Shown here: piece after piece, positions 1 through 64,000 of the stretch
Position numbering within the stretch: position 1 is the stretch's first letter
How the letters are laid out: each line of letters opens with the position of its first letter
Virus record (IMG/VR): IMGVR_UViG_3300031873_001030
Direction: 5' to 3' (one strand)
Source of the DNA: a virus
Taxonomy: Duplodnaviria > Heunggongvirae > Uroviricota > Caudoviricetes
Length of the DNA: 64,000 nt
The notes under the pieces: generated by a model
Told to the model about the DNA's origin: nothing
The model's database searches: none
The model's input: only the letters and a program-made list of their open reading frames with translations
Position numbers and translations under genes: made by a program

Positions 1-84
1 GAAGAATTTGAAGACGGAGAATGGAGAGAATACTATAATGACGATAGTGAAGACATAATGGAGATGATAGATAATGGGAAATGA
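1..84 (+). CDS. 3' end of an upstream ORF running into the window (acidic tail ...EEFEDGEWREYYNDDSEDIMEMIDNGK*)
   Basis: Open frame from position 1 to TGA at 82-84; partial, no start in window. Confidence 0.2.
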   Translation, partial: EEFEDGEWREYYNDDSEDIMEMIDNGK

Positions 85-295
85 AGATGAATGGGATAAG
101 GTAAGGACAATATGTAAGGATTTGCTATACTTGGCTAAGATGAATGGATATGAGAAAGAATCCTTCTTTACATCTATGATTATACTGACAAACTTGAGGA
201 AGTCTTTGGATAGTGAAGATAATGTATGTATGCTTGAGGAAATGGAAAAGGAATTGAGGGAAGAGATACGTAGAAGGATAGGTGGATTTTCTTGA
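74..295 (+). CDS. hypothetical small protein (73 aa)
   Basis: ATG ORF from track; part of a run of co-oriented small ORFs; no recognisable motif. Confidence 0.3.
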   Translation: MGNEDEWDKVRTICKDLLYLAKMNGYEKESFFTSMIILTNLRKSLDSEDNVCMLEEMEKELREEIRRRIGGFS

Positions 296-371
296 GAGAG
301 GGATTTTGTAAAATAAAGAATGAGTATGCCTTCTGTTATTATTTTTCATTTGGACAGACTTATAATAGTCT

Positions 372-695
372 TTGTGGAAAGTTCAAGATAACTCCCACGA
401 AGAATGGATTTATAGTCAGAGAGAGGTGATACACGTATGTTTGAGGAAGAGGAAGAGATTGAAGAGAATGAGGAAGAAGAAGATGAAAAAGTGGAATGAC
501 AAGAAGTTAGTGAAAAATATAATGAAATACGAAGAAGGACTTATGGAAGACAAAGAAGTTGTGCTATTCTTTCAGTATCTTGTTGATATAGGAATGGCTT
601 GGACTTTACAAGGACACTATGGAAGGACTGCCCAATATCTTATTGACAGAGGATTTGTTGAAGACAAAAGAGGTAGGACGAATGTTGAACATTAA
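372..695 (+). CDS. hypothetical protein (107 aa, basic K/R-rich N-terminus)
   Basis: ORF track; ends 3 nt before palindrome copy 1. Confidence 0.3.
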   Translation: MWKVQDNSHEEWIYSQREVIHVCLRKRKRLKRMRKKKMKKWNDKKLVKNIMKYEEGLMEDKEVVLFFQYLVDIGMAWTLQGHYGRTAQYLIDRGFVEDKRGRTNVEH

Positions 696-697
696 AT

Positions 698-715
698 CAT
701 TAACATATGTTAATG
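698..715. repeat. 18-bp perfect palindrome CATTAACATATGTTAATG (core TTAACATATGTTAA), copy 1
   Basis: Exact palindrome read in sequence; intergenic between ORFs 372-695 and 739-975. Confidence 0.9.
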
Positions 716-738
716 TAAAAAATATGGGATTGGTGTGA

Positions 739-975
739 ATGTTTGACGAGAAATGGATAGCTCATTTGGAGAAGGAACACAACGAGAGATGTTCTGATAG
801 GGATTTGAGAAAGAAGAATAAGATATATGAAGTTTCTAAAAAGTATGCTAAGGATTGTATCAAGTGTCAATATATCTGTGAGAGAAGCAATAATTTTCAA
901 TCCACGTTGAAAGAGTTGAAGAGAATGGGTTGGAAGATATATTTTCCTAAAGTGAGACAAACCAGAGGAGATTGA
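739..975 (+). CDS. hypothetical small protein (78 aa, Cys-containing)
   Basis: ORF track. Confidence 0.3.
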   Translation: MFDEKWIAHLEKEHNERCSDRDLRKKNKIYEVSKKYAKDCIKCQYICERSNNFQSTLKELKRMGWKIYFPKVRQTRGD

Positions 976-985
976 AATCTTATGT

Positions 986-1003
986 CATTAACATATGTTA
1001 AAC
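986..1003. repeat. palindrome core TTAACATATGTTAA copy 2 (core at 988-1001)
   Basis: Exact 14-bp core read in sequence, intergenic. Confidence 0.9.
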
Positions 1004-1195
1004 ATTTTTTTTCTAGCGAACCAAACAGGAAGGTGTAGAATGAAAAAGAAAAAAACATATTGGATAATTGATTGGTGTAATGTGGAAAATTGTAAAGTAG
1101 CATATACATTAACAGAAGCAAGAAAATTTGCGAAAGAATTATATGAAGATAGTTCTCGCGTAATCATATTTCAATATATAGAAGAAAAGAGTTAG
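995..1195 (+). CDS. hypothetical small protein (66 aa)
   Basis: ORF track. Confidence 0.25.
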   Translation: MLNIFFLANQTGRCRMKKKKTYWIIDWCNVENCKVAYTLTEARKFAKELYEDSSRVIIFQYIEEKS

Positions 1196-1206
1196 AGGTG
1201 TAGAAA

Positions 1207-1578
1207 ATGGGAATGTATAGTTCTACTGATTGGTGTGAATTGAAAGTGAAAAGGGGAAAGGAAATAGAATTTTTTGATTGGCTTAAGAGGAATGAAGATT
1301 GGAAAGAAGCGATAGAAGTATTGAATGGCGAAGTAGAGATACAAGTCAGTTGGAAGATTATAAGTTATTGGTATGACAGCTTCCTTGACGAACTTGAACA
1401 GCTTGCTGAATATATTACAGGAAAATGGATATTGCTTTATGAGACAGGAGAAAGCAAAGCCATAATAACATTTACAGAAGATGACGAAGTGAAGATAGAA
1501 GTTGGGGAAATGGATTATCACAAAATTGATATAGATGATTTGAGAAAGGAAAATATGAAAATGGAAAGGAGTGATTAA
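1207..1578 (+). CDS. hypothetical protein (123 aa)
   Basis: ORF preceded by GAGGTG Shine-Dalgarno-like motif 7 nt upstream; stop codon TAA lies inside palindrome copy 3. Confidence 0.4.
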   Translation: MGMYSSTDWCELKVKRGKEIEFFDWLKRNEDWKEAIEVLNGEVEIQVSWKIISYWYDSFLDELEQLAEYITGKWILLYETGESKAIITFTEDDEVKIEVGEMDYHKIDIDDLRKENMKMERSD

Positions 1579-1626
1579 CATATGTTAAGAGAGTCGGCGG
1601 ACCCTGAGTTGCTTAACATATGTTAA
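1575..1626. repeat. pair of palindrome cores (1575-1588, 1613-1626) separated by a 24-nt GC-rich spacer GAGAGTCGGCGGACCCTGAGTTGC
   Basis: Read directly; spacer is near 60% GC in a genome near 33% GC. Confidence 0.9.
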
Positions 1627-1795
1627 GAAGCTTCATCCCGTTTCCATAGTAAATTTAAATACTATGGAAACTAATATTACATATGGTTAGATGGAAAAAA
1701 GATAGCCATATGATATTTGACAGCAACAATATCTATAATGATTTAGGTAATTGTTGGATTGACTTGAAAGCAAAGAAAAAAATGAGGTGATATGA

Positions 1796-1886
1796 AATGC
1801 CTGTTGGAAGACCTAAAGGTTATAGTCCTAAGAGAGATAATCAGAAGTGGAACTATTGCCCAAATTGTGGGAAGAAAGTAAATTGA
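1796..1886 (+). CDS. 29-aa zinc-ribbon micro-ORF (MPVGRPKGYSPKRDNQKWNYCPNCGKKVN)
   Basis: ATG with GAGGTGA 8 nt upstream; CxxC motif; below the 60-aa cutoff of the ORF track. Confidence 0.3.
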
Positions 1887-1905
1887 ACTAAAGAGGTAAT
1901 GAATT

Positions 1906-2094
1906 GTGAATTTGGAGAAGATTGTAAAGAAGATACAATTCCATAAAGAGATATTGATAAAGTTGAAGAATGATATGATTAAGAAGCATAGTCCTTTAGC
2001 TCCTGCGTATATAACTCATATACGTAGTTTGGAAGGTTTCTTGGCATATCTTGAAAAGGAGTTCAAAGCTATTGGAGAACAGAAAGAAGATTGA
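1906..2094 (+). CDS. hypothetical small protein (62 aa)
   Basis: ORF track. Confidence 0.25.
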   Translation: MNLEKIVKKIQFHKEILIKLKNDMIKKHSPLAPAYITHIRSLEGFLAYLEKEFKAIGEQKED

Positions 2095-2313
2095 TATGCT
2101 GAAAGGAAGTCTTTATAGATATTTCTTTTGTAAGGAAAAGAAAGAAAAAGAATATAGGTGTCCAAAATGCGATTGTATTTTGGAGATAGAGATAAAATGT
2201 GGACCCAAGTGATATTGATGAATAAATTACACGTAGATATATTTGGTATGGATATGGATTTTGTTAAATGTAATTCTATAAAAAATTCTCAGACAAGCGC
2301 TTCTGAAGACAAC

Positions 2314-2504
2314 TTAACATATGTTAAGAATTCAGCAGTACCTGCAGCAAGCAACTCATTAACATATGTTAAGTATCTCCATCGAATCATCCTTGGCAAA
2401 CGCCAGACCCAGGAACACAAGTCTTTAACATATGTTAATGTAATCATTGGCCGCATTGCCTCAAACAAGAAAGAAAATCCCAGTCGCCCATTAACATATG
2501 TTAA
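2314..2504. repeat. mini-array of 4 palindrome cores (2314-2327, 2359-2372, 2425-2438, 2491-2504) with unique spacers of 31, 52 and 52 nt
   Basis: Exact repeats read in sequence; spacers are GC-rich and unique; repeat-to-repeat distances 45/66/66 are all multiples of 3. Confidence 0.9.
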
Positions 2505-2641
2505 TAAGTTGGTGCCAGCAATTGCTTGGCAACCAACAGCATACAAAGTGATATTATGAATCATATTCCTTTCATATGAAGCAGATATGTGGAAAATATT
2601 TGATACAATAATAGAAGGGAGAAAAAATGAGTTAAAAAGAG

Positions 2642-2854
2642 ATGCGAATAATGAAAATATTTAATTACAACGTGAGCATAACAATAAAGAAAGATTATCC
2701 TAATTGTAAAGCTCCTATTCAAAAGAGATATAGAGAAAAAAAGAGGATGCGTGGTTTTTGTATAAATGGTGGATGTTGGAACAAAGTTGAAAATAACCGT
2801 TCCAAATGTCCAATCTGTATGGAAAAAGATAGGAAGAGATGGAAAGTGAGATAG
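2642..2854 (+). CDS. small Cys-rich zinc-finger protein (70 aa)
   Basis: CxxC...CxxC pattern (CKAP...CINGGC...CPIC). Confidence 0.35.
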   Translation: MRIMKIFNYNVSITIKKDYPNCKAPIQKRYREKKRMRGFCINGGCWNKVENNRSKCPICMEKDRKRWKVR

Positions 2855-2867
2855 TTAGTGATTATTT

Positions 2868-3089
2868 GTGGACATAATAATTTCAACATTGATAGCATTT
2901 GGCTCTTTGGTATTGGCGATATTTTTCATACTTATTGCGAGGTGGGACGCAAACAAAGTGATAGATAAGTTGTATAGAGAGGAATATAAAGAGAGAAATA
3001 GGATTGATGCGAATGTTGTCAAATCACTTGTAGGGAACTTGAAACAGAAAAGAGATGATGAAATATCTAGTTCGGAATATACAAAATGA
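2868..3089 (+). CDS. small membrane protein (73 aa, one N-terminal TM helix)
   Basis: Hydrophobic stretch IISTLIAFGSLVLAIFFILIA. Confidence 0.3.
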   Translation: MDIIISTLIAFGSLVLAIFFILIARWDANKVIDKLYREEYKERNRIDANVVKSLVGNLKQKRDDEISSSEYTK

Positions 3090-3440
3090 TTTTTAAGTAG
3101 CAACGTGTAATTATTAGATTAGTTAGATATAGAGGAGTGAAGGAAGTAACTAAAGAATCTCGTTTCTTTGGATATTTTCTTTAAGAATAAAGTATAATGG
3201 AGGTGGCAAATGTCATTCTACGAAAGATTGGAGAGGAGAGCAAAAGCACTTAATGATATAATGTGGGGTTCAGACGATGAGACTGAAAGTGAATAACTCT
3301 ACTATTAATACTTTAGCAATTAATTATACTATAGGGACTTTAGGAGTTCCTATGGTATAAAAAATCTAGGGGCTTTGTTCCTAGTTAGAAAGGGATATTC
3401 TTCCTTTCTAAAAATATGGTAAAAATAAGGTGATATATAA

Positions 3441-4010
3441 ATGAAGACAATAGAAGTAGAAATAAAAGGTCCTATTTTGCTGATGCATAATCCGAAGTCT
3501 ATGCTAGACCCACAGACTACTGGAACGAAATCATCAACTGCGAAATATGACTATAATGTCGAAGCAGAGAAGTCTGCTTACAAGACGAAAAAAAATGAAT
3601 TATATATTCCTGCCCAAGCTATGTTCAGTTCCACATTGAATGGAGCTTCTTTCAAGAAAGTAGGAAAATATACTGCCAAGAGCATTATAGCTGGCAATAT
3701 GAGAATAGAGCCAGAAGAAATCCTGATTCTAGATAGCAAAGGGAAAGTCATGACAAAATATGAGATAGACTTGAGGACTGTGGTTATTGCTCAAGGTAAG
3801 AAAAGAAACCGAATAGTCAGGGCAAGAGCTATGGTAAAGGATTGGAGTGCTAGATTCAGAATAGTCTATAACGACCAATTCATAGGCGACCCTGCTATAA
3901 TAGAAGATTGCTTGAAGGATGCAGGTTCAAGGATAGGTCTGTTGGAATACAGACCACAGACAAGTGGAAGCTACGGAACATTTGAGATAGTGAAATTCAA
4001 GGTGATATAA
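3441..4010 (+). CDS. hypothetical protein (189 aa), translationally coupled to the downstream ParB-like gene
   Basis: AAGGTGA Shine-Dalgarno-like motif 8 nt upstream; stop TAA overlaps the ATG of the next gene (TAAATG). Confidence 0.5.
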   Translation: MKTIEVEIKGPILLMHNPKSMLDPQTTGTKSSTAKYDYNVEAEKSAYKTKKNELYIPAQAMFSSTLNGASFKKVGKYTAKSIIAGNMRIEPEEILILDSKGKVMTKYEIDLRTVVIAQGKKRNRIVRARAMVKDWSARFRIVYNDQFIGDPAIIEDCLKDAGSRIGLLEYRPQTSGSYGTFEIVKFKVI

Positions 4011-4895
4011 ATGGCACTATGGGATAGGGAAGAAAGAAAGCATACGGAAAATAAAGTATTGCCACTCAAGGATATAGTATTTGATGAGAACATATATCCA
4101 AGACAAAGTTCATGGTGGCAAACTTCGTATAAATATGCCGAAGAGATGAAAGCAGGCGCAAGGTTTCCTCCAATCACAGTAGGTTTTGTGAATGGAAGAT
4201 ACGTGCTTGTGGATGGGAAGCATAGGAATGACGCACTTCTGATGAATAAGGAGACACATACATCAGTAGTAGTTCTCTATGGTTACACTTTGGATGAACT
4301 CTATATTGAAGCTGTAAAACTCAATAGGGCTCACGGTGTAGGACTTACTTCTTTCGACAAGGTCAAGATAATCAAGAGACTTGAAGATATGAAATATTCA
4401 TTGGGAGACATAGCCACGATAGTCCAGATTCCTTTGGGAAGCATAGAGAAATTTGTAGCACAGAGGATTACGTTAAATCCATTAGGACAAGTCACAGTAT
4501 TGAAATCTCCTCTCAAGTTTATGGCAGGAGGAACTATAACGATGACTGACGAAGAGCAAGATACTCTAAGTGTGAGGAGTGAGATAAGTCTGGTAAATCA
4601 GATGACACAGATATTCTCAAATCCGAAGATGCTAAGGGTTGATATAACATTCGTTGATGCTATCGAGAAGCTTTACCAACTGATTCAAGATTTCCTCAAA
4701 GAACAGAAAATTTTGAATGGAGCTGGAAATACAATAGAAGAAGTTCCAAAAGAGAAAATATACAAGAAAAGAGGAAGACCTAAGAAAATCAAGACTGAAA
4801 GTGAGACTTCAGAACCAAAGAAAAAGGGAAGACCTAAAGGTTCTAAGAACAAGCTTAAAGAACTTGATGTCAGTAACGTCAAAGAACAAGCATAA
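4011..4895 (+). CDS. ParB-like nuclease-domain protein with C-terminal AT-hook motifs
   Basis: N-terminal region with VDGKHRNDAL resembles the ParB/Srx catalytic motif; C-terminus carries two KRGRPKK/KKGRPKG AT-hooks. Confidence 0.55.
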   Translation: MALWDREERKHTENKVLPLKDIVFDENIYPRQSSWWQTSYKYAEEMKAGARFPPITVGFVNGRYVLVDGKHRNDALLMNKETHTSVVVLYGYTLDELYIEAVKLNRAHGVGLTSFDKVKIIKRLEDMKYSLGDIATIVQIPLGSIEKFVAQRITLNPLGQVTVLKSPLKFMAGGTITMTDEEQDTLSVRSEISLVNQMTQIFSNPKMLRVDITFVDAIEKLYQLIQDFLKEQKILNGAGNTIEEVPKEKIYKKRGRPKKIKTESETSEPKKKGRPKGSKNKLKELDVSNVKEQA

Positions 4896-4943
4896 ATAGT
4901 TAATCAGTTAGACTTTATTTGGAAAGAATGAAGCAGGGTTTAG

Positions 4944-5016
4944 TGACAACGAACCTCAGAGATAGAACTTACTGATTCTTAGAATCAGTTGGTTCTTACT
5001 GCGAGGTTCGTTGTCA
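4944..5016 (+). repeat. 73-nt stem-loop element family, copy A (14-bp terminal stem TGACAACGAACCTC / GAGGTTCGTTGTCA)
   Basis: Terminal inverted repeat with a compensatory substitution relative to copies B, C and D; begins 49 nt after the ParB-like stop. Confidence 0.6.
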
Positions 5017-5431
5017 TAGTTCCTTCCCTCTTCATACTTTCTTTAATATTAGGGAATTTATAAAAACTGTAGGTTTTTATTATGAGATAAGGTTCGGTTG
5101 GGTCAGTTGGGGTGGGTTCCGTTCCGATATGGTATGGTAAGATTATATTTATTGGACGTGGTAGGATAGGGTAGGATGCGATATGGTATTGTTACTTGTT
5201 CCGATATGGTTCGGTGATTTGGGGTTAGGTTAGGTCTGTTCCGATAGGGCAAGGTATGGTATTTTATTTATTCGATACGGTTCGGTTTGGTGGGTTTGGG
5301 TTAGGCAAGATAAGATAGGGTTAGACAAGGTATCTTACTTTTGTATCCGATTGGGTAAGGTCTGGTAGTATTCGGTCCGTTGTGGTTAGGCACGATATGG
5401 TGTGGTAAGGTTTGACATTTATAGTCAGTCA

Positions 5432-5491
5432 TTAACATATGATAAAGAGTTGGACCCAGTGCACGGGTGGCATTCCATTAACATATGTTAA
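5432..5491. repeat. variant palindrome (TTAACATATGATAA, 5432-5445) plus canonical core (5478-5491) with a 32-nt GC-rich spacer
   Basis: Read in sequence; sits at the edge of a satellite block. Confidence 0.85.
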
Positions 5492-5513
5492 TGAGAAAAG
5501 ATAAGAAATAATG
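5472..5513 (+). repeat. 42-bp direct repeat ATTCCATTAACATATGTTAATGAGAAAAGATAAGAAATAATG, copy 1 (copy 2 at 5817-5858)
   Basis: Two identical 42-mers flank the ORF 5526-5798; each is followed by a start codon. Confidence 0.85.
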
Positions 5514-5525
5514 TAAAATGATAAT

Positions 5526-5798
5526 ATGAAGAAGATAAAGGAAGAATTTTGCTTTCGCAGGAATGATACTAGAACTTCATATGATATGCAGAAAGGCTAT
5601 CTGATATATGGCAAGATTGATGACATTTATAATATCATCACTTACAATCTATTTGAGATGTGGAATACTACAAAGTGTTTTAAAAGGTTTAGGAAATTGT
5701 TCGTCACTACTTCAAATCACGAATGGATACATTATCTTGTTCCAGATATAAAAGATGGAAGTCTGATGAAGAAGATTGAAAATTGGTTTAACTGGTAA
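5526..5798 (+). CDS. hypothetical protein (90 aa) bracketed by 42-bp direct repeats
   Basis: ORF track; flanking direct repeats. Confidence 0.35.
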   Translation: MKKIKEEFCFRRNDTRTSYDMQKGYLIYGKIDDIYNIITYNLFEMWNTTKCFKRFRKLFVTTSNHEWIHYLVPDIKDGSLMKKIENWFNW

Positions 5799-5816
5799 AA
5801 TGTATCGTTAACCAAA

Positions 5817-5858
5817 ATTCCATTAACATATGTTAATGAGAAAAGATAAGAAATAATG
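5817..5858 (+). repeat. 42-bp direct repeat copy 2 (contains palindrome core 5823-5836)
   Basis: Identical to 5472-5513. Confidence 0.85.
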
Positions 5859-6150
5859 AAAATCAAAAAGAGGTAAAAAAAATGAGATACTATTGCCGAG
5901 AACATAAGGAAAGTTTTGAGACTACTGTCTGCTTTCTTCAACATGTTCTTAAGGAACACCATAGCATATTTGACATCACAAGTGAATAGATATTTATGTG
6001 ATGAGGTGGGGTCAAGTCAGGTCGGTTCTGGTTGCGATACTGACCTTATCACACCAAACCTCACCTTACCAGGGTTCGATAAGTTGTGATTTGGTAGGAT
6101 AGGGTAAAGTTATTTATATTTGAAACACGTAATTATATGTCAAGGAAGTC

Positions 6151-6223
6151 TGACAACAAACCTCAGAGTTGGAACTTTCTGGTTCTAAAAAATCACTTAG
6201 TTCTTTCTGCGAGGTTTGTTGTC
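6151..6223 (+). repeat. 73-nt stem-loop element, copy B (stem TGACAACAAACCTC / GAGGTTTGTTGTC)
   Basis: Embedded in the satellite; stem co-varies with copies A and D. Confidence 0.6.
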
Positions 6224-6948
6224 TTTGTATCGACTTTATCATTCGGTCAGGTAAGGCGGGTTCAGGTGGGGTATAGTTTCGGTTCGGTATGGTAGTTTGA
6301 CATTTATACGATACGGTAAGGTGAGGTTTGGAAGATAGTCTTTATGATTCGGTAAGGTGGGGTCAGTTGCGATTGTGTGAGGTTTGATTTGGTTTGGTCT
6401 GATTTGGTAGTTTGAGGCAAGGTAAAGTTAATTCCTTTTATATGATAAGGTATGGTCTAATTCGGTCTGGTTTGGTTGGATGGGCTACGTTCCGATAAGG
6501 TTCGGTATGGTAATATGACACTTATACGATTAGGTTCGGTCAGGTAAGGTTGGGTCAAATGCGATTAGGTAAGATGAGGTTCGGTCAGATACGGCAAGAT
6601 ATGGTATAATATTTATTCGGTTAGGTGAGGTCAGTTTAGGTCTGGTCTGATGTAGTTTGGCATGGTAGTATAACACTTATCGGTTTGGTTCGGTATGATG
6701 CGATATGGTCAGATTCGGTTTGATATGGTAGTATGACACTTATTGGTCAGGTTTAGTAGAATATGGTAAGGTTCGGTTCGATACGGTGGGATATGGTCAG
6801 TTAGGATTTGGAAAAGGAGAGAATAGTTTCAAGAAAGAATCAGCCCTTGGGTGAGTCCCTTGAAATGAAAAATGCCGCACCAGAGATGGTGATATTAGGT
6901 AAACTAATATAAATCAAGGTTCGAACCGTCCGTTAGGCAACGGTTCTC

Positions 6949-7020
6949 TGACAACAAACCTCAGAGTTAGAACTTACTGGTTCTTGAAATCAGTTGGTTC
7001 TTTCTGCGAGGTTTGTTGTC
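6949..7020 (+). repeat. 73-nt stem-loop element, copy C
   Basis: Embedded in the satellite; loop AGAGTTAGAACTTACTGGTTCTTGAAATCAGTTGGTTCTTTCTGC. Confidence 0.6.
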
Positions 7021-7963
7021 TTCCTCCAAAAAATTACTTATTCGATAGGGTAAGGATAGGTATGCTATGTCAGGGTCAGGTTTGGTTAGGTTTGATATGG
7101 TATGGTAAGGTAATTTAATACTTTTGCTTTGGTGCAATATGGTAATATTCGGTAGGGTATAATTCGGTGGGTTCCGTTAAGGTATGGTAAGGATTATATT
7201 TATGAAATACGTATATAGGAATAGAGATGATGAAAGGGAACTTAAATTTGAAGTTCCAGATAGTATGTCAATAGCTGAAGCATTTGAATTTGCAGAAAGG
7301 AAATGCGCCAGCATGGAGTGATTATAATTTTTGGTCTGGTAGGGTGCGATTAGGTACGATTGGGTTTGGTCAGATAGGATATGATATGGACTATTGTAAT
7401 TTTCGGTTAGGTGCGGTTAGGTCTGGTTTGGTGCGTTCGAGGTGTGGTCAGATAGGATATGGAACTTTCATTCGTACTTTTCGGTAGGGCATTATTCGGT
7501 CCGATATGGTCTGGTCAATTCCGCTCTGGTTCGGTTAGATAGTGTATGGTGATATATGTTAAGTCGTGGTTTGGTTCGGTCTGGTAGAATGAGGTTTATC
7601 TTTTTTGATAGGCTATCGTTCGGTCTGGTGAGGTATGGTTCGGTAGGGTTCGGCAAGGTTTAATCCTTTTAGGAAAGGGTCTTTGATTCATTCCCTTTCT
7701 ATAAAAGATTTATCCCACGTCTTCGGGATTTATCCCTTCTTTCAGAAGGGATTTATATATCACCGAATCTCGTTTTAAACGAGATTCACAAAGAACTTGT
7801 GGTCGGGTCTGATACGGCAAGGTGTGATACGGTAAGATAAGATTGGGTTATGGTCTGGCAAGGAACTTTTTACTTATATGGTTTGGCACGGTCCATTCCG
7901 TTGCGTTTAGGTGTGGTAAGGCTTGGTATGGTTACGATTTATTTGGCGTAACATATGTAATAC

Positions 7964-8632
7964 GTGTATTTAAGGTTTCTTATGTATAGTTATGCTATGG
8001 CAAAAGATGAGAATAGGGAAATAAACGTCAGTGGAAAGACAATTGCCTTAATCCTTATGGTAATCATTACAATATTTTCAGTAGGCAGTCTGATAGTAGC
8101 CATAAATGATAAAGGTCAAGCTTCCTCAGATTCAACTAGCTGGCAGAACAAATATACAACTTGCAGTTCTGGATTAAGCTCTTGCAACTCTCAACTAAGC
8201 TCTTCTCAATCAAGCTCCTCTTCATGCGCTTCACAACTCAATACTTGCAATAGCAACCTTGATTATTATCAGAACACAGGAGGAACTTGCAGTTCAGATT
8301 TGAGCAATTGCAATGCCAATTATAATACCTGCAATGCCAATCTTAACAATTATAAGACACTTTATTCTAATTGCGGTGGCAGTCTGACTAACTATCAGAC
8401 ACTTTATTCTAACTGCCAGTCAAGCTATTCTACTTGTAATTCTAATTTCAATACTCTGACTTCCACTTACAATTCTCTGAAGTCAAATTCTGATGTCATG
8501 GCACAGAATTATGCCAGTATGAAATGCTGTCCAAGCTGGCCATCCACCAAATACAGCTATTACTATACAAGCAATGGAAATGTCTATTGCACTGATACAG
8601 CAACAGCAAGCACAAAACTTACAGGATGCTAA
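7964..8632 (+). CDS. secreted/anchored Ser/Cys/Asn-rich repeat protein (222 aa) with N-terminal TM anchor
   Basis: TM helix IALILMVIITIFSVGSLIVAI; periodic TCNSNL/NCNANY/TCNANL/NCGGSL/NCQSSY/TCNSNF units with a Cys every 10-11 residues. Confidence 0.45.
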   Translation: MYLRFLMYSYAMAKDENREINVSGKTIALILMVIITIFSVGSLIVAINDKGQASSDSTSWQNKYTTCSSGLSSCNSQLSSSQSSSSSCASQLNTCNSNLDYYQNTGGTCSSDLSNCNANYNTCNANLNNYKTLYSNCGGSLTNYQTLYSNCQSSYSTCNSNFNTLTSTYNSLKSNSDVMAQNYASMKCCPSWPSTKYSYYYTSNGNVYCTDTATASTKLTGC

Positions 8633-8793
8633 ATCATGAGAAAATATACATCCGACAAATGGTTGAAACCTGGTGAAAAATATATCAGCACTGCAGAGAA
8701 AGAACCTGTTCCTAAAAAGAAATATGGTCATGTAGAAATTCCAGATATAGAAGACGATTGATAACTAATATTATAATAGTTTTTAAGTGGTAA

Positions 8794-9276
8794 GTGATGA
8801 GTTACGACGAGACAAGTGATTTAGCATATCTGATATTATTCGTCGGTTGTATAATTGGATTGCTCATACTTATCGTTGGCTTAGTCGGATTTTTCAATCT
8901 TGTCCAAGGATTATATTTTTGGGATTGGTTCATACTATTTATCTTGACATTCCTAGCTTCAGAAGTTTTCTTCCTTCTTGTATTCAAGAAAAAACCGACA
9001 GGAAATGTATTCTGGAAGACATTTGGAAATAAGATTTTATCTTGGATGTCAGGTTCGTTGATAATCGCAGAATTTACTTCTTTCTATTATTACATTATTC
9101 TGAACATAATCAGAGATTGGCTTACCGTATTGGAAGTATTGACTACTATAGGAAAAATAATTGGAATAGGTGTGATGATTGCATCACTTATTGCTTTTTA
9201 CGTATGGTTCAACACTTTGAGATATAAAAATATCAAAGAACCTAAAGGGAAACTTAAAAAAGTATACAAGAGGTGA
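8794..9276 (+). CDS. integral membrane protein (160 aa, about 4 TM helices)
   Basis: Four long hydrophobic segments. Confidence 0.45.
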   Translation: MMSYDETSDLAYLILFVGCIIGLLILIVGLVGFFNLVQGLYFWDWFILFILTFLASEVFFLLVFKKKPTGNVFWKTFGNKILSWMSGSLIIAEFTSFYYYIILNIIRDWLTVLEVLTTIGKIIGIGVMIASLIAFYVWFNTLRYKNIKEPKGKLKKVYKR

Positions 9277-9280
9277 TTAG

Positions 9281-9608
9281 TTTCTGATAATTACTCAGAC
9301 ATTCACATTCGGACATAGTGAAAATCTTCTGGCAAGGATATTCTCCTCAAGCACAACACTTGCAAGATGCACATTTGTTTTCAATGAAAGACGCATAATA
9401 GAATATTATATCCGTGAAGAATGGGGTGGAAAAATTGCTGATACAAAAACTATTAATGGTTTCATAGACAGATTATGTAGAGACACCACGCATGAATTTG
9501 TTCATGCTCTTGGAAATTGCCATGTGGAATGGGTACCAAAGATGATGGATAGATGGATGAAAAAACGAATCATATATGCACATTCTGTGGGACAAAGGAA
9601 GGACCTAT
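9281..9608 (+). CDS. possible gene with a non-ATG start (or pseudogene) carrying a HExxHxxGxxH metzincin-type motif
   Basis: About 109 sense codons open from the TAG at 9278-9280 to the TGA at 9606-9608; contains HEFVHALGNCH; no in-frame ATG until codon 88, so absent from the ATG-based track. Confidence 0.25.
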
Positions 9609-9702
9609 GATACAGTTTGACTATGACGACTGGGAATGTGAAAAATGCCATAGGATGGGAAGACACATATCACGTAAATAAATATGAATATCAAAATCAG
9701 AA

Positions 9703-10209
9703 TTGAAATATATGGAAGGATATAGTGTAAAGATTGGAAAGTGTTGTAATTGTAAAAAGGATATAACTAAAATGGGATTGAAAATAATAAAAGCAGAAGT
9801 TTTCACGAAAGAAGTATTTGACAAGATAATGAAAGGTGATTATATCGAAAATGCTAAGAAAGAGTATGAAAGCTTTTCCAATCAAAATCAGAGAAAAGGC
9901 CAATGGTTGTGGAATAAAATATGGGATAAAGTAGTTGATAAAGCAAAGAGACCAGAGAGTGAAAAAGATATTCTTGAAAATGAACAATTAGTTTCACATC
10001 ATCTATGGACTATGAAAGATTCTGAATTTGATGAGATGATGTCAAAGAGGGTAGATTGTTCTAAAATCTTGAAACTGATTGACGAATTTAGTAAAAAGTT
10101 TGATGTTAAGACTTTAGAATTATGTGGAGAAACTATAGAATATATTCCTATAACAATTGCAGACTGGAACAACTTTAAGGAAAAACTCAAGCAAGAGATT
10201 TTGAAATGA
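9703..10209 (+). CDS. hypothetical protein (168 aa)
   Basis: ORF track; no recognised motif. Confidence 0.4.
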   Translation: MKYMEGYSVKIGKCCNCKKDITKMGLKIIKAEVFTKEVFDKIMKGDYIENAKKEYESFSNQNQRKGQWLWNKIWDKVVDKAKRPESEKDILENEQLVSHHLWTMKDSEFDEMMSKRVDCSKILKLIDEFSKKFDVKTLELCGETIEYIPITIADWNNFKEKLKQEILK

Positions 10210-10332
10210 TGATAACAACAGCAATATTCATATTACTGAAACTTTTTGTAGAGAATAATAGTGTATCTTGGTGGTGGATGTTACTTTTCATACTCTTTGA
10301 TTTGATGATGGTTCTTACTATCAGAGTAGATT

Positions 10333-10524
10333 TTGGAAGATGAAATTATGAGTTATAAATGTGAAAATTGTAAAGGAACAGTTCCAAACTGTATGCCACA
10401 AATAAAGATAATTGTAGAAAAGAGAGATAAGACATATCCGAATGGAAGCATTGGTTGGGAAACAGTCAAAGAGAAAGTATTGTGCAGTTCATGCAATAAG
10501 GATAAAGAGGTCAAAAAATCATAG
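10333..10524 (+). CDS. small zinc-ribbon protein (63 aa)
   Basis: CENCKG...CSSCNK motif pairs. Confidence 0.3.
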   Translation: MEDEIMSYKCENCKGTVPNCMPQIKIIVEKRDKTYPNGSIGWETVKEKVLCSSCNKDKEVKKS

Positions 10525-10649
10525 ATTTCAATCAGATAATTGACAAGTATCTGGATAGGGAAAGGAGAGAAAGAAAGATAGGGGAATATTATGTTAGCGA
10601 GATTCCATATTGTTTAAGATTAACTTGGTTTAGATTCAAACAGCCTAAA

Positions 10650-11186
10650 GTGACATCCAAAAAAACACTCAGGCTATTCGAGAGGGGCAATGTGATTCAT
10701 CAATTCATATCAAAAGTCCTATTGAGTTCGGAAGCAGTAAGGGAAGTAAAAAGTGAACAGTCACTAAGGATACCAAGGATATCTGACAACCCTAAGGAAA
10801 ATTTTCTAATCACAGGCAGATTTGATAACTTTATTGAATTAGTAGAAGGGGAAAATGTGCTGATTGAAGTGAAGACGACAAGAAATCTGGATTATCAGAA
10901 ATCAGCTTCATTGCATCATATCATGCAACTGACACCATATCTTTTATACAAGCAAGGTCTGAAAGGTGCCATATTGTATATAGACATGAACTTCCAGACA
11001 AAAGTATTTGAAGTGATTTATGACCCTAAATTGATGCTGGAAATAATGAAAAGGGCAGAAAATTTGCATATGTATTTAGTGGAAGACAAAATGCCGCTAC
11101 CAGAAGCCAAAGACATACCAGAAAAAAATTGGGAATGCAAATACATATGCAATTATAAAGAGGAATGTGATAAATGTGTTACCTAA
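10650..11186 (+). CDS. PD-(D/E)xK nuclease, Cas4/RecB-like, with C-terminal Cys cluster
   Basis: GRFDNF...IEVK (D...ExK) followed by QxxxY-like LYKQ; C-terminal CKYICNYKEECDKC cluster as in Fe-S Cas4-type nucleases. Confidence 0.4.
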   Translation: MTSKKTLRLFERGNVIHQFISKVLLSSEAVREVKSEQSLRIPRISDNPKENFLITGRFDNFIELVEGENVLIEVKTTRNLDYQKSASLHHIMQLTPYLLYKQGLKGAILYIDMNFQTKVFEVIYDPKLMLEIMKRAENLHMYLVEDKMPLPEAKDIPEKNWECKYICNYKEECDKCVT

Positions 11187-12039
11187 AGTCACATTTGCAG
11201 TCTGCGCATACAATGAGGAAAAGATTATCGCAGAATGTCTGAGACACATAAAGAACGTCGATTATCCTAACAAGGAGATAATAGTCGGAAGCGATGGGAC
11301 TGACAGGACAACTGAGATAGCACAAAATATTGGTGGTGTGGAAGTCATATCATCTGGAGAGAGGCTTGGAAAGACTCAGATGCTGATGAAGATAATAGAG
11401 CAAGCCAAAGGAGATATAATAATCATAAATGATGCTGAATTTTTCCTATTTCCAAATGACGCTGTCTACAAGATTGTAGAAAGTTTTGAGAACGAAAGGA
11501 TAGGAGGATTGTCATTTGGCTCTTCAGCTCCTCATGAGATTGACTTCACAAATTGGTGGGGACTCGTGGAACACGTGATACAGGACATATTCAGATATCA
11601 TAGGATGAAAAAGAACCCACTCACGTCATTGAAAGATGCTAATTTTATCATCGTAGCAAATGCTTTCAGAAAGGATATCATAACAAAGCTTGAGACGATA
11701 AATGATGATGCTGAGATAGGATATCAATTACTGTCTAAAAATCATTATCTGCTATATGTCCCTTCAGTCAGTTTCTATACACCTGGAGGTTCTGCAAAGA
11801 ACATAAAGGATAATATAAACCAGAGGTCAAGGACTGCAGTAGGATGGATACAGATAGGAAAGTTGTATAAGATAAACTTCTTGAGATTCTATATAATCTC
11901 TTTCTGGATGATTGTCAAACTGATATTCAGCCTGATAATCTGGACTGGAGTATTCATATTCAGCTACCTGAAAGGAAGATTCCTCTACATCATAGGCAGA
12001 AGGTCTTCAAAGCAAGTATGGACAAAGGTAAGAAGATGA
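11167..12039 (+). CDS. family-2 (GT-A fold) glycosyltransferase with C-terminal TM helices
   Basis: N-terminal FAVCAYNEE...SDGTDRT pattern typical of GT2; hydrophobic C-terminus. Confidence 0.55.
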   Translation: MINVLPKVTFAVCAYNEEKIIAECLRHIKNVDYPNKEIIVGSDGTDRTTEIAQNIGGVEVISSGERLGKTQMLMKIIEQAKGDIIIINDAEFFLFPNDAVYKIVESFENERIGGLSFGSSAPHEIDFTNWWGLVEHVIQDIFRYHRMKKNPLTSLKDANFIIVANAFRKDIITKLETINDDAEIGYQLLSKNHYLLYVPSVSFYTPGGSAKNIKDNINQRSRTAVGWIQIGKLYKINFLRFYIISFWMIVKLIFSLIIWTGVFIFSYLKGRFLYIIGRRSSKQVWTKVRR

Positions 12040-12374
12040 GAAAAAAATTCAATTATGAAAACTATTACAAGAAATATTATGAAAGTCATAAGGATAAGCA
12101 CTTGTATTATGTCAATGAATGGAAGAAGAAGCATAAAGATAGTGTAAGAATTTATTCCAAACGTTATTCCAAAAGTTGGAGATTGAGAAACAAAGAAAGA
12201 TTGAAGAAAACTTCAAAAAGATATTATGACAGGCATATCAGAAGTTCTTGGTTCGATAGGATATTTGGTTTCAAATGCAAAGTATGCGGCAAGAGATATA
12301 AAGATAAAAAGGCTTTGGGTGGGCATACCACATATTGTAAAAGAAAAAGGATTGAACTTATTAACATATGTTAA
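12018..12374 (+). CDS. basic K/R/Y-rich protein with C-terminal C2H2-like zinc finger
   Basis: CKVCGKRYKDKKALGGH motif; N-terminal composition similar to the HNH protein N-terminus. Confidence 0.4.
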   Translation: MDKGKKMRKKFNYENYYKKYYESHKDKHLYYVNEWKKKHKDSVRIYSKRYSKSWRLRNKERLKKTSKRYYDRHIRSSWFDRIFGFKCKVCGKRYKDKKALGGHTTYCKRKRIELINIC

Positions 12375-12411
12375 AAAGATTGCATGCAGATAACTTCTTA
12401 ACATATGTTAA
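12361..12411. repeat. pair of palindrome cores (12361-12374, 12398-12411) with a 23-nt spacer
   Basis: Read in sequence; overlap the stop of 12018-12374 and the annotated ATG of 12405. Confidence 0.9.
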
Positions 12412-12995
12412 TTGCTCGGAAATTCCGAAAAGCAGAAGGTAATGACATGGACCCATTGTGGAACAAGAAATTAGAGATAATAAAGAAGCATGGTATAGAC
12501 AATGCTATTTTGGATTTAGGATGCAACATAGGTGACTTCTCCTCATATTTCGTGAGAAATGGATATGATGTGACTGGCGTCGACATAGACAATGAAAATT
12601 TGCTCATAGCAAACAGCAGAGGGATACATACGAAAAAATGCAATCTGAATCTGAAATTGCCTATGAAAAGCAATTCATATCCTACCATCTTCGCATTGGA
12701 GATAATAGAGCATCTCATCAATCCAGACAATGTCATAAAGGAAGCGCATAGACTGCTCAAAGATGGCGGGAAGTTTTATGTGTCAGTCCCATACTTCGGA
12801 CTAGTAAAAAGAACAGCGATATCGCTGTTCTTTTTTGATGATGTCTTTCTATATAATGGTCCGCATATAAGATTTTTCTCTGAAAAATCTTTCCGTAATA
12901 TATTGACAAAAAATGGATTCAAGATTCTCAAGATTTATAAACTTGGAAGATTCTATCCAGTCTATATGGACATGCTTGCCGTATGCTCTAAATAA
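12405..12995 (+). CDS. class I SAM-dependent methyltransferase (paralog 1; true start possibly 12447)
   Basis: Motif I ILDLGCNIGDF; shared paralog motif KLPMKSNSYP; EIIEHL...LLKDGGKFYVSVP. Confidence 0.6.
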   Translation: MLIARKFRKAEGNDMDPLWNKKLEIIKKHGIDNAILDLGCNIGDFSSYFVRNGYDVTGVDIDNENLLIANSRGIHTKKCNLNLKLPMKSNSYPTIFALEIIEHLINPDNVIKEAHRLLKDGGKFYVSVPYFGLVKRTAISLFFFDDVFLYNGPHIRFFSEKSFRNILTKNGFKILKIYKLGRFYPVYMDMLAVCSK

Positions 12996-13353
12996 GCAAT
13001 ATGCCTACTACAATCAATAACGAAAGCATTACGAAATTTATAAATCTCGAAGAATCAAATGAGATATTCTTCCCATTATACCAAAGGAATACAAAAGGTG
13101 ACATCCAGAAAAAATGTTTGTGCTTCAGTATGAACAGAGTATCTTCAAGAGTAAATTTGCTATGCCTCAAATCTTCTTTATAATCCTTTATGAAACTTTT
13201 TTCTACCAGATGCTTTTCCTCATGCTTTCTGAGCCTTAAGAACAAGCTTCTATTTTTTTTTAGAAATGGTTCCATGTAGATATTGCCATCTTCGACATAG
13301 GCTATGTTGAACGGGTCAAGCTTCTTATAGATAATCTGGTATTTCAAAGTCAT
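12988..13353 (-). CDS. hypothetical protein (121 aa)
   Basis: ORF track; begins the minus-strand block. Confidence 0.35.
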   Translation of the reverse strand: MTLKYQIIYKKLDPFNIAYVEDGNIYMEPFLKKNRSLFLRLRKHEEKHLVEKSFIKDYKEDLRHSKFTLEDTLFILKHKHFFWMSPFVFLWYNGKNISFDSSRFINFVMLSLLIVVGILLI

Positions 13354-13583
13354 TTATCATCATCAGAATCTTTTGTAAACAGAATTCCCAGATATTTCAA
13401 TCTATCTTCCTCTATTCTTTCAAATCTCAATCTTGTATTTCCAAGCCTGTATACTTCATGGTTGGTGCTATAGTTGTAAAACATGAACCTCAATTGGAAT
13501 TGTTCCAAATCTTTTTTCCCATATAATCTTCCTATCTCAAGTTCATTGTCATCCATCATTTCCTTTCTCCTATACATGAGCAA
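13350..13583 (-). CDS. hypothetical protein (77 aa)
   Basis: ORF track; 4-nt overlap with the downstream gene. Confidence 0.3.
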   Translation of the reverse strand: MLMYRRKEMMDDNELEIGRLYGKKDLEQFQLRFMFYNYSTNHEVYRLGNTRLRFERIEEDRLKYLGILFTKDSDDDK

Positions 13584-13723
13584 TTTTCACAAATCCAATA
13601 CATTGAATTTTTCATTTTGTCATGCCTTATTTTTATGCATTTATTTATGCAGGCAGACTTCCCACAGATGACACATGCTGCCAAAGCTGTCCTTTCGGCT
13701 CTACATATTTCACATGCCATTTA

Positions 13724-14488
13724 TTATCCTTTCCAATTATAATAATTTTTGCAATCATCTTTTGATTCGCACTGTTGGCATGATGTATCATCCTTATCAA
13801 AAAGTGTGAAGCAGTCATGAAAAGGTGGTCTCTTTATTATTTTTTTATTGCCCATGAACAATCCTAATTCGACCAATCTATCTGAACATTCGCTATCTTT
13901 AGCAGATATCACTTCTTCTAATTTGATTTTAAATAGCGCTAGCAAGACCATCGCTTGTCCTCTTTCTTTGCTCTCTCCTTTTGGAAAGTGCTTGTCCAGT
14001 TCATCAATAAGTTCTTCTATTACATTTGCAGACAAGATTTCAGAACAAGGATGCTGTTCTGTCCCTCTTGTTTTACAGGATGAATTGTTTGGGTTATCTG
14101 ACTTGCCTTTCAAAAAATTATTACGAACCTTTTTGAAATCATTAATCTCACCTTCAAGAGCTATGCCTCCGCTCCAATGTAATTGCTTCAGTTTTCTCAT
14201 GTTTTCCAATCTCTTGATTTCACTGTCCAGAATCTTAATTACATTGTCTTTTGCAATTCTTTTTTCATATCTGCTTGGATTGAATGAACACTTTTCCCAG
14301 CTCCTTACTTTCCCATCATTATATTCTCCATCCTCAGAAGTTCCGCATATCAAATCACAATGCAGGGCGACTAATCCCAAATCATTATCAGCATGTTTGC
14401 AACTGCCACAAGTCATCAGTTCTTCTTTGTTGCAACTTTTTATTATTATTTTTTTCATATTCATTTTCATTTTTTCATCTTCTGTCAT
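13724..14488 (-). CDS. Cys-rich hypothetical protein (254 aa)
   Basis: Multiple Cys clusters (CGSCKH...HCDLICG; C-terminal CQQCESKDDC). Confidence 0.45.
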   Translation of the reverse strand: MTEDEKMKMNMKKIIIKSCNKEELMTCGSCKHADNDLGLVALHCDLICGTSEDGEYNDGKVRSWEKCSFNPSRYEKRIAKDNVIKILDSEIKRLENMRKLKQLHWSGGIALEGEINDFKKVRNNFLKGKSDNPNNSSCKTRGTEQHPCSEILSANVIEELIDELDKHFPKGESKERGQAMVLLALFKIKLEEVISAKDSECSDRLVELGLFMGNKKIIKRPPFHDCFTLFDKDDTSCQQCESKDDCKNYYNWKG

Positions 14489-14822
14489 ATTTCACTACAA
14501 CAACTGTTTTGTTTTTCATAACGGCAGTAGCGATAGTATGTGCTGTTCCATAACTCCAACCATCCCAGAACGCAATGACAATATTTGAATCATTTACCAT
14601 TTCAATATTCCTTTTGAGATAATTGCCACTATCAGCAGGGAAATGTTCTATTTCAATATTATTCTCTCTTGCATATTCTTCTGCATATTCGTCAGCACTA
14701 TTCTTACAACAACCTTCAATAATTATGTCATCTTTATGCAAATGACATTTCAATGTATCAAATACTAATTCCTTATAAGATTCTTTCGTTCTTGTTCCAC
14801 ATATCAAGACTTTATTCATCAT
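14475..14822 (-). CDS. DUF2493/SLOG-family (DprA-like Rossmann) protein
   Basis: LICGTR...IIEGCCKNSADEYAEEYA...FPADSGNY...VIAFWDGWSYGTAHTIATA matches the phage-associated SLOG pattern. Confidence 0.4.
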   Translation of the reverse strand: MMNKVLICGTRTKESYKELVFDTLKCHLHKDDIIIEGCCKNSADEYAEEYARENNIEIEHFPADSGNYLKRNIEMVNDSNIVIAFWDGWSYGTAHTIATAVMKNKTVVVVKYDRR

Positions 14823-15055
14823 TTCACCTTTCTTTTTTTCTTATTCAAAGGCATCAAGTCATTCGTACCAATAGCAAAATAACCCATCTTTATCATAGGC
14901 GTGCTGTCTCGCAATATCTTTTTGGGATTATTCTTGTCAGCATAGATTGTAGTATTTCCAAATTGCCCTACTATCATGTCTTCACTTTCAAATGTCTCTA
15001 TCCTTGTATTTTTCACCCTCTCTATGAAATCCTTTAATTCTAATTTTATATCCAA
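14819..15055 (-). CDS. hypothetical protein (78 aa)
   Basis: ORF track; overlaps neighbours by 4 nt. Confidence 0.3.
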   Translation of the reverse strand: MDIKLELKDFIERVKNTRIETFESEDMIVGQFGNTTIYADKNNPKKILRDSTPMIKMGYFAIGTNDLMPLNKKKRKVK

Positions 15056-15059
15056 ATCA

Positions 15060-15419
15060 TTACCTCTTTAATTTCTTTTTTCGAAAGAAGGCATTGTCAT
15101 AAGTGCAATTCCATTCTGGTTTTCCAACGAGATAAAATCGTTCCTTGCTCAACTTGCCTCTTTTATATTTCTTCTTTTCAATCTTTCCGTAATGATAGCA
15201 TTTGCCTTCATCAAGGACATCATTGACCACATGCCAGAATTTCCTGAACATCAGATTTGCAGGCTTGTCCATATAATTAATCTTCAACCAATGCTGCATA
15301 TTCTTGTTCATCATGAAGAATCCCATGTCAAACATGGCTCTCAATTCATCTTCAGATATCGGTATCTGCAACCAATCCATATTTTTGTCATCAACTATGT
15401 TAATCGTCACTCTCTTCAT
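15060..15419 (-). CDS. hypothetical protein (119 aa)
   Basis: ORF track. Confidence 0.35.
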   Translation of the reverse strand: MKRVTINIVDDKNMDWLQIPISEDELRAMFDMGFFMMNKNMQHWLKINYMDKPANLMFRKFWHVVNDVLDEGKCYHYGKIEKKKYKRGKLSKERFYLVGKPEWNCTYDNAFFRKKKLKR

Positions 15420-15682
15420 AAGATATTCGCTCCTAGATTTCCTATGTTGAGTGCAAGTTTTTCACATCGCAGCCCATCATCAGTCACATCTATCACTTTA
15501 TATAATACTCCATTTTTATCCATGATTACTTTTCCGATATAGTTCTGCTTGTTGACTCTCATGTCTTTCAGCACTTCTGAAGTTATCGAACTCATGTCAA
15601 GAAATCCTCTTATATCATTTTTTTCTGTCCTTGCTCCAAAAATAATCCTTATGTCTCCCATATCATTCATCCTCCAACTCAT
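15416..15682 (-). CDS. hypothetical protein (88 aa)
   Basis: ORF track; 4-nt overlap coupling. Confidence 0.3.
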   Translation of the reverse strand: MSWRMNDMGDIRIIFGARTEKNDIRGFLDMSSITSEVLKDMRVNKQNYIGKVIMDKNGVLYKVIDVTDDGLRCEKLALNIGNLGANIL

Positions 15683-15765
15683 TCAAATCCTTGTCAAATT
15701 CATATATGGCATTCTCATCTTCTGGCATGCACCATTTTTTCAAGAACTTTTTTAATTTCATTTAA

Positions 15766-15984
15766 TCAACCCTGGCAATAATGTCTTGTTCTCTTCTCAC
15801 CTTTGAAAATCCTTCTCGCTTTCCATATTTCCCGATTCTTGTTTACGACGAAGTTCAGGTATTCGCCATCATTATCCATCTTCTCCAAGTCAGCACAAAG
15901 CATGTTCTCATGATATGGACATGGATAATAGTTTCCTCCGCTTGTCCTGCATCCGCAGGCAAAGTCTGTTCCGATTTGAATCAC
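15766..15984 (-). CDS. small Cys-rich zinc-finger protein (72 aa)
   Basis: CGC...CPYH...C pattern. Confidence 0.3.
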   Translation of the reverse strand: MIQIGTDFACGCRTSGGNYYPCPYHENMLCADLEKMDNDGEYLNFVVNKNREIWKARRIFKGEKRTRHYCQG

Positions 15985-16499
15985 CTAAGCTTTCGTATCT
16001 TGACTTCGATGAATGTCTCGGCATCGAAAAACTTTCCAAACTTCAGAGGAATCCATATTATCTTCCCTCTTTTTCCCATCTGACCCACCTTACATCTAAA
16101 ACTTATTTCATTTATCATAAAATATATTAGTTTCATTAGAATATAAAGTTTTAAATTCAATTATAATACAGCAAATAGAAGTGACAATTATACCAAACCC
16201 AAGTTGAGTCACTGAAATGAGGATTTATAGTTCAATCCAATCTTTACAATTTCCACAGAAGTCTCCACCACTCTTACAGCTTCCATCATAAAAATTTTTA
16301 CAACTACTGCAGCATCTCAAGTTTTAACCTATTTTTAGCTTCTTCTTCCAACTTACATATTTCATTTATCGTATACATCACAATAACCTCCACATCTTCA
16401 ATCTGACAGCGAGTTTATACATATTATGCCAAAACCAACTGCCTTCATTCTTTCTCGCAAACATATATATTCCAACATATGTTATCAATGACATAATTG

Positions 16500-16770
16500 T
16501 AAACCACAGATTACCAGACCATACCCGAACCTATAAGACCACATCACACCTGAGCGAAAAGTGTTAACCATACCACATCAGACTTTATCATGCCTTACCA
16601 GTCCTTAACATATCGTAACTTACCACAACGTAGCATAAATGACAATCCATATCTTACCACACACCAACATATCTTACCAAAACCCACCCTAACCCATCTA
16701 ACCCAATCATAAATATAATCCCTATCTTACCAAATCCCATCACAACGGACCCTACCAAATCAGACCCCGT
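16500..16770 (-). repeat. inverted copy of the (GGTNN)n satellite (reads ACC-rich on +), including the CATAAATGACAA and CATAAATATAATCC punctuation units
   Basis: Reverse complement matches the unit structure of the 5091-7925 array; contains degenerate palindrome TTAACATATCGTAA at 16605-16618. Confidence 0.8.
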
Positions 16771-16868
16771 TAAATAATTATAAGTTTCCCTTTAAAGAAA
16801 CATGGAAGAGGACTTGTTCCTCTTCCCAACCAAATAATACCTTCTTGCCCTCTAAGTCAGTTACTTCT

Positions 16869-17171
16869 TTATCGAATAAAAACGTCGAAAGCTTTTGCCT
16901 TTCGTCCGCTTTTAGTTGAAACTAGACCCTTGAAGACAATTTTCAGTTCCTGACCAATTTTCACTGAACCCATCTGTCTCTCTAAAATCATAGAACCAAA
17001 GACAGTTCTGACTTTTCCAGTGTTGTCTTTGATGTCGTAGACTCTGGACTTACTTCCATCTGGCCTGAAGTAATTTCCATCTCGAATTTGCATGAGAGTT
17101 CCTTCCAGTGAGTCGTCTTCATTTTCGAATCTGAATATTTCTCCACTTGTAGATTGCCAATTTCCTGGCAT
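16869..17171 (-). CDS. hypothetical protein (100 aa)
   Basis: ORF track. Confidence 0.35.
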   Translation of the reverse strand: MPGNWQSTSGEIFRFENEDDSLEGTLMQIRDGNYFRPDGSKSRVYDIKDNTGKVRTVFGSMILERQMGSVKIGQELKIVFKGLVSTKSGRKAKAFDVFIR

Positions 17172-17440
17172 GAATTATCAACTCCATTATTAATTAATAG
17201 AAACTATCAGTCTCTATCTAGATTATTTCATAACTTGGGAATAGTCTAGAATACAGACAAGCTCTTCAGTCTATATAAACATAATTGAAATCTGTGAGAT
17301 AAACTTCAGAAACTTTATCTCATGACTTATATCTTTCAAGATAAAGTTTCCCTGATAGAAAAGAGTATTTATAATCAAACATCAATATAATGACCGATAG
17401 CTTTTTAAAGCTATGCTTTATGTGATAAAGGAGAATAGGA

Positions 17441-17638
17441 ATGATAATAGACTATGGCAAGTTGAAAGGAAAGAAAGTGAAATTGTTATGCGTATTTGAA
17501 GGTCTGAGTCAGACTATCTATTACGATGGCATAATACTAGATTCATCTGAAGTCAATAAGGTTGTGACCATATCAGATAGATTTAGCAAGACAGTTCACA
17601 TTGATATGGATAGTATAAAACAAGTGGTAGAGTTATGA
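17441..17638 (+). CDS. hypothetical small protein (65 aa)
   Basis: ORF with AAGGAGAA upstream. Confidence 0.3.
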   Translation: MIIDYGKLKGKKVKLLCVFEGLSQTIYYDGIILDSSEVNKVVTISDRFSKTVHIDMDSIKQVVEL

Positions 17639-17742
17639 TTGAGAGAAAGAAAGACAGAACAAAGGTGGATAACCATTAGTCCTGCCCTTCATCTGTATAA
17701 GATATTGCTTTTTCTAGTATATAAGTCTTACTTGGTGGTATT

Positions 17743-18933
17743 ATGACGTTGAAGAATCTTGTAACGCCATTGGAACTTAAGACTCTCTGGGATTCTGAAT
17801 ATTACAAATCAATATTGACAGCTACAGCTAGCAGCTGCCAATTTGGAAGGATAAGAGAACACCAACGTAATAATACATTCAAAGAAATCAGAGCCAATCT
17901 GAATGCTCTGATAGTTGGAGAATATGGAATTGGGAAATCCACAATGTTGGACATTAAGAATGTCCCAATAGTCAGGGCTAATACAGTTTCAGTTGCTGGA
18001 CTAGCTGGAACTACGACAAGAAGTGGGGAACACGTTATTGGAGCTGCATATAAAGCTAATAATAAATTACTAATTATAGATGACGTTGGTAGTGGTGAAA
18101 ATTCTTATATAGATAATTCTGTAAAACGATGCATGAATCTGCTATTGGAACCTCCGCATACTTTTTCACGAATGTTAGGATTTAAGATGAACATTCCTGT
18201 GAAAGAGAAGAAGGGTGGAGCTTGGGTGAAAGGAAGTGAGAATCAGTTTACATTGCGTTCTAAGTTCAGTTGCATCGTAGCTACAACATCAGTTGTAATT
18301 CGAAATACTGATGACAAAGCTTGGATGTCAAGATTCGTACCAGTAAAACTACATGGTAGTGTGGATTACATGTTTGAATTTTTATCTGGTTCTAATCCAT
18401 TTACAATTACTGGTTTGAATCGGAAAGTCAAGTTATTTGAATTTCCAGATTATCTGGAATTCTTGGAATTCTATGAAGAACATTTTCGTGGAAGTCTGTG
18501 GGAGAAAAGCATAATAGAAAAGGAAGATGAAGTCGGTTCTATAGCGAGAAATACTGGTGACTTGGTAAGATTGGCTGCTTTCAATTGCGCTGTCGATGAT
18601 AGAATAAATATAGAATTTGAAGATGCCAAGAAAGTTTTTGATAGGTTCTACAATCAGATATGGTTCAATATCCAAGTTGGACCACTGACTCATGAACAAT
18701 ATAGAGTTCTATTACTTCTCAATAAGAAGTTGACTGAAGATGAGATAGCAGAAACTATACAAAGGTCACAGCCTTACGTATCTAAGATGATAGAGAAATT
18801 TGAAAGTAAGGGAATACTTGTAGACAGAAAAGTTGCGAAAGAAGTTGAAAACTTTAAACAAACTTCATGGGAAAAACTCGAACCACAGCAGACTTTATCA
18901 GAATCTGTAAAGTTAGATGGTAGTCATGAGTGA
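17743..18933 (+). CDS. mini-MCM-like AAA+ helicase core with C-terminal winged helix (no N-terminal OB/zinc domain)
   Basis: Walker A LIVGEYGIGKST; MCM-like GLAGTTTRSGEH...LLIIDDVGSGEN block; arginine-finger-like SRFVPVKL; C-terminal wH LTEDEIAETIQRSQPYVSKMIEKFESKGIL. Confidence 0.5.
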   Translation: MTLKNLVTPLELKTLWDSEYYKSILTATASSCQFGRIREHQRNNTFKEIRANLNALIVGEYGIGKSTMLDIKNVPIVRANTVSVAGLAGTTTRSGEHVIGAAYKANNKLLIIDDVGSGENSYIDNSVKRCMNLLLEPPHTFSRMLGFKMNIPVKEKKGGAWVKGSENQFTLRSKFSCIVATTSVVIRNTDDKAWMSRFVPVKLHGSVDYMFEFLSGSNPFTITGLNRKVKLFEFPDYLEFLEFYEEHFRGSLWEKSIIEKEDEVGSIARNTGDLVRLAAFNCAVDDRINIEFEDAKKVFDRFYNQIWFNIQVGPLTHEQYRVLLLLNKKLTEDEIAETIQRSQPYVSKMIEKFESKGILVDRKVAKEVENFKQTSWEKLEPQQTLSESVKLDGSHE

Positions 18934-19184
18934 TTATAAAGATAAATTGCATTATAGTGAACGTGATGATAGATATTACACAATGAGTGACTATGAAAAA
19001 AAATATCGACAAACTAAAAAGTACAAGGAATATAGAAAAAAATATCGGAAAAAACTGAAAGAGAAAAGGTTGATGAGAAGTTACAAATGATATTACAAAA
19101 TCGGCGCGCGCAAGTTTAACTAAAGCTATTAGCTGATGTGATGAGACTACTATGTAGGAGTAATGCTATATGAAGAACTCTAAG

Positions 19185-19520
19185 TAGTAAAAATAAAAAA
19201 ATTATATAATATATATATTAGAGTATATGAATGAAATCGTTGTTGGAGTTAAGGCGTAGAATGTCTCCGTTGGGGTAATTCATCTAGTCTGTATAGAGTA
19301 GAGGAAGAATATTCCAAATCGCAGAACATAGAGAGAGAGAGAGAGAAAATCTTGACTTCTTGTTTTGCCAAATGGAATATTTTGCTAGTAGTCTATAAAG
19401 ACTAGATGAACAAGGCTAACGGAGACAATTTACGCCTTCTTTCCAATAACGAAAAACGCAGTTTTTTTGCCAAAAATGATATTGAAAAAAGCCACTTTTT
19501 CGTTGTTTTTTGAAACAGCA
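19185..19520. other. candidate replication origin: AT-rich tract followed by a 190-bp imperfect palindrome (arms 19251-19330 and 19355-19438) around a (GA)8 centre
   Basis: Arms include AAGGCGTAGAATGTCTCCGTTGG vs the reverse complement of CTAACGGAGACAATTTACGCCTT, CATCTAGTCT vs AGACTAGATG, and AATATTCCAAAT vs ATTCCATTTGGCAAAAC (ORB-like TTCCA...TGG..AAAC); no ORFs; immediately downstream of the MCM-like gene. Confidence 0.4.
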
Positions 19521-19672
19521 CTAAATTCATAGACTAGTAGTAAAAAAAACTCAAATTAAGTATATGCTTCAAAACATACTTCATATGATATAATTTAACG
19601 AAGGATGACATTTCATGCATTGAAGATATTTAAACTTGAAAAACGAAAGTTATCATTAGTTTAAGTGATAAG

Positions 19673-20074
19673 ATGTTGGAAGAAAAACATAAAGGTTCTT
19701 CAAGTTTTTTACTGATTTTGCTTGGAATTTTTATTGGTGTAGCTATTATGTTTTTGATTGGTTTCATTTCAGATTCAAATCCAGATTTTGATTCACCTTC
19801 AGTCAAACTTTTGGGAACTTGGCAGACTTTCATACCAATCAATGGTGTTCAGAATTTATTCACATTCAGTTTTGACAAGAACGCTAGCACAATCATAGCT
19901 TCAGAAACTGCATCAGTCAGTGGAAAATATGAGATTAAAGGTTCAAGTCTGACTATCTTCGATTCCAGCAATCAGACAATTTCAGTTTATACTTATCAAT
20001 TTATTACAGATAACTCTTTGAGTCTGATTCAGTCTGGACAAAATTTAGGAATTATTCTGACTAGATTGGCATAA
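19673..20074 (+). CDS. secreted/anchored hypothetical protein (133 aa)
   Basis: N-terminal TM/signal segment FLLILLGIFIGVAIMFLIGFI. Confidence 0.4.
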   Translation: MLEEKHKGSSSFLLILLGIFIGVAIMFLIGFISDSNPDFDSPSVKLLGTWQTFIPINGVQNLFTFSFDKNASTIIASETASVSGKYEIKGSSLTIFDSSNQTISVYTYQFITDNSLSLIQSGQNLGIILTRLA

Positions 20075-20128
20075 AAATTTTAAAACTTTATAAAGAATGA
20101 TTCCTAAATGAATTGTAGGAAATTTTAA

Positions 20129-20344
20129 TTGGTAAATATGGATTTTATACCTGGAAAATTTTACAGTGTTAAGGAAATAGATGAAGGACTTACAGATTTG
20201 AGAGTCATACACAAGATTAAGGGTGTCGATTATCATCTTTTTAGGAATAAATCACATGATGATGGGAATAGGTATTATCTTATGTATGTTTCAAAAGCGT
20301 ATTGGTTGAAAGAAATACGGGAACGAGGTTTGTTGAAAATATGA
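20129..20344 (+). CDS. hypothetical small protein (71 aa)
   Basis: ORF track. Confidence 0.3.
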   Translation: MVNMDFIPGKFYSVKEIDEGLTDLRVIHKIKGVDYHLFRNKSHDDGNRYYLMYVSKAYWLKEIRERGLLKI

Positions 20345-20502
20345 CAAGAGAAGATAGAAGAAACAAAGTCGCACCAGGATGGAAATTTCTCCATAGCAAG
20401 AATAAGACCCTGCTGTTGAGATACGACAATGAAAATAAATAAAATCAGGAAAGTGAAAAATAGATGACTCACCAAATATAAAGAATAATGAAAGTGAAAT
20501 AG

Positions 20503-21249
20503 ATGAGTATCATAGAAGTCAGAAAAGATGCTGCTTATAGAGCTATGAAAGATATTATTTCGCTGATTAATAATGTTAATACAGTTTATGATGTGGGTGG
20601 GAGGAATGGTTGTGACAAACTTTTGAAGAAAGTGAAAAATGTTATCATTTTGGATAGGAATAAAGAGATGCTTGCAAGAGCACGGAGGAAAGGATTCAGA
20701 ACTATCTGTTGTGATTTGAATTACAAGCTTCCATTGAAAAGCAATTCTATAGAAGCATATTTTTGTGCTAATCTAGTGGAGCACATAGTAAATATAGATA
20801 TACTCATATCTGAGATGTGGAGGACTTTGAAACCAGGTGGAACTTTATTTATTCTGACGCCGAATTTGGTCTCGCTGCATAATCGGTTCTTGTTCTTATT
20901 TGGAAAATTACCGACTTGTTGCTGTGTATCTGATTTGTTCTATGTTGGAAGTTCTGGAGAAGAGGGGATATCCCATCGGCATATAAGAATGCATACATTC
21001 TCGTCTCTTGCGAGACTATTTGAACTTCATGGTTTTGATTCTGTGCTTATGAAGGGTTCTGGGTTCTATCCAAGTTTCCTCAATTTCATGTCAGGTGTAG
21101 TGCCTACATTCTCGGTGTATATAATAGCGGTATTTAGAAAGGGAAAAGTTCCAAAAGATGATGTCAGGAGACTTTTGTATAGGAAGCTATATGATGATGA
21201 TATGGAACTGTTAAAAAGAAAATTGTTAGATAGCAGATATGATTTATAG
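20503..21249 (+). CDS. class I SAM-dependent methyltransferase (paralog 2)
   Basis: VYDVGGRNG motif I; shared KLPLKSNSIE motif; LVEHIVN...LKPGGTLFILTPN. Confidence 0.55.
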   Translation: MSIIEVRKDAAYRAMKDIISLINNVNTVYDVGGRNGCDKLLKKVKNVIILDRNKEMLARARRKGFRTICCDLNYKLPLKSNSIEAYFCANLVEHIVNIDILISEMWRTLKPGGTLFILTPNLVSLHNRFLFLFGKLPTCCCVSDLFYVGSSGEEGISHRHIRMHTFSSLARLFELHGFDSVLMKGSGFYPSFLNFMSGVVPTFSVYIIAVFRKGKVPKDDVRRLLYRKLYDDDMELLKRKLLDSRYDL

Positions 21250-21672
21250 AGACTATGTTTTGGATGTCGGTTGTGGAAAAGGAAATCTTGAAGTGATATT
21301 GGAAAGAAGGGGATTTGAAAATCTTTTTGCATTGGACAGTTCCAAAATGGCATTGGCAGAACTTAAATTGAGAACAAGAAAAAGCAAGACATCCAAAATC
21401 CTATGCAAGTCATAAAGGAATGCATGAGAGTTGGCAGACAAGCTATCATAGCCGTTCCTAATGGATTTTGGGTCGAACTGATACCTAAGAATTGGACTAT
21501 GCCAATTCCAAATTACTATGCACCTACAAAGAAATTGTTGAAATCTGCTGTGCATTGGTTGGGAGGAGAGATAATAGAATGGAATTATTACTATTCAGAT
21601 TTCAGATTCATAAGAAAATTCTTTCCAAGATGGTTCAGTACTAGCTTCATAGTAAGAGTAAAAAAACGATAA
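21237..21672 (+). pseudogene. SAM-dependent methyltransferase split by a frameshift inside an A5 tract (N-part 21237-21417, C-part open from 21367 to 21672)
   Basis: N-part has motif I VLDVGCGKG; C-part (different frame) has the post-motif-II region RVGRQAIIAVPNGFW; frames overlap around AAGAAAAAGCAAG at 21376-21388. Confidence 0.45.
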
Positions 21673-21728
21673 GTTTATATACTTTCACAAACAATATATA
21701 ATATGCTTCAGAGACATGAAGTTAACTA

Positions 21729-22961
21729 TTGGAGATGAAAGTGATGAACATAGGTGAAGTTGAAATTGGAAAACCTTGGCAATATAAGGAAAATTCTATT
21801 GGAATTGTTGTTCCACTTTTAAGGAAGAATCAAGTCAAAAGAAATTATAAGACAGTTGAGGAAGTTAAGGAGATGATGAATATCAAGGATACTGGAAATA
21901 TAGACAGTGTTGAAATTTCCTCAAAAGTCAATGAACCAGTTTTTATCAGGAGCGGGACGATGTTTGAAGGGGTTGGAACTCAGAGCAGGACGCCAACAAC
22001 TAGCATTGTCATAATTCCAAATCAACAGCCTATGAAAGTTCCTGTAAAATGCATACATGCTTCTCATCACATATCTTCTGGAAGCAACTTTAAAGTCGCA
22101 GGTAGTATTCCCCACTATATTGGTTATGCAGCTTTTGGACCAAGGGCTAGTCAATCTCGTGTGTGGTCTTCTGTAAGCATGCAAGCAAGTTCTGTAAGCC
22201 ATCATGCTATGCATCTTTCTGACAATCTTATCGATAACGTAAGAAAAATAGAAACTTTTAAGAAAGATATTGGCGAAGCAGTTAAAAACTATCCGATATT
22301 GAAAAATCAAGTTGGTATAGTTGTTCTTGATTTTAACGGGGTTGTTGGTCTTGAGATGTTTGATAATTCTGAATCTTGGGCAGCAGTATGTAAAGACATA
22401 ATCAATAAGTATTCTGACACAATAACACAGCTTGTTGACAGTCCTTTATTTTCATTGAATGAAGAAAGCATAAAACCAAAGATATTGGAATTCTTGAAGA
22501 AGCTGACAGAAGCAAAAGAAGAGATTATCTTTCAAGCAGATGTGATGAAAACAATCTTATTGGAAAATGGAGATATCATTGGAGAATGTACGAGTATTGA
22601 TGGCAGGATGATACATCTCATGGGAATGAAAAAGAAGGATGAGGAAAGGACATATGGTTCAGTTGCTCCAAATAATTTACCATTTACACCACAAAATTGG
22701 ACAACCAGAGGTTCTAACTATTCTGTGCTATCTGCACTTGGAGATGGAAGTAGGAGATTTTCAGAAATAGAGAAAACAACTAAATTATCCCCAGCTACAG
22801 TAAGCAAAAATTTAAGCAAGTTCCATTCTCTTGGATTTATTGACAAGTCAGCAGAAATAATAAACAACAAGGCCCGTGAAGTTTATAGCCTTACAAGCAA
22901 CGGTAAAAATGCATTTTTTACTATGCATGATGTCAGGAAGAAATTGATGAAGCTTGGATAA
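21729..22961 (+). CDS. putative transcriptional regulator (410 aa) with C-terminal winged helix-turn-helix
   Basis: C-terminal RRFSEIEKTTKLSPATVSKNLSKFHSLGFIDK resembles ArsR/MarR-type wHTH; N-terminal domain unrecognised. Confidence 0.4.
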   Translation: MEMKVMNIGEVEIGKPWQYKENSIGIVVPLLRKNQVKRNYKTVEEVKEMMNIKDTGNIDSVEISSKVNEPVFIRSGTMFEGVGTQSRTPTTSIVIIPNQQPMKVPVKCIHASHHISSGSNFKVAGSIPHYIGYAAFGPRASQSRVWSSVSMQASSVSHHAMHLSDNLIDNVRKIETFKKDIGEAVKNYPILKNQVGIVVLDFNGVVGLEMFDNSESWAAVCKDIINKYSDTITQLVDSPLFSLNEESIKPKILEFLKKLTEAKEEIIFQADVMKTILLENGDIIGECTSIDGRMIHLMGMKKKDEERTYGSVAPNNLPFTPQNWTTRGSNYSVLSALGDGSRRFSEIEKTTKLSPATVSKNLSKFHSLGFIDKSAEIINNKAREVYSLTSNGKNAFFTMHDVRKKLMKLG

Positions 22962-23109
22962 GCCTTAAATACTTTAACAGCCAATATTTTTTAGATATCA
23001 AATGAGAATCTACGATAATGTCACGATATAAGTTACACATTATGTGTAACCTCTCTATCTTTGCCTAGCAAGTGAAGACAGGGACATAAAAGAAAAAGAG
23101 GTAGATTCA

Positions 23110-23427
23110 ATGGTATTAATGTATAGGCAGGGAGACTTGCTTTTCAGAAAAGTAGAGAAGATTCCTTCTAATGCAGATGTCGTTAAAAATGGCGTTATTC
23201 TAAAAGGTGAAGCGACTGGACATGCTCACAAGCTTGTAGGCGGTACAGTATTTTCACAGTCAACTGGATTCATGGGAAATGGTCCAAGACAAATGTTCCT
23301 TCAAGTTGAAAAGAGCGGAAGAGTTGTTCATGAAGAACATAAAACAATTGAACTTGAAATTGGGTTCTACATCGTAATCCGTCAACGTGAATATAACCCA
23401 TACAGAATCTCATTAGTCGGGGATTAG
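23110..23427 (+). CDS. hypothetical protein (105 aa)
   Basis: ORF track; coupled to the next gene. Confidence 0.35.
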   Translation: MVLMYRQGDLLFRKVEKIPSNADVVKNGVILKGEATGHAHKLVGGTVFSQSTGFMGNGPRQMFLQVEKSGRVVHEEHKTIELEIGFYIVIRQREYNPYRISLVGD

Positions 23428-24054
23428 ATGATGGACGAATTCAAGAACACAATGAAAGGATTCTTTCACAGTTTTGATTATCTTCCTGAAGTGTTCAAGA
23501 CTCTTCATATCATAAGGCTAGTTCCAGGAAAGTTCGAGGTCAAGATGAAGCAGCCAATGATAATCCTTGGAAACCTGAGATTCCTGAATGAGACAAAACA
23601 TAGATGGCAGGAATACAATTTCGAAACTTTCTTCCTCAAAAAGAGAATTCCAGATTGCCAATGCAAAGAAGTCATGGATGCTGCAAAGGAATACATCCTA
23701 TTCAAAAGACTGCATGAGAACCAGAAAATCAGTGCAAGAGAAATAATGAATTGCAAAAATCTCGAATTGAGGAGAGCATTACTTGAAAGGTTTGGTTATG
23801 AGAAAATGTTGAATGAGCTTGGTGGACATATGATAGATGCAGAAGGAAATTACATTCTTTTCAAAATGGATTTCAGGGAAGTAAATGAATCTGTAAAATT
23901 AAATGAGGATGTAAAACTTTTGAAGATGAAGGATTCCTCAACAGAAAGATGGTATGTATTAAGGGTTCCTCCAAATGTAAAAAATTGCACTGAAGCTGTG
24001 TCATGGTCTTTCAATACGCCAGTTGAAGAATACAAATTAGAAGTGGAAACATAG
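23428..24054 (+). CDS. hypothetical protein (208 aa)
   Basis: ORF track; ends at the tRNA-like fragment. Confidence 0.4.
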   Translation: MMDEFKNTMKGFFHSFDYLPEVFKTLHIIRLVPGKFEVKMKQPMIILGNLRFLNETKHRWQEYNFETFFLKKRIPDCQCKEVMDAAKEYILFKRLHENQKISAREIMNCKNLELRRALLERFGYEKMLNELGGHMIDAEGNYILFKMDFREVNESVKLNEDVKLLKMKDSSTERWYVLRVPPNVKNCTEAVSWSFNTPVEEYKLEVET

Positions 24055-24100
24055 TGCGTGTGACAGGATTTGAACCTGTAAGGCACTAAGCAACGGATAT
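24054..24100 (-). other. tRNA 3'-half-like fragment (T-arm ACAGGTTCAAATCCTGT + CACACGCA) without a matching 5' acceptor strand
   Basis: Perfect T-stem-loop on the minus strand but no complementary 5' strand within 300 nt; possible att-site remnant or split tRNA. Confidence 0.3.
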
Positions 24101-24415
24101 CCAAGTCCTAATCGTTTAAGTTTACTCTTGGTTTGAGCCTTTGAGTTTGGGCCTCTAAGTCCGCCTATCTTTTAAATAATTATATATGCTGTAATATATA
24201 TTATGAAAAAGCGAAAACTAATTTAACTGTTGAAATTAAAGTTATTGGATATGTCTTACTGTAAAGCATGCAGAATATGCCTTCCTTTCTTAATTCATCA
24301 TGCAATTTTATAATTAAGAAGGTTATAATGTTGACTTTGATACTCTTCTTTCCAGCACAAGCTCATATCTTTTTAATACCTTCCTTATTGCAGCAATGAT
24401 ACTTATCTTTTTCTC

Positions 24416-24479
24416 TTAACATATGTTAATCAGTGATGCAGCATAATGCAAAATTCCTTCAGTCTTTAACATATGTTAA
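24416..24479. repeat. pair of palindrome cores (24416-24429, 24466-24479) with a 36-nt spacer
   Basis: Read in sequence; intergenic between the tRNA fragment and tRNA-Pro. Confidence 0.9.
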
Positions 24480-24601
24480 TGTCAAATTAGAAATGCAATA
24501 CGATTGTTAACAAGAAAGTTAACAAAGTCTCACCTGCCAGAATTGCACCAGCATCTACGAGGCTACAGCTCGTTGTTCTACTGTTGAACTAAGGCGAGTT
24601 G

Positions 24602-24674
24602 TGGGGATGCTGAGATTTGAACTCAGATTATTCGCTTCCAGAGCGAAGGTTCTAACAAGTTATACTACATCCCC
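24602..24674 (-). tRNA. tRNA-Pro (anticodon UGG); D-arm non-canonical by eye
   Basis: Minus-strand read GGGGATG...TTCGC-TCTGGAA-GCGAA...CTGAG-TTCAAAT-CTCAG-CATCCCC-A; acceptor, anticodon and T arms perfect. Confidence 0.6.
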
Positions 24675-24677
24675 AAG

Positions 24678-24751
24678 GGAGAATAGAGGGATTTGAACCC
24701 TCTCTAACAAGTTCACAGCTTGACGTGCTCGCCTACTACACCATATTCTCC
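24678..24751 (-). tRNA. tRNA-His (anticodon GUG) with genome-encoded G-1
   Basis: G-1:C73 pair; acceptor GAGAATA/TATTCTC; D-stem GTGT/GCAC; anticodon loop CTGTGAA; T-arm GAGGG-TTCAAAT-CCCTC; 3 nt from tRNA-Pro. Confidence 0.7.
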
Positions 24752-25212
24752 ATTTTATTATGTTCTTCTCTATGGCAATTTGCACATAGAAGTTTGCATT
24801 TCTGCAATTCTTTTCGTATCACCTCGAGACTATTATGCCATATTCTGGATATTTCATATTTCTTTTCTCCGTTCATATGATGAAATTCAAGTGCTGCGAA
24901 ACATTTGTTATATCCACATTTTTGACATTTACCTCCAAATTCCATTTTCATAATTTTTGTTTTTTCTTGGTTTTTACGCTTTTGTGCTATATACCACAAA
25001 TGTCTCTGAGGGAGAGATGATTTTTGTTTATGTTGTTTTATATATTTTCTCATATATTCTCTATGATATTTTTTCCTTTTTTCTCTGTTTTCAGGGTTTG
25101 ACAACCAAATTTTCCATCGTTCTTTTTCTTGCTCACGGTGTGATTTTCTATATAATCTATTTATTTCACACAATCGTTCTTTGTTTTTTTCATAATATTT
25201 TTTACTGGTCAT
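24736..25212 (-). CDS. HNH endonuclease (158 aa); final 5 codons overlap the 5' end of tRNA-His
   Basis: HNH core CQKCGY...LEFHHMNG...N...CANCHREEHN; basic K/R-rich N-terminus; stop TAG at 24736-24738 lies inside tRNA-His. Confidence 0.6.
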   Translation of the reverse strand: MTSKKYYEKNKERLCEINRLYRKSHREQEKERWKIWLSNPENREKRKKYHREYMRKYIKQHKQKSSLPQRHLWYIAQKRKNQEKTKIMKMEFGGKCQKCGYNKCFAALEFHHMNGEKKYEISRIWHNSLEVIRKELQKCKLLCANCHREEHNKMENMV

Positions 25213-25255
25213 ATAATGTAATTGTTTAATACCATTTATATTTGTTGTTGAACTA

Positions 25256-25330
25256 CGCTCTGGGCAAGACTCGAACTTGCAATTTCTCCGTTAACAGCGG
25301 AGCGCTTGTACCTGTTTAAGCTGCCAGAGC
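25256..25330 (-). tRNA. tRNA-Asn (anticodon GUU)
   Basis: GCTCTGG-CA-GCTT-AAACAGGTAC-AAGC-G-CTCCG-CTGTTAA-CGGAG-AAAT-GCAAG-TTCGAGT-CTTGC-CCAGAGC-G; all stems canonical. Confidence 0.75.
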
Positions 25331-25333
25331 AAG

Positions 25334-25437
25334 TACTCCCCGAATGATTCGAACATTCGTCTCTTGGTTTCTCCAAGTTTCAGATTCTTGTTGAAATTAT
25401 CAAAGCCAAGCATCTTTGTCCACTGGACGAGGGGAGT
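25334..25437 (-). tRNA. tRNA-Gln (anticodon UUG) with A1:U72 pair and a roughly 31-nt intron at position 37/38 (intron about 25368-25398)
   Basis: Acceptor ACTCCCC/GGGGAGT; T-arm GAATG-TTCGAAT-CATTC; anticodon stem CTTGG/CCAAG with loop CTTTGA|intron|A; D-arm fit only approximate. Confidence 0.45.
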
Positions 25438-25469
25438 ATATTGATTGTAGTTCTTTTTAAAAACTATGG

Positions 25470-25545
25470 ACACAAGCGGGAATCGAACTCGCATCTCTTT
25501 CTTGCAAGGGAAGTATCCTACCATTAAACGATTGGCCCGTCATTG
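25470..25545 (-). other. tRNA-like sequence with T-loop TTCGATT that I could not fold into a canonical cloverleaf
   Basis: GCGAG-TTCGATT-CCCGC followed by TTGTGTCCA; no matching 5' acceptor strand found nearby. Confidence 0.2.
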
Positions 25546-25713
25546 AAGAAAAAAGAACTAGCTCTATTGATTTGCCTTATGGGCGGGCTGTTGATTATAT
25601 GCTTCAATAGACATATTAGAAAATTTAGTCTTGATGATTGATTTGATTTTGTATTATGTGATATATAGAATGCAATATATATTTTAGAAGCATTATTTTC
25701 TAGATTTATCCCT

Positions 25714-26358
25714 CTAACGGGATTTATATTTTTCAGTCAATATCTTCTTGATTCTAGTTGAAAGTACGTCTCCTATTCCCTTTGCTTTCTGCAAGTCTTC
25801 CTCACTGGCTAAAAGTACTTTTTCAACAGAACCGAGATTTTCCAACAGCCTTTTGGATATTGTCGAATTTACTCCAGGAATGGAGGAGACTATCTGCTCT
25901 TGTATCTTTGACATTTCTGTCGGCACCTTTTCAAATTTGTATGATACAGTTCTTTTGCTTTCAACTTGCTCTTTTTTCGCAAGATGATATATCATTCTGG
26001 CAGTGTCCATTTTGTCCTTAGTATTTACTATGGAAATGTTGAATCTGATGATTAGACTTGCCATAGCGGCTTTCACAATGTTCACATCTATGCGTTCATT
26101 TGGAAATCCTTCTATGATTATGATGACAATCTTAAAATTGTCCTTCATCCTAGTTGTCTGTTCAAATAACCTTCCATCAAATATTGACGCTACAAAATCT
26201 TGATATGTCTTCCTTTCAATCACTGTCCTATCCGAAACTATGAAGTCTCCAACTTCCAAGAAAGATTCATTCAAGTTGACGTTGGCAAAATTTCTCAGAA
26301 AGTATATCAGCTCTTTTTCCCTGGAATCTGCTGATATCGTGATTTTAAATTCTTCCAT
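25714..26358 (-). CDS. xpf: short XPF/ERCC4-family nuclease with C-terminal (HhH)2
   Basis: GDFIVSDRTVIERKTYQDFVASIFDGRLFEQ (ERCC4 ERK motif); C-terminal IPGVNSTISKRLLENLGSVEKVLLASEEDLQKAKGIG helix-hairpin-helix pair. Confidence 0.6.
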   Translation of the reverse strand: MEEFKITISADSREKELIYFLRNFANVNLNESFLEVGDFIVSDRTVIERKTYQDFVASIFDGRLFEQTTRMKDNFKIVIIIIEGFPNERIDVNIVKAAMASLIIRFNISIVNTKDKMDTARMIYHLAKKEQVESKRTVSYKFEKVPTEMSKIQEQIVSSIPGVNSTISKRLLENLGSVEKVLLASEEDLQKAKGIGDVLSTRIKKILTEKYKSR

Positions 26359-26385
26359 AGTATTATCAGTAATTGCAAAAATATA

Positions 26386-26466
26386 TCTCCGAAATCGGGA
26401 AGGTTACAGATTCACTGGAAACCAGCGAAGCATTGTCGATGCTATGAAATCCTTCCCAGTAGGAGA
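26386..26466. ncRNA. candidate structured small RNA (Y-RNA-like?) upstream of the Ro60-like gene
   Basis: TCTCC-GAAATC-GGGAAGG...CCTTCCC-AGTA-GGAGA long terminal stem with internal loop; inner hairpins CAG-ATTCA-CTG and AGCAT-TGTCG-ATGCT; local GC well above background; strand undetermined. Confidence 0.3.
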
Positions 26467-26598
26467 TAAATTTATTTGTGCAGATAATCTTAAATACTTT
26501 AACAACCGATATAATTGTATCTCTCATACAGCTATGGGATTCATAATACAACAACAGGATGTAGTACAGTTTCCGTAGCGATTTTGGAGGGTACATTT

Positions 26599-26859
26599 AT
26601 GGATACCATCACGCTATATATACTTAGAACAAAGCCAGAGACACATTTCTATGTTGGAATTACTAAAGACCTTGATAAGAGATTAGAACAGCATAAAAAT
26701 AATCCAAATGTCTCTTGGGTAAAAAGAAGAAACTTTAAATTTGATTTAGTATGGAGAGAGAAATTTCCTGATTTGAAATCTGCAAGGAAAAAGGAGAAAT
26801 ATTATAAGAAAATGGAAAGGAAAAGACTCTTAAAAATCATTGGGATAAAAGGAGTGTGA
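26599..26859 (+). CDS. small GIY-YIG nuclease-domain protein (paralog 1; track ORF starts at 26515, likely true start at 26599)
   Basis: FYVGITKDLDKRLEQH...KKEKYYKKMERKRLLKII; GGAGGG 6 nt upstream of 26599; paralog at 35982. Confidence 0.55.
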   Translation: MDTITLYILRTKPETHFYVGITKDLDKRLEQHKNNPNVSWVKRRNFKFDLVWREKFPDLKSARKKEKYYKKMERKRLLKIIGIKGV

Positions 26860-26863
26860 TGGT

Positions 26864-28279
26864 ATGGAACTAAACAAAGGTTCAAAAAGAACGAGAAAAG
26901 TAATTAATCCTGAAGGTTCTATAGTATTGAAACGTTCAGATGAAATCCAGCTATATCTTGAAGCAAGCAATCTCAACATAAAGGAAGATAAGTTCTATCA
27001 GAGTGCTAAGGACAAGCTGGCAAGCTTGATAAAGATGGCTAGGGAAGCCAATCAGGCATACGTCTTTGGTCTTGGAAGATTCTTAACTGACAACGGATTG
27101 AAACTTTCTCCAGTTGTGTTATATTCAGTACTGTCTGACAGACATGTTCCAATTAATGCAAGTGCAATAAAGACATTCAACACTCCTCAAAGAATAGCAG
27201 AAGCTGTATCATTGCAGAATCTTAAGATAGTTAAATTGAACAACCAATTCAAGAAAAAGATTCTTAAGAAAGCCTTGGAAAACATGTCAGAATTTACTTT
27301 GAGAAAGAACAAGATGCTTAAGAGAAAAGTCAAGGAAAAGGACTTGATTAAACTTTTGAGGCCTAAGCCAGCAAATGCAGAAATGGCAAAGCTATACAAG
27401 GCAATTATAGAAGATGACAAGCTTTCAAAGATGAAGGAGACTGAAACATTTGTAAGAGTGAAGTCTTCAAAAGAAATGAACACTAAAGATAAGCTTGATT
27501 ATTTGACAAATAACGTAGACAGGCTTCCAATAAATGAATTGATAAGAAATCTTAAGTTCATCTCTGAAAATGCAGACTTCAGGAAAGACTTTGAATTGAA
27601 GAGCAAAGTGATAGCAAAATTGCAGAATATAAAGGACATGAGGTTCTTGAACGTTTTTGATTTGATAACCACTGTGGTTTATGTTCCAGACTTCAGCAAG
27701 GCACTGTCAGAAGTTGTAAAGAAATTTTGCGATGATGTTAAAGCTAAGTTTGACTACAATGAAAGTGCAACTGTATTATTTGACTTGTCTGGAAGTATGG
27801 AAGGGGAGGGAATAGAAAAAGGTTTTAAGTACTTGGTACTGTTTGCAAATATATTTGGCAATTTGAAATTGAGATGCTTTAGTGAAGAATTGCTTAAGGA
27901 CACTTACCAGAATGTCATCACTGACATAAATAAAGGAAATTACAAGATTGCATTGAACAAGCTTGACACTATCGGTGGAACTGCATTGCTTGATTCTTTG
28001 GACAAACTTATAGATGAGGGAAAGACTGAATCTAATATAATCATTATAAGCGATGAAGTGAGCTGGCTTGAAGGAGATGACTTGAGTGTGAGAATAAAGG
28101 AAATTTCAGACAAGCTTAAGGGAAAGAAAGTGATACTGGTAAATCCTGTAGTTTATAAGGGAACAGTATTCAGGGACAATATAATTGCATTTGCAAGCCT
28201 TACCTCAAATGTCATTTACAATCTGATGATAGGAACAAAGCCAGAAGCATTTGTAAAGATGATAAAAGAATATAAGTGA
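26864..28279 (+). CDS. rsr: Ro60/TROVE + vWA protein (Rsr-like)
   Basis: C-terminal vWA with MIDAS DLSGSM...GGTALLDSL; N-terminal segments IKEDKFYQSAKDKLASLIKMA and LPINELIRNLKFISENA parallel the Ro60 TROVE segments [21 protein letters not shown] and PLTALLRNLGKMTANS (recalled from memory). Confidence 0.55.
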   Translation: MELNKGSKRTRKVINPEGSIVLKRSDEIQLYLEASNLNIKEDKFYQSAKDKLASLIKMAREANQAYVFGLGRFLTDNGLKLSPVVLYSVLSDRHVPINASAIKTFNTPQRIAEAVSLQNLKIVKLNNQFKKKILKKALENMSEFTLRKNKMLKRKVKEKDLIKLLRPKPANAEMAKLYKAIIEDDKLSKMKETETFVRVKSSKEMNTKDKLDYLTNNVDRLPINELIRNLKFISENADFRKDFELKSKVIAKLQNIKDMRFLNVFDLITTVVYVPDFSKALSEVVKKFCDDVKAKFDYNESATVLFDLSGSMEGEGIEKGFKYLVLFANIFGNLKLRCFSEELLKDTYQNVITDINKGNYKIALNKLDTIGGTALLDSLDKLIDEGKTESNIIIISDEVSWLEGDDLSVRIKEISDKLKGKKVILVNPVVYKGTVFRDNIIAFASLTSNVIYNLMIGTKPEAFVKMIKEYK

Positions 28280-28299
28280 TAAAAAAGGAAGTGAAATAA

Positions 28300-28599
28300 A
28301 TGGGAATGTTTGATTATGTATTGGCAGATTTCAAATGTCCTTACTGCAAATTTATTGTTGCACAAGAAAGCATGCAGAAAAGTGTAAACACTGGGGAATA
28401 TGACACATGGCAAACAAAAGATTTGAGTTGCGGTTTGAGGATAATAAAGGTTGGTGACAAGATAAAATTAAGTGGGATGCATATCGGAAAAGGATTCCTA
28501 AACATTCATCACATATGCCCAAAATGCGACAAGCTTGTCGAAGCAAGAATCAAAATAAAGAATTACAAGCTTACAAACAAAAAGAGATACATAATATGA
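28300..28599 (+). CDS. zinc-ribbon protein (99 aa)
   Basis: CPYCKF...CPKCDK. Confidence 0.35.
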   Translation: MGMFDYVLADFKCPYCKFIVAQESMQKSVNTGEYDTWQTKDLSCGLRIIKVGDKIKLSGMHIGKGFLNIHHICPKCDKLVEARIKIKNYKLTNKKRYII

Positions 28600-28844
28600 A
28601 CTTTGAAGACTCATCAAGAGAAAGGATAGAATCCATGAAGAAATTAAAGGACGAATTTTTAGAGGAAGTATTCAAGAAATTTGGAATGTCCAAAACTGGA
28701 AGTAATGATATCTATAAGGTGAAGGACATGTCAATAGGTATCGTTAGAGATGAACTATATCAAGTGTTCAGAAAATTGGCAAAGCAGGAATTGCGAAATA
28801 CCTTTACTAAATTATGCAAGGAAATAGATGGTGATGAAGATTAA
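28596..28844 (+). CDS. hypothetical protein (82 aa; track ORF 28515 probably starts at the internal ATG coupled to the upstream stop)
   Basis: ATGA start/stop overlap at 28596-28599. Confidence 0.3.
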   Translation: MNFEDSSRERIESMKKLKDEFLEEVFKKFGMSKTGSNDIYKVKDMSIGIVRDELYQVFRKLAKQELRNTFTKLCKEIDGDED

Positions 28845-29322
28845 GCAATACAAGATAGTCTATCCAAAAGAGTTTGAGGTCAACGAAACTTGGGGAAAAT
28901 CATTTGTTTTTCCATTTGAACCATTGGATTTGTCAAATAAGCCAGATAGCTTGGGAAGAATTGAGTGGCATATAGAACTTGTAATGGATAAGAAAAAGAG
29001 CAAGGTCAGCAAATCATTTTCAAAATATTACATAAAGGAATTGTGGGTATTTGCCACACAGACAAAAGATAAGAGGTACATAGGTAAAATATTCAAGATA
29101 CCGTGCCATACAGAAACTCTTACTGCTTCTTCTTTCCATCCTGAGGACTATTTGAACAACTTATGGAAATTCACATTCTGCGATGAGCACAAGAACCCAC
29201 TCTTTTCTGCATATCCAAAAGATGAGCACAAATATTTTGTGATTGATGCATCAAGTTCCATTTCAATAGAACCAAAATTCATGTCAAAATTACCTGTTAA
29301 AGATGTACTGCATAAGAGTTAG
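28828..29322 (+). CDS. hypothetical protein (164 aa)
   Basis: ORF track. Confidence 0.4.
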   Translation: MVMKIKQYKIVYPKEFEVNETWGKSFVFPFEPLDLSNKPDSLGRIEWHIELVMDKKKSKVSKSFSKYYIKELWVFATQTKDKRYIGKIFKIPCHTETLTASSFHPEDYLNNLWKFTFCDEHKNPLFSAYPKDEHKYFVIDASSSISIEPKFMSKLPVKDVLHKS

Positions 29323-29483
29323 AATAAAGTAATGATGTAAAATGTATGTTGCGATATATAATTTCTGAAATCTAAAACAATATTAATCATCTTTCATAAA
29401 TTTTATTCTGCTCCTAAAAGTTTGTCTTAATAAGCTAGCTTTACGGAGTATTTGATAAGTAAGTAAGTAACTAGGTAATAATA

Positions 29484-29903
29484 ATGGATAAGCCTAAATC
29501 AAATGAAGAGGAAAAGTTTGAGAAGGGAGCAGAGGCTAGTTCATCTACCCTTGCTCCTTCTTCAAAATTAAAAGAAGAGAGAAAAATTCCTGAGGCGACT
29601 TTTGTGGTTCCTACTTCTACTATTGGGACTTTTGTGAAGAAGGATGATAAAGACGTTTCATTTCCAGAATGGGAGGGACGGTATAGGAAACGGGCTAGGA
29701 GGCTTGGGATTATTTTCACGGTCTGCTGTATTTTGGCTGTCATTTGGTTGTTATACATTTACATTGCTGGAAACAAGGATGTCCTTAGTACGATAACATA
29801 TACTCTTCTGATGTGGATACTTGTGATAGTGTTCCTGAAGTTTGCTGTGAATAGGAGAGTAAAGCAGAAAGAGAATTCCTATAGAAAGAAAGCGGAGGGC
29901 TAG
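29484..29903 (+). CDS. membrane protein (139 aa, 2 TM)
   Basis: Hydrophobic helices in the C-terminal half. Confidence 0.4.
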   Translation: MDKPKSNEEEKFEKGAEASSSTLAPSSKLKEERKIPEATFVVPTSTIGTFVKKDDKDVSFPEWEGRYRKRARRLGIIFTVCCILAVIWLLYIYIAGNKDVLSTITYTLLMWILVIVFLKFAVNRRVKQKENSYRKKAEG

Positions 29904-29905
29904 TT

Positions 29906-30238
29906 GTGGGAAATTACAGATTTCTTATAACTCTTGAGCTCCTTGGGAGATTAGTCTTGGGTGTGAGCTGGCTTATTTTCGTCAGCGCTTTTGTGCGGTT
30001 TGGTGAATATTTTTCGGCTTTTGCGTTTGTAGTTTTTGGATTGTCATCTATCGCAATGGTTTACTGGATGTTCGTTCCATTCTTCATTCCTGTTGCTTTA
30101 TTGACCCCACTGATGGGGTTGACAAGAAAGAAAGATGAGAAACTGGATAGCAGAAGGAAACCAGAGGAATTTTCTGGAATGATACTTTTCAACTTGGCCT
30201 ATGAAAGATTAAAACAGAGAGTAGAGCGAGGTTCATAA
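29906..30238 (+). CDS. membrane protein (110 aa, 3 TM)
   Basis: Hydrophobic helices. Confidence 0.4.
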   Translation: MGNYRFLITLELLGRLVLGVSWLIFVSAFVRFGEYFSAFAFVVFGLSSIAMVYWMFVPFFIPVALLTPLMGLTRKKDEKLDSRRKPEEFSGMILFNLAYERLKQRVERGS

Positions 30239-30241
30239 TCA

Positions 30242-31066
30242 ATGGCTAAACTTACTGCTACTGTAAATGATGTTGTCATGTTCAAGTCTCTTTTTGGTCT
30301 GTTGTGCAGGAATTCTGATATGCTAAAATTTAAAGTCGATAAGGAAGGTATAAGTTCTGTTACTATGCCTGCGGATATGGCGACTTTTCTTAGTGTTTTG
30401 ATAAAGCCAAATTTCTTTGAGGAATGGAATTTTGAAGGTTCGTTCATGTATTGCTATTTTGACCCGCAGCAATTTTCTCGGATGATGAAGAATCTTACCT
30501 CGAAGAAGATTGAGATGGTGCTTGATGAGAATTATATAAATTTCAGTCTTGAGAACGAGGGAAGAAAGAAACATATCTCATTGGTACAGATTACTGGAGA
30601 ATTGTCAGAGCTTCCTGGGAATTTGGGAACTGATTTTGATTTTTCATGGATTATTGAGATAGAGACTTTGAAAAGCATTGTGGATGATATTGTCAATGTC
30701 GATGACAATGCGGATTTGTCTTCCATCTATTTCACATGGGAAAAAGACAGTCTGAAAGTTGAAGCAAGGGAGAGTAAGGTCATGAAGTTTGAGACTATTA
30801 TTGGCCCACCTTTTGTGAAATGTGGTAGCGGGCATTCTTCTTTTAGGACCAATTATTTTTCAAAGATAGTCTGGGCTGGTCTTGGTAAGATTAGATTTTC
30901 AATCTTGAATACTGACGGTCCAGCTTTTATGGAGACTTGTGATGATAGCAAGTTCTCATTGAAATTTATTGTGGCGCCTTTTGTGGCAAGTAATCCTGAT
31001 ATGGATATCACGTCCGAGAATGACGGTAAAAGTTCACAAGATAGTGAGGTGGTAAGTGATGGGTAA
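30242..31066 (+). CDS. PCNA-like sliding-clamp candidate (274 aa)
   Basis: N-terminal pattern VNDVVMFKSLFGLLCRNSDMLKFKVDKEGISSVTMPADMATFLSVL...FEGSF...NLTSKKIEMVLDEN parallels PCNA domain-1 topology; weak and by eye only. Confidence 0.3.
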   Translation: MAKLTATVNDVVMFKSLFGLLCRNSDMLKFKVDKEGISSVTMPADMATFLSVLIKPNFFEEWNFEGSFMYCYFDPQQFSRMMKNLTSKKIEMVLDENYINFSLENEGRKKHISLVQITGELSELPGNLGTDFDFSWIIEIETLKSIVDDIVNVDDNADLSSIYFTWEKDSLKVEARESKVMKFETIIGPPFVKCGSGHSSFRTNYFSKIVWAGLGKIRFSILNTDGPAFMETCDDSKFSLKFIVAPFVASNPDMDITSENDGKSSQDSEVVSDG

Positions 31067-31520
31067 ATGTACAGCGTGTGGAAAAAACATAGGAATGTTT
31101 GGTAGCAGCAAGTCTTGCGATGCTGAAGATTGTAAAGTTGAAGGTCTGTGCAAGGAATGTTCGTCTGCCAAATTGTCAGACTGCGAAAAATGCGGATATA
31201 CATTCTGCATTGCTCACATAAAAAATCATGAATGCGAAGAGGAAAGTGATAAGGAAGAGAGTGAGGATTCTGAAGATGGAGAAGAGGAGGAAGAGCCTGT
31301 TGAATTGTCTGAAGATGATGTCCATATCTCAAAGGATAAGAAATTTAAGATGCTTCTTTTGGAAGATTACTATAATGAAGATATTGTAAACTTCCTTGAA
31401 GAGACGGAAAAGGAAGGGTATGTGCTTATCGGCACCGATATGGGCAATAGCATGTACTTATTCAAGAACTTTTCTTTAGAAAAGAAAAGTTCACAAAAGA
31501 AAGAAGGAGAAAGTGCATGA
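31056..31520 (+). CDS. Cys-rich zinc-binding protein with acidic linker (154 aa)
   Basis: CTACGK...CKEC...CEKCGY...C...H pattern; E/D-rich tract. Confidence 0.4.
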   Translation: MMGKCTACGKNIGMFGSSKSCDAEDCKVEGLCKECSSAKLSDCEKCGYTFCIAHIKNHECEEESDKEESEDSEDGEEEEEPVELSEDDVHISKDKKFKMLLLEDYYNEDIVNFLEETEKEGYVLIGTDMGNSMYLFKNFSLEKKSSQKKEGESA

Positions 31521-31556
31521 AGAATCAAGAATCAGAAAATTCTTTGTATACTTTCT

Positions 31557-32483
31557 TTGAAGAAAGTATTTGGAGGTTATAAAGAAATGATAATGACAAC
31601 AGGAAGTTGGATATTGGCAGGATTAGGTGCCTTCATATTCATAATGTTTCTTTCTGGAATAAGGATAGTAAGGCCTTTGGAAAGGGGTTTGGTTGAAAGG
31701 TTTGGTAAGTATCATAGGTTTGCCATGCCAGGTTTCAATTGGATAATCCCAGTATTTGACAGCATGTACAGAATCAACATCACCGAGACTATGGTGAATG
31801 CTGAACCTCAGCAGATTATTACTATGGATAAACTGAATGCCACAGTTGATGCGCAGGTTTATTTCAAGGTAAAAGATGATGAGACTTCTGTGAAGGCTTC
31901 TCAATATAACGTCTACAACTACAGGTACCAGATTGTAAATCTTGCGAGGACTACTCTGAGAAACATCATAGGTACGATGTCCCTTACTGATGCAAATAGC
32001 AAGAGGGATGTGATAAACAAGGATTTGATGGATACTCTCAGTGTCGAGACAAAGAATTGGGGTATACAAGTTGTGAGGACTGAATTGAAGGAGATAGACC
32101 CGCCAGAAGATGTACAAGCTACAATGAACAGGGTAGTGAAAGCGGAGAATGAAAAGATGGCTGCCATAGACTTTGCAACAGCTGCAGAGACTCAGGCAGA
32201 TGGTCTTAAGAGAGCGAAGATAAAGGAAGCGGAAGGTCTGAGGCAATTTGAGATATTGCGTGCAGAAGGTAATAAGCAGGCGACTATACTTGAAGCTGAC
32301 GGAAGAGCTCAGGCTATCAAGCTTGTGAATGAGGCTGCAGAAAAGTATTTCATTGGAAATGCCCAGAAATTGAAGACTCTCGAAGTCACTCAGAGTTCAT
32401 TGGAAAGCAATACAAAAATAATAGTTCCGAACGACCAGAAAATCATAAATGTGATAGGAAACTTAATCGGCGAAAAATTATAG
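31557..32483 (+). CDS. SPFH/band-7 (stomatin/prohibitin-like) membrane protein
   Basis: N-terminal TM then VRPLERGLVERFGKYHRFAMPGFNWIIP... SPFH pattern with a coiled-coil-like C-terminus. Confidence 0.6.
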   Translation: MKKVFGGYKEMIMTTGSWILAGLGAFIFIMFLSGIRIVRPLERGLVERFGKYHRFAMPGFNWIIPVFDSMYRINITETMVNAEPQQIITMDKLNATVDAQVYFKVKDDETSVKASQYNVYNYRYQIVNLARTTLRNIIGTMSLTDANSKRDVINKDLMDTLSVETKNWGIQVVRTELKEIDPPEDVQATMNRVVKAENEKMAAIDFATAAETQADGLKRAKIKEAEGLRQFEILRAEGNKQATILEADGRAQAIKLVNEAAEKYFIGNAQKLKTLEVTQSSLESNTKIIVPNDQKIINVIGNLIGEKL

Positions 32484-32564
32484 AGAAACTTTTTCAAAAA
32501 AGTTTCATCAAAAAATCTGTGGTAGGGTTTGGTATATTGATTTTGTTAGTGAGGAGTATATAAA

Positions 32565-32807
32565 ATGACGAAAACAATAGTTGAGGAAAGTGTGATGCCG
32601 CATAAAAATGATTTCAGTTTTGACGAAGGAAAATCTTTTCTTGTAGAGGAATTTAAGATTAATGATAATCTTAGAAGAAGATATGTGAAGCTTATTGACC
32701 AGCATGGAAAATTCGAATTGTCTTTGTCACAGTTCAAATGGATTGTTGAAAAAGTCAATTGCATAGAATCTGAAGTAAATGTATATGAAAAACAATTGAG
32801 ATTGTGA
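32565..32807 (+). CDS. hypothetical protein (80 aa)
   Basis: ORF track. Confidence 0.3.
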   Translation: MTKTIVEESVMPHKNDFSFDEGKSFLVEEFKINDNLRRRYVKLIDQHGKFELSLSQFKWIVEKVNCIESEVNVYEKQLRL

Positions 32808-33193
32808 ATATGAAAAATATAAAGATAACGACAAAAATTTGTGACAAGCATTTTGCAATTTTGAGATATGAAAGTGATGATATGATTAGTGCGAAGAAGG
32901 TTTTCAATAAGCTGAATTGTAAGTTTAATTTCAAAGAGACTTGGTTCGTATCTGTTGATGGGATGATTTTTTCCATATCTTTCTGCCTTTATACTTGGTC
33001 GAAATACAAGTCGATGATTTATGCAAAAGGTATTTCAAAGAATTTCCGTGAAGGATGTTTGAAGGATAGGTGCGGTTGTCTTGTGTTGAAACCTGGCTGC
33101 AAGTTTAAAGTATTGTACAAATTCAATCAGGAGCGTTCGAATCAGGAACTTAAGAATAGCATTCAAGATATATTAACTAGGAAAGAATTATAA
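32804..33193 (+). CDS. hypothetical protein (129 aa)
   Basis: ORF track; 4-nt overlap coupling. Confidence 0.35.
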   Translation: MNMKNIKITTKICDKHFAILRYESDDMISAKKVFNKLNCKFNFKETWFVSVDGMIFSISFCLYTWSKYKSMIYAKGISKNFREGCLKDRCGCLVLKPGCKFKVLYKFNQERSNQELKNSIQDILTRKEL

Positions 33194-33195
33194 TT

Positions 33196-33501
33196 ATGGA
33201 GAACTTTCTTCAAAGAAAGTTCACAAAGAAATTGGAGGTAACTGGTATGAGTAAAGAAGCTGCAAGTAAGGAAGATGGTAGAGGAAGAAACGCAGTTTCT
33301 TCCCTAATGCATAAGCTGAAGATGGAAAAAAGATATAAAGGTAAGAAGATTGTTTCGATGAAGGAACGGTTCCTTAAGACTGCGCATCAGAGAGGGAAGA
33401 TGAAAAAAGGAATGACTAAATCCCAGATGAAGAAAGAAATCAAGCAAAGATTAAAAGATAAAAAACCAATATATCAATCAAGGCTTACCGATTATGTTTA
33501 A
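33196..33501 (+). CDS. basic K/R-rich protein (101 aa)
   Basis: ORF track. Confidence 0.35.
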   Translation: MENFLQRKFTKKLEVTGMSKEAASKEDGRGRNAVSSLMHKLKMEKRYKGKKIVSMKERFLKTAHQRGKMKKGMTKSQMKKEIKQRLKDKKPIYQSRLTDYV

Positions 33502-33829
33502 GAAGAAAAAAGTTTCGGCGAGACAGGAAGTAGAAGATATACGGAATAAAGTACATCAATCTGTACATTCTAAAGATAGGATGTCTTTAAAGGAAGAGCT
33601 TGATGAACTTCATGCACAGATACATGAGTCTGGAAAAGTTCGGATGCCTACTAGGGGGGAGATATATGGACATCCAACAAAGCCGATTGGAATCTGCTTG
33701 AAATGCAAAAAGATGTTTCCGACTGAGCAGCTTCAACGTTATTATATAAATCCAGAAGAGTGTTATTGGTTGTGTCCAAAGTGCGGTTTCAAGAAAAGAA
33801 TGAGAGAAAAGTTTTCATCGAGATTATAA
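33494..33829 (+). CDS. zinc-ribbon protein (111 aa)
   Basis: CLKCKK...CPKCGF. Confidence 0.35.
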   Translation: MFKKKKVSARQEVEDIRNKVHQSVHSKDRMSLKEELDELHAQIHESGKVRMPTRGEIYGHPTKPIGICLKCKKMFPTEQLQRYYINPEECYWLCPKCGFKKRMREKFSSRL

Positions 33830-33878
33830 TTAAGTGATAAGAGGCAATAGAAAGTGAAAGAAGAAATCATTAATTTCT

Positions 33879-34622
33879 TTGTATACTTTCTTTGAAGAAA
33901 GTATTATGATAGAAGATGAAATTATAAGCGGGAGAATTTCTATTGGTCGGGTTGGTATTTATCTTAATGCTAAGACTAAAGGTGGTTACAATATAGGATT
34001 TAATTTTCTTAATAGTCCAGAGCTGAGGACTGCGGGCGTGTGCAATATCACGAAGGACCAGATGTTTATAATGTTTGCTGATTTTGACAATATAGGTTAT
34101 GAAAAACTTAAAGACCAGTTGGATTTCATAAATAGGAATCATGATGTGAGCAATTTTCTTGTTCTTACGACTGGAAAGAATCGATATCATGTGATAAGTT
34201 TTGAAAAATTCTGGAAACAGGAATTAGTTGACATATTGAAGAATACTTTCTGCGATTATACGTATAAAAGTTTTGTTCCGTTGAAAGTTGACAAGGGCTG
34301 GATACTTAGGGTGACTGAAAAGAGGGATTTGGATAATAATGTTGTGAAGGACAGGCCTGAATATGTAGAATCGTTTTCTTATTCTGAAGTCCCTAAGAGG
34401 AGATTGTCGCGTGCTCACGTAGAATTTTTTTCGAGAATGTATCCTGAATTCAGGAAATTTGCAGAGGAGAAGCTTGATAAAAATTATTGGGATGAGTTTA
34501 CTGTGATTCAGCTGCTGAAATATGGGACAAGCCATGAGAATCTTATTGCAAAATTTGACTTGAAGGATTTGATAGATTCCAAGAAGCTTGAAATAGTGTG
34601 GAAGGACAATATATTTGATTAG
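33879..34622 (+). CDS. primase-polymerase (AEP/PrimPol-like) candidate
   Basis: FIMFADFDN (motif I, DxD), LTTGKNRYHVISF (motif II, sGxxxH), later KVDKGW (motif III-like); 247 aa. Confidence 0.4.
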   Translation: MYTFFEESIMIEDEIISGRISIGRVGIYLNAKTKGGYNIGFNFLNSPELRTAGVCNITKDQMFIMFADFDNIGYEKLKDQLDFINRNHDVSNFLVLTTGKNRYHVISFEKFWKQELVDILKNTFCDYTYKSFVPLKVDKGWILRVTEKRDLDNNVVKDRPEYVESFSYSEVPKRRLSRAHVEFFSRMYPEFRKFAEEKLDKNYWDEFTVIQLLKYGTSHENLIAKFDLKDLIDSKKLEIVWKDNIFD

Positions 34623-34695
34623 TGACAATGAACCTCAGAGTAGGAACCAACTGGAAAGTGGAATCAGCAAGTCATAACTGCGAGGTTCATTGTCA
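34623..34695 (+). repeat. 73-nt stem-loop element, copy D (stem TGACAATGAACCTC / GAGGTTCATTGTCA)
   Basis: Starts 1 nt after the PrimPol-like stop; stem carries a compensatory AT/AT pair relative to other copies. Confidence 0.6.
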
Positions 34696-34739
34696 GGCTT
34701 TTATTGTACAAAAACGAAGATTAATATTGAGGACCTTTT

Positions 34740-35402
34740 ATGACCGATATCGATGCCGAAAAAGTTTGGAGCTCTCTTAGAAGGGAAAAGACATTGGATT
34801 TGTTAGGGCTTACTGACAGTGAATTGAGGGATATTGTTGATTCGCTTATTGATGAGGCTGGATTTCCTGCGACTAATTTGGGAGATGAAGCTAGGGAATT
34901 GCTGACAGATGAGGCTAGAAAGGAAGCTGGTCCTGAGGAGGAAGTTGAAAGAGAAAAAGAGATAGAGGAAGCAGAAGAAGTCACTGAAGAAGAGCTTGAA
35001 GCTGCTAGGGAAGGAAGAGCTGAAGAGAGAAGGGAAGAGCGTCTTGAACGTCTTGGAGAAAGGAGACCAAGAAGGGAAAGAGGAGTTGGAATTGAGCCTA
35101 TGGAATTGCCTAAAGTGAAGATTCCAGAAGAGAGGATTCCAGAAATAAGAGTTCCTCCTGGAGTTGAACTTCCAGTTATTCGGGAATTTGAAACTCCATC
35201 TAAGCGCATGGAAAGGGTCATAGGTGAAGTTGAGGGTGGTGTAGAGAAGAGAATAAAAGAGACTGATGAAAAGACAAAAGAGATTAGTAAAGGTCCAGTT
35301 AGTTTTGGCCAGAGAGTTGCCGATACTGCAAGAAATGTGAGGGATACTGTTATTAATGTTTCAAAGCGTATAATTGATAGAATAAGGCAATTAGGTAGAT
35401 AA
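34740..35402 (+). CDS. highly charged Glu/Arg-rich protein (220 aa)
   Basis: ORF track; low-complexity EEAEEVTEEELEAAREGRAEERREERLERLGERR. Confidence 0.4.
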   Translation: MTDIDAEKVWSSLRREKTLDLLGLTDSELRDIVDSLIDEAGFPATNLGDEARELLTDEARKEAGPEEEVEREKEIEEAEEVTEEELEAAREGRAEERREERLERLGERRPRRERGVGIEPMELPKVKIPEERIPEIRVPPGVELPVIREFETPSKRMERVIGEVEGGVEKRIKETDEKTKEISKGPVSFGQRVADTARNVRDTVINVSKRIIDRIRQLGR

Positions 35403-35414
35403 TCTTTATGTGAT

Positions 35415-35500
35415 GAGTTAGGGTCCGATGGGGTAAGTTAGGATATTGTGAGGTCGGATGTGGTATGTTTGGTGAGGTAAGGTATGGTCCGATATGGTTT
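35415..35500 (+). repeat. short block of the (GGTNN)n satellite
   Basis: GGGTCCGATGGGGTAAGTTAGGATATTGTGAGGTCGGATGTGGTATGTTTGGTGAGGTAAGGTATGGTCCGATATGG. Confidence 0.7.
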
Positions 35501-35502
35501 AA

Positions 35503-35982
35503 GTGATTGATATGAAAATTGAAGTAAGGATGCACCATCTTAGCGAACTTAAGAGAAAGTTGCTTGATTCTGATATGAATCATACCAAGTATATTTTACT
35601 GGATGAGATGAGAGCGACGATAGATAAGTTGAAGGGTGACAGGAATCTCATGTTCAAGATTGTTGCTATGATGTCGAAAGTGACTACTGCTTCTCGGTTG
35701 ACTACTGAAGGGATGATAATGGCTTTGGAAAATATGGTTTTGTTTGATATAATGCAATATGATATTTTACAGGATGGTGATGTGACTGTTTTGAATCTGA
35801 ATGTTGATGATAATTATTTTGAGATTTTTAACAAGATTCCTCTGATTGGCAGGTTTATCTCAACTCTTTCTGGAGGAAGAAAAAGATATTTGGAAGAGGT
35901 GAGAAAAACTATAGAGGAGGATTATACAAAAGATTATACACTGAAAATAATCATGGATGATACAAAGGAGGTTCATGAATAA
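35503..35982 (+). CDS. hypothetical protein (159 aa)
   Basis: ORF track. Confidence 0.4.
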   Translation: MIDMKIEVRMHHLSELKRKLLDSDMNHTKYILLDEMRATIDKLKGDRNLMFKIVAMMSKVTTASRLTTEGMIMALENMVLFDIMQYDILQDGDVTVLNLNVDDNYFEIFNKIPLIGRFISTLSGGRKRYLEEVRKTIEEDYTKDYTLKIIMDDTKEVHE

Positions 35983-36239
35983 TGAATCGCGTCACATTGT
36001 ACATATTAAAATGCGATAATGGAATGTTTTATACTGGTATTACTAGAGATTTAAAAAAGAGACTTTTTCAGCATAGAAATTGTAAAAGTTCTTCATTTGT
36101 AAAAAGAAGAAATTTAAATTTTGATGTTGTTTATACTGAAACTTTTGGGAATTGGACACTTGCTAGAAAAAAGGAAAAATATTATAAGAAGATGAATAGG
36201 GAAAAATTAAAAAAAATTATAAAGAGTGTGACGCGATGA
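35982..36239 (+). CDS. small GIY-YIG nuclease-domain protein (paralog 2)
   Basis: FYTGITRDLKKRLFQH...KKEKYYKKMNREKLKKII; TAATG start/stop coupling; AGGAGG upstream. Confidence 0.55.
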   Translation: MNRVTLYILKCDNGMFYTGITRDLKKRLFQHRNCKSSSFVKRRNLNFDVVYTETFGNWTLARKKEKYYKKMNREKLKKIIKSVTR

Positions 36240-36646
36240 ATTCACTTGTGTGGATTTTGTTGATACTTTATGTTCTGATAGGTGTTGGAGTAGCTGTCAG
36301 CAAGAAATGGATAACGAATAGCACGGGTGAGATAAACTTGCAGAATGTGTTGAGGCTGCAGACTTGGACAAGATTGTTTTTCAATCCATGGACTGTTTTG
36401 ATTTTAGCGGTCTCTATAGGATTGTTCGGAGTTTCTATGTGGGTGTTTTCTCTTGAGAAAGCTAACAGTATAATTTTAGTGAGCATGGTTCTTGGATTAC
36501 CAGCTACGTTGTTCAACGTATTCTTGAATAAGAGGATTCTTGGTGAGATTGTGTCATCTTCACAGTACGTTCCAATTTCTATGACTGTTGTCGGTTATAT
36601 GCTGATGATTGCTGGAGTCTGGTATTTCGTTGGAGGGATAAAGTGA
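36236..36646 (+). CDS. small 4-TM membrane protein (136 aa)
   Basis: Four hydrophobic helices; size and topology resemble GtrA-like proteins, unverified. Confidence 0.4.
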   Translation: MNSLVWILLILYVLIGVGVAVSKKWITNSTGEINLQNVLRLQTWTRLFFNPWTVLILAVSIGLFGVSMWVFSLEKANSIILVSMVLGLPATLFNVFLNKRILGEIVSSSQYVPISMTVVGYMLMIAGVWYFVGGIK

Positions 36647-36767
36647 AATTGTCAGATGAAGATAAAAAAGTCTTGAAGGATAAGAAATGGTGGGTTCTTT
36701 TAGCGTTTTCTTTGCTGCTTCTTGGAGTTTTTATATGGTTTGTTAGTTCTCACAGTGGAGCAGGTTT

Positions 36768-37862
36768 ATGAAGATAGCAATTCTATTTGATTTCATAGAA
36801 GGATGTGCGGGTGGAGAGAAGTTGTTAAAATTCCTAGCTCAAAAATATGATGCTGATATTTATACTGGCTATGTGGATTGGGACAATACTTATCCAGAAT
36901 TTAAGAATATGCGTATAACTGTCATAGGAAAAATATCAAAGATTCAGATATTGAAGCAGGAGATGCTGATAAGAAGTTTCAGGAAATTGGATTTGTCTGG
37001 ATATGATAAGATAATATGTCTTGGATTGTATTCAATCTACGCAGCGGAGAACTTTTCTTTGAAGAAAAGTTCACAAAAGAAATCAGAGATAATTTGGTAT
37101 CCTTATGGAGTGAGTCCTTTCTACAAAAAGAGAGCCAATATGGATGATAGTTTTGCTAATCAGAGTTTGATTTGGAAGATAGGTGCTTGGATATTGACGC
37201 AAAGGACTAAAGGATATAATAAAAAGATTGTTCAAAATAATATTGACAGGATAGTGACGATATCCACGTATTCAAGGAAATCTTTCAGGGAATATTATGG
37301 AAGGGATTCTGCTGTGATATCGCCGCCAGTGGATATGGATAAACATTATTGGAAACAAAACAAAGGATACTATCTGATTGTATCAAGGTTGCTTGCTGGA
37401 AAGAGAGTTGACTTGGTGATAGAGGCTTTCAAAAAAATGCCAGACAAGATTCTTTATATCGAAGGGATAGGTCATATGGAAAATAAATTGAAGGAGCTTG
37501 CAAATGGATATGATAATATAAAATTTCTTGGAAGGATTCAGTCTGACAAGCTTCCAGAACTTTATTCTGAATGCATAGCTTTTGTGGGAACTGCTCTATA
37601 TGATGATTGGAGCATGCCTATGGTGGAAGCTTTGGCATCAGGGAAACCTTGCATAGCTGTGAATAAGGGGGCATATCCTGAAATCATAAATGACAGGGTT
37701 GGCATATTGGTTGAAGGGACGCCAGAAGGGATAATTGCAGGTGTGAATAAGATTACTCCAGGAATCGCTGAGAGCATGAAGGATGAGTGCATCAAAAGGG
37801 CAAGAAGATGGGGCATGGTAGAATTTGGAAATAAATGGGATAAGATATGCGAAGTATATTAA
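36768..37862 (+). CDS. family-1 (GT-B, GT4-like) glycosyltransferase
   Basis: C-terminal EALASGKPCIAVNKGAYPEIINDRVGILVE signature of GT1. Confidence 0.6.
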   Translation: MKIAILFDFIEGCAGGEKLLKFLAQKYDADIYTGYVDWDNTYPEFKNMRITVIGKISKIQILKQEMLIRSFRKLDLSGYDKIICLGLYSIYAAENFSLKKSSQKKSEIIWYPYGVSPFYKKRANMDDSFANQSLIWKIGAWILTQRTKGYNKKIVQNNIDRIVTISTYSRKSFREYYGRDSAVISPPVDMDKHYWKQNKGYYLIVSRLLAGKRVDLVIEAFKKMPDKILYIEGIGHMENKLKELANGYDNIKFLGRIQSDKLPELYSECIAFVGTALYDDWSMPMVEALASGKPCIAVNKGAYPEIINDRVGILVEGTPEGIIAGVNKITPGIAESMKDECIKRARRWGMVEFGNKWDKICEVY

Positions 37863-39082
37863 AATGCAGGTCATGTGGTAGTAAAAAATTGATTCCTTTA
37901 CTGTCATTGGGAAATCAATACATATCTAATTTTGTAAAAAAATCTGAAGAGAGGGGAAAGAAGATACCTCTGACTCTTCTGTTGTGTGAAAATTGCAAAT
38001 TGGTGCAGTCGAAATATACAGCGCCTCGGGAATTGCTATATTCAAAGTATTGGTACAAATCTGGGATAAGTTCTACAATCAGGGATGACTTGAAAGATAT
38101 AGTAGATAGTGTGAAAAAATTTGTTGCTTTGGAGAGGAATGACAAAGTGATTGACATAGGTTGCAATGATGGGACTTTGCTGCGGTATTATAAGAATGAT
38201 GTGGTCAAGATAGGATTTGAACCGTCGGATTTGTATAAGGAAGCTGAAGATGGAAATGATTGGATAGTCCATGATTATTTCAGTCTGCATCCCAAAGGGT
38301 TGGGATATGAAAATTTCTTTGATGTCAGGGCAAAAGTTGTGACTGCAATCTCGATGTTCTATGACTTGGATGACCCGAACCAATTTCTTGAGGATGTGAA
38401 AAATATTCTGCATGAGGATGGCATATTTGTCATACAGCAGAATTATCTTGTGTCCATGATGGAGCAGAATGCTTTTGATAACATTGTACATGAGCATCTG
38501 GAATATTATTCATTGTATTCTTTGGAGAAACTTTTGGACAGGCATGGCATGGAAATTTTTGATGTCAAGATAAGCGGCATAAATGGCGGAAGTTTTAGGA
38601 CATACATAAGATTGAAGAAAGGAAATAAAATCCCGTCAAGACGGGATAAATGTTCTTCTTATTCTCTAAAGTCAATGAGAAAAAAAGAAAAACTTTTGAA
38701 GTTGGACAAAAAAGAAATTTATATGAGATTTGGAAAAAGGGTAAAAAAAATAAGAAGAGATTTGAAATCATTGCTGCTAAAGCTGAAAAAACAGAAGAAG
38801 AGCATAGGGATATATGGGGCATCGACAAGGGGAAATACGATTCTCCAATATTGCGGCATAGACAAATCCATAGTTGATTTTGCGACAGACAAGAATCCAG
38901 ATAAATGGGGCAAGCATACAATCACGATGATACCGATAATATCAATAGAAGAATATAGGAAAAGAAAACCAGATGTCCTTCTTGTGATGACTTGGCATTT
39001 CTTTGACGAGATAAAAAAACAGGAAAAAGATTATGAAGGTGTATTCATAATTCCAATGCCTAAGGTGAGGCTAGTAGCATGA
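37847..39082 (+). CDS. sugar C-methyltransferase-like protein (N-terminal Zn ribbon + class I MTase + C-terminal MTase domain)
   Basis: CRSCGSKKLIPLLSLGNQYISNF opening typical of TylCIII/NovU-type C-methyltransferases; central VIDIGCNDGTLL motif I. Confidence 0.5.
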   Translation: MRSILKCRSCGSKKLIPLLSLGNQYISNFVKKSEERGKKIPLTLLLCENCKLVQSKYTAPRELLYSKYWYKSGISSTIRDDLKDIVDSVKKFVALERNDKVIDIGCNDGTLLRYYKNDVVKIGFEPSDLYKEAEDGNDWIVHDYFSLHPKGLGYENFFDVRAKVVTAISMFYDLDDPNQFLEDVKNILHEDGIFVIQQNYLVSMMEQNAFDNIVHEHLEYYSLYSLEKLLDRHGMEIFDVKISGINGGSFRTYIRLKKGNKIPSRRDKCSSYSLKSMRKKEKLLKLDKKEIYMRFGKRVKKIRRDLKSLLLKLKKQKKSIGIYGASTRGNTILQYCGIDKSIVDFATDKNPDKWGKHTITMIPIISIEEYRKRKPDVLLVMTWHFFDEIKKQEKDYEGVFIIPMPKVRLVA

Positions 39083-39209
39083 TGTTATGGATAAAAATTG
39101 TGATTGGAATTGCATCGTTCATAGTTGCTGCATTCATATTTTTGGTGATTTCTTTCTACTTTCTGATGAAAGAGCTTGAGAAACGGGAAAGGGAGATGGG
39201 GGAATCTCA

Positions 39210-40823
39210 ATGATGGAAATAAAATTTGACCCATATCTGATTGTTTTTATTATCATCGCTCTCGGTGTTTTGGTATTTGAATTGATTGTGACTGTCGGCA
39301 AGCCTCTGGCTTTCGGTGACGAGGCATATCATGCTTACATCGGAAAATATATTGGAACTACGCATACATTTCCAAAGGACCTTCCAGGATTCGGAGGTCT
39401 TTACACGTATTCTCCATTGTTGCATATCATATTGGGTGTGATATATGTATTGCCTTCTGCGTTATGGGTATTGGCAAAGACTGTAGTGCCATTGACTGTT
39501 CTTGTGATAGGGATGTCGATGTTCATTCTTCTGTCGAAATTATATAATAGCAGGCTGGCATTTGTAGCTTCAGTGATAATAATCGCATTGCCGATATTTG
39601 TGACTTATTCAGTTTTGATTTATACTGACATGCTGATGGTATTGTTTTTCTTCCTTTCATTTGCTTTCACATTATTGGCAGATAAATTTGGTAGTAAAAA
39701 ATATTGGTTTCTTGCTGTCGTATTTGCATCTCTTTCTTACTTGTCAAAAACTCCAGGAATAGTGAGTTTCTTGTTCATCGGTGGGTTGCTGGTATATAAA
39801 TTTGCGAAGAAGGAATTGTCTCTGAAACAATTCTTGGCAATATCATTGATATCTATCGGGATTGTGGCAGCATTAGTCGGTTGGTGGTGGGTGAGGAATT
39901 ATGTTGATTTCAAGACGATTGATTGCAATCTTCCTCTTACATTTTTCAACACCGTTATCGGTGTCAAATCAGAATGTTACAATCTGTCGGATGTGATTAC
40001 TAAGGAGAGTGCTGATAAGTTTGCTGGATATGTTGCACCGACTGGTTCGAATCTGGACGTGCTTCATTTTGGATTGAAAGGATTCATGGAATTTGTGTAT
40101 GGAAAAATGTTGTTGGTTCCACTGTTCGTATTTTGTGGAATAATTCTGATGTTGAGAAGGAGAGAACGGAATGACATTTATTTGCTGGTATTATTGCTGC
40201 TGTCTGTATTGCCAGTGATATTTGTAAGTTCTGCAAGAGTGGAGGATGTTGGAAGGTATATAATTCTGTCAACTGTGACTTTTGCCCTGATGTCTGCAGT
40301 TTTTCTTGAGGAGTTTTTCAAGTCAGTGCAAAAGTTTTGGAAATACATACCTGTGTTAATCATCATTGTGATGCTGATATTGTTTTGGCCTGTGTTTAAG
40401 AGCAGGTTGGATACGATGTCACAAGTGAAGACTTTCTCTCCATTGTTCTTTGATGCGTGCGATTGGATAAAAGGAAATACGCCAAATGATGGGATATTCC
40501 TGTCTTTATGGTCAGCTCCTACTGCATATAATTGCGAAAGGACATCAAAATGGAGCACTAATGATTTGCCTGATATTGTACTGAGTCAGAATGTGACGAT
40601 TGTATTGGATGCGTTGGAAAGTGAAAAAATAAATTATATATTCATCCAGAAATTTGCAATGAGCGGTGCTGCATATATAACCATGGTTCCTTACAATTTT
40701 GTAGTATTTCTAGAGAGTAATCCAAATAACTTTCAGAAGGTTTATGAGAATGGACCTTCCTTGAATGATTGTGCGAGTGCTGGCGGATGTGACGGAACTA
40801 TAGTTTATAAAGTGATAAAATGA
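39210..40823 (+). CDS. GT-C fold glycosyltransferase (ArnT/PMT-like) polytopic membrane protein
   Basis: At least 10 TM helices; FGDEAYHAY first-loop DE motif characteristic of the GT39/GT83 family. Confidence 0.5.
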   Translation: MMEIKFDPYLIVFIIIALGVLVFELIVTVGKPLAFGDEAYHAYIGKYIGTTHTFPKDLPGFGGLYTYSPLLHIILGVIYVLPSALWVLAKTVVPLTVLVIGMSMFILLSKLYNSRLAFVASVIIIALPIFVTYSVLIYTDMLMVLFFFLSFAFTLLADKFGSKKYWFLAVVFASLSYLSKTPGIVSFLFIGGLLVYKFAKKELSLKQFLAISLISIGIVAALVGWWWVRNYVDFKTIDCNLPLTFFNTVIGVKSECYNLSDVITKESADKFAGYVAPTGSNLDVLHFGLKGFMEFVYGKMLLVPLFVFCGIILMLRRRERNDIYLLVLLLLSVLPVIFVSSARVEDVGRYIILSTVTFALMSAVFLEEFFKSVQKFWKYIPVLIIIVMLILFWPVFKSRLDTMSQVKTFSPLFFDACDWIKGNTPNDGIFLSLWSAPTAYNCERTSKWSTNDLPDIVLSQNVTIVLDALESEKINYIFIQKFAMSGAAYITMVPYNFVVFLESNPNNFQKVYENGPSLNDCASAGGCDGTIVYKVIK

Positions 40824-40978
40824 AATCAAAGGAACGGAGATTGCTATTGGCATGTGAAAAGCTGTCTAAGTTAAAACAAGAGGAAAGAGAATTGGAAGAT
40901 AAGTTATATCATGTAAGGATAAAAATTGAAGAATTGTATTATGGGAAGAGGCAAGCAAATGAAATCAGTAAATATTAG
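40820..40978 (+). CDS. 52-aa coiled-coil micro-protein, translationally coupled (ATGA)
   Basis: ATGA overlap with upstream stop; below track cutoff. Confidence 0.25.
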   Translation: MKSKERRLLLACEKLSKLKQEERELEDKLYHVRIKIEELYYGKRQANEISKY

Positions 40979-41086
40979 GACAGAATCAAAATCAGTGACT
41001 TATGTTTCTTATGAGGATAATCCAGATGAAAAGGAAATGAGAGACTATATTTTGAAGACATTGAACTTTAGAGGTGACTTTCTTTT

Positions 41087-41671
41087 ATGACAGATTTGAG
41101 CAGAGTGATAGAAAATAGCGGGGTAGTGTTGAAATATTGCGAGGGGATTAAGAATCCGAAGATAATAGAATTTGGCGGTGGAAACAATAGGTTGGTGCTT
41201 CCATACAAAGTTGATGAATTGGATTACATAAGATTGAAGAAAGGCGATATGATTGCGGATTTGGAAAAGAGACTTCCGATAAAGAGCAATTCTTATGATA
41301 TCATATTCTCATCATCAGTCTTCGAACATGTGTTCAACATCAAGCAGCTTTTCAATGAATGCCATAGGATACTCAGACCAGAAGGGAAATTGATATGTTT
41401 CATTCCGCATTTTGCATCGTTATCGTCTATACACTTTCTGCATCAGAAATTCTTTTCAACAACATCTTTTGGAGTTCTGACCGAAATTGATACTGATTTC
41501 AATTATGAGTTTAGAGGAAAGTTGTGGAAGATAGTTGAGATGAGAATAACTTGTCCGTTGAAATTCTTGGAGCCATTGATAAACTTGAACCAGAGATTTT
41601 ATGAAGGTACGATACTGAAAAATATAGTTCCTCCACGATTCTTGGTTGTTGTGCTGGAAAAGGTTTTATAA
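41087..41671 (+). CDS. class I SAM-dependent methyltransferase (paralog 3)
   Basis: Shared RLPIKSNSYD motif; SVFEHVFN...LRPEGKLICFIP. Confidence 0.55.
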   Translation: MTDLSRVIENSGVVLKYCEGIKNPKIIEFGGGNNRLVLPYKVDELDYIRLKKGDMIADLEKRLPIKSNSYDIIFSSSVFEHVFNIKQLFNECHRILRPEGKLICFIPHFASLSSIHFLHQKFFSTTSFGVLTEIDTDFNYEFRGKLWKIVEMRITCPLKFLEPLINLNQRFYEGTILKNIVPPRFLVVVLEKVL

Positions 41672-41698
41672 ACTTTGATTACCAATTATTATGACAGC

Positions 41699-41745
41699 GT
41701 ATGGTTAGGTCTGGTTGGATGTGATAAGATAAGGTTTGGTAAGAT
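41699..41745 (+). repeat. short block of the (GGTNN)n satellite
   Basis: TATGGTTAGGTCTGGTTGGATGTGATAAGATAAGGTTTGGTAAG. Confidence 0.6.
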
Positions 41746-41763
41746 AATAAAGAGGTAATGTAA

Positions 41764-42054
41764 ATGGGAATACTTGATATGTTTACGCAATCTGACAGAC
41801 TGAAAAATGTTTTGTTGGGAATTATTAATATGTTGCTTCTTTTGGGAATTTTTCTTCTTGGCCATAATTCTGCGATATGGACAAATGAACAAATACAAAC
41901 ATATTGTTCCATAGATTGGTGCAATGCTTATCGCATGAATACAGGAATTTTCAATACTTCTATCATAACTGGTGTGAATGATACTTTTAATATTTCAGAT
42001 TTAGGTCTGAATCCGAAATTGAATTTTACATTGGTGAATGTAAGTGGTAGCTAG
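41764..42054 (+). CDS. small secreted protein (96 aa) with N-X-S/T sequons
   Basis: N-terminal hydrophobic segment; several NxS/T. Confidence 0.3.
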   Translation: MGILDMFTQSDRLKNVLLGIINMLLLLGIFLLGHNSAIWTNEQIQTYCSIDWCNAYRMNTGIFNTSIITGVNDTFNISDLGLNPKLNFTLVNVSGS

Positions 42055-42583
42055 AATCTTGAATGTCGGTTGTGGTAATGATACCTATGGAACGGATTTT
42101 ATAGACATGTATCCGATGAGAAAGGAAGTAAGAAGATGCGATATTGAGAATGAGAAGCTTCCATTCAAGGATAATACTTTTGACGAAGTGTATTCTGAAA
42201 ACTTTTTTGAGCATCTGAAAAATCCAAGCAATGTGTTGAAGGAAATGAGAAGAGTGTTGAAGCATGGAGGCAAGCTTGTAGTCATAACAGATAATGCTGG
42301 ATTCTGGGCATTTCATATTGCTGGTGCTACTACTCACTATGGAGGATATGAGAAGAAAAGTTTTGGAAAATTGGACAGGCATTTCGGATTGTTCACCCCT
42401 TGGCATCTGAAAAATCATTTTGAAGATATCGGACTGAAAAATATCATGTATAAATATAGGTTATTGAGAAAGAAAAATCCTTATTGGTATGTGAGAATAA
42501 TTTCAAATGTCATAAGTGTTGTGACTAAGAGAATGGGACAATCGCAGATAAGGATTGAAGGTATTAAACAATTTACCAAATAA
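42044..42583 (+). CDS. class I SAM-dependent methyltransferase (paralog 4)
   Basis: ILNVGCGNDTYG motif I; shared KLPFKDNTFD motif; LKHGGKLVVITDN. Confidence 0.55.
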   Translation: MVARILNVGCGNDTYGTDFIDMYPMRKEVRRCDIENEKLPFKDNTFDEVYSENFFEHLKNPSNVLKEMRRVLKHGGKLVVITDNAGFWAFHIAGATTHYGGYEKKSFGKLDRHFGLFTPWHLKNHFEDIGLKNIMYKYRLLRKKNPYWYVRIISNVISVVTKRMGQSQIRIEGIKQFTK

Positions 42584-43328
42584 TTTGGTACAATTCAATT
42601 GTTCTATTTGGAAAACCAAAAGAATTTGATGTGTTTACTTCTTCATCATTTTGAGGTTCGATGAAAATTCTACCTTTGTCTGTAGTGTTGAATATTATTA
42701 TTGCATGCCCTATTGTGTAATTTTTCCATTCAATATATACTAAGCCAATACTGATGTGTTGTTTAAGAGAATTTAATATGATGTCTCGACTAAAGTCCCA
42801 ACAATTATAAGTTTCATTATATGTGTTTTCATTTGTCTTATCAGTAGCTATGAAATTTTTCATATCATTATATGTTGGGTCTTGAGAATTTTCATAGAAA
42901 AGGTAGTCATTTAAATTCCACGTATTACGATAGAATGTTGTCAAGTTAGTTGTGTTAAAGACTGATATATTTGTTATGTTCAATACTGTCAAATTAGTTG
43001 TGTTAAAGACTGATATATTTGTTATGTTCAATACTGTCAAATTAGTTGTGTTAAAGACTGATATATTTGTTATGTTCAATGTTGTCAATTCTGTTATGTT
43101 CGTTACGTTTAATACTGTGATATTAGTTATGTTAAGAATTTTGATGTTTGATATCGAACTGTTGACTAAATTTATCTTATCGTCTAAAAGAGTTTTTACA
43201 CTGCTTAGTTCATTTTGTGTGGAAGTTAGACTTTTTTGTATTTCAGATGTTTTTTGAATCTGAAAAATTATTGTAATCAAGGTTGCAATAAAAATTGTGG
43301 AAAAGACGAAGATTGTCTTTGAATCCAT
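42573..43328 (-). CDS. secreted sequon-repeat protein with transglutaminase-like (Cys-His-Asp) core
   Basis: N-terminal TM; 16-aa tandem repeats ITNISVFNTTNLTVLN; C-terminal YNCWDFSRD...GHAIIIFNT...EPQNDE fits a papain/transglutaminase-like triad. Confidence 0.4.
   Translation of the reverse strand: MDSKTIFVFSTIFIATLITIIFQIQKTSEIQKSLTSTQNELSSVKTLLDDKINLVNSSISNIKILNITNITVLNVTNITELTTLNITNISVFNTTNLTVLNITNISVFNTTNLTVLNITNISVFNTTNLTTFYRNTWNLNDYLFYENSQDPTYNDMKNFIATDKTNENTYNETYNCWDFSRDIILNSLKQHISIGLVYIEWKNYTIGHAIIIFNTTDKGRIFIEPQNDEEVNTSNSFGFPNRTIELYQIIW
42939..43100. repeat. 48-bp DNA tandem repeat (about 3 copies; perfect copies 42961-43008 and 43009-43056) inside CDS 42573-43328
   Basis: Unit ACTGATATATTTGTTATGTTCAATACTGTCAAATTAGTTGTGTTAAAG read twice exactly plus partial copies. 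Confidence 0.9.
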
Positions 43329-44138
43329 AATTTATCATAGTGTTCGTTGAACTTAAGACAATCGCAGATTCTGCAACATACAGGTTGAGTCTTGTATATA
43401 CGTAGAATCATGTCCTAAACTATATGATTAAGCTTATATATTTCCAAAGCTTAATTACTAATTGTGACCAAATTACATAAAACTTTTATCCCGAAGACGG
43501 GATTTAAGAGAAATTTGTTGAATCCTATTTCACAGAGGATGAGTTTTGTATTTCCTGTTTCTTTTTACAGATTGTTGGGAGGCATCAGTATGAAGTACAA
43601 TCGTGATATGACATATATCATGATGGAAGCTGTGAATGAATGGACGATGAAGAGGGAAGGAATAAATCTTGCAGAACTTTCAAACAATGGAAGAAAAATA
43701 AAAATAGGAGGTAGATTGTAAATGGGCGGTGAATCGATAGAAGATAAGATTGCAGGTACGATACCATTAGTCATAACTACTGGAGTTGCTATGAATGTCT
43801 ATGAGAGGACTTTGGGCAGTAGCGGAAAGAAACCGAAGAAAAAGATGGTGAATAAAGTATTTGGTGCGAAGAAAATTTCTTTCGGGAATTCAAAGAAAAA
43901 TGGATTGTATGACTTGTGATGTGAGTTGAAGAAAACATGTCACATGGGGAAAAAAGACAGAGAAGGAAAAAAACTAAGAAGCAAAGGCAAAGAAAAAGGA
44001 TGAAAGAGAGGAGAGACAAAGGGAGGTAATCTATGAATGAGATTGACATCCATGAAATGAATTATTTCATCGACATGGTGTCACCAGCTTATCAAGATGA
44101 GTTGTGAAAAAAATGAGATGCGAAAACAATAGGGGTAA

Positions 44139-47100
44139 TTGCCCAATTTGGAGGGTTTTGTAATGGCAAATAGTATTTTTGGTCAGCCTCAGCCAAATCC
44201 ATTTTCACCAGGCACGACATTGCCGTCATCAAATGTAAGTGTGACGCCAAGTATGCCCATTGGTGGATTGACTGTAGGATTAGGAGGAAGTGGAAATGTT
44301 TATTATGGAGGAGCGCCTGCTGGAGGAGTTGGTCAGACTACAACAACAACTGGAGGTCCTGCGATTTATATTCCTCCACAGGAGACTGCAAAAGCAGCAG
44401 AAAAAACAATAACTCCTGCTTTGATTCCTGAAATAAAACCGCCAACTTTAAAAGTTGGTGTCGGCGGATTGGTAGAAGGTTTGGGAAAATCTGGTAATGT
44501 ATATGAAGGTGGTGTGCTTGTTGGAGGTACTACTCCATGGGGTCCTGTAGTTAAGGAAGGTGGTGTCAGTTATGTCCCAACTGGAAGGACAGCTGAAACT
44601 GGAGAGACAATTTATTCTGGAACTCAGATAAGTTCTGCAACACCTATTGGAACTTTTGTGCCTGCAAAGAGAATTGAAATAACTCCACTGATGCCAGAGA
44701 TTAGTGTACAACCAGCTACAGCTGGTGCTATAGGTCTTTCATTTCCTGCAGGTGTTTTGTCTGTAAAATCTGGTCCAGTTGATGTGAGCAAACTTTCTCC
44801 AGATGTGCAGACTGCGTTGGGAAATCTTCAAGGAAAGGTGCAGGCTGAATATCCAGGATTCAAGCTTGCAAGTTGGACTCGTGAAGGTGATGAGCTGAAA
44901 GGTGTTTTGGAACCTGTGAAGTATGTCTCACTTGGAACTGATGTTACGAAAGCGACTGCTGCCATAAAGGATTTGGGATTGAAAGAAGGTGATTATAAAT
45001 TATATACTGGAATTGGTGGGGATTATCAGCTTGTGACTGATAAGGTGTCAAGCCAGAAATACGTGAGTGGTCTTCTTTCCAGTTATTCAGTTATTCCTAT
45101 AACTGGGTATGGACAGTATAGAGGGTCTGATGAGAGGATTGCATTGAAGTTTCTTGATAAGGAAGGTTATATCAAAGATGGTGTGATAAGCAAAGATGTT
45201 CAAGTGATAGGGGATATAGGAGTAGGAGGAACTGGTGCGATGATAGTTTTAAAGGGAAGTACAAAGAGTTCTGAAGATTTGTCAAAGACTTATTTTTCTT
45301 CCTTGACTGAAGTGCAGAAGGAAGATACTGCGATGGCAAGAGGAGAGTTGCAGATTGCTCAGGAAAAGGAACTTTTGAGACAACCTGGTATGAGTGTTGA
45401 AAAGGGAGCTGCTTGGTGGAATTTGAATGTTGGTCCTTATATGCTTTCTCCAAAGGACCCTCTTGGTCTGAGGAGTGCTTACATAGGAGTTGAAGGTTTG
45501 GTAAAAGGAACTCCTGTCAGTGTCATACAAAAGGACATAGAAGCTAGCAGGCTTTCTGCAGAACAGGAATTTCTTCAGAGAAAATATATGGGAGAGTCTT
45601 GGACTAAATCATTATGGGAAGCTCCTGCAACGCAGCCTTTGAAAGTTGCTGCTACTTGGTATGGCGGTGGTCTTTTGTTGGGAGGTGCTGCTGGAGTTCT
45701 TAAAACTGCTGAAGTAGGTGCTGGTATAGTATCAAAAGCTCCATGGCTTGCAACTACAGGAAGAGTTATTTCAACTGCTGGAAAAGTTGCGACAAGTGTT
45801 CCAGGACAAGTTGTAATTGGTTCAGGATTGTATGGTTTTACTGAAAGAGGAAATATAATGGCACTTGCAAAAGGAGGTGTTCCAAGAGACATTGTTCCTG
45901 GAATGATTTTTGACGCATCACAATTTGGATTTGCATATGGCGGTGCAGCTGCAGGTTTTCCAGTTGGTTATTCTAGAGGTGCTGGATTGGGTTATGCTTT
46001 CAAGCCTGGTGCATTGCCTCCATCTGAAACATTCGTGGCAGAAATCAGAGGGACTGGAGTATCTGGAATTCCAGGTGAATTGCAAGGATTGAAACTTGGG
46101 ACAAGGGTTGCTGGAGAAGTTCCAAAGGGTTTTGTTCCAAAAGGATTTAGTGAAGGTGTTCCTTATAGGGCGTTCTTGCAGGAGGGTGTGACAGTTACAA
46201 GAGCTGGAGAAGTTGTACCTTCTGGGACTTTGATGCCAACTATTGCAGAAATGGAACCTGCAAAACCTTTGATGCAGAGGATTGCCACTGCAATGACAAA
46301 GCCAAGCGAATTGATTCCTAAGATGCTTCCTGGAGGACCTACTGTTGAAGCTCCTTTTCTTGAATCAATCAGATATGGTGAAGAAAAGATAGCGAAAGGA
46401 GGAACTAAGGATATTTATGCTGCAGGTTATCAGCCAGGAACTACAATATGGTCAAGATTGAAGATGCCTGTTGAAGGAGCGCAGTATGGGATTGCTGAAG
46501 GTTTTAAGACTGTTACAGCTGAGAGTCCTCTTGCTTCGTTGACAGAAAAATACACTACAAGGATGGCATTGAGAGCTACTGGCGCTCCTATTGAAGCGGG
46601 AGATGTTGTTCCAGTGAAAATAATGGCAAAGACAGATTTTATTGTAAATGATGAAGGGATAGCTGCGATGTTGAAATCTGGAAAGAATCTTGCAGATATT
46701 GAAAAATTGAAAGGTGCTGATATAATACAGCGTGATATTGAATTTGCAGATAAGCCTGCTGTAAGGTACACTAGATTTATTGATAAGGAAACTGGAAAAT
46801 CTTTGGTTGTGTTGAAGCAGACTGCAGCTCCTACAATAGAGGAAGTTGTTGCTTTGGCAGAGGAAGGAAAGACTTTGATAAAACCTGAATATGTTGGAGG
46901 AAAGGTTGCAGGCTATAGTATAAGAGGTACTGAAATAGTTGGAGAGGGGAAAGAATTTGCAGGAGGAGTGCGTTATAAAAAGGGTGTTGAAGTAGTTGGT
47001 AAGGAACAAGTGACAGGAATAGCTCTTGATGATAAGACATTTAACGCATTGATGGATAAATATGGAAACAAGATATTGAGGGTTTCATCTCCGACAACTG

Positions 47101-48161
47101 CAAGAGATATAGCAGCTCTTGAGGCAAGTGCTGAAGGCGGTGTCACAAGAGGGACAAGCGAGCTTTCTGTCATCAGATACGTCTCAAGGGGACAATTTGA
47201 AGATTATCTGAAATCAAGAACTGGAGTAAGTAGTGTGAAGGGTGGTGAATATCCTCCTACTGAAGCTGGAACTTTTGGAACTGTTTCAATTGAAAGGCCT
47301 GAAGTTCCTAGACTTCCTAAGGTACCAGAAGAAAAAATAGTTCCACCTGAAGCTGGAGTTTCAAAAGGAGGTCTTATGTCTGAAGGCGAGAGAGTGATGT
47401 CAATTGCTCTTTCAGAAGAAGTTGGAAGACCAGCAGTCGGATTGGAAGAACGTCCTTTGAGATTCACTGAAAAGTATTTTGGGATGCAAACTCCATCCTT
47501 TGGAGTGACATCTGTTGAAGGTGCAGGGATAATAAGTTCTGACATAGCCATTGCTACAAAGTCTGCTGTTGGAATGCGTGAACAATTAGTTGCAGCTCCA
47601 GAGATTAGTGTTAGAACTATGTTGAAACCATCTGCAATTATGACTAGTGTAAATATTGAGGATGTGTTGCTTAAGATTTCTGAAAGTATTTTAGGCAAGT
47701 TGCAGCCAAGGATAAGTACTGATATCACTGATGTAGGAATGAGGATTGAACCGATAACTTCTCCTATTGTTACAACTAAGGTTACAACTGCTGTTGATAT
47801 AACACCTATACCTATGAATTTGATAGCTCCTATTACAACTTTTAAAGGACCAATTGTGACTGTCAGACCTCCAATAATACCTCCTGGTGGTGGGGGCGGT
47901 GGTGGAGAAGGTAAAAAACCTGAAAGAGAATATTTTGGATATTTCGGTCGTAAAAAAGCAGGAAAGAGAATTTTAAGTTCTGATTTGTTTTCTGTTGCTG
48001 TGTCTCAGGCTGCGTATGGAAAAGCCACTACTCCAAAGTTTAGTAGGAAAGAAGTTTCTGAACTTGAGAGCAGAGGTTTGATAAGAGTTCCTACAGCTGA
48101 GATATCTGGAATCCCAAGTTCTGGAGAATTATTGAAAAGATTGTTAGGAGGTAGAAAATGA
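44139..48161 (+). CDS. large Gly/Val/Thr/Pro-rich protein (1340 aa), structural or surface-associated
   Basis: Recurrent GGSGNVYYGG / GKSGNVYEGG glycine-rich repeats; C-terminal PPIIPPGGGGGGGEGKK; no TM; first gene of a coupled operon. Confidence 0.5.
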   Translation: MPNLEGFVMANSIFGQPQPNPFSPGTTLPSSNVSVTPSMPIGGLTVGLGGSGNVYYGGAPAGGVGQTTTTTGGPAIYIPPQETAKAAEKTITPALIPEIKPPTLKVGVGGLVEGLGKSGNVYEGGVLVGGTTPWGPVVKEGGVSYVPTGRTAETGETIYSGTQISSATPIGTFVPAKRIEITPLMPEISVQPATAGAIGLSFPAGVLSVKSGPVDVSKLSPDVQTALGNLQGKVQAEYPGFKLASWTREGDELKGVLEPVKYVSLGTDVTKATAAIKDLGLKEGDYKLYTGIGGDYQLVTDKVSSQKYVSGLLSSYSVIPITGYGQYRGSDERIALKFLDKEGYIKDGVISKDVQVIGDIGVGGTGAMIVLKGSTKSSEDLSKTYFSSLTEVQKEDTAMARGELQIAQEKELLRQPGMSVEKGAAWWNLNVGPYMLSPKDPLGLRSAYIGVEGLVKGTPVSVIQKDIEASRLSAEQEFLQRKYMGESWTKSLWEAPATQPLKVAATWYGGGLLLGGAAGVLKTAEVGAGIVSKAPWLATTGRVISTAGKVATSVPGQVVIGSGLYGFTERGNIMALAKGGVPRDIVPGMIFDASQFGFAYGGAAAGFPVGYSRGAGLGYAFKPGALPPSETFVAEIRGTGVSGIPGELQGLKLGTRVAGEVPKGFVPKGFSEGVPYRAFLQEGVTVTRAGEVVPSGTLMPTIAEMEPAKPLMQRIATAMTKPSELIPKMLPGGPTVEAPFLESIRYGEEKIAKGGTKDIYAAGYQPGTTIWSRLKMPVEGAQYGIAEGFKTVTAESPLASLTEKYTTRMALRATGAPIEAGDVVPVKIMAKTDFIVNDEGIAAMLKSGKNLADIEKLKGADIIQRDIEFADKPAVRYTRFIDKETGKSLVVLKQTAAPTIEEVVALAEEGKTLIKPEYVGGKVAGYSIRGTEIVGEGKEFAGGVRYKKGVEVVGKEQVTGIALDDKTFNALMDKYGNKILRVSSPTTARDIAALEASAEGGVTRGTSELSVIRYVSRGQFEDYLKSRTGVSSVKGGEYPPTEAGTFGTVSIERPEVPRLPKVPEEKIVPPEAGVSKGGLMSEGERVMSIALSEEVGRPAVGLEERPLRFTEKYFGMQTPSFGVTSVEGAGIISSDIAIATKSAVGMREQLVAAPEISVRTMLKPSAIMTSVNIEDVLLKISESILGKLQPRISTDITDVGMRIEPITSPIVTTKVTTAVDITPIPMNLIAPITTFKGPIVTVRPPIIPPGGGGGGGEGKKPEREYFGYFGRKKAGKRILSSDLFSVAVSQAAYGKATTPKFSRKEVSELESRGLIRVPTAEISGIPSSGELLKRLLGGRK

Positions 48162-48304
48162 AACTTACAAAGGAAAAGATAGCGTATTTCATCAAGGACG
48201 AGAAGAAAGCTGTGAAGGAATATCACAAGTATGGCCTGCACAATCTTGAAAAGGACGAGCGCAAGCATAAGAAATTCCTGCTTAAAAAATTAGGGGGAAA
48301 GTAA
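48158..48304 (+). CDS. 48-aa lysine-rich micro-protein, coupled on both sides (ATGA ... TAAATG)
   Basis: Start overlaps the upstream stop and its stop overlaps the downstream start; below track cutoff. Confidence 0.3.
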   Translation: MKLTKEKIAYFIKDEKKAVKEYHKYGLHNLEKDERKHKKFLLKKLGGK

Positions 48305-48928
48305 ATGCCAGAAGAAAAATGGAGGAAAAGATTAACATTTCAACCTTCTCCTGGAGCTTCTATAATGGATGCTTTTAAGATTGCAGAAGATTTGCCGCAA
48401 CTGACTACAGGAAAATTGCCATTGGGAGAAACAGAAAGAGAAATCAAGTCAAAAGAATGGTATGGGGCGACACGTCCAGAGGAATATGAGGAAAGGGAAC
48501 GGATAAAGAGAGAGGCTATGGTAAGGGAAGGAGTTAGGAGAAATCCGAAGTTGCCTGAACCTGAGATGGTTGGTGGGAAGGAAGGAATTGAAATTTTTAG
48601 TCCTGCTAAATCCTCGCTAACTTATGGTAGTCAGCCTCAAATAAGGGAAGCTGAAGATGTTCTCTCAAGGAAAGAAAAACTTAGAGCTAGGGCGCAAGTA
48701 TTGTCTGAAAAGGTTGAAGCAGAAAGTTTAAGAAGAAGAGAATTTGAAGAATGGAGAAGTTCTCCGAAAGGTGCTCCATTGAGATTTGCAGAGACTGTTG
48801 GTGCAAGATTTCTTAATCCAAGAGAGCTTCGTAGGATTCCCGCAATACCAAAAATGCCATTTGGCGGGTATAAAAAATATGGAAGGGGAATTGAAAGGAG
48901 AAAAGCTAAATTGCTTTTCAGCAGGTAA
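48305..48928 (+). CDS. charged hypothetical protein (207 aa)
   Basis: ORF track. Confidence 0.4.
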   Translation: MPEEKWRKRLTFQPSPGASIMDAFKIAEDLPQLTTGKLPLGETEREIKSKEWYGATRPEEYEERERIKREAMVREGVRRNPKLPEPEMVGGKEGIEIFSPAKSSLTYGSQPQIREAEDVLSRKEKLRARAQVLSEKVEAESLRRREFEEWRSSPKGAPLRFAETVGARFLNPRELRRIPAIPKMPFGGYKKYGRGIERRKAKLLFSR

Positions 48929-49089
48929 AATAAAAATGGGAGATTCAAGATGAAATTAGTTAAAAGGAATGGTCAGTTCTTGGAGGAATGAACTAAGATG
49001 AATATCACTAGACAATTGTGGTTAGAAAAAAATAGAGATATGATTAGTGATTATAATAAAAATTATTATCTGAAGGAGGAAAAAAAATA

Positions 49090-49320
49090 ATGAGATTAAA
49101 AAAAGTCAAAGGTCAGTTTCTCATAGTTTCCATGATTGCCACATTTATGACAGTGACGGCATTCATCGTAATCTATCCGATATTGAGCAGCCAGATAAAT
49201 TCAGCAGTTGGAGATATGGATGTTTATTCTGCAACTATGCTGAAACTGACTCCGTTCTTCATATTGGTTAGCATAATACTGACGATAGTGTTCGCATCAA
49301 TGCCTATGAGAGAAGGTTGA
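49090..49320 (+). CDS. small membrane protein (76 aa, 2 TM)
   Basis: Two hydrophobic helices; AAGGAGGA upstream. Confidence 0.35.
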   Translation: MRLKKVKGQFLIVSMIATFMTVTAFIVIYPILSSQINSAVGDMDVYSATMLKLTPFFILVSIILTIVFASMPMREG

Positions 49321-49388
49321 ACACCGATAACGGTGTTGAAGAACTTTTTCAAATTAGGAGGAACTGACATGAAAGTAAAGAGTACAAT

Positions 49389-52300
49389 ATGCATTGGAAA
49401 CATTTACTTACTCATAAGTCTCTTTTTCTGGAGGGGATTCGAATCAGTATAAGATTGTCAAAGGCAACTGTAAAGATTACAAGCTTGATATTCGCATTGG
49501 CTCTGATTGGAACTTTTGGCTATCTTTTTATCTCCAATGTCAGCAACAAAGTGAGTGGAGATTCTTATAATGACATAAATATGAGTGATATAGTCAATAA
49601 TACTATAGTGACAGCATCTAGTTATTCGAATTATGAATATGAGGTGACTAAAAATGTATACAAGACTTATTTCCAAGACAATATCAATTCAGGTGAAGCT
49701 GTAAGGTTTGAGAAGGATGGATATTATTTCATATATGATTTGAGTGGTGGAAAGATTCAGTGGGCAGAACAAGATGGAAACCCTACGAAGACAAAGTCCA
49801 TAGGAGCAATATTATCTTCTCCGATAAGTCTTGCTGGTGATAAAGTTTATTACAATGATGCTTTTGCATATACAAATGTGAGTTATCTTATCTTGAATGA
49901 CATGCTCAAAGAGAATTTCATATTGTCATCATCGTTGCCGATAGATGACACATACTTGTATTTGGAATATACTGGTGAGATAAAGCATTCGGATAGTCTG
50001 ATGATTTATGCAAATGATAAGAATCAGACTGAAAAGAATTTTGTAACTCAAGGTAAGATAGAATTCAAGGATGTAAATGGAACTACGATATTTTTCTTAC
50101 CAGCACCTACAGTAACTGATTCGAATGGAAAGTCGGAATATGGTTTTTATGATATAAAAATTTCCAGTGGAAAGATTGCATTCAATCTTAGAGTGAACAG
50201 CACTTTCTTGAAAAATGCCGCTTACCCAGTGTATATAGACCCAACTATTAGAACTTTCAATGATACATTATCATCAAAAAACTTGACATTTATATGGAAT
50301 CAGAATCAGACACTTTATATATCAATACCAAAAAATGCTATAGTTACAAATGCTTACTTGAATTTGAGTGGATTCCCGGCACAGAATAATGTAAATTTCT
50401 TTGACCCCTTAGACAATGGAAATTATATTAGTTCAACCAATGCTATAGTAAGTGGCGGGCAAATAACATTAAATCGTCAAAACAATACAGGGGAAAGTTT
50501 TACTTCACCTCCCTGCAGTGAAATACAATATATAGGCGGTACCGTACCAGGTACTTATGCAACTGCACAATCCTTTAGAGCATCGGGTGTGTATCTTTCA
50601 TATATTAAAGTCAAGTTCTTCAATCAAGTCACCGCAACATTATCAATAAGGTCGAGTTTAGCTGGAGCCAATCTTGTTTCTACAAGTGTTGCAAGCGGAG
50701 ATGAGAGATATTATGAATGGTATATCACAAACCCACCAGCGCTCACTGTTGGTAATACTTACTACATAGTTCTTACATGGAGTTCTGACGGAAGCAATTA
50801 TGGAGGCTTGAGACAGGCTTGCTACAATTATTTGTATCCGAACGGAACTTATTATGCTTACTTGTTAAGTTCCTGGAACACTGAACCGAATGGGGCTTAC
50901 TATGACCATGCTTTTGAAACAAAATACTGGGAGTATGATACAAGCAATTATGTTAATTCAGTTGCAATAGACACCACATCATATTATTTGAATGCAACCT
51001 TAACAAAATCAGATAACATACCAGCAGGAACATCAATAACTTATTATTTAAGTTCAAATGGTGGCGCGTCTTGGGAACAAGTCACCTCAGGCATAAATCA
51101 TACATTCTCTAATATCGGGCAAGATATCAGATGGAGAGGAGTATTGACAACAAATTCTGATAGGTCATCAACACCAACACTTTATAACATGACTGTGAAT
51201 GCATCTCAAGGGTATTGGCCAATGAATCCTTATCTTGATATTTCTGGGGATGGAGACGTGGAATGGAATTATACAGGAACATTTAATCAATCAAACAATA
51301 GGACAGCAAACTTATCCTCTGAAATAAACACATATTTGTCGACTTGTACACCAACAAGTGGGAATTGCACAATGCCATTAGTATTCCATTCAGATACAGC
51401 AGGAATAATTCAGGTTTCAGATATCAACATAACATATAATGTGCCTTTTATATCGGTTTGGAATACTTCAAAGGCAGGAACTAGCAACTCTACACAGATT
51501 GAATTGCCTTTATACAATGGAGGCACTTATGCATTTACAGTGGACTGGGGTGATGGAACAACAGATTACATCACTTCATATCTGAATGATAACCACACTT
51601 ATGCGACAGCAGGGGTTTACGTTGTGAACATAGCTGGGACTATAAATGGATTCAGGTTCAACAATGGTGGCGACAGATTAAAGATTATCAACATCACACA
51701 ATGGGGAGACTTGAATGTAGGAAATTCTGGTAATTATTTTCACGGTTGTGCTAATTTGAATAGCAATGCCACTGATAACTTGAATTTGGCAGGAACTACG
51801 GATTTGTCTAATATGTTTTATTCAGCTACTTCCTTCAATGGAAGTATTTCAGGCTGGGATACAAGTGGTGTCACTTCCATGTATACTATGTTCTATGGCG
51901 CTTCTAATTTTAATTCGAATATTTCAAGCTGGAATACAGGAAATGTAATCAATATGGAATATATGTTTTATACCGCTTCTTCCTTTAATCAGAATATTTC
52001 AAACTGGAATACAGGAAAAGTCACTAGTATGTTAAGTATGTTTCATGGTGCCACTTCTTTCAATCAGAACATAAGCAATTGGGATGTCAGTAAAGTCACT
52101 ACTATGTCTGATATGTTTCATAGTGCTACTTCCTTCAATGGAAATATTTCAGGCTGGAATGTAGTCAATGTCACTACTATGTATGATATGTTCCATAGTG
52201 CCACTTCTTTCAATCAGAGTATGAGTAGTTGGAATACAGGAAATGTTGCTACTATGTTTTCCATGTTTTATGGTGCTACTGCTTTCAATGGCAATATTTC

Positions 52301-55300
52301 AGGCTGGAATACAGGAAATGTCAATAATATGGTAGCTATGTTTTATAATACTCCTTTTAATCAGAATATTGGAAATTGGAATGTCAGCAGTGTCACTACC
52401 ACATATCAGATGTTTTATAGTGCTTCTATTTTCAATCAGAATATCAGTAGTTGGAACACAAGTAAAGTCATTACTATGAGTGAGATGTTTCGTGGTGCTT
52501 CTGCTTTCAATCAGAATATAAGCAATTGGGATACAAGCAAAGTCACTACTATGACCAATATGTTTTATGATGCTACTTCATTCAATGGCAATGTTTCAGG
52601 CTGGAATATAGGAAATGTCACTACTATTGATTATATGTTCCGTGGTGCTACTTCTTTCAACCAGAGTATGAATAATTGGAACACAAGTAAAGTCACTACT
52701 ATGTATGCTATGTTCTATGGCGCTTCTAATTTTAATGGAAATATTTCAAATTGGAATACAAGCAATGTCATTGCCATGGATTATATGTTTTATAATACTG
52801 CTTTCAATCAGAATATTTCAAGCTGGAATACAGGAAAAGTCGCTAGTATGGCAGGTATGTTTCAGAGTGCTGCTTCCTTCAATCAGAATCTTAGTTCTTG
52901 GAATGTCAGTTCAGTGACTAATGCGGCAAATATGTTTTTGTCTGTGACATTATCTACTCCCAATTATGATTCCTTGCTTGTTGGATGGGGCAGCAGGGTT
53001 GAAAAGAATGCTACTGTTTTTTCGGGAGGTAATTCCAAGTATTCTGCTGCTGGTCTTGCTGGCAGGAATAATTTGACTGGTATTTATAATAATTGGACTA
53101 TCACTGATGGTGGTCCTGTGGACATAATTAATCCGACATATACTAACTTCGGTTCAGATTACACGAATAACACAGCAGTAAATGGCGGAAGTATTTTAAC
53201 TTATTATGCGAAATGGATAGATAATATCCAATTAGACAAATGTGTAAACTCAAGCAAGATAAATACCTCAGGCAGCTGGACTAATGGAACTTGGGCATCA
53301 GCAGGAACAGGTAACTGGACTAACTACACAGTAAAATTTCCAGCAGAAGTAGGAAGCAACTATACAGTAAAAATCTATTGTAACGATACTTCTGGATACA
53401 TGAATGTGACTGGAACTTTATTCTGGTGGGCAGAGAGTTTTGTGATAACTCAGAATCATACTTGGCAAGGTACGACATTGGAAGATGACAATACATTCGC
53501 ATATTCTCCAACGTTGAATGTGAGTTTCCAGATGACTGCATTGAATTTTGACAATGGAACATTTGAATTTGACGGAGCTAATTATACAATTTCTACAAAT
53601 CCAAAAGTTTACAACAATACCAATGGAGTTTATTGGATTAATTTTACAAATAAAAAACCAGGAAATTATAATTTCAAATGGTATGCCAGTACGATTAGTG
53701 GAATATGGAAAAATACAAGTCAAGTGACTTTGATAGTTACAAAGGCATATCCTGCATTTTCAAATTCAGTTACAACACCGATAAATTATCTTACTGCATC
53801 TGATTATGCAAGTAATGGAAATAATTTAGGTTGTGATGACTGTACATATTATACAAAAAGGAATGGAACTCAGATATGTGTTGGAGCTTGTTCAGATACG
53901 ACTGTATTAGGAGCAAGTGCATATAATTATACAATCTATACGGCTGGAGGTGAGAATTATACTTCAGGCCAGAGTGAATTGGATTTGACTGTGAATAAAA
54001 TCATATTGTCAGGTACGATAAATTCTCCTGATGTGACTTATCCTACTGGAATGTCAATAACTGGAAGCGAATCAAATACTGGAGATGGAGATGTCGCATA
54101 TCAAACTTGTTTAGATAATGTATGTACATTAGGCAAGGGACCAAATACTTTTAATTATGGTGCGAATACTTACACTTGCAAGTTCAACACCACTGGAGCT
54201 ACTTTTGAAAACTATACGGCAAGTGCAAGCATAGCTATAGACTCATGCACTATAAACAAAGGTACGTCACTTTCGCTGTCGATAAATTCAAATGTGACAT
54301 CACCGATAACATATCCTATACCATCATCGATAAACGGAAGTGGGTGTGTGTTTGGAGCTGGTTATGGGACAGATATAGTTTGTACTTTATACAGAGGAAA
54401 TTCAACTTGGTCAGGAACTGGAAATGATACGGCAATCTTAGGAGCGGGCATCTATGCATATAATTATTCTACTCCAGGAGGAACAAACTGGACTGCAACA
54501 TCTGCAAGCAATTATACACTGATAGTGAACAGGGGAAGTCTTTCTTTATCGATAAATTCCAATGTCACGTCTCCGATAACATATCCTACACCATCATCGG
54601 TAAATGGAAGTGGATGTGCAGGAAGTGATGTAGTCTGCACTTTATACAGAGGAAATTCGTCTTGGTCTGGAACAGGAAATGATTCTGCAGTTTTATCTGC
54701 AGGTGTGTATGCATATAATTATTCCACTCCAGGTGGAACTAACTATTCAGCAGCATCTGCTGTTAATTATACATTGGTAGTGCTTGGTAATACTCCGCCA
54801 ACATATTCGTATTTTGGTGCAACTGTTCCAAATAATACAGTAGTGGTTGGTGGAAGTGTTGTGACTTATTATGCAAAATGGTCAGATGATGTCCAATTGG
54901 ATAAGTGTGCAAATTCTTCGAGAGTGAATAATTCAGCATGGGTTAATGGGACATGGGTATCTCCAGGAACAGGCAATTGGACGAACTATACAGTAGCATT
55001 TCCATCTGAGCGTGGGAGCAACTTGACAATAAGGATTTATTGCAATGATAGTGTCGGGCAGATGGTTGAGACTGGAACTTTGTTCTGGATTATAGATTAT
55101 TATCCATATTCAAATTCTACAGGACAAGCAAGCAATTCGATACCTTCAGGGACTAACAACACGTTATTTTCTAAATTATTTGCTGGTGGCGGAGGCACTA
55201 CACTTAGTTGGGCATGGCTATCTACAAATGAAACAGGAGCGTGGAAAAATTATACAATTACTAATTATACGTATTATAGTGTAATCTTAAATGAATCAAA

Positions 55301-58300
55301 TAGTGGTAATATTGGTGATACTTTTGAGGCAGGTAGTAGTAATCCTAATATAAATAATGGTATATATCCAAGTCTGGAAGTCTATGCATTTTATGGTATG
55401 CGAACATTTTTGTTGTGGAATTTGTCAATAATACCAACAGGTGCTACAATAGTTAGTGCTAATTTGTCTTTATATGGGTATGATATTGCACATGGTGGAC
55501 TTGGTTCAAGATTGTATAATGCATATAATACATCTACATATACTCTCAATGATTGTGGGCAGCAATGGATAGAAGGAACAAGGAACCAGTCAGCTAATGT
55601 GACCTGTAATGAATTGGTATATAACAATCAGCCATCTTTGAATATTTTACAGGATTCTATTTGGACTGGAACTACAAGTAATGTTTGGTTATCTTGGAAT
55701 GTGACAAACGCCACTATATCAACTTATTCAAATACAACCAATAAAAATATGAGCATAGTAATAAAAGAAAATACTGAAGTTGACAATATTTATTCACTTT
55801 TCTTCTCAAAAGAATATACAGGTAACATAGCATTAAGGCCACAATTGAATATAACATATGCATTGCCTTCTCCTTATATTGCTGGAAGTTTATTCAATTG
55901 GGTTAATTTCACGTGGCAGAACAATTCCATAATTGCTGGAAACATAATAGGTTGGAAGATATATTTCAATGATTCTTTAGGGCATGAAAATGTGACTGAG
56001 ACATATAACTTTACTATTGAGAGTAGCAAACCGATAATATCCCAGAATCATACTTGGCAAGGTACGACATTGGAAGATGATAATACATTTACATATTCTC
56101 CAACTTTGAATGTCAGTTTCCAGATTACTGCATGGGCTTATGATTTGAACATTCTTACTGCGACATTTGAATTTAACGGAGTCAATTATACAAATTCAAC
56201 AACAACTAGGGTCTATAATAATACAAATAATGTGTTCTGGATTAACTTCACTTCGATGAAAGCTGGCAATTATAATTTCAGGTGGTATGTCAATGATACT
56301 GTAGGTGGATGGAGCAATACAAGTCAAGTTGTATTGGCAATAGGTAAAGCTACATTGGTTGGAACAATATCCTCTCCAGATGTGTATTTTCCTGCTGACA
56401 TGTCACTGACTGGTTTGGAAAGCAATGCAGGAGATGTGGATGTTGCATATCAGACTTGTCTAGGTGATGCATGTAAACCTGGATTAGGACCAAATCTTTT
56501 TGGTTCATGTTGTGAATATCCTGCAGATACTTACACTTGCAAATTCAATACGACTGGAGCTGTCTTTGAGAATTATACTTCAAATGCCAACATAGCTACA
56601 GATTCTTGTACAATCAATAAAGGAGGACTTGTAGGAACAATAACAAGTCCAGATGTAACTTATCCAGCTGACTTATTTTTAACTGGTTCAGAGAGCAATG
56701 TAGGTGATACAGATGTCACATATCAGACTTGTGTCAGCAACATATGTAAGGCAGGTTTGGGTGCGAATAGTTTTGATATTGGAGGAGGAACATATAATTG
56801 CATATTCAATACTACAGGAGCTACTTTTGCAAATTGGACGGCAAGTGCAAGCATGCAGACTGACAGTTGCACTGTAAACAAAGGAATATTGACAGGAAGT
56901 TCTTCATCACCAGCAGTGACTTATCCTGCTGGATTGACAGCGACAGGAACTGAAACTAACACAGTGGATACTGATGTCGCATACAGGGAATATTGTGAAT
57001 TAGGAACAAAAGGAGTTTTGATGGGTTCTGCCTTAGGTGGAAATCCTTCAGGAACTGTTGTGCTTGATGTAGGGACATGGACATGCAAGCTTAACACCAC
57101 AGGCGGACCATTTGCCAATTGGACTGCATCCGCAAGCATAGGAACATCTGTTGGAATAGTAAGCATAGGAACATTGACTGGGACTATATCATCTCCAGAT
57201 GTCACTTATCCGACTGATATGACAATCACTGGAATTGAGACTAATACTGGTGATAGTGATGTTGCTTATAGGACTTGTTTAAGTGGCAGTGGTGAATGCA
57301 AGTCAGGAAAGGGACCAAATACTTTTGATTATCCTCCTGGAACTTATAGTTGCGTATTTAACACTACAGGTGCGGCATTTGCAAATTGGACGTCATCATC
57401 AAATATTGCTACGGATGTGTGTGTCATAAACAATGGAACGCTTACAATACAATTGTCAACACCAACTCCTATAACTTATGAAGCTGTAGCTGGTATCGAA
57501 GGATGGATTACTAATAACGCTGGAGATGGTGGATGTACTTATATCTTATTGAGGAATGGCACTCAAATCAATACCAGTATTCATGTCACTGATAACACAA
57601 TACTAGGTGCTGGATATTACAACTATACTTATTATACAGCAGGTTGTGCAAATTATACTATCAATAGGCTTGCTGATGTGCCATTGACTGTGAATCAGAA
57701 AAATGCATTTGTAAGAGTCTATCCATGGACAGGTCCTATAACATATGAGACAAGTGTATTTCAATATTGTACATCCTTATCTACATTGGTAAATTGTACG
57801 ATGTACAGGAATGGAACTACAGTTACGAATGGAACGAATATAGTATTAGGAGTTGGAGCTTATCTTTTCAAGGCTAACATATCAGATGCTGCCAATTATA
57901 CAAATTATGATGACTTGAATATTCTGACTGTCGATAAAAAACAGTTGGCAGCAAATTTATGGATTAATGGTCACTTGAATCAGAATACAACTGTGGTTCA
58001 AACATTCCCATACATTCCTAAATATGCGACTTCAAATGCGACGAATATCAATGGATTGAGTGGTTCTCTATATAGAGATGATGCACCTGTTGCAGGTGAT
58101 ACTGATACAATTCCACCTGTGCAAGGAACATATAAATACAAGGCCAATGCGACTGGAAATGTAAATTATACAAGCGATTCTGTAGGGCAGACATTTTATG
58201 CAAGTGTCATCTCAGCTCACAACATAACAATCTCAAGTCCAGTAAATGGAAGTTCGATTGGGATATTGCCAAATACAAATAAGAGTGTCCAAATAAATTA

Positions 58301-60647
58301 TACGGTTGGAAATCCAGTTTCAATTGTTTGCGCATATGCGATAGATGCTGGAATCAATACATCATATCGTGTAAATATGCTGACATGTGAGAATGTGACT
58401 TCTATTGGCATAAGTCAGATTGGGAGCCATAACTTGACAGTAGCTGTTTGGGATACGTTCTTCACTACATATAATGAAAGCAGTGTCTTCTTTGACATAG
58501 ATTTTGTCAATCAGTGGATTGTGACTAATGGCGGTGGTGTTGTGCTGACTGATGGAAATGTATCATTTTCAAATGGAACGTATAGCTTTAACTTGTCTAC
58601 AACTAATGGAACGTTTTCGACAAATACATCTCTGCTTCCGAAAGGTAATGTGTCAGCTACATTCAAAGATTTTGTGACGTATGCAGATAAAACTGTATAC
58701 TACAATGTGACTAATGAGACTCAAATTTCTACAACTATTGTTCTTTCATTTTCTGGAGTCACTATAAGGGTATTTGGAGAAGATTCGCTTTCTCCGATAA
58801 ATTGGTATAAAGTGACGATGACAAATGGGACTGCAAGCACTGGAGCGTATACTACGCAATTGACAGTTGGAAAGGGAAATCCTGGGGGTTACTTGATAAA
58901 TTTCCTTGATGATGATATCAATACTTATGAGAGCAATCTGAATGCCTTGTTCACTTATGAATTTGGATTTACAAATGCGACATTTGCATTGACATATAAT
59001 ATATCTGATGCTGTTGGAAATAGCACCAATCTTACATTGAAGATTTATAACAATACAGTAGGTGCATGGGATACTGTCTTCAATCTGACAAATTCTGGAA
59101 ATAGTGGAGGAATCACGACAAGATATTTCACGATAGACAATAGTCCGTCGATATATGCAAATTATGGGGACATATTCACAAGCTGTCTTGGAACATATTG
59201 CCCATTGTTCATGATGAACATGACACCAGCTGGTTCTGCAGTGATAAAAGTTTATGAGATGAGATTGACAGAACCATATACTTATGATACAAACGGATTT
59301 GCACAGATTAATTTCACAAAGTTCCCGATTACTAGCGGAACTAGCAGATTCATGTTTCAATCTCCTGTATATGCTTCATCATTGAATAATTATGGACTGA
59401 GGACTTATTTCATAAATCCATCTGCGATGGCTACGATAAATTTGGATGCATATCTTAGTAACTTATGTTATATACAGCAGTTCCAAACTGTCCAATCTAG
59501 TTTGGCTACTACAAATCCTATTCCAGTTCCTGATGTGTTGCTTACATTGATGAAGGTATTTGGAACTGAATTGAAGATAGTCGACCAGCAGAAGAGCGAT
59601 TATTCTGGCATTGCAAGATTGTGTGTGGAAGCTGGTTATCCATATACTATGACTTTTGTGAAGAGTGGATATCAGACACAGACTGCTTATGATGAAGTGT
59701 TTTCAAACGCTGGTCCTTATTATGTCAACATGTTTACAGTGAACGCAAGCGATTACTTTTCAAACCCATATTCTACAAACATTTCGATAACTCCTGCAGA
59801 TAATTATATACACAATTCTACAACAATCTATACATGTGCTGTACTGGCTCCATATAATCCATGGGGACCTTCTGGAAATGTATTACTCTCATCTTTCCTT
59901 AGAATATATCATTCTTATGAGTTTGCTGCATATCCTCCAAACATATCTTCAGCGTTATATCCACCAAGTTCTGGATTCTGTAATGGTACTGCTCCATTTT
60001 GCACTAACTATTATACAAATACGACTTGTGCAGCAGTTGTAGGATGTAATTGGGTAAATTGGATTGTTACTGGTGCTTGTAATGGACCACCAACTTGCCT
60101 TAGTCATCTGAAAGAATCAACTTGTTTGAATGAGACTGGATGTGATTGGACACGTTTTGGACCATTTGGAATATCAACATTGCATAATTCGACATTGGTA
60201 TCTAATCAGACTTCAACAAATCCGCTTGGAGCTATATTCACTTATGGATTGAATGAGTCTGGAACTTACAACATAACTTGTGGAGGATATTTTCGTGTAG
60301 TGAATGATACTTCAATCTTCAATGCGACTGGGAGTATTATCGAAATTTCTAAGCAGAGGGTAATATGGGTAGAACCTACTGGAGGTGGAATAGCTGGTGC
60401 TGGAAAAGACTTGATAGGAAACATAAGCGAATCTGCGTTATATTTTGTAGTGCTGATATTGGATATGATTATAACAAGTTTCTTTGTCCGTCACTTTGGT
60501 ATGAAAAGTGCGTTTATATTCCTTGTAGTATGGGCTATGGCAATGGTGATATTAGGAGGTTGGGGTTTCAATGCACAGACTGGAGTATTCTCAGTTGGAT
60601 TTTTGTTATGGATAGCACTCATGTTCTATCCATATAGGAGGGAATAA
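49389..60647 (+). CDS. giant surface protein (3752 aa) with DUF285/BspA-like repeats, internal duplications, dense N-X-S/T sequons and a C-terminal multi-TM anchor (exact start uncertain)
   Basis: N-terminal signal-anchor ITSLIFALALIGTFGYLFI; about 14 tandem 26-aa repeats FN.NIS.WNT..VT.M..MF..A (DNA about 51790-52930); duplicated blocks TYTNFG...LFWW and QNHTWQGTTLEDDNTF...; C-terminal three-TM tail. Confidence 0.7.
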   Translation: MHWKHLLTHKSLFLEGIRISIRLSKATVKITSLIFALALIGTFGYLFISNVSNKVSGDSYNDINMSDIVNNTIVTASSYSNYEYEVTKNVYKTYFQDNINSGEAVRFEKDGYYFIYDLSGGKIQWAEQDGNPTKTKSIGAILSSPISLAGDKVYYNDAFAYTNVSYLILNDMLKENFILSSSLPIDDTYLYLEYTGEIKHSDSLMIYANDKNQTEKNFVTQGKIEFKDVNGTTIFFLPAPTVTDSNGKSEYGFYDIKISSGKIAFNLRVNSTFLKNAAYPVYIDPTIRTFNDTLSSKNLTFIWNQNQTLYISIPKNAIVTNAYLNLSGFPAQNNVNFFDPLDNGNYISSTNAIVSGGQITLNRQNNTGESFTSPPCSEIQYIGGTVPGTYATAQSFRASGVYLSYIKVKFFNQVTATLSIRSSLAGANLVSTSVASGDERYYEWYITNPPALTVGNTYYIVLTWSSDGSNYGGLRQACYNYLYPNGTYYAYLLSSWNTEPNGAYYDHAFETKYWEYDTSNYVNSVAIDTTSYYLNATLTKSDNIPAGTSITYYLSSNGGASWEQVTSGINHTFSNIGQDIRWRGVLTTNSDRSSTPTLYNMTVNASQGYWPMNPYLDISGDGDVEWNYTGTFNQSNNRTANLSSEINTYLSTCTPTSGNCTMPLVFHSDTAGIIQVSDINITYNVPFISVWNTSKAGTSNSTQIELPLYNGGTYAFTVDWGDGTTDYITSYLNDNHTYATAGVYVVNIAGTINGFRFNNGGDRLKIINITQWGDLNVGNSGNYFHGCANLNSNATDNLNLAGTTDLSNMFYSATSFNGSISGWDTSGVTSMYTMFYGASNFNSNISSWNTGNVINMEYMFYTASSFNQNISNWNTGKVTSMLSMFHGATSFNQNISNWDVSKVTTMSDMFHSATSFNGNISGWNVVNVTTMYDMFHSATSFNQSMSSWNTGNVATMFSMFYGATAFNGNISGWNTGNVNNMVAMFYNTPFNQNIGNWNVSSVTTTYQMFYSASIFNQNISSWNTSKVITMSEMFRGASAFNQNISNWDTSKVTTMTNMFYDATSFNGNVSGWNIGNVTTIDYMFRGATSFNQSMNNWNTSKVTTMYAMFYGASNFNGNISNWNTSNVIAMDYMFYNTAFNQNISSWNTGKVASMAGMFQSAASFNQNLSSWNVSSVTNAANMFLSVTLSTPNYDSLLVGWGSRVEKNATVFSGGNSKYSAAGLAGRNNLTGIYNNWTITDGGPVDIINPTYTNFGSDYTNNTAVNGGSILTYYAKWIDNIQLDKCVNSSKINTSGSWTNGTWASAGTGNWTNYTVKFPAEVGSNYTVKIYCNDTSGYMNVTGTLFWWAESFVITQNHTWQGTTLEDDNTFAYSPTLNVSFQMTALNFDNGTFEFDGANYTISTNPKVYNNTNGVYWINFTNKKPGNYNFKWYASTISGIWKNTSQVTLIVTKAYPAFSNSVTTPINYLTASDYASNGNNLGCDDCTYYTKRNGTQICVGACSDTTVLGASAYNYTIYTAGGENYTSGQSELDLTVNKIILSGTINSPDVTYPTGMSITGSESNTGDGDVAYQTCLDNVCTLGKGPNTFNYGANTYTCKFNTTGATFENYTASASIAIDSCTINKGTSLSLSINSNVTSPITYPIPSSINGSGCVFGAGYGTDIVCTLYRGNSTWSGTGNDTAILGAGIYAYNYSTPGGTNWTATSASNYTLIVNRGSLSLSINSNVTSPITYPTPSSVNGSGCAGSDVVCTLYRGNSSWSGTGNDSAVLSAGVYAYNYSTPGGTNYSAASAVNYTLVVLGNTPPTYSYFGATVPNNTVVVGGSVVTYYAKWSDDVQLDKCANSSRVNNSAWVNGTWVSPGTGNWTNYTVAFPSERGSNLTIRIYCNDSVGQMVETGTLFWIIDYYPYSNSTGQASNSIPSGTNNTLFSKLFAGGGGTTLSWAWLSTNETGAWKNYTITNYTYYSVILNESNSGNIGDTFEAGSSNPNINNGIYPSLEVYAFYGMRTFLLWNLSIIPTGATIVSANLSLYGYDIAHGGLGSRLYNAYNTSTYTLNDCGQQWIEGTRNQSANVTCNELVYNNQPSLNILQDSIWTGTTSNVWLSWNVTNATISTYSNTTNKNMSIVIKENTEVDNIYSLFFSKEYTGNIALRPQLNITYALPSPYIAGSLFNWVNFTWQNNSIIAGNIIGWKIYFNDSLGHENVTETYNFTIESSKPIISQNHTWQGTTLEDDNTFTYSPTLNVSFQITAWAYDLNILTATFEFNGVNYTNSTTTRVYNNTNNVFWINFTSMKAGNYNFRWYVNDTVGGWSNTSQVVLAIGKATLVGTISSPDVYFPADMSLTGLESNAGDVDVAYQTCLGDACKPGLGPNLFGSCCEYPADTYTCKFNTTGAVFENYTSNANIATDSCTINKGGLVGTITSPDVTYPADLFLTGSESNVGDTDVTYQTCVSNICKAGLGANSFDIGGGTYNCIFNTTGATFANWTASASMQTDSCTVNKGILTGSSSSPAVTYPAGLTATGTETNTVDTDVAYREYCELGTKGVLMGSALGGNPSGTVVLDVGTWTCKLNTTGGPFANWTASASIGTSVGIVSIGTLTGTISSPDVTYPTDMTITGIETNTGDSDVAYRTCLSGSGECKSGKGPNTFDYPPGTYSCVFNTTGAAFANWTSSSNIATDVCVINNGTLTIQLSTPTPITYEAVAGIEGWITNNAGDGGCTYILLRNGTQINTSIHVTDNTILGAGYYNYTYYTAGCANYTINRLADVPLTVNQKNAFVRVYPWTGPITYETSVFQYCTSLSTLVNCTMYRNGTTVTNGTNIVLGVGAYLFKANISDAANYTNYDDLNILTVDKKQLAANLWINGHLNQNTTVVQTFPYIPKYATSNATNINGLSGSLYRDDAPVAGDTDTIPPVQGTYKYKANATGNVNYTSDSVGQTFYASVISAHNITISSPVNGSSIGILPNTNKSVQINYTVGNPVSIVCAYAIDAGINTSYRVNMLTCENVTSIGISQIGSHNLTVAVWDTFFTTYNESSVFFDIDFVNQWIVTNGGGVVLTDGNVSFSNGTYSFNLSTTNGTFSTNTSLLPKGNVSATFKDFVTYADKTVYYNVTNETQISTTIVLSFSGVTIRVFGEDSLSPINWYKVTMTNGTASTGAYTTQLTVGKGNPGGYLINFLDDDINTYESNLNALFTYEFGFTNATFALTYNISDAVGNSTNLTLKIYNNTVGAWDTVFNLTNSGNSGGITTRYFTIDNSPSIYANYGDIFTSCLGTYCPLFMMNMTPAGSAVIKVYEMRLTEPYTYDTNGFAQINFTKFPITSGTSRFMFQSPVYASSLNNYGLRTYFINPSAMATINLDAYLSNLCYIQQFQTVQSSLATTNPIPVPDVLLTLMKVFGTELKIVDQQKSDYSGIARLCVEAGYPYTMTFVKSGYQTQTAYDEVFSNAGPYYVNMFTVNASDYFSNPYSTNISITPADNYIHNSTTIYTCAVLAPYNPWGPSGNVLLSSFLRIYHSYEFAAYPPNISSALYPPSSGFCNGTAPFCTNYYTNTTCAAVVGCNWVNWIVTGACNGPPTCLSHLKESTCLNETGCDWTRFGPFGISTLHNSTLVSNQTSTNPLGAIFTYGLNESGTYNITCGGYFRVVNDTSIFNATGSIIEISKQRVIWVEPTGGGIAGAGKDLIGNISESALYFVVLILDMIITSFFVRHFGMKSAFIFLVVWAMAMVILGGWGFNAQTGVFSVGFLLWIALMFYPYRRE

Positions 60648-60649
60648 TC

Positions 60650-61099
60650 ATGAAAATGATATATAGGAAAGCAGCATCGTTGACTTTATTATTATCCATA
60701 TGGGCTGGAATAATAGGAGTTGGTGTATTGGCATATCCAAGCGGATATAAATCTACTTGGGACCAGATACAGACAGTATATTCAAATCCAGTTGGTGCAA
60801 TTCCAGTGATAATTAAGAATGCATTTTCAGCAGGGAATCTTGGTATGTTTGGAGGATTGTTAGTTGCTGGAGCAGTATCTGCAGTGATATTTACAACTTC
60901 TGTCTTGGGTGGTGGATTTTCCCAGCTGTTTGCAATTCCACTATTGATTATATTTGCAGTTGTCAATATGTTTGTCTTGCCAACGACTCAGATATTGTCA
61001 GAAAGTGGTGCGCCTTATGCAGTGCAGGTAATCTATACGCTTTTCATAGGGACACTTACTATTTTGACGGCATTGACATTCACTTCAGGTAGACCATAA
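60650..61099 (+). CDS. polytopic membrane protein (149 aa)
   Basis: 4-5 hydrophobic helices; ATG 3 nt after the giant gene stop. Confidence 0.45.
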   Translation: MKMIYRKAASLTLLLSIWAGIIGVGVLAYPSGYKSTWDQIQTVYSNPVGAIPVIIKNAFSAGNLGMFGGLLVAGAVSAVIFTTSVLGGGFSQLFAIPLLIIFAVVNMFVLPTTQILSESGAPYAVQVIYTLFIGTLTILTALTFTSGRP

Positions 61100-61149
61100 G
61101 AGGCAAATGATATGAAAAAAGAAGATACAGAGAAGGAGGGAATGAGAAA

Positions 61150-61425
61150 ATGGTAGTATCTTTTCCATTCTTATGGGATGAATTGATTCAACAATTGTTA
61201 CTTAGTGTGACAGGTAGCCCATTACTTGTTGGTCTAATCGGAATATTTTTCATCGGAGTGTTAGGATTGGCAATGAGATTGACATTAGAGATACAGCTAA
61301 TTGCGATGTTCTTTTTTATAATGCTAATTGCTGTCGCATATATACCATGGATAAGTGGAGTTGTGCTAATTGTAGCTGGAATATTCGTTGGAATGTTTTT
61401 CTTTTACACGTTTTTCAGAGGATAA
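61150..61425 (+). CDS. small membrane protein (91 aa)
   Basis: Three hydrophobic helices. Confidence 0.4.
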   Translation: MVVSFPFLWDELIQQLLLSVTGSPLLVGLIGIFFIGVLGLAMRLTLEIQLIAMFFFIMLIAVAYIPWISGVVLIVAGIFVGMFFFYTFFRG

Positions 61426-61615
61426 TATGGAATTTGAAAAAGAATTGCAGTGCCCAAGATGCAGGACAAATTCACTGATAGATATAGGTGATTGGGATGA
61501 TGAGAATCTTTTCAAGTGCGTGTCTTGCAGATATTGGTTTCTGGAATCTTACATAAGAGGAAAAAATAATGATGCGTTGTGTCTGCATGAAGTGCCGATA
61601 GGAGATTTAAAATGA
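61388..61615 (+). CDS. zinc-ribbon protein (75 aa)
   Basis: CPRC...CVSC. Confidence 0.35.
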   Translation: MECFSFTRFSEDNMEFEKELQCPRCRTNSLIDIGDWDDENLFKCVSCRYWFLESYIRGKNNDALCLHEVPIGDLK

Positions 61616-61830
61616 AATATCTGTACAACAAAGTTTCAGAAAAAATAGATGAGCTGATAAGGAAGAGCCCGAAGAGGGAGTTGGATATGGAATTATTGAA
61701 GAGGAGTCTTCCAAATAAGATAAGGCTTACAAGATTTGACGTATTGAGCATTGTGAGAGAAATGGAAAAAGATGGTTGTTTCGTTATCGATGGCAATAAA
61801 CTCAGAAAGGAGGTGAAAACCGATGGTTGA
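61612..61830 (+). CDS. hypothetical protein (72 aa)
   Basis: ATGA coupling to the upstream gene. Confidence 0.3.
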   Translation: MKYLYNKVSEKIDELIRKSPKRELDMELLKRSLPNKIRLTRFDVLSIVREMEKDGCFVIDGNKLRKEVKTDG

Positions 61831-61979
61831 ATACATTGTGAAAATATATAAAAGGAAAAGAGACGGAACTCTGACTGCTAATCTTGTGAGGCATTCTTAT
61901 AAGAAAGGAAAGGCTATAAAGATGGCTAAAGTCAATATTTGATGAATTAAGATATAAAATAGTGGAGGTGAAAAAGAAA

Positions 61980-62054
61980 TGGCAAAAAAATGTTCAAATA
62001 AAGGAAAATTACTCAAAGTCAAGGGAAAAGTTCCCAAAGGTTGGAAAAAATGAA
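61980..62054 (+). CDS. 24-aa Lys-rich micro-ORF (MAKKCSNKGKLLKVKGKVPKGWKK), copy 1 of a tandem duplicated module
   Basis: GGAGGTGA 7 nt upstream; ends ...GKVPKGWKK-TGA with a downstream ATGA-coupled MKEL ORF. Confidence 0.3.
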
Positions 62055-62092
62055 AGAGTTGAAAAATATAAGATGATGGGGGTGAAAAAGAA

Positions 62093-62206
62093 ATGCAAAA
62101 ATGGAAAATTGAAAAAAGCAAAGTGAAAAAATTGAAAAAAATGAAAGGGAAATTTGATAAGATTGACATATATGAAGGAAAAGTTCCAAAAGGTTGGAAA
62201 AAATGA
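62093..62206 (+). CDS. 37-aa Lys-rich micro-ORF (…EGKVPKGWKK), copy 2, followed by an ATGA-coupled 48-aa ORF (62203-62349)
   Basis: GGGGGTGA 7 nt upstream; the same 37-nt tail GGAAAAGTTCC[C/A]AAAGGTTGGAAAAAATGAAAGAGTT as copy 1. Confidence 0.3.
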   Translation: MQKWKIEKSKVKKLKKMKGKFDKIDIYEGKVPKGWKK

Positions 62207-62345
62207 AAGAGTTAGGAACTGTGAAAAGAGGCAAGGTGAAGATATATTCAGAGAAACAGATGAAGTATCTTCATTTTAAGGAATTGCCTCACACTCACTA
62301 TAAGTATGTTGGAGGAAAGTTAATAAAAAAGAGGCATATATATAC

Positions 62346-64000
62346 ATGACGCTTAAATTTGGAAAAATCAATAAGTTTAGTATGAGATGGCTTATCCTAT
62401 TAGCTATAGTGCCACTGATATTTTTCTCAGGATGTACTAGTCAACCAGGCATAATTTTATCTGCACCAAGCGGTAATCAGACTATATTTTTGACTCATGT
62501 TAATACGACTGTATTTGCATGGAATGGAACAGCTTTATCAGATTTGAATATGAGCATGTATTCGATAATAAATGCGACTTGGGTTAATACCACAAATATA
62601 AATGTCAGTCAGATTTGTTTCAATGGAACTTGTCTATTGTCATGGCCTATAAATTCATCTGCACAGATTATTGCTGTAATAAATAATTCTGGATATTACA
62701 ATATCACAGCTGCGATAGCTTCATACATAAATAATGCGACTGAGAGAAATCTGTTTACTGCGACATATAACATAACTTACAATACATGGGCATACAACCA
62801 GACATCTCCAGCAGTCAGCTATATAGATTGGTTGATACTTGTTTTTAATTCCACTTGGAATTCTACGTATAATGTTACGTATGATACTTGGGCTTATAAC
62901 CAGACAACACCTGCAGTAAATTATGTAGATTGGATTGTAGATACTTTCAATTCAACTTGGAACACCACTTATAACTCGACGTATGACACATGGGCATATA
63001 ACCAGACCACTCCAGCAGTCAGTTATACAAATTGGATTGTAGATATTTTCAACGCGACTTGGAACACAACTTATAATTCTACTTATGACCAATGGACTTA
63101 TAATCAAACACTTCCTGCTATCACATATGCGAACAGTCAATTCATAAATATGTCAAATGCAACTGTAAACCAATGGTTATACAATCAGACAACTCCTGCT
63201 ATAGACTGGGTTATAGCTCAAGGGTACATTAGCCAAGAATCAGAATATAATTCCAATCCACTTGGTTACATAAATGATACTTCGTGGAACATAACTGCAT
63301 GGAACGGTACTTTAGCTTTCAATAATACTTTATCAACTTATGACACATGGGCATATAACCAGACTACACCAGCTATAGATTGGGTCATAGCTCAAGGATA
63401 TACTGGAAATGCTTCATGGAACCAATCGTTAGCTGATACGTTATATTACAGTATCTTGAATCCGAATAATTTCATAAACAGTAGTTATAATGCAACTTAT
63501 GATACATGGTCATACAATCAGACTACTCCAGCTATTGACTGGGTCACAGCTCAAAATTATACTACTAGTAATTTTACATGGAACCAGTCATTAGCAGATA
63601 CACTTTACTACTGGATAACAAATCCAGATAATTTTGTGAATAATACTTATAATTCTACCTATGATACATGGGCTTATAATCAAACAACTCCAGCTATAGA
63701 TTACATACTGTCAAATCCTTATGGCTGGCTTAATACGAGTTATAACTCAACGTATAACACTTATGCTTATAACCAGACACAGCCAGCAATAGATTGGGTT
63801 ATAGCTCAAGGGTACATTAGTCAAGAGTCAGAGTATAACTCAAATCCACTTGGTTACATAAATGATACAAGTTGGAACATATCAGCTTGGAATGGTACTT
63901 TAGCTTTTAACGACACATTGGCTACATATGATACTTGGGCATATAACCAGACACTTCCAGCAATAGATTATGCAAATAGCCAATTCATAAACATGACTAA
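62346..64000 (+). CDS. partial (3'-truncated) lipoprotein-like secreted protein with about 40-aa sequon-rich repeats (Y[DN]TWAYNQTTPAIDWV...)
   Basis: Signal peptide + Cys (LIFFSGC); runs open to the window end; at least 12 repeat units each with 3-5 N-X-S/T. Confidence 0.55.
   Translation, partial: MTLKFGKINKFSMRWLILLAIVPLIFFSGCTSQPGIILSAPSGNQTIFLTHVNTTVFAWNGTALSDLNMSMYSIINATWVNTTNINVSQICFNGTCLLSWPINSSAQIIAVINNSGYYNITAAIASYINNATERNLFTATYNITYNTWAYNQTSPAVSYIDWLILVFNSTWNSTYNVTYDTWAYNQTTPAVNYVDWIVDTFNSTWNTTYNSTYDTWAYNQTTPAVSYTNWIVDIFNATWNTTYNSTYDQWTYNQTLPAITYANSQFINMSNATVNQWLYNQTTPAIDWVIAQGYISQESEYNSNPLGYINDTSWNITAWNGTLAFNNTLSTYDTWAYNQTTPAIDWVIAQGYTGNASWNQSLADTLYYSILNPNNFINSSYNATYDTWSYNQTTPAIDWVTAQNYTTSNFTWNQSLADTLYYWITNPDNFVNNTYNSTYDTWAYNQTTPAIDYILSNPYGWLNTSYNSTYNTYAYNQTQPAIDWVIAQGYISQESEYNSNPLGYINDTSWNISAWNGTLAFNDTLATYDTWAYNQTLPAIDYANSQFINMT

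What the first reader, a model, noticed from the sequence alone, without database searches (positions are those of the whole stretch)
4944..34695. Family of 73-nt stem-loop elements (4 copies) with compensatory base changes in a 14-bp terminal stem
Copies at 4944-5016, 6151-6223, 6949-7020 and 34623-34695 share a 14-bp terminal inverted repeat and a roughly 45-nt interior. The interior has conserved islands (AGAG..GAAC, CTG, AATCA, CTGC). The stem is TGACAACAAACCTC/GAGGTTTGTTGTC in copies B and C, but copy A has CG/CG and copy D has AT/AT at the paired positions, so every substitution is matched on the opposite arm. That points to selection on the hairpin itself, acting on an RNA or single-stranded DNA structure, rather than neutral decay of terminal inverted repeats. 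All four copies are in the same orientation. Two lie inside the satellite, one is 49 nt after the ParB-like gene, and one starts 1 nt after the stop of the PrimPol-like gene. Possible roles are a small structured ncRNA, a REP-like hairpin recognised by an HUH/RAYT-type enzyme (none seen in the window), a replication-primer or PrimPol recognition hairpin, or an attachment site.
Basis: seen in the sequence. Interest (0 to 1): 0.7.

Follow-up and report, generated by a model that had tools for sequence, protein, structure and literature searches.

The report
Small mobile hairpin repeat, four copies
Four copies of a 73-base hairpin-forming repeat are recent insertions into an uncultivated archaeal plasmid- or virus-like genome, so this is most likely an ordinary miniature mobile element and not a conserved RNA or replication signal.

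Summary
The four copies exist at the stated coordinates, all on the + strand. Each folds into one long imperfect hairpin (z = -4 to -10). The family is far beyond chance.

The compensatory-change argument is thin:
- Only 2 of 29 pairs covary, and the controls do not support covariation.
- Both variable pairs are the single CpG of each arm (CG to CA/TG), in a genome with CpG observed/expected 0.49.
- Copies B and C have a T·T terminal mismatch. Copy D has six broken interior pairs.

The 18-nt termini are conserved far more than the interior (34/36 vs 20/37 between A and D, p = 7e-5).

Related genomes (59-75% protein identity) keep the same flanking genes and sequence, but lack the element at the A and D sites. 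The inserts are therefore clean and lineage-specific.

I found no copy in IMG/VR, JGI metagenomes, GTDB genomes, GenBank phages or PLSDB, and no Rfam match. About 80 kb of the roughly 92-kb replicon encodes no recognisable transposase or integrase.

Best reading: a transposase-free miniature mobile repeat (MITE-, REPIN- or SMR-like) mobilised in trans. The PrimPol-signal, attachment-site and conserved-ncRNA readings are not supported. This is a new member of a known kind, of modest interest.

The parts
4944..5016 (+). Copy A (73 nt). It has the best hairpin, with 28 Watson-Crick pairs plus 1 G·T, and CG/CG at stem positions 7-8. It lies 48 nt after the ParB-like gene and about 65 nt before the first GGT-rich satellite block.
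   Evidence: Sequence; fold; model score 98.8 bits. The empty site in relative L031 reads GGGTTGTTGTTCC, against GGGTTTAG[73 nt]TAGTTCC here.
6151..6224 (+). Copy B (74 nt, with one extra base in the loop). It has CA/TG at stem positions 7-8, a T·T terminal mismatch and two interior mismatches. It sits between two satellite blocks.
   Evidence: (88.8 bits).
6949..7021 (+). Copy C (73 nt). It shares the CA/TG change and the T·T terminal mismatch with B, so B and C are sister copies. It lies about 20 nt before the last satellite block.
   Evidence: (98.2 bits).
34623..34695 (+). Copy D (73 nt). It has TG/CA at stem positions 7-8. Its termini match A at 34 of 36 positions, but its interior matches at only 20 of 37, with six broken pairs. 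It starts directly after the TAG stop of ORF 33879-34622 and ends 44 nt before the next gene.
   Evidence: (82 bits). The empty site in relatives L026/L027 reads TAG|GGACATTGTA with a 43-nt spacer, against 117 nt here (73 + 44). The downstream gene is orthologous.

Best explanation
The four copies belong to a family of transposase-free miniature mobile DNA elements. The family is comparable to MITEs and REPINs, and to the 'small mobile repeats' (SMRs) of Haloquadratum.

**Shown**
- The element has sharp boundaries (5'-TGACAAY...RTTGTCA-3') and unrelated flanks.
- It sits only in intergenic DNA.
- It is absent from the orthologous sites of related genomes.
- The two 18-nt ends are under sequence constraint, while the roughly 37-nt interior drifts.

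**Inferred**
- The two ends are the recognition and cleavage sites of an enzyme supplied in trans. That enzyme is most likely encoded by the host chromosome or a co-resident element, because about 80 kb of this roughly 92-kb replicon encodes no recognisable transposase or integrase.
- The family has diversified elsewhere, since D is a different subfamily from A-C. It then entered this replicon at least twice.
- Three observations lean towards a strand-specific route that leaves no duplication, possibly through a single-stranded hairpin: the ends stay complementary to each other, copies B, C and D have no target-site duplication, and all four copies share one orientation. They do not prove that route over double-stranded cut-and-paste.
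- Any effect on neighbouring genes, such as a 3' RNA hairpin, would be a by-product.
For: **Family and boundaries**
- The family is real and sharply bounded. Flanks show no similarity beyond the 73 nt.

**Empty sites**
- The closest relative genome comes from sample ERZ23499946. Its ParB-like protein is 75% identical (L031) and its 'PrimPol-like' protein 74% identical (L025).
- A second relative is 68% identical (L026/L027) and a third 59% identical (L032).
- All keep the flanking genes and flanking intergenic sequence but lack the element at the A and D sites.
- None of the related loci contains a copy.

**Constraint on the ends**
- Termini versus interior identity is 34/36 vs 20/37 for A-D (Fisher p = 7e-5) and 31/36 vs 19/38 for B-D (p = 9e-4).
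- The unpaired loop bases AG/GC are invariant in all four copies.

**Other points**
- The whole element forms a hairpin on either strand, and the two stem changes keep the arms complementary.
- No consistent target duplication was found.
- No transposase, integrase or HUH family was found among 79 window ORFs or in the precomputed Pfam annotation of the extensions.

**Published analogues**
- REPINs have invariant 16-nt inverted ends, a variable spacer, a hairpin and frequent compensatory changes (PMC3116915, read).
- Haloquadratum SMRs are 80-110 bp, have inverted terminal repeats, make no target duplication, have no related transposon, and are detected as strain-specific insertions (PMC3119063, read).
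Against: - There are only four copies.
- No other member was found in IMG/VR, JGI metagenomes, GTDB representative genomes, GenBank phages or PLSDB.
- No mobilising enzyme was identified.
- No excision or transposition intermediate was seen.
- Target duplication is ambiguous. Copy A is flanked by TAG/TAG and has 2 nt more than the L031 empty site, whereas D is a clean insert.
- Three of the four copies cluster within 2 kb in a repeat-rich non-coding region. They could have spread there by local recombination and not by transposition.
- About 11.4 kb of the replicon, and the host genome, could not be examined.
Confidence: 0.6

Rival explanations
1. The element is a cis-acting RNA hairpin. It is transcribed as the 3' end of the upstream gene and acts as a stabiliser against 3' exonucleases, a processing site or a terminator, or it is a small structured RNA in its own right.
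For: - All four copies are co-oriented with the + strand genes. A and D lie just after stop codons.
- The RNA folds are very stable.
- In A-C the non-Watson-Crick pairs are G·U on the + strand, which would be A·C on the other strand.
- REP hairpins in bacteria are known to have such by-product effects (my own knowledge).
Against: - Related genomes lack the element behind the same genes.
- There is no Rfam family, even at E <= 5, beyond generic hairpin noise.
- There is no covariation support.
- D folds better on the - strand (-32 vs -25.5 kcal/mol) and has A·C mismatches on the + strand.
- No T-run follows the hairpin, so it is not terminator-like as a whole.
- No conserved promoter-like motif lies upstream. 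The flanks are unrelated.
- B and C do not follow recognisable genes.
Confidence: 0.15
2. The element is a double-stranded or cruciform DNA site used by a protein of the replicon itself. It could be a partition site, a priming or replication signal (for example for the 'PrimPol-like' protein), or a site-specific recombination or attachment site.
For: - Three copies lie in the non-coding region directly after the ParB-like gene, and one lies directly after the 'PrimPol-like' gene.
- The 18-nt inverted ends are sequence-conserved, as protein-binding half-sites would be.
- The direct orientation of the copies would allow resolution-type recombination.
Against: - Relatives with the same ParB-like and 'PrimPol-like' genes have no such site.
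- What is conserved after the ParB-like gene in the window, L031 and L032 is the GGT-rich satellite. The TTAACATATGTTAA palindrome pairs are conserved in the window and L031. These are better candidates for centromere or operator sites.
- A roughly 37-nt spacer between the conserved ends does not fit known tyrosine or serine recombinase core sites (my own knowledge).
- No recombinase was found.
Confidence: 0.12
3. The copies are integron-type attC recombination sites, that is, single-stranded hairpins recognised by an integron integrase. They would be remnants of gene cassettes.
For: - The ends read ...CAAC / GTTG..., which contains the conserved AAC/GTT triplets of attC R''/R' boxes (my own knowledge of the RYYYAAC/GTTRRRY consensus).
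- The length of 73 nt is within the attC range.
- The copies lie directly after ORFs and in the ORFs' orientation.
Against: - Only 4 of 7 positions match each box.
- The 14-bp stem has no unpaired central spacer, and no extrahelical bases because the internal loops are symmetric.
- The empty-site comparisons show that the hairpin alone was inserted, not an ORF plus attC cassette.
- No tyrosine recombinase was found.
- The copies are not arranged in an array.
Confidence: 0.03
4. The copies are functionless leftovers of local segmental duplication that are decaying neutrally.
For: Three copies lie within 2 kb in a highly repetitive region.
Against: - Similarity stops exactly at the 73-nt borders.
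- D is 28 kb away, in unique DNA.
- The termini are far more conserved than the interior.
Confidence: 0.05

Closest known systems
REPINs (REP doublets forming hairpins) mobilised by RAYT/TnpA-REP transposases in bacteria (PMC3116915)
   Same: - Both are about 70-90 nt extragenic elements.
- Both have two invariant inverted ends (16 nt in REPINs, 18 nt here) around a less conserved spacer.
- The whole element folds as one hairpin in ssDNA or RNA.
- The arms stay complementary through paired changes.
- Neither has coding capacity.
   Different: - The halves here do not form their own REP-type palindromes.
- No RAYT or Y1 HUH gene was found.
- There are four copies here, not tens to hundreds.
- The replicon here is archaeal and extrachromosomal, not a bacterial chromosome.
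Small mobile repeats (SMR-A/B) of Haloquadratum walsbyi (PMC3119063)
   Same: - Both occur in archaea.
- SMRs are 80-110 bp.
- Both have prominent inverted terminal repeats and no target duplication.
- In both, the terminal repeats are unrelated to any known transposon and the mode of mobilisation is unknown.
- Both are recognised through strain-specific insertions with contiguous empty sites in the other genome.
   Different: - Sequence relatedness was not tested, and I do not expect any.
- SMR-A elements target IS605-type palindromes. The elements here sit in intergenic DNA and in the AT-rich spacers of a satellite.
- The copy number here is far lower.
Classical MITEs derived from DDE insertion sequences (for example Correia, ERIC and archaeal MITEs)
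   Same: - Terminal inverted repeats with 5'-TG...CA-3' tips.
- Small size and intergenic location.
- A long hairpin when transcribed.
   Different: - There is no consistent target-site duplication.
- No parent IS with matching ends was found in any collection searched.
IS200/IS605 ends and PATEs (palindrome-associated transposable elements)
   Same: - Neither makes a target duplication.
- Both depend on hairpins.
- Orientation bias is expected for ssDNA 'peel and paste' transposition.
- Copies A and D both follow 5'-TTAG.
   Different: - PATEs have separate subterminal palindromes at each end and no terminal inverted repeats. Here the two ends pair with each other.
- There is no TnpA or TnpB.
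- B and C follow different bases (GTC and CTC).
Integron attC sites
   Same: - A structure-forming imperfect inverted repeat of similar length.
- AAC/GTT near the ends.
- Placement after ORFs.
   Different: - There are no extrahelical bases or unpaired central spacer.
- There is no integrase.
- The element was inserted alone, not as part of a cassette.

Membership tests
REPIN / REP-RAYT system | Each half is a REP unit that can form its own short palindromic hairpin (the 'clover' form) | tested here: not met
   The two halves of copy A, folded alone as DNA, give -1.1 and -2.1 kcal/mol with z = -0.1 and -0.8.
REPIN / REP-RAYT system | A cognate RAYT (Y1 HUH transposase) gene in the same genome | tested here: inconclusive
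   None was found among 79 window ORFs with Pfam, NCBIfam or PHROGs, although those tables list only the top families. None appears in the precomputed Pfam annotation of L028/L029. About 11.4 kb of the replicon and the host genome were not examined.
REPIN / REP-RAYT system | Invariant inverted ends, a variable spacer, a whole-element hairpin and an extragenic location | tested here: met
   All four copies are intergenic.
MITE (non-autonomous derivative of a DDE insertion sequence) | Terminal inverted repeats | tested here: met
   The inverted repeats are 14 bp and perfect (13 bp in B and C), or 18 nt with two mismatches. The tips read TG...CA.
MITE (non-autonomous derivative of a DDE insertion sequence) | A target-site duplication of fixed length | tested here: not met
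   Only copy A has matching flanks (TAG/TAG). B, C and D have none at common boundaries. The D empty site shows a clean insert.
MITE (non-autonomous derivative of a DDE insertion sequence) | An autonomous parent element with the same ends | tested here: not met
   No sequence with these ends was found in IMG/VR, JGI metagenomes, GTDB genomes, GenBank phages or PLSDB.
Small mobile repeats (SMR) as defined for Haloquadratum | Short, with inverted terminal repeats, no target duplication, terminal repeats unrelated to known transposons, and presence/absence polymorphism between related genomes | tested here: met
   The definition was read. This is a descriptive class, not a homology family. Sequence similarity to the HqIRS elements was not tested.
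Integron attC | R''/R' boxes (RYYYAAC/GTTRRRY), an unpaired central spacer, extrahelical bases, a nearby IntI gene and cassette organisation | tested here: not met
   - Only the CAAC/GTTG part fits the box consensus.
- The stem is 14 bp and uninterrupted, and the internal loops are symmetric.
- There is no integrase.
- The hairpin was inserted without an ORF.
- The IntegronFinder model itself was not available.
Any Rfam RNA family | A score at or above the family's gathering threshold | tested here: not met
   The only hits at gathering score in the window are five tRNAs elsewhere. At E <= 5 the elements hit only miRNA- or leader-type hairpin models, at 14-25 bits against thresholds of 42-184.
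Intrinsic (hairpin plus T-run) terminator | A G+C-rich stem followed directly by a T-run | tested here: not met
   No element as a whole is flagged. Only the apical stem of A is flagged, with its own 3' arm counted as the 'tail'. Sequence after the elements has at most T4.

The most novel reading that the evidence does not exclude
The element could be a hairpin-dependent mobile DNA, or a structured RNA, of a type not yet described in archaea. In that reading a single-stranded fold-back whose ends must pair is recognised by an enzyme outside the known HUH and DDE transposases. A structure-specific nuclease or an AEP-type primase-polymerase carried by such replicons is one conceivable candidate. 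The conserved asymmetric AG/GC internal loop would then be the recognition feature, and the paired CG-to-CA/TG and CG-to-TG/CA changes would reflect real selection for end pairing.
Probability: 0.1. Interest if true: 0.6.

Novelty: new member of a known kind. Interest (0 to 1): 0.3.

Why it matters
If this reading is right, the element shows that small transposase-free repeats invade rarely sampled archaeal extrachromosomal elements. It also provides clean insertion markers that distinguish closely related lineages.

Its practical value is mostly negative. The hairpins should not be annotated as ncRNA genes, origins, att sites or primase signals. The conserved cis-elements of this replicon family are instead the GGT-rich satellite behind the ParB-like gene and the TTAACATATGTTAA palindromes.

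A wider significance would arise only if the mobilising enzyme turned out to be new.

Tried and rejected
**Known RNA classes**
- tRNA or tRNA-like: rejected (ARAGORN and Rfam).
- Known RNA family: rejected.

**More copies in the window**
- The 3-mismatch hits at 13534 and 41057 are chance, as the sequence shows.
- The CM search with filters off gives nothing new.

**Copies elsewhere**
- The exact-core pattern AACCTCAGAG N30-50 CTGCGAGGTT was scanned in IMG/VR, JGI metagenomes and GTDB genomes. It returned only 0, 4 and 5 unrelated chance hits, confirmed by eye and by CM score.
- The single-arm pattern in IMG/VR gave four hits, none with a CM match.
- blastn against GenBank phages and PLSDB gave only partial coding-region noise.

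**Relatives in IMG/VR**
- Searches with the ParB-like protein, the 'PrimPol-like' protein and its family alignment found none.

**Other tests**
- A 58-nt hairpin in relative L032 (6826-6887, arms ATTTACAACACTCCAA) scored E = 0.0017 with the model and shares T-ACAAC/GTTGT-A tips. It is single-copy, sits in local GGAGTG repeats, and was selected by a structure-rewarding model. I treat it as unresolved and not as a family member.
- A target-site duplication search with shifted boundaries found no consistent solution.
- The REP-doublet architecture was rejected.
- The terminator reading was rejected.
- The 'PrimPol-like' identity was checked with Pfam, PHROGs and a PDB profile and gave no hit. The invariant DFD and H motifs in the family alignment look AEP-like, but only by eye.
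- The MCM-like and Hef-like proteins were searched against phages and plasmids to place the replicon. The result was uninformative.


Full report
**What is there**

The four copies are at the coordinates given (4944-5016, 6151-6223/4, 6949-7020/1, 34623-34695), all in + orientation.
- Each arm motif occurs four times, against 0.5 and 0.2 expected. None of 100 shuffles reached that count.
- A covariance model built from the four copies (R1) was run with filters off. It finds exactly these four in the window. It finds none in the 8.8 kb upstream or the 7.4 kb downstream of the window on the same replicon.
- That replicon is ENA contig k141_1406800, 91,950 bp, identical or nearly identical to the window. 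So there are four copies in about 80.6 kb of a roughly 92-kb genome.

**Anatomy**

In fact the whole element is one long imperfect hairpin, built as follows:
- a 14-bp stem;
- a 2x2 internal loop (AG opposite GC);
- 2 bp;
- a 2x2 loop;
- 6 bp;
- a 1x1 loop;
- 7-8 bp;
- a 3-6-nt apical loop.

RNA MFE values are -42.1, -31.5, -37.2 and -25.5 kcal/mol, with z = -10 to -4. Both strands fold, and DNA parameters give the same architecture. The two halves do not fold on their own.

**The compensation claim**

Stem positions 7-8 and their partners are CG/CG (A), CA/TG (B and C) and TG/CA (D), so both changes keep pairing. That is the only covariation in the element, and several points weaken it.
- Two of 29 pairs (three cells) changed on both sides. 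83 of 500 column shuffles reach the observed score. RNAalifold's covariation term is +0.06.
- B and C carry an unmatched change at the outermost pair (T·T).
- B has two broken interior pairs and D has six.
- Both covarying positions are the single CpG of each arm, and the changes are exactly CpG-to-CpA/TpG.
- CpG is strongly depleted in this window (observed/expected 0.49, with TG/CA at 1.2).
- The chance of the observed pattern under neutrality therefore depends on the mutation model. It is 4.5e-4 with equal substitution and 4e-3 with transitions only (simulation). It is about 0.25 if only CpG decays (my calculation).

The pattern is suggestive, but it is not evidence of selection on a hairpin.

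**What is actually constrained**

The two 18-nt ends are nearly invariant, including the unpaired AG/GC loop bases, while the interior drifts.
- A versus D: 34/36 identical in the ends against 20/37 in the interior (Fisher p = 7e-5).
- B versus D: 31/36 against 19/38 (p = 9e-4).

This is sequence constraint on the termini, as in transposon ends. It is not constraint on structure alone.

**Comparison with relatives: the decisive evidence**

Homologues of the two genes that precede copies A and D exist only in a handful of metagenome contigs.

*Site D*
- Relatives with 74%, 68% and 61% identical proteins, and more distant ones, have the next gene directly after the stop codon.
- In L026/L027 the spacer is 43 nt (TAG|GGACATTGTA...). 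In the window it is 117 nt, which is 73 + 44 (TAG[element]GGCTTTTATTGTA...).
- The downstream gene is orthologous.

*Site A*
- L031 comes from the same sample as the 74% relative, and its ParB-like protein is 75% identical.
- It reads ...GAAGCGGGTTGTTGTTCCTTCCCTCTTCATACTTTCTTTA..., where the window has ...GAAGCAGGGTTTAG[element]TAGTTCCTTCCCTCTTCATACTTTCTTTA....
- L032 (59% identical) also goes straight from the gene into the satellite.

*Overall*
- No related locus contains any copy.
- The elements are therefore lineage-specific clean insertions at two or more independent sites.
- They are not conserved partners of the ParB-like or 'PrimPol-like' genes.

**Searches elsewhere**

The invariant core (AACCTCAGAG N30-50 CTGCGAGGTT) has no true match in IMG/VR, JGI metagenomes or GTDB representative genomes. 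The few hits are unrelated. Nothing was found in GenBank phages or PLSDB. Rfam gives nothing at gathering score, and only generic hairpin noise at E <= 5.

**Context**

The replicon is an uncultivated archaeal extrachromosomal element.
- It has about 35% GC, with strong G-over-C skew on the coding strand.
- It encodes a Hef/Xpf nuclease, an archaeal PCNA, Agl16- and Sta1-like proteins, Cas4, an MCM-like P-loop/wHTH protein, many glycosyl- and methyltransferases, and giant surface-type ORFs.
- No capsid, terminase, integrase or transposase family was detected in the window ORFs or in the precomputed annotation of the extensions.
- The 'PrimPol-like' label could not be confirmed, although invariant DFD and H motifs look AEP-like.

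Copies A-C lie in a roughly 3-kb non-coding region after the ParB-like gene. That region consists of GGT-rich degenerate satellite blocks.
- The satellite is conserved behind the same gene in L031 and L032.
- Pairs of the palindrome TTAACATATGTTAA are conserved in L031.
- These two features are the better candidates for centromere or operator function.

**Mechanism**

I commit to a transposase-free miniature mobile element whose two ends are recognised by an enzyme supplied in trans (confidence about 0.6).
- *Shown:* sharp borders, unrelated flanks, empty sites in relatives, and constrained termini.
- *Inferred:* D represents a second subfamily that diverged elsewhere, presumably in the host, before entering this replicon.
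- *Inferred:* the ends need to pair or match each other.
- *Weak pointers:* the absence of a consistent target duplication, the single orientation of all copies (chance 1 in 8), and the arm complementarity lean towards a strand-specific route that leaves no duplication. The TG...CA tips and the TAG/TAG flanks of copy A would equally fit a DDE enzyme.

**Comparison with known systems**

In behaviour the element resembles bacterial REPINs, which have invariant inverted ends, a variable spacer, a hairpin and frequent compensatory changes (PMC3116915). Within archaea it resembles the 'small mobile repeats' of Haloquadratum. Those are 80-110 bp, have inverted terminal repeats, make no target duplication, have no related transposon, and move by an unknown mechanism (PMC3119063).
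- It is not a REPIN by membership. There are no REP half-palindromes and no RAYT was found.
- It is not a classical MITE. There is no consistent target duplication and no parent IS.
- It is not a PATE. Its ends pair with each other and are not separate subterminal palindromes.
- It is not an attC site. It has no extrahelical bases or central spacer, there is no integrase, and it was inserted without a cassette.

**Verdict**

It is most probably a new, very low-copy member of the known class of miniature palindromic mobile elements. Interest is modest at 0.3.

The main open points are the mobilising enzyme, the source population of the family, and whether the conserved asymmetric loop matters. 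All three need the host genome and the raw reads of the source samples.

Noticed in passing
window 700, 988, 1575, 1613, 2314, 2359, 2425, 2491, 5432, 5478, 5823, 12361, 12398, 24416, 24466 (each 14 nt); also L031 6984-7033 and 7575-7674: The perfect 14-bp palindrome TTAACATATGTTAA occurs 15 times, against 0.03 expected. It mostly occurs in pairs 20-70 nt apart in front of small ORFs, and it is conserved in the 75%-identity relative L031. It is a likely operator or other protein-binding site of this replicon family, and a better candidate for a conserved cis-element than the 73-nt hairpins.
   Followed up: partly
window about 5090-5420, 6000-6120, 6235-6800 and 7040 to about 7950; L031 6650-7350; L032 4000-4230: Blocks of a degenerate GGT-rich satellite (GGTTCGGT, GATATGGT and GGTAAGGT units with AT-rich 'ACATTTATA' spacers) fill the roughly 3-kb non-coding region after the ParB-like gene. 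Equivalent blocks follow the same gene in two relatives. This is a candidate centromere or origin region. The stretch at 7200-7950 was inferred from ORF translations and was not read directly.
   Followed up: partly
window 19237-19328 and 19361-19452: A large inverted repeat with 92-nt arms, 76% complementary, 32 nt apart. It was not examined.
   Followed up: no
whole window: CpG is strongly depleted (observed/expected 0.49) and TG/CA is in excess (1.2). This bears on any covariation argument that involves CG dinucleotides in this genome.
   Followed up: partly
L032 6826-6887: A 62-nt hairpin with perfect 16-bp arms (ATTTACAACACTCCAA/TTGGAGTGTTGTAAAT) lies about 80 nt after a 676-aa gene in a related replicon. 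Its tips (T-ACAAC...GTTGT-A) resemble those of the window element (model E = 0.0017). It is single-copy in the data held. It may be a distant analogue or a coincidence.
   Followed up: partly
It forms a small family found only in metagenomes, with invariant DFD, H and D motifs reminiscent of archaeo-eukaryotic primases.
   Followed up: partly
window 24527-25538, - strand: A cluster of tRNA genes (Tyr, Pro, His and Asn by ARAGORN, plus a fifth seen only by Rfam at 25468-25538, 37.5 bits) lies on the strand opposite to most genes.
   Followed up: no
window 42939-43088; 51805-52903; 62784-63700: There is a near-perfect 48-nt tandem repeat (3.1 copies, 97% matches). There are also long 75/150-nt and 102/162-nt coding repeats inside the giant ORFs: the 3752-aa DUF285 protein and the next large ORF.
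   Followed up: no
window 5474-5512 and 5819-5857: A roughly 40-nt direct repeat (CCATTAACATATGTTAATGAGAAAAGATAAGAAATAATG) precedes each of two small ORFs (5526-5798 and 5882-5989) between satellite blocks. It looks like a duplicated promoter/operator-leader module.
   Followed up: no

What the first reader, a model, noticed from the sequence alone, without database searches (positions are those of the whole stretch)
17743..19520. Mini-MCM-like helicase followed by a 190-bp imperfect palindrome with (GA)8 centre and ORB-like motifs: candidate replication origin
The 396-aa protein keeps the MCM-type AAA+ core (Walker A GEYGIGKST, the GLAGTTTRSGEH...IIDDV block, an SRF arginine-finger-like motif) and a C-terminal winged helix. 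It lacks the N-terminal OB/zinc domain, as seen for MCM copies carried by archaeal mobile elements. In the 740-bp ORF-free gap immediately downstream there is an AT-rich tract (19185-19245). After it, two roughly 80-bp arms (19251-19330 and 19355-19438, about 75% complementary) surround AGAGAGAGAGAGAGAG. The arms contain TTCCAAAT / TTCCATTTGGCAAAAC elements resembling the archaeal mini-ORB consensus TTCCAGTGGAAAC, and a third related unit lies at 19528-19545. An origin adjacent to its initiator or helicase gene is the expected layout for an archaeal replicon or integrated element.
Basis: partly seen in the sequence, partly recalled or inferred. Interest (0 to 1): 0.65.

Follow-up and report, generated by a model that had tools for sequence, protein, structure and literature searches.

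The report
MCM-like helicase with adjacent palindromic origin candidate
An uncultivated, probably archaeal, virus or plasmid encodes a shortened MCM-type replication helicase, and just downstream lie its most AT-rich tract and its strongest DNA palindrome, which is most likely where the element starts copying itself, a known layout in a new protein family.

Summary

The palindrome is real: arms 19237-19328 and 19361-19452, 76% complementary, with a (GA)8 centre. It is the strongest fold outlier in the 64 kb on both strands, and it abuts the single most AT-rich 50-nt tract of the window.

Two relatives with only 32-41% identical MCM-like proteins carry a long hairpin in the same position. Both have the same ATATTCCAWWT box and a simple-repeat centre. 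More distant relatives have repeat-rich gaps beside the gene, or a DNA polymerase gene directly after it.

The best reading is a self-loading initiator-helicase with its own origin immediately downstream, as in SaPI Rep/ori and pRN1. This is not proven.

- The "ORB-like" label is weak: only TTCCA is shared with mini-ORB.
- The gap holds a conserved 57-aa ORF.
- The "third unit" is a copy of a different arm segment.
- The plus-strand G:U excess is explained by genome composition, so nothing specifically supports an RNA.

The parts
16869..17171 (-). Conserved 100-aa gene, transcribed divergently from the helicase operon. Function unknown.
   Evidence: It is present at the same position in L001, L002, L004, L006, L008 and L009 at 57-82% identity, so it is more conserved than the MCM-like protein. 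It has no Pfam, PHROG or PDB match.
17172..17440 (.). Divergent promoter region carrying conserved TATA-like boxes (CTATATAAAC and GTATTTATA).
   Evidence: The boxes stand out in an alignment of six relatives. TAGTCTRTA-like motifs cluster here and in the palindrome.
17441..17638 (+). Conserved 65-aa gene upstream of the helicase gene. Function unknown.
   Evidence: 42-71% identity across five relatives at the same position. No significant PDB match.
17743..18933 (+). MCM-clade AAA+ ATPase (residues about 40-300) plus C-terminal winged helix (about 315-362). It has no N-terminal OB/Zn domain. Proposed initiator-helicase.
18917..19090 (+). 57-aa lysine/arginine-rich ORF overlapping the helicase stop codon. 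Probably a real small gene.
   Evidence: A KKYRQ-repeat ORF lies at the same position in L001. No Pfam hit.
19102..19118 (.). Motif CGGCGCGCGCAAGTTTA, an alternating GC run in a 36% GC genome.
   Evidence: Conserved as TCGCGCGCGCAAGTTTA downstream of the helicase gene in L141, a lineage 71% identical in protein.
19188..19237 (.). AT-rich tract (92% AT). Candidate DNA-unwinding element and/or TATA-type promoter.
   Evidence: It is the most AT-rich 50-nt window of the 64 kb. The 16-mer TATAATATATATATTA is identical in L008, 20-30 nt upstream of its hairpin.
19237..19328 (.). Left arm of the palindrome. Contains the ATATTCCAAAT box (19308-19320) and TAGTCTGTATAG (19285-19296).
19329..19360 (.). 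Non-palindromic centre with (GA)8 at 19331-19346.
   Evidence: In L008 and L009 the corresponding centre is (TA)n.
19361..19452 (.). Right arm of the palindrome. Contains GTTTTGCCAAATGGAATATTTTGC (inverted TATTCCA box plus a TTTTGCCA box) and TAGTCTATAAAGACTAG.
19445..19507 (.). Second, small hairpin (23-nt arms, 74% complementary) with T/A runs and a second TTTTTGCCAAAAATGATATT box. Possibly a terminator.
   Evidence: inverted repeat I2, direct repeat D4.
19526..19545 (.). Inverted third copy of arm segment 19380-19399.
   Evidence: I3, 85% complementary.

Best explanation
The region is the replication module of an uncultivated, probably archaeal, virus or plasmid.

The 396-aa protein is an MCM-clade AAA+ ATPase that has lost the canonical N-terminal OB/zinc domain and kept a C-terminal winged helix. 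It most likely works as a self-loading initiator-helicase.

Proposed mechanism (inferred):
1. The winged helix recognises the short boxes (ATATTCCAWWT, and perhaps TTTTGCCA and GTCTGTA) that lie in inverted orientation in the two arms of the 215-bp palindrome directly downstream of its gene.
2. Two rings assemble on either side of the easily distorted centre, (GA)8 here and (TA)n in relatives. The neighbouring 92%-AT tract helps, and cruciform extrusion may help too.
3. The duplex opens and the host replisome is recruited. Some relatives encode their own DNA polymerase.

Shown: the fold and motifs of the protein; the palindrome and AT tract and their extremity within the window; and the conservation of a hairpin, a box and a simple-repeat centre next to the gene in divergent relatives.

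Inferred: DNA binding by the winged helix, helicase activity, and origin function.
For: Protein:
- The Walker A Lys, Walker B Asp, SRF arginine and lid arginine are invariant.
- In relatives L011 and L012 the gene is directly followed by a DNA polymerase gene (phrog_262, E 2e-34 and 1.5e-54).

Site:
- It is the top fold outlier on both strands of the 64 kb.
- It is contiguous with the most AT-rich 50-mer of the window.
- L008 (41% identical protein) has a roughly 240-nt nested palindrome 650 nt downstream of its gene, with a (TA)8-A11 centre. It is the top fold outlier of that locus.
- L009 (32% identical) has a 100-nt hairpin with GTATTCCAAAAT and a (TA)6 centre just downstream of its gene.
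- Five of the seven TATTCCA boxes in the 9-kb L008 locus lie within 325 bp of that intergenic region, as inverted pairs.
- L006 has a 1-kb gap with GGCGTTAG/CTTACGCC inverted repeats that share the core found at the base of the window hairpin.
- L144 has four CCCTCGTGA-type direct repeats (three of them exact) in the gap downstream of its gene.
- Arm sequences differ between relatives while palindromy is kept.

Precedents:
- The SaPI ori lies immediately downstream of rep. Its Reps are initiator-helicases with a winged helix, and one type belongs to SF6, the MCM superfamily (PMC9371898).
- The pRN1 origin is a 100-nt stem-loop downstream of its rep gene, preceded by a terminator hairpin (PMC4234260).
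Against: - There is no replication data of any kind.
- GC skew tracks gene orientation. Its local minimum is at about 17 kb, at the divergent promoter 2 kb upstream, not at the palindrome.
- A second repeat-rich, ORF-poor region at 5.0-8.0 kb next to a ParB-like gene could hold an origin or centromere.
- The second most AT-rich tract lies at 16117.
- In this lineage Walker B reads DD instead of the family's DE, which may weaken ATP hydrolysis.
- More distant relatives (L005, L011, L012) lack a downstream hairpin.
- The TAGTCTRTA motif overlaps a TATA-like promoter box, so its clustering may reflect promoters rather than initiator sites.
Confidence: 0.55

Rival explanations
1. The palindrome is transcribed from the AT-rich, TATA-like tract into a long hairpin RNA of about 215 nt. 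The RNA could be a regulatory or decoy dsRNA, a replication primer RNA, or a structured 5' leader of the downstream gene.
For: - The plus-strand RNA fold is 23 kcal/mol better than the minus-strand fold, with 9 G:U pairs against 1 A:C.
- A TATA-like 16-mer lies 20-30 nt upstream of the hairpin base and is identical in L008.
- A T7 run follows 10 nt after the hairpin.
- Archaeal-type TATA boxes appear to be used elsewhere in the module.
Against: - The strand asymmetry is not special. Across the window the plus strand folds 8.3 +/- 11.8 kcal/mol better per 240 nt because G exceeds C, and the hairpin's difference is z -0.98.
- L008 shows no G:U excess, and its minus strand folds slightly better.
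- No Rfam family matches, even at E <= 10.
- Conserved short sequence boxes in inverted pairs, together with simple-repeat centres, look like protein-binding DNA.
- The genes downstream of the hairpin in the window and in L008 are unrelated.
Confidence: 0.13
2. The region is only a transcription boundary between the helicase operon and the next gene. On this reading it holds terminators, promoters and operator sites, and the palindrome acts as a bidirectional terminator, insulator or operator. It has no origin function.
For: - It lies between co-directional genes.
- T runs and a second small hairpin follow it.
- TATA-like sequences lie inside and beside it.
- L009 has a clear terminator-like perfect hairpin flanked by A7/T6 directly after the gene.
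Against: - Arms of 92 nt are far beyond any known terminator.
- In L009 the terminator-like hairpin is separate from the TATTCCA hairpin, the same two-hairpin layout as pRN1, where only the second is the origin.
- This reading does not explain the coincidence with the most extreme AT tract of the window, or the conservation of the architecture beside a replication gene.
Confidence: 0.15
3. The site is a physical genome end or processing site, such as a packaging start, a hairpin-telomere resolution site or a recombination site. It appears internal here because the contig derives from a circular or concatemeric form.
For: Four contigs from three close-relative lineages (L001; L002 and L141, two assemblies of one lineage; L004) all end 41-262 bp downstream of the MCM-like gene. 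Two of them end inside a TA-rich tract.
Against: - The centre is not palindromic, whereas a telomere resolvase needs dyad symmetry at the cut.
- No recombinase, protelomerase or terminase was detected nearby.
- The flanks are not inverted duplicates.
- Two assemblies read straight through the site.
- Contig breaks at AT-rich, simple-repeat or hairpin DNA, and at the repeated TTAACATATGTTAA element (L002), are a sufficient technical explanation.
Confidence: 0.07
4. It is a decaying palindromic insertion, either a MITE-like element or a remnant of an inverted duplication, with no function.
For: The complementarity is imperfect (76%), and the element is single-copy with a simple-repeat centre.
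Against: - There is no second copy in the window or in any fetched locus.
- Hairpins occupy the syntenic position in relatives whose arm sequences have diverged while pairing is kept. That is the signature of selection, not decay.
Confidence: 0.05

Closest known systems
[quoted passage not shown] 2010, as cited in PMC4889955 and PMC6563490)
   Different: It has no N-terminal OB/zinc domain and is only 396 aa. It scores below the Pfam MCM gathering threshold (17.0 vs 23.3 bits). Walker B is DD in this lineage. The family (about 135 clusters at 50% identity) is entirely metagenomic and unnamed.
SaPI Rep self-loading initiator-helicases and their ori (S. aureus pathogenicity islands; Rep2 is SF6/MCM-type), and the SCCmec Cch helicase
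   Same: One polypeptide combines an AAA+ helicase with a winged-helix origin reader. [quoted passage not shown]
pRN1 plasmid origin (Sulfolobus)
   Same: A long stem-loop downstream of the replication protein gene is the origin. A separate terminator hairpin can precede it. The Rep protein has a C-terminal winged helix (PMC4234260).
   Different: The pRN1 Rep is a prim-pol fused to an SF3 helicase. Its stem-loop is about 100 nt, whereas this one is about 215 nt with inverted boxes and a simple-repeat centre.
Archaeal chromosomal oriC with ORB/mini-ORB elements bound by Orc1/Cdc6
   Same: Inverted recognition elements around an easily melted segment, next to a replication gene. A TTCC-containing box.
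   Different: The mini-ORB core TTCC...GAA is not reproduced; only TTCCA is shared. The neighbouring gene is MCM-like, not orc1/cdc6. The arms are complementary over 92 nt, not just at the boxes.
SV40 large T antigen / papillomavirus E1 core origins
   Same: This is a comparison of working logic, from my own knowledge. An initiator-helicase assembles as two hexamers on inverted short boxes in a palindromic core flanked by an AT tract.

Membership tests
MCM (canonical) | AAA+ core with Walker A GxxGxGK[ST] | tested here: met
   GEYGIGKST. K65 is invariant in 66 family members and aligns to MCM GDPGTSKS.
MCM (canonical) | Walker B hhhhDE | tested here: inconclusive
   D113 is invariant. The family has E at the next position in at least 90% of members, but this protein and its two closest relatives have D (LLIIDDV).
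MCM (canonical) | SRF(D) arginine finger and sensor-2 arginine in the lid | tested here: met
   R197 (AWMSRF) aligns to MCM LLSRFDL. R269 aligns to the R of MCM PRQLESLIRL. Both are invariant.
MCM (canonical) | Helix-2 insert and pre-sensor-1 beta-hairpin | tested here: inconclusive
   The AF2 model has beta strands at 89-91/97-99 (between Walker A and B) and 140-172 (after Walker B). MCMs are the top fold matches. No residue-level superposition was inspected.
MCM (canonical) | N-terminal domain with OB fold and zinc finger | tested here: not met
   Only about 50 residues precede Walker A. MCM matches start at the AAA+ tier, chain residues about 320-450.
MCM (canonical) | Pfam PF00493 gathering score | tested here: not met
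   17.0 bits against a cut-off of 23.3 for this protein. 32 of 66 family members match at E <= 0.01, best 7.9e-9.
MCM (canonical) | Hexameric 3'-5' helicase activity | not testable with these tools
   Needs purified protein.
Self-loading initiator-helicase with adjacent ori (SaPI Rep type) | AAA+ helicase and winged-helix DNA-binding domain in one chain | tested here: met
   AAA+ core plus MarR/TrmB-type wHTH at residues 315-362.
Self-loading initiator-helicase with adjacent ori (SaPI Rep type) | Repeat-bearing, AT-rich ori directly downstream of the gene | tested here: inconclusive
   The layout is present here and in L008, L009, L006 and L144. Origin activity is untested.
Self-loading initiator-helicase with adjacent ori (SaPI Rep type) | Specific binding of the protein to its ori | not testable with these tools
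   Needs EMSA or footprinting.
ORB/mini-ORB Orc1-dependent archaeal origin | ORB core with conserved TTCC and GAA motifs (13-bp mini-ORB such as TTCCAGTGGAACT) | tested here: not met
   The boxes read ATATTCCAAATCG, TTCCATTTGGC (window), TTCCAAAATG and TTCCATATTCC (L008). TTCCA is shared and the GAA half is absent.
ORB/mini-ORB Orc1-dependent archaeal origin | Adjacent orc1/cdc6 gene | tested here: not met
   No Orc1/Cdc6 family hit among the called genes of the 21 kb around the site.
pRN1-type stem-loop origin | Long stem-loop downstream of the rep gene | tested here: met
   Compare PMC4234260.
pRN1-type stem-loop origin | Rep protein = prim-pol + SF3 helicase | tested here: not met
   The protein is MCM-clade (SF6) with no primase-polymerase domain.
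Any described RNA family (Rfam 15) | Covariance-model match | tested here: not met
   Only tRNAs reach the gathering score in the window. In 18900-19700, nothing scores better than E 2.4.

The most novel reading that the evidence does not exclude
The roughly 350-400-aa 'AAA+ tier plus winged helix' proteins form an undescribed branch of the MCM clade that works without the N-terminal DNA-encircling tier. On this reading the protein loads itself at a cruciform-prone palindromic origin whose centre is a simple repeat ((GA)n or (TA)n). That would be a replicon type not yet characterised in archaeal viruses or plasmids. In this lineage the DD Walker B variant might make the protein more of an origin-melting switch than a processive helicase.
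Probability: 0.35. Interest if true: 0.6.

Novelty: new variant of a known kind. Interest (0 to 1): 0.45.

Why it matters
Origins of replication are known experimentally for very few archaeal viruses and plasmids, and none is known for the uncultivated lineages that dominate metagenomes.

This finding offers a compact candidate minimal replicon, about 17.2-19.6 kb of the window: promoter, two small conserved genes, an MCM-like initiator-helicase and a palindromic site. It could be tested directly and could seed vectors for archaea that are not yet tractable.

The protein family also bears on a mechanistic question: what an MCM AAA+ tier can do without the N-terminal domain, which in cellular MCMs provides ring assembly, the double-hexamer interface and DNA handling. 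It also shows convergence with the self-loading helicases of bacterial islands.

Tried and rejected
- Single-sequence searches found nothing useful. Pfam gave only sub-threshold MCM and HTH hits, PHROGs nothing, PDB phmmer nothing useful, and tblastn against phage and plasmid collections nothing.
- AF2 with a 3-sequence alignment failed (pLDDT 30). It succeeded only with 66 family members.
With 10 sequences it returned 6 metagenome loci, none from genome contigs and none from viral contigs.
- The pattern scan ATATTCCAAA-N40-70-TGGAATATTTT hit 8 viral and more than 120 genome stretches from unrelated bacteria. None encodes the protein or resembles the site. The pattern was too unspecific and consumed the last genome scan.
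- A homologue search with the downstream 133-aa protein, intended to reach the hairpin from the other side, found only the protein itself.
- RNA-specific selection, suggested by the G:U excess, was rejected after the genome-wide control and the L008 comparison.
- The 100-aa and 65-aa neighbours could not be identified by Pfam, PHROG or PDB profile searches. My guesses that they are OB-like and Sm-like remain untested.
- The TAGTCTRTA motif is not enriched window-wide (37 observed vs 32.5 expected). It is only clustered locally and overlaps a TATA-like box, so I do not count it as an initiator site.
- Host and element type remain unresolved. No capsid, terminase or integrase was detected.
Full report
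**1. What is in the sequence**

Directly downstream, the repeat finder reports one inverted repeat with arms 19237-19328 and 19361-19452. The arms are 92 nt, 76% complementary, and separated by 32 nt that include (GA)8 at 19331-19346.

- As RNA the plus strand folds at -108.7 kcal/mol (z -13.9) and the minus strand at -85.3 (z -12.2). As DNA it folds at -54.2 (z -11.6). No shuffle reached these values.
- It is the only inverted repeat of that size in the window.
- In a sliding 240-nt scan corrected for GC it is the strongest outlier on both strands (z -5.7 and -3.5).
- The tract 19188-19237 is 92% AT and is the most AT-rich 50-nt window of the entire 64 kb.
- An independent assembly (L003) is identical across the whole gap, so the palindrome is not an assembly artefact.

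- A 57-aa basic ORF (18917-19090) overlaps the helicase stop and is conserved in a relative. The non-coding gap is about 580 bp, not 740 bp.
- The 'third unit' at 19528-19545 is an inverted copy of arm segment 19380-19399, not a TTCC box.

**2. The protein**

On its own the sequence gives only sub-threshold hits: Pfam MCM at 17.0 bits against a cut-off of 23.3, and MarR/TrmB at residues 315-362.

An exhaustive HMMER search found 135 cluster representatives (72 at E <= 1e-10), mostly 330-400 aa. In a 66-member alignment, K65, D113, R197 and R269 are invariant.

- The family profile hits MCM AAA+ domains first in the PDB: MCM4 at 2.2e-14 and archaeal MCMs at 4e-13. The alignment runs through Walker A, Walker B, LLSRFDL and the lid arginine. 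RuvB follows at 1.4e-8.
- 32 of 66 members match Pfam MCM, and many match wHTH families.
- With the 66-sequence alignment AlphaFold gives pLDDT 88.7 and pTM 0.86.
- The Foldseek top 50 PDB hits are all MCM subunits.

The protein is therefore an MCM-clade AAA+ ATPase with a C-terminal winged helix and no N-terminal OB/zinc tier. It is not a canonical MCM.

One detail stands out. This protein and its two closest relatives have DD where the family has DE in Walker B.

A replicative role is supported by gene neighbourhood. In L011 and L012 the homologue is immediately followed by a DNA polymerase gene.

**3. Comparative evidence on the site**

The gene order is conserved in L001, L002/L141, L004, L006, L008 and L009: a 100-aa gene on the minus strand, then a 65-aa gene, then the MCM-like gene.

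L008 (41% identical protein, 66-kb contig):
- It has a small ORF overlapping the helicase stop, then an 855-bp gap.
- The gap contains nested inverted repeats 5830-5874/6026-6070 and 5886-5924/5976-6014.
- Together these form a hairpin of about 240 nt with a (TA)8...A11 centre. It folds at z -9.0 and -10.9 on the two strands and is the top fold outlier of that locus.

L009 (32% identical protein):
- It has a terminator-like perfect hairpin right after the gene.
- It then has a 100-nt hairpin enclosing GTATTCCAAAAT and (TA)6.

Shared elements:
- The box ATATTCCAWWT occurs as an inverted pair in the window (19310+, 19373-).
- In L008 it occurs five times within 325 bp, out of seven in 9 kb.
- It occurs in the L009 hairpin, and in the repeat-rich gap upstream of the gene in L010.
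- A 16-mer TATAATATATATATTA is identical in the window and in L008, 20-30 nt before the hairpin.

Outside the boxes the arms are not alignable, yet both elements remain palindromic. Pairing or symmetry is therefore what is conserved.

Other relatives carry different repeats beside the gene:
- L006 has a 1-kb gap with GGCGTTAG/CTTACGCC inverted repeats sharing the core at the base of the window hairpin.
- L144 has four CCCTCGTGA-type direct repeats, three of them exact.
- L142 has CGTATA repeats and a C8/G7 inverted pair upstream.
- L010 and L011 have 0.9-1.0-kb ORF-free, inverted-repeat-rich regions upstream.

Lineage-specific repeats next to a conserved replication gene are what co-evolving initiator-origin pairs look like.

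**4. RNA or DNA?**

The plus-strand fold advantage and the 9 G:U against 1 A:C pairs first suggested an RNA.

- The control shows that the plus strand folds 8.3 +/- 11.8 kcal/mol better per 240 nt across the whole window, because G exceeds C. The hairpin's difference is only z -0.98.
- L008 has no such bias.
- Rfam has no match.

I therefore find no RNA-specific evidence. A TATA-like tract at the right distance and a following T7 run keep a transcribed hairpin, or a transcription-primed origin, possible.

**5. Skew and alternatives**

GC skew in the window follows gene orientation. The local cumulative minimum is at about 17 kb, where transcription diverges. This neither locates nor excludes an origin at 19.3 kb.

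The 5.0-8.0 kb region next to a ParB-like gene is an unusual repeat field (section 7). It could be a centromere or another origin.

Four contigs from three close-relative lineages end 41-262 bp after the gene.
- Two of them stop inside TA-rich sequence.
- One stops at a dispersed repeat.
- I read this as assembly failure at AT-rich or hairpin DNA, but physical ends cannot be excluded.

**6. Comparison with known systems**

The logic matches self-loading initiator-helicases:
- SaPI Reps combine an AAA+ helicase (SF3 or SF6/MCM-type) with a winged helix. Their ori lies immediately downstream of rep, and they are thought to load two hexamers either side of an AT-rich region (PMC9371898).
- The pRN1 origin is a 100-nt stem-loop downstream of its rep gene, separate from a terminator hairpin, and its Rep has a C-terminal winged helix (PMC4234260).
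- MCM genes on archaeal viruses and plasmids are well known (PMC4889955; PMC6563490).

The resemblance to mini-ORB is limited to TTCCA. The conserved GAA half is absent (PMC1904270), and no Orc1/Cdc6 gene is nearby.

**7. Context**

The element is unclassified.
- There is no DNA or protein match in the phage or plasmid collections.
- No capsid or terminase was found.
- It carries 4-5 tRNA genes, an ERCC4 nuclease, a ParB-like protein, several methyl- and glycosyltransferases and a 3752-aa DUF285 protein.
- The MCM-clade protein, the ERCC4 nuclease and the TATA-like conserved promoter boxes suggest an archaeal host. This is not shown.

**8. Verdict**

The origin interpretation is the best-supported reading (about 0.55) but is unproven, and the ORB analogy is weak.

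This is a new variant of a known kind: an MCM-clade, NTD-less, winged-helix initiator-helicase family paired with a long palindromic candidate origin. It is of moderate interest, and the proposed minimal replicon can be tested directly.

Noticed in passing
window 5080-5430, 5990-6790, 7040-7200, 7330-7660, 7800-7960 (+ strand); 16500-16850 (as NNACC, - strand): About 2.2 kb of strictly 5-nt-periodic degenerate (GGTNN)n arrays. GGT autocorrelation is 3-6x at lags 5, 10 ... 30 and about 0 at other lags. The arrays come in blocks that end in AT-rich spacers, are nearly ORF-free, lie next to a ParB-like gene (4011-4895), and are always in the sense of the flanking genes. None was found in the held parts of related loci. 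They could be a centromere array, a protein-sponge RNA or an iteron field; this is unexplained and possibly more unusual than the assigned finding.
   Followed up: partly
window 4944-5016, 6151-6224, 6950-7020: Three copies of a hairpin of about 73 nt (arms about 33-36 nt, TGACAAC[GA]AACCTCAGAG...CTGCGAGGTT[CT]GTTGTCA) embedded in the GGTNN field. They are the next-strongest fold outliers of the window after the palindrome.
   Followed up: partly
window 700, 988, 1575, 1613, 2314, 2359, 2425, 2491, 5478, 5823, 12361, 12398, 24416, 24466; also L002/L141 just after the helicase gene: The palindromic 14-mer TTAACATATGTTAA occurs 14 times exactly (16 with up to 2 mismatches, against 0.9 expected). 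It is often paired 40-130 bp apart, and two copies extend to CCATTAACATATGTTAATGAGAAA. It is probably a promoter or operator element of the mobile element.
   Followed up: partly
window 16869-17171 (-) and 17441-17638 (+): The 100-aa protein is more conserved across relatives (57-82% identity) than the MCM-like protein (31-75%). The 65-aa protein is 42-71% identical. Neither matches Pfam, PHROGs or PDB. They are probably core partners of the replication module.
   Followed up: partly
L001, L002, L141, L004 (contig ends): Four contigs from three close-relative lineages (L002 and L141 are two assemblies of one lineage) terminate 41-262 bp downstream of the MCM-like gene. L141 and L004 end inside TA-rich sequence just before where the hairpin would be.
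   Followed up: partly
window 18079-18084 (residues D113-D114): Walker B is DD in this protein and its two closest relatives, whereas at least 90% of the family has DE. This may affect ATP hydrolysis.
   Followed up: no
L011 4827-6869; L012 776-2914: In two relatives about 31% identical, the MCM-like gene is followed directly by a DNA polymerase gene of 680-712 aa (phrog_262, E 2e-34 and 1.5e-54).
   Followed up: yes
L144 5150-5330: Four CCCTCGTGA-type direct repeats (three exact, one variant GCCTCGTGG) lie in the 264-bp gap downstream of the MCM-like gene of a 138-kb contig.
   Followed up: no
window 24527-25538 (-): A cluster of tRNA genes: Tyr-GTA, Pro-TGG, His-GTG and Asn-GTT, plus a fifth weak Rfam tRNA hit at 25468-25538.
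   Followed up: no
window 49389-60647 (+) and 44139-48161 (+): A giant 3752-aa ORF with repeated DUF285 (BspA-like) domains (E 2.8e-138), and a 1340-aa ORF with no Pfam hit.
   Followed up: no
window 16117-16166: The second most AT-rich 50-nt tract of the window (90% AT), in the ORF-poor stretch 16161-16868 upstream of the replication module.
   Followed up: no

What the first reader, a model, noticed from the sequence alone, without database searches (positions are those of the whole stretch)
24054..25545. Minus-strand tRNA array (Pro-His ... Asn-Gln) with an intron-containing tRNA-Gln, an HNH endonuclease gene terminating inside tRNA-His, and orphan tRNA 3'-half-like fragments
tRNA-Pro and tRNA-His are 3 nt apart, and tRNA-Asn and tRNA-Gln are also 3 nt apart. 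tRNA-Gln has the archaeal A1:U72 pair and an intron of about 31 nt after position 37. Between the two pairs lies a 158-aa HNH endonuclease gene whose last five codons (GAG AAT ATG GTG TAG) are the first 15 nt of tRNA-His, as if an HNH-bearing element inserted flush against the tRNA. Two further sequences (24054-24100 and 25470-25545) have perfect T-arms but no matching 5' acceptor strands, resembling the partial tRNA duplications left at integration sites or the 3' halves of split tRNAs. The palindrome pair 24416-24479 lies in between.
Basis: partly seen in the sequence, partly recalled or inferred. Interest (0 to 1): 0.55.

Follow-up and report, generated by a model that had tools for sequence, protein, structure and literature searches.

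The report
Archaeal mobile-element tRNA array with HNH
A virus-like mobile element of an uncultivated archaeon carries a tight row of tRNA genes, one with a classic archaeal intron and one selfish HNH nuclease gene wedged between two tRNAs; this is a known arrangement, and the two supposed "orphan tRNA halves" are a degenerate full-length tRNA look-alike and a lone T-arm, lying beside a Ro60-like RNA-binding protein gene.

Summary
Most are 3 nt apart. The intron fits the archaeal bulge-helix-bulge motif at 37/38, so the anticodon is UUG; ARAGORN's "stop/UUA" call is a 2-nt shift. The HNH gene ends inside tRNA-His. Homologous HNH genes sit the same way in bacterial phage tRNA arrays (S-WAM2, FelixO1-like Sl26, CR3), and an unrelated HNH_3 gene does so in relatives of this element. 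It is therefore a free-standing homing-endonuclease insertion. The orphan reading is mostly wrong. 25468-25538 is a complete but mismatched tRNA-like gene. 24055-24079 is a true lone T-arm, but I found no 5' partner, no matching tRNA and no integrase, so neither att site nor split tRNA is supported. The palindrome belongs to a family of 25 exact and 2 one-mismatch copies in the contig held. Unnoticed context: the neighbouring 471-aa protein is a phage-type Ro60/TROVE homolog. It is flanked by two copies of a covarying stem-capped RNA that always accompanies this gene in relatives, where some copies carry YrlA-like tRNA mimics. Archaeal tRNA clusters with TROVE genes, pseudo-tRNAs and HNH genes are published. 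Verdict: new member of a known kind.

The parts
25468..25538 (-). tRNA-Ala(UGC)-like gene. It is full length but degenerate: G3xG70 and C4xU69, one mismatch each in the anticodon and T stems, no G3:U70, and C73.
   Evidence: Rfam RF00005 37.5 bits, model positions 1-71. ARAGORN finds it only with -ps.
25550..25560 (-). Leader strand (TAGTTCTTTTT) of an 11-bp perfect stem that clamps the Ala-like gene.
   Evidence: the repeat finder pair I8, 100% complementary, 91 nt between the arms. Only 3 of 5000 shuffles reach 11 bp.
25448..25458 (-). Trailer strand (AAAAAGAACTA) of the same stem.
25334..25437 (-). tRNA-Gln(UUG), A1:U72, containing an intron.
   Evidence: ARAGORN -i; bulge-helix-bulge register worked out.
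25369..25399 (-). 31-nt intron between tRNA positions 37 and 38. The bulge-helix-bulge motif has a central helix C32-G, U33-A, U34.G, U35.G and bulges GA|U and AA|A.
   Evidence: 0.56% of shuffled introns fit the same register. The motif definition is taken from PMC4090602.
25256..25330 (-). tRNA-Asn(GUU)
   Evidence: 57.7 bits
24736..25212 (-). Free-standing HNH endonuclease gene (158 aa). Its stop codon TAG is tRNA-His nt 13-15.
   Evidence: PHROG 3106 HNH, E 3.9e-22. The CxxC...HH...CxxCH...H motif is conserved. 234 homologs were found.
24678..24751 (-). tRNA-His(GUG), including the encoded G-1 (24751) opposite C73.
   Evidence: 61.4 bits
24602..24674 (-). tRNA-Pro(UGG)
   Evidence: 55.9 bits
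24528..24598 (-). tRNA-Tyr(GUA). C1-G72 and a 4-nt variable loop make it the archaeal/eukaryal type.
   Evidence: 52.9 bits
24416..24479 (.). Two copies of the 14-bp palindrome TTAACATATGTTAA, members of a dispersed family.
24055..24079 (-). Lone T-arm (ACAGG-TTCAAAT-CCTGT) plus CACACGCA. It has no 5' acceptor strand and abuts the stop codon of the convergent DUF6745 gene.
   Evidence: It is not hit by the Rfam tRNA or YrlA models or by model R1.
26864..28279 (+). Context: Ro60/TROVE + vWA homolog (471 aa).
   Evidence: phmmer against PDB 9KOP/9L5Y, E 3e-6. The family profile gives E 2.7e-28 over the full length. The MIDAS residues D307, S309 and S311 are invariant.
26522..26589 (+). Context: stem-capped RNA unit (CAUACAG - 9-bp stem - UUCAUA ... 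stem - GAUUUUGGAG) upstream of the GIY-YIG and Ro60-like genes.
   Evidence: 62.9 bits
26387..26466 (-). Context: second unit of the same RNA family, divergent from the first, upstream of the ERCC4-HhH nuclease gene.
   Evidence: 58.5 bits
25714..26358 (-). Context: ERCC4 + HhH2 nuclease gene immediately upstream of the tRNA array.
   Evidence: ERCC4, E 3.2e-26
26599..26859 (+). Context: GIY-YIG nuclease gene directly upstream of the Ro60-like gene.

Best explanation
This is the tRNA gene array of a virus-like mobile element of an uncultivated archaeon. The order on the minus strand is Ala-like, Gln, Asn, [HNH], His, Pro, Tyr.

Inferred mechanism. The genes are transcribed on the minus strand and matured by host enzymes: RNase P and RNase Z cut at the 3-nt spacers, and CCA is added after transcription because none is encoded. 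The Gln precursor needs the host splicing endonuclease, which cuts the bulge-helix-bulge motif after position 37 and before position 38. A host ligase then joins the exons to give anticodon UUG. The tRNAs would supplement the host pool for an AT-rich genome.

The HNH gene is a free-standing homing endonuclease that inserted between tRNA-Asn and tRNA-His. It has a TATA-like stretch in the 43-nt spacer and borrows its stop codon from the D-arm of tRNA-His. RNase P cleavage at His would therefore remove the stop from any read-through message. That would make HNH expression and tRNA-His maturation from one transcript mutually exclusive.

The 'orphan' at 25468-25538 is a complete but decayed, or repurposed, tRNA-like gene. 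The lone T-arm at 24055-24079 is most likely a relic of a tRNA or tRNA-mimic gene truncated where the convergent DUF6745 module abuts.

Shown: gene calls, geometry, motif fit, homology and comparative context. Inferred: transcription, processing, splicing, homing and function.
For: tRNA calls come from two methods.

Archaeal identity marks are read from the alignments: Tyr has C1-G72 and a short variable loop, Gln has A1-U72, His has an encoded G-1 opposite C73, and no CCA is encoded.

The bulge-helix-bulge motif is in the canonical register, with the first two anticodon bases in the 4-bp helix as the motif is defined in PMC4090602. Only 113 of 20000 shuffled introns do as well.

Relatives sharing the Ro60-like gene (45-56% identity) also carry archaeal-type tRNAs. 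These include an A1-U72 tRNA-Met with a 66-nt intron at 37/38 and arrays of 20-22 tRNAs.

HNH: PHROG HNH E 3.9e-22 with all catalytic and zinc residues. Homologs sit inside phage tRNA arrays on the same strand, with the stop inside or next to the following tRNA. S-WAM2 overlaps by 10 nt and its stop is U8-A9-G10; Sl26 overlaps by 7 nt; CR3 lies between Asn and Glu. In jumbo-phage contig L005 a homolog lies flush against tRNA-Ser but on the opposite strand. In relatives of this element an HNH_3 gene of a different family overlaps tRNA-Gly by 7 nt and tRNA-Ala by 19 nt.

The window and two independent assemblies are identical here.

Published precedent: archaeal tRNA clusters on mobile elements have a TROVE gene in 20 of 29 cases, many pseudo-tRNAs, HNH genes and some introns (PMC6333295). 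T4 SegB is a homing endonuclease in a tRNA cluster (PMC2330249).
Against: There are no expression data. Splicing, processing and HNH activity are untested.

The nearest-neighbour minimum-free-energy fold of the Gln precursor is not the cloverleaf plus bulge-helix-bulge (-33.2 against -19.4 kcal/mol), and two of the four pairs in the central helix are G.U.

No close relative lacking the HNH gene was found, so mobility is inferred from geometry and family habit only.

No capsid, portal or terminase was identified on this contig itself; they were seen only in relative L021.

The 'relic' reading of the lone T-arm is a default, not a demonstration. About 13 kb of the 92-kb contig could not be inspected.
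Confidence: 0.75

Rival explanations
1. The degenerate tRNA-Ala look-alike and/or the lone T-arm are functional tRNA-mimic partner RNAs (Y-RNA-like) of the adjacent Ro60/TROVE protein, rather than dead tRNA genes.
For: A Ro60 homolog lies 1.3-2.8 kb away.

In relatives, the gene-free DNA next to this gene holds tandem stem-capped RNA units. Several of these carry a T-arm, a capped acceptor hairpin and a D-arm in the permuted YrlA order. Rfam YrlA hits one of them at 36.5 bits, E 2e-4.

The window's two canonical units lack a tRNA-like module, whereas bacterial species with Ro60 have at least one Y RNA with such a module (PMC4201824).

The Ala-like gene is clamped by an 11-bp perfect leader/trailer stem (p about 6e-4), which recalls the basal stem of Y RNAs.

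The lone T-arm matches the T-arm plus the next 5 nt of unit L015 9636-9748, with one compensatory C-G to U-A change.
Against: Neither element is hit by Rfam YrlA or by model R1 built from the units (E above 10). Neither carries the conserved flanking motifs. The Ala-like RNA has the ordinary tRNA order, not the permuted one. The T-arm has no acceptor hairpin or D-arm. No relative is close enough to show conservation. Pseudo-tRNAs are common in such arrays (PMC6333295).
Confidence: 0.2
2. The lone T-arm plus 3' acceptor strand is an attachment site: the partial tRNA copy that an integrating element carries or leaves behind.
For: Archaeal viruses commonly integrate into tRNA genes and duplicate the part from the T-arm to the 3' end (PMC4090602). 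The fragment sits at a boundary between two oppositely oriented gene modules.
Against: No full tRNA with this 3' end exists in the 78.8 kb of the contig held. The exact 21-mer gave one hit in 185,579 GTDB species genomes (not a tRNA), two in JGI metagenomes and one in IMG/VR. These lie in unrelated phage-like contexts and match the number expected by chance. No integrase family was seen in the Pfam scans or in the precomputed annotations of the neighbours.
Confidence: 0.07
3. The lone T-arm is the 3' half of a split (trans-spliced) tRNA of the Nanoarchaeum type.
For: The host is archaeal and must have a bulge-helix-bulge endonuclease. A TATA-like box lies about 95 nt upstream of the fragment's end (read).
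Against: No G[C/U]GUGUG followed by a D-arm occurs on either strand of the 78.8 kb held; the few heptamer matches lie inside coding regions with no D-arm after them. No anticodon-stem 3' strand or leader with a partner can be defined. Rfam gives no partial tRNA hit.
Confidence: 0.04
4. The intron-containing gene is an ochre suppressor tRNA (anticodon UUA), as ARAGORN labels it, hinting at stop-codon recoding.
For: ARAGORN reports 'tRNA-Stop (tta) i(37,31)'. Both intron placements leave a 7-nt loop.
Against: That placement puts the cuts at the helix/bulge junctions, not two bases into each 3-nt bulge. A1-U72 is the archaeal tRNA-Gln mark. Relatives carry intron-less tRNA-Gln(UUG) with A1-U72. 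Long uninterrupted ORFs under the standard code, up to 3752 aa, argue against recoding.
Confidence: 0.04

Closest known systems
tRNA gene clusters on archaeal mobile elements (Morgado & Vicente 2019, PMC6333295)
   Same: Dense archaeal-type tRNA array on a mobile element. A TROVE-domain gene lies alongside (20 of 29 published clusters). tRNA pseudogenes, HNH endonuclease genes and occasional introns are present.
   Different: The published cases come from cultured haloarchaea and methanogens with 12-25 or more tRNAs. This one is a short array of 5-6 genes on a 36% GC metagenomic element of unknown host. The accompanying RNA units were not described there.
Free-standing homing endonucleases in phage tRNA clusters (T4 SegB, PMC2330249; HNH genes of FelixO1-like phages, Cronobacter phage CR3 and Synechococcus phage S-WAM2)
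   Same: A nuclease gene sits between tRNA genes on the same strand. The same HNH family is involved (31-49% identity in the alignment). The stop codon lies inside or just before the next tRNA.
   Different: The host domain here is archaeal. SegB is GIY-YIG, not HNH. Homing is demonstrated for SegB but not tested here.
Canonical archaeal tRNA introns with the bulge-helix-bulge motif (PMC4090602)
   Same: Position 37/38, a 4-bp helix flanked by two 3-nt bulges, the first two anticodon bases in the helix, and a 31-nt length within the known 11-129 nt range.
   Different: It is encoded on a mobile element rather than a chromosome, and two of the four helix pairs are G.U.
Ro60 with Y RNAs in bacteria and phages: YrlA (Rfam RF02553, PMC4201824) and phiRo60 with Yrl1/Yrl2 of Thermus phage phiLo (PMC12135203; PDB 9KOP, 9L5Y)
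   Same: The neighbouring protein is homologous over its full length to phiRo60 (E 2.7e-28). Small stem-capped RNAs lie directly upstream of the gene. In relatives some of these contain a T-arm, a capped acceptor hairpin and a D-arm in the YrlA order.
   Different: The conserved flanking motifs (CAUACAG...UUCAUA / GAUUUNGG) differ from the GNCGAA/CGAA motif of bacterial Y RNAs. Rfam scores are below threshold. The host is archaeal. The window's own two units have no tRNA-like module. Binding is untested.
Split tRNA genes of Nanoarchaeum equitans, and tRNA-derived att sites of fuselloviruses
   Same: An isolated 3' tRNA segment (T-arm plus acceptor 3' strand).
   Different: There is no 5' half, no complementary leader, no matching full tRNA and no integrase. 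The defining features were tested and not met.

Membership tests
tRNA (Rfam RF00005) | Full cloverleaf scoring above the 29-bit gathering threshold | tested here: met
   Tyr 52.9, Pro 55.9, His 61.4, Asn 57.7 and Ala-like 37.5 bits, all over model positions 1-71. Gln is found only by intron-aware ARAGORN.
tRNA (Rfam RF00005), applied to 24055-24100 | Full or partial cloverleaf match | tested here: not met
   No tRNA hit at E up to 10. No ARAGORN call on that strand even at -ps70.
Functional tRNA-Ala | G3:U70 identity pair and an intact acceptor stem | tested here: not met
   The alignment shows G3xG70, C4xU69 and C73. The identity rule itself is established knowledge, not tested here.
Archaeal bulge-helix-bulge tRNA intron | 4-bp helix flanked by two 3-nt bulges, at 37/38, with anticodon bases 34-35 in the helix | tested here: met
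   Helix C32-G, U33-A, U34.G, U35.G; bulges GA|U and AA|A; outer helix of 2+5 bp. Definition from PMC4090602.
Archaeal bulge-helix-bulge tRNA intron | Excision by the splicing endonuclease and ligation | not testable with these tools
   No RNA data are available.
HNH endonuclease | beta-beta-alpha-metal motif: CxxC ... HH ... CxxCH ... H | tested here: met
   C96, C99, H111, H112, C143, N145, C146, H147 and H151 are conserved in alignment A2. PHROG 3106 E 3.9e-22. Pfam PF01844 scores only 15.9 bits, below its 21.4-bit cut-off.
Free-standing homing endonuclease | Insertion in an intergenic spacer of a conserved gene array | tested here: met
   504 nt separate Asn and His, against 3-nt spacers elsewhere. 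The family shows the same habit in phage arrays.
Free-standing homing endonuclease | Presence/absence polymorphism among close relatives, and cleavage of the empty site | not testable with these tools
   No close relative exists in IMG/VR. The other assemblies are identical.
Split tRNA (3' half) | A separate 5' half whose acceptor strand pairs with CACACGC | tested here: not met
   No G[C/U]GUGUG followed by a D-arm in 78.8 kb on either strand. About 13 kb of the contig was not held.
tRNA-derived att site | A complete tRNA sharing the same 3' segment, in the element or in a host | tested here: not met
   None in the contig. The 21-mer searches of three collections gave only chance-level hits.
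tRNA-derived att site | An integrase gene nearby | tested here: not met
   No integrase family appears in the Pfam scans or the precomputed annotations.
YrlA-type Y RNA (RF02553), applied to the two 'orphans' | T-arm, capped acceptor hairpin and D-arm in permuted order, scoring with the model | tested here: not met
   No YrlA hit in the window at E up to 1, or at E up to 10 in the locus. Relatives do hit: L015 at 36.5 bits (E 2e-4) and L023 at 24 bits, both below the 69-bit threshold.
Ro60/TROVE protein (neighbour at 26864-28279) | Full-length homology to a solved Ro60, and a vWA MIDAS motif | tested here: met
   Profile A1 against phiRo60 (9KOP/9L5Y), E 2.7e-28 over positions 16-464. D307, S309 and S311 are invariant. 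Pfam TROVE is matched by only 1 of 18 members at E 0.0098.

The most novel reading that the evidence does not exclude
The locus is one half of an RNA-centred module of an archaeal virus. In it a phage-type Ro60 homolog works with its own small RNAs. These are the two covarying stem-capped units at 26387-26589 and, as tRNA-mimic partners, the mismatched tRNA-Ala look-alike clamped by an 11-bp leader/trailer stem and perhaps the lone T-arm. That would make them the first Y-RNA-like system described for archaea or their viruses. The 'pseudo-tRNAs' reported in archaeal tRNA clusters next to TROVE genes would then be functional decoys or tethers rather than dead genes.
Probability: 0.2. Interest if true: 0.7.

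Novelty: new member of a known kind. Interest (0 to 1): 0.4.

Why it matters
As submitted, the finding is a tidy example of known things: tRNA arrays on mobile elements, a canonical archaeal tRNA intron, and a selfish HNH gene parked between tRNAs.

It has three practical uses. First, it assigns an uncultivated, virus-like element of about 92 kb to an archaeal host from tRNA identity marks and the intron alone. Second, it shows a trap in automatic annotation: default ARAGORN and Rfam miss the intron-bearing gene, and ARAGORN with introns calls it a suppressor. Third, it shows that the HNH gene's habit of borrowing its stop codon from the next tRNA crosses the bacterial/archaeal virus divide.

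The larger value lies next door. A Ro60 homolog with a well-supported, covarying family of small RNAs recurs in a whole group of archaeal virus-like genomes, some with YrlA-like tRNA mimics. Ro60/Y-RNA biology in archaea and their viruses could be tested directly with these sequences.

Tried and rejected
1. att site. I searched the 21-mer GGTTCAAATCCTGTCACACGC in GTDB genomes, JGI metagenomes and IMG/VR. The four hits (L007-L010) are an Oscillospiraceae contig without a tRNA, a phage tRNA-Lys with a long variable arm, and two odd tRNA-like sequences. They share only the T-arm and acceptor strand, at the number expected by chance. Rejected as host matches.

2. Split tRNA. I searched for G[C/U]GUGUG, and for one-mismatch versions followed by a D-arm start, in 78.8 kb on both strands. 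I also looked for partners pairing at 6 of 7 positions or better in the 440 nt upstream. One was found against about 6 expected by chance. Rejected.

3. Close relatives. I looked with single proteins (ERCC4, DUF6745) and with exact tRNA-His and tRNA-Asn 21/22-mers in IMG/VR. Nothing was found. A blastn search of the locus against GenBank phages gave no match. The two other contigs carrying the HNH protein are 100% identical to the window, so no allele lacking HNH could be compared.

4. Rfam YrlA and my own model R1 of the Ro60-associated units were run on the window. Neither 'orphan' is hit.

5. The canonical unit motifs (CTCATACAG, TTCATA, GATTTTGGAG) were sought around the orphans. They are absent.

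6. Thermodynamic folding of the Gln precursor does not return the cloverleaf. I relied on the motif register instead.

7. The Pfam HNH model alone is not significant for the ORF. PHROGs and the homolog alignment settle it.

8. Codon usage is compatible with tRNA supplementation (Asn 6.9% and Tyr 4.6% of codons; CCA and GCA the top codons in their boxes). It is uninformative without the host.

Full report
What is in the sequence.

The window is identical to part of a 91,950-bp metagenomic contig (ENA ERZ27247974 k141_1406800) and to Logan contigs from SRR9651338. It has 36% GC.

ARAGORN and Rfam agree on four minus-strand tRNA genes: Tyr(GUA) 24528-24598, Pro(UGG) 24602-24674, His(GUG) 24678-24750 and Asn(GUU) 25256-25330, at 52.9-61.4 bits. 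With intron search switched on, ARAGORN adds a gene at 25333-25437 with a 31-nt intron. Rfam adds a full-length match at 25468-25538, covering model positions 1-71 at 37.5 bits against a 29-bit threshold.

The spacers Gln/Asn, His/Pro and Pro/Tyr are each 3 nt, and no CCA is encoded.

The marks are archaeal. Tyr has C1-G72 and a 4-nt variable loop. Gln has A1-U72. His has G-1 encoded opposite C73. The meaning of these marks is established knowledge and was not tested here.

The intron.

ARAGORN calls the intron-bearing gene "Stop (tta)" because it starts the intron inside the anticodon. The archaeal splice signal is a 4-bp helix flanked by two 3-nt bulges, in which the first two anticodon bases pair with the intron (PMC4090602).

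In that register the sequence gives C32-G, U33-A, U34.G and U35.G. The bulges are G36-A37|U and A-A|A38, followed by an outer helix of 2+5 bp. The intron is 25369-25399 and the anticodon is UUG. Only 113 of 20000 shuffled introns fit this register.

Energy minimisation does not recover this fold (-33.2 against -19.4 kcal/mol), so the call rests on the motif and not on thermodynamics. Relatives carry intron-less tRNA-Gln(UUG) with A1-U72, and another tRNA with a 66-nt intron at 37/38.

The HNH gene.

ORF 24736-25212 (158 aa) fails the Pfam HNH cut-off (15.9 bits). It does match PHROG HNH families at E 3.9e-22 and has 234 homologs. It keeps every zinc and catalytic residue (C96, C99, H111, H112, C143, N145, C146, H147, H151).

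Its last five codons are tRNA-His nt 1-15, and the non-conserved tail NKMENMV comes from that overlap. It interrupts an array otherwise spaced by 3 nt with 504 nt.

The same family sits in the same way in bacterial phage tRNA arrays:
- In Synechococcus phage S-WAM2 the gene overlaps tRNA-Asn by 10 nt, and its stop is U8-A9-G10 of the tRNA.
- In FelixO1-like phage Sl26 it overlaps tRNA-Ile by 7 nt.
- In Cronobacter phage CR3 it lies between tRNA-Asn and tRNA-Glu.
- In a 191-kb phage contig it lies flush against a 14-tRNA array, but on the opposite strand.

In relatives of this element (L030/L031), an HNH_3 gene of a different family overlaps tRNA-Gly by 7 nt and tRNA-Ala by 19 nt. T4 SegB is the experimentally proven precedent for a homing endonuclease in a tRNA cluster (PMC2330249).

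I therefore read this gene as a free-standing homing endonuclease that takes its stop codon from the next tRNA. Mobility itself could not be tested, because no relative lacking the gene was found.

The two "orphans".

(a) 25468-25538 is not a half. It is a complete cloverleaf with anticodon UGC, but it has G3xG70, C4xU69, one mismatch each in the anticodon and T stems, three G.U pairs in the D stem, no G3:U70 and C73. It is unlikely to accept alanine. That follows from the known identity rule and is an inference. Unexpectedly, it is clamped by an 11-bp perfect leader/trailer stem (25550-25560 with 25448-25458), which only 3 of 5000 shuffles reach.

(b) 24055-24079 is a genuine lone T-arm (5-bp stem, loop TTCAAAT) followed by CACACGCA. 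It ends at the stop codon of the convergent DUF6745 gene.

I extended the sequence to 78.8 kb of the contig. That revealed no further tRNA and no 5' strand G[C/U]GUGUG followed by a D-arm on either strand. The exact 21-mer occurs once in GTDB species genomes (not in a tRNA), twice in JGI metagenomes and once in IMG/VR. All are in unrelated contexts, at about the number expected by chance. No integrase was seen. Neither the att-site reading nor the split-tRNA reading is supported.

Context that changes the picture.

The 471-aa protein at 26864-28279 has no Pfam hit. It does match the solved Ro60 homolog of Thermus phage phiLo (9KOP/9L5Y) at E 3e-6. A profile of its family matches at E 2.7e-28 over the full length, with an invariant vWA MIDAS motif. 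That phage protein binds two Y-RNA-like RNAs encoded just upstream of its gene (PMC12135203).

About 90 full-length relatives (43-56% identity) lie on contigs of 30-107 kb. These carry DNA polymerase B, terminase and portal-like genes, an archaeal histone fold, RNA ligases, and tRNA arrays of the archaeal type.

Next to the Ro60-like gene in every one of these loci I found a repeated RNA unit. Its form is yCAUACA, a 7-9-bp stem, UUCAUA, a variable insert, the return strand, then GAUUUNGG. The evidence for it:
- A pattern scan found 20 units in 217 kb, against 0 in the reversed sequences and a mean of 0.4 in shuffles.
- All 9 stem pairs show compensatory changes. 96% of cells are paired, against 45-60% when the partner strand is slid.
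- A covariance model built from 11 units recovers untrained copies. One lies upstream of a Ro60 homolog only 28% identical, in a 276-kb IMG/VR contig.

Several units carry a T-arm, an acceptor-like hairpin capped by GAAA or UUCG, and a D-arm. That is the permuted order of bacterial YrlA (PMC4201824). Rfam YrlA hits one unit at 36.5 bits (E 2e-4), below the family threshold.

The window has two units: 26522-26589 (+) and 26387-26466 (-). They flank the divergent promoter region of the ERCC4 gene and the GIY-YIG/Ro60 genes, and neither has a tRNA-like insert.

Neither "orphan" matches these models or motifs. The lone T-arm does resemble the T-arm plus the next five bases of one such unit in L015.

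Explanation and rivals.

Best supported (0.75): this is a tRNA array of an archaeal virus-like element, matured by host enzymes. It has one bulge-helix-bulge intron and one homing HNH insertion. The Ala-like gene is a decayed or repurposed tRNA, and the lone T-arm is a truncated relic.

The main rival for the orphans (0.2) is that they are tRNA-mimic partners of the Ro60 homolog. The att site (0.07), the split tRNA (0.04) and the suppressor tRNA (0.04) are each contradicted by a direct test.

Comparison with what is known.

Archaeal tRNA gene clusters on mobile elements have been described with a TROVE gene in 20 of 29 clusters, many pseudo-tRNAs, HNH genes and some introns (PMC6333295). Nuclease genes inside phage tRNA clusters are well known. 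The locus is therefore a new member of a known kind.

What appears undescribed, as far as my literature searches reach, is the conserved RNA family that accompanies the Ro60-like gene in these archaeal virus-like genomes. That lies outside the finding's coordinates and is recorded as a lead.

The palindrome.

TTAACATATGTTAA has 14 exact copies in the window, plus one with one mismatch and one with two (0.9 expected). In the 78.8 kb held there are 24 exact copies and 2 with one mismatch. All lie between -6690 and 24479 in window coordinates, often in pairs 37-66 bp apart, and a ParB-like gene sits among them. It is a dispersed protein-binding site (an operator or a parS-like site), not part of the tRNA locus.

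Noticed in passing
window 26864-28279 (+): The 471-aa protein has no Pfam hit but is a full-length homolog of the Ro60 protein of Thermus phage phiLo (PDB 9KOP/9L5Y). Its family profile scores E 2.7e-28 and the vWA MIDAS motif is invariant. About 90 relatives lie on archaeal virus-like contigs of 30-107 kb.
   Followed up: yes
window 26522-26589 (+) and 26387-26466 (-); L015 9564-9989, L018 9887-9958, L019 9459-9991, L020 2344-2640, L021 9916-9976, L023 9424-9995, L030 8260-9710, L029 4807-4865: A conserved small-RNA family (CAUACAG, a covarying 7-9-bp stem, UUCAUA, an insert, the return strand, GAUUUNGG) is always next to the Ro60-like gene, often in tandem arrays of 2-5. Some copies hold a YrlA-like permuted tRNA mimic; Rfam YrlA scores 36.5 bits (E 2e-4) on L015 9901-9966. 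These are candidate Y RNAs of archaeal viruses.
   Followed up: yes
window 25448-25458 and 25550-25560: An 11-bp perfect inverted repeat clamps the degenerate tRNA-Ala-like gene (3 of 5000 shuffles reach it). The heptamer ATCAATA also occurs just outside both arms.
   Followed up: partly
window 700-24479, and about 6.7 kb upstream of the window in L013: TTAACATATGTTAA occurs 26 times (24 exact) in one third of the contig and never beyond 24.5 kb. It is often paired, and a ParB-like gene (4011-4895) lies among the copies. It may be a parS-like site or an operator. Four copies at 2314-2504 are spaced by 45, 66 and 66 bp inside a called ORF.
   Followed up: partly
window 25333-25437: Annotation trap: default ARAGORN and the Rfam tRNA model miss the intron-bearing tRNA-Gln, and ARAGORN -i mislabels it as a stop-codon suppressor (anticodon tta).
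   Followed up: yes
L023 7785-7925; L030 about 7016-7090 and 13744-13830; L021 about 7862-7942: Relatives hold further unusual tRNAs: an A1-U72 tRNA-Met with a 66-nt intron at 37/38, a tRNA-Gln(UUG) with an aberrant D-arm, a tRNA-Thr(UGU)-like gene with a 14-nt insert, and a tRNA-like gene with an oversized anticodon loop. ARAGORN's default settings miss several of them.
   Followed up: partly
window 21729-24054 (+): A convergent gene module abuts the lone T-arm. It consists of an ARPP-1 domain protein with a winged helix (410 aa), a 105-aa ORF, and a DUF6745 protein.
   Followed up: no
window about 5800-7960: A stretch of about 2.1 kb has no called gene, higher GC (0.405) and reversed AT skew (-0.17). 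It has no tandem repeats and no Rfam hit.
   Followed up: partly
window 44139-48161 and 49389-60647 (+); L011 11197-20276: A run of giant ORFs of 1340, 3752 (four DUF285 repeats, E 2.8e-138), 1736 and more than 1460 aa. These may be surface or adhesion proteins.
   Followed up: no
L007 3916-3936, L008 1210-1230, L009 294-314: Unrelated contigs share the exact 21-mer GGTTCAAATCCTGTCACACGC in sequences that ARAGORN does not call as tRNAs. L009 has the matching 5' strand GCGTGTG about 97 nt upstream, with an odd middle part.
   Followed up: partly
L030 7093-9998, L031, L032: A relative from the same study packs HNH_3, HNH and LAGLIDADG genes into two tRNA arrays (22 tRNAs) flanking its Ro60-like gene. 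An MJ1316 domain protein and an eRF1-like protein lie nearby.
   Followed up: partly
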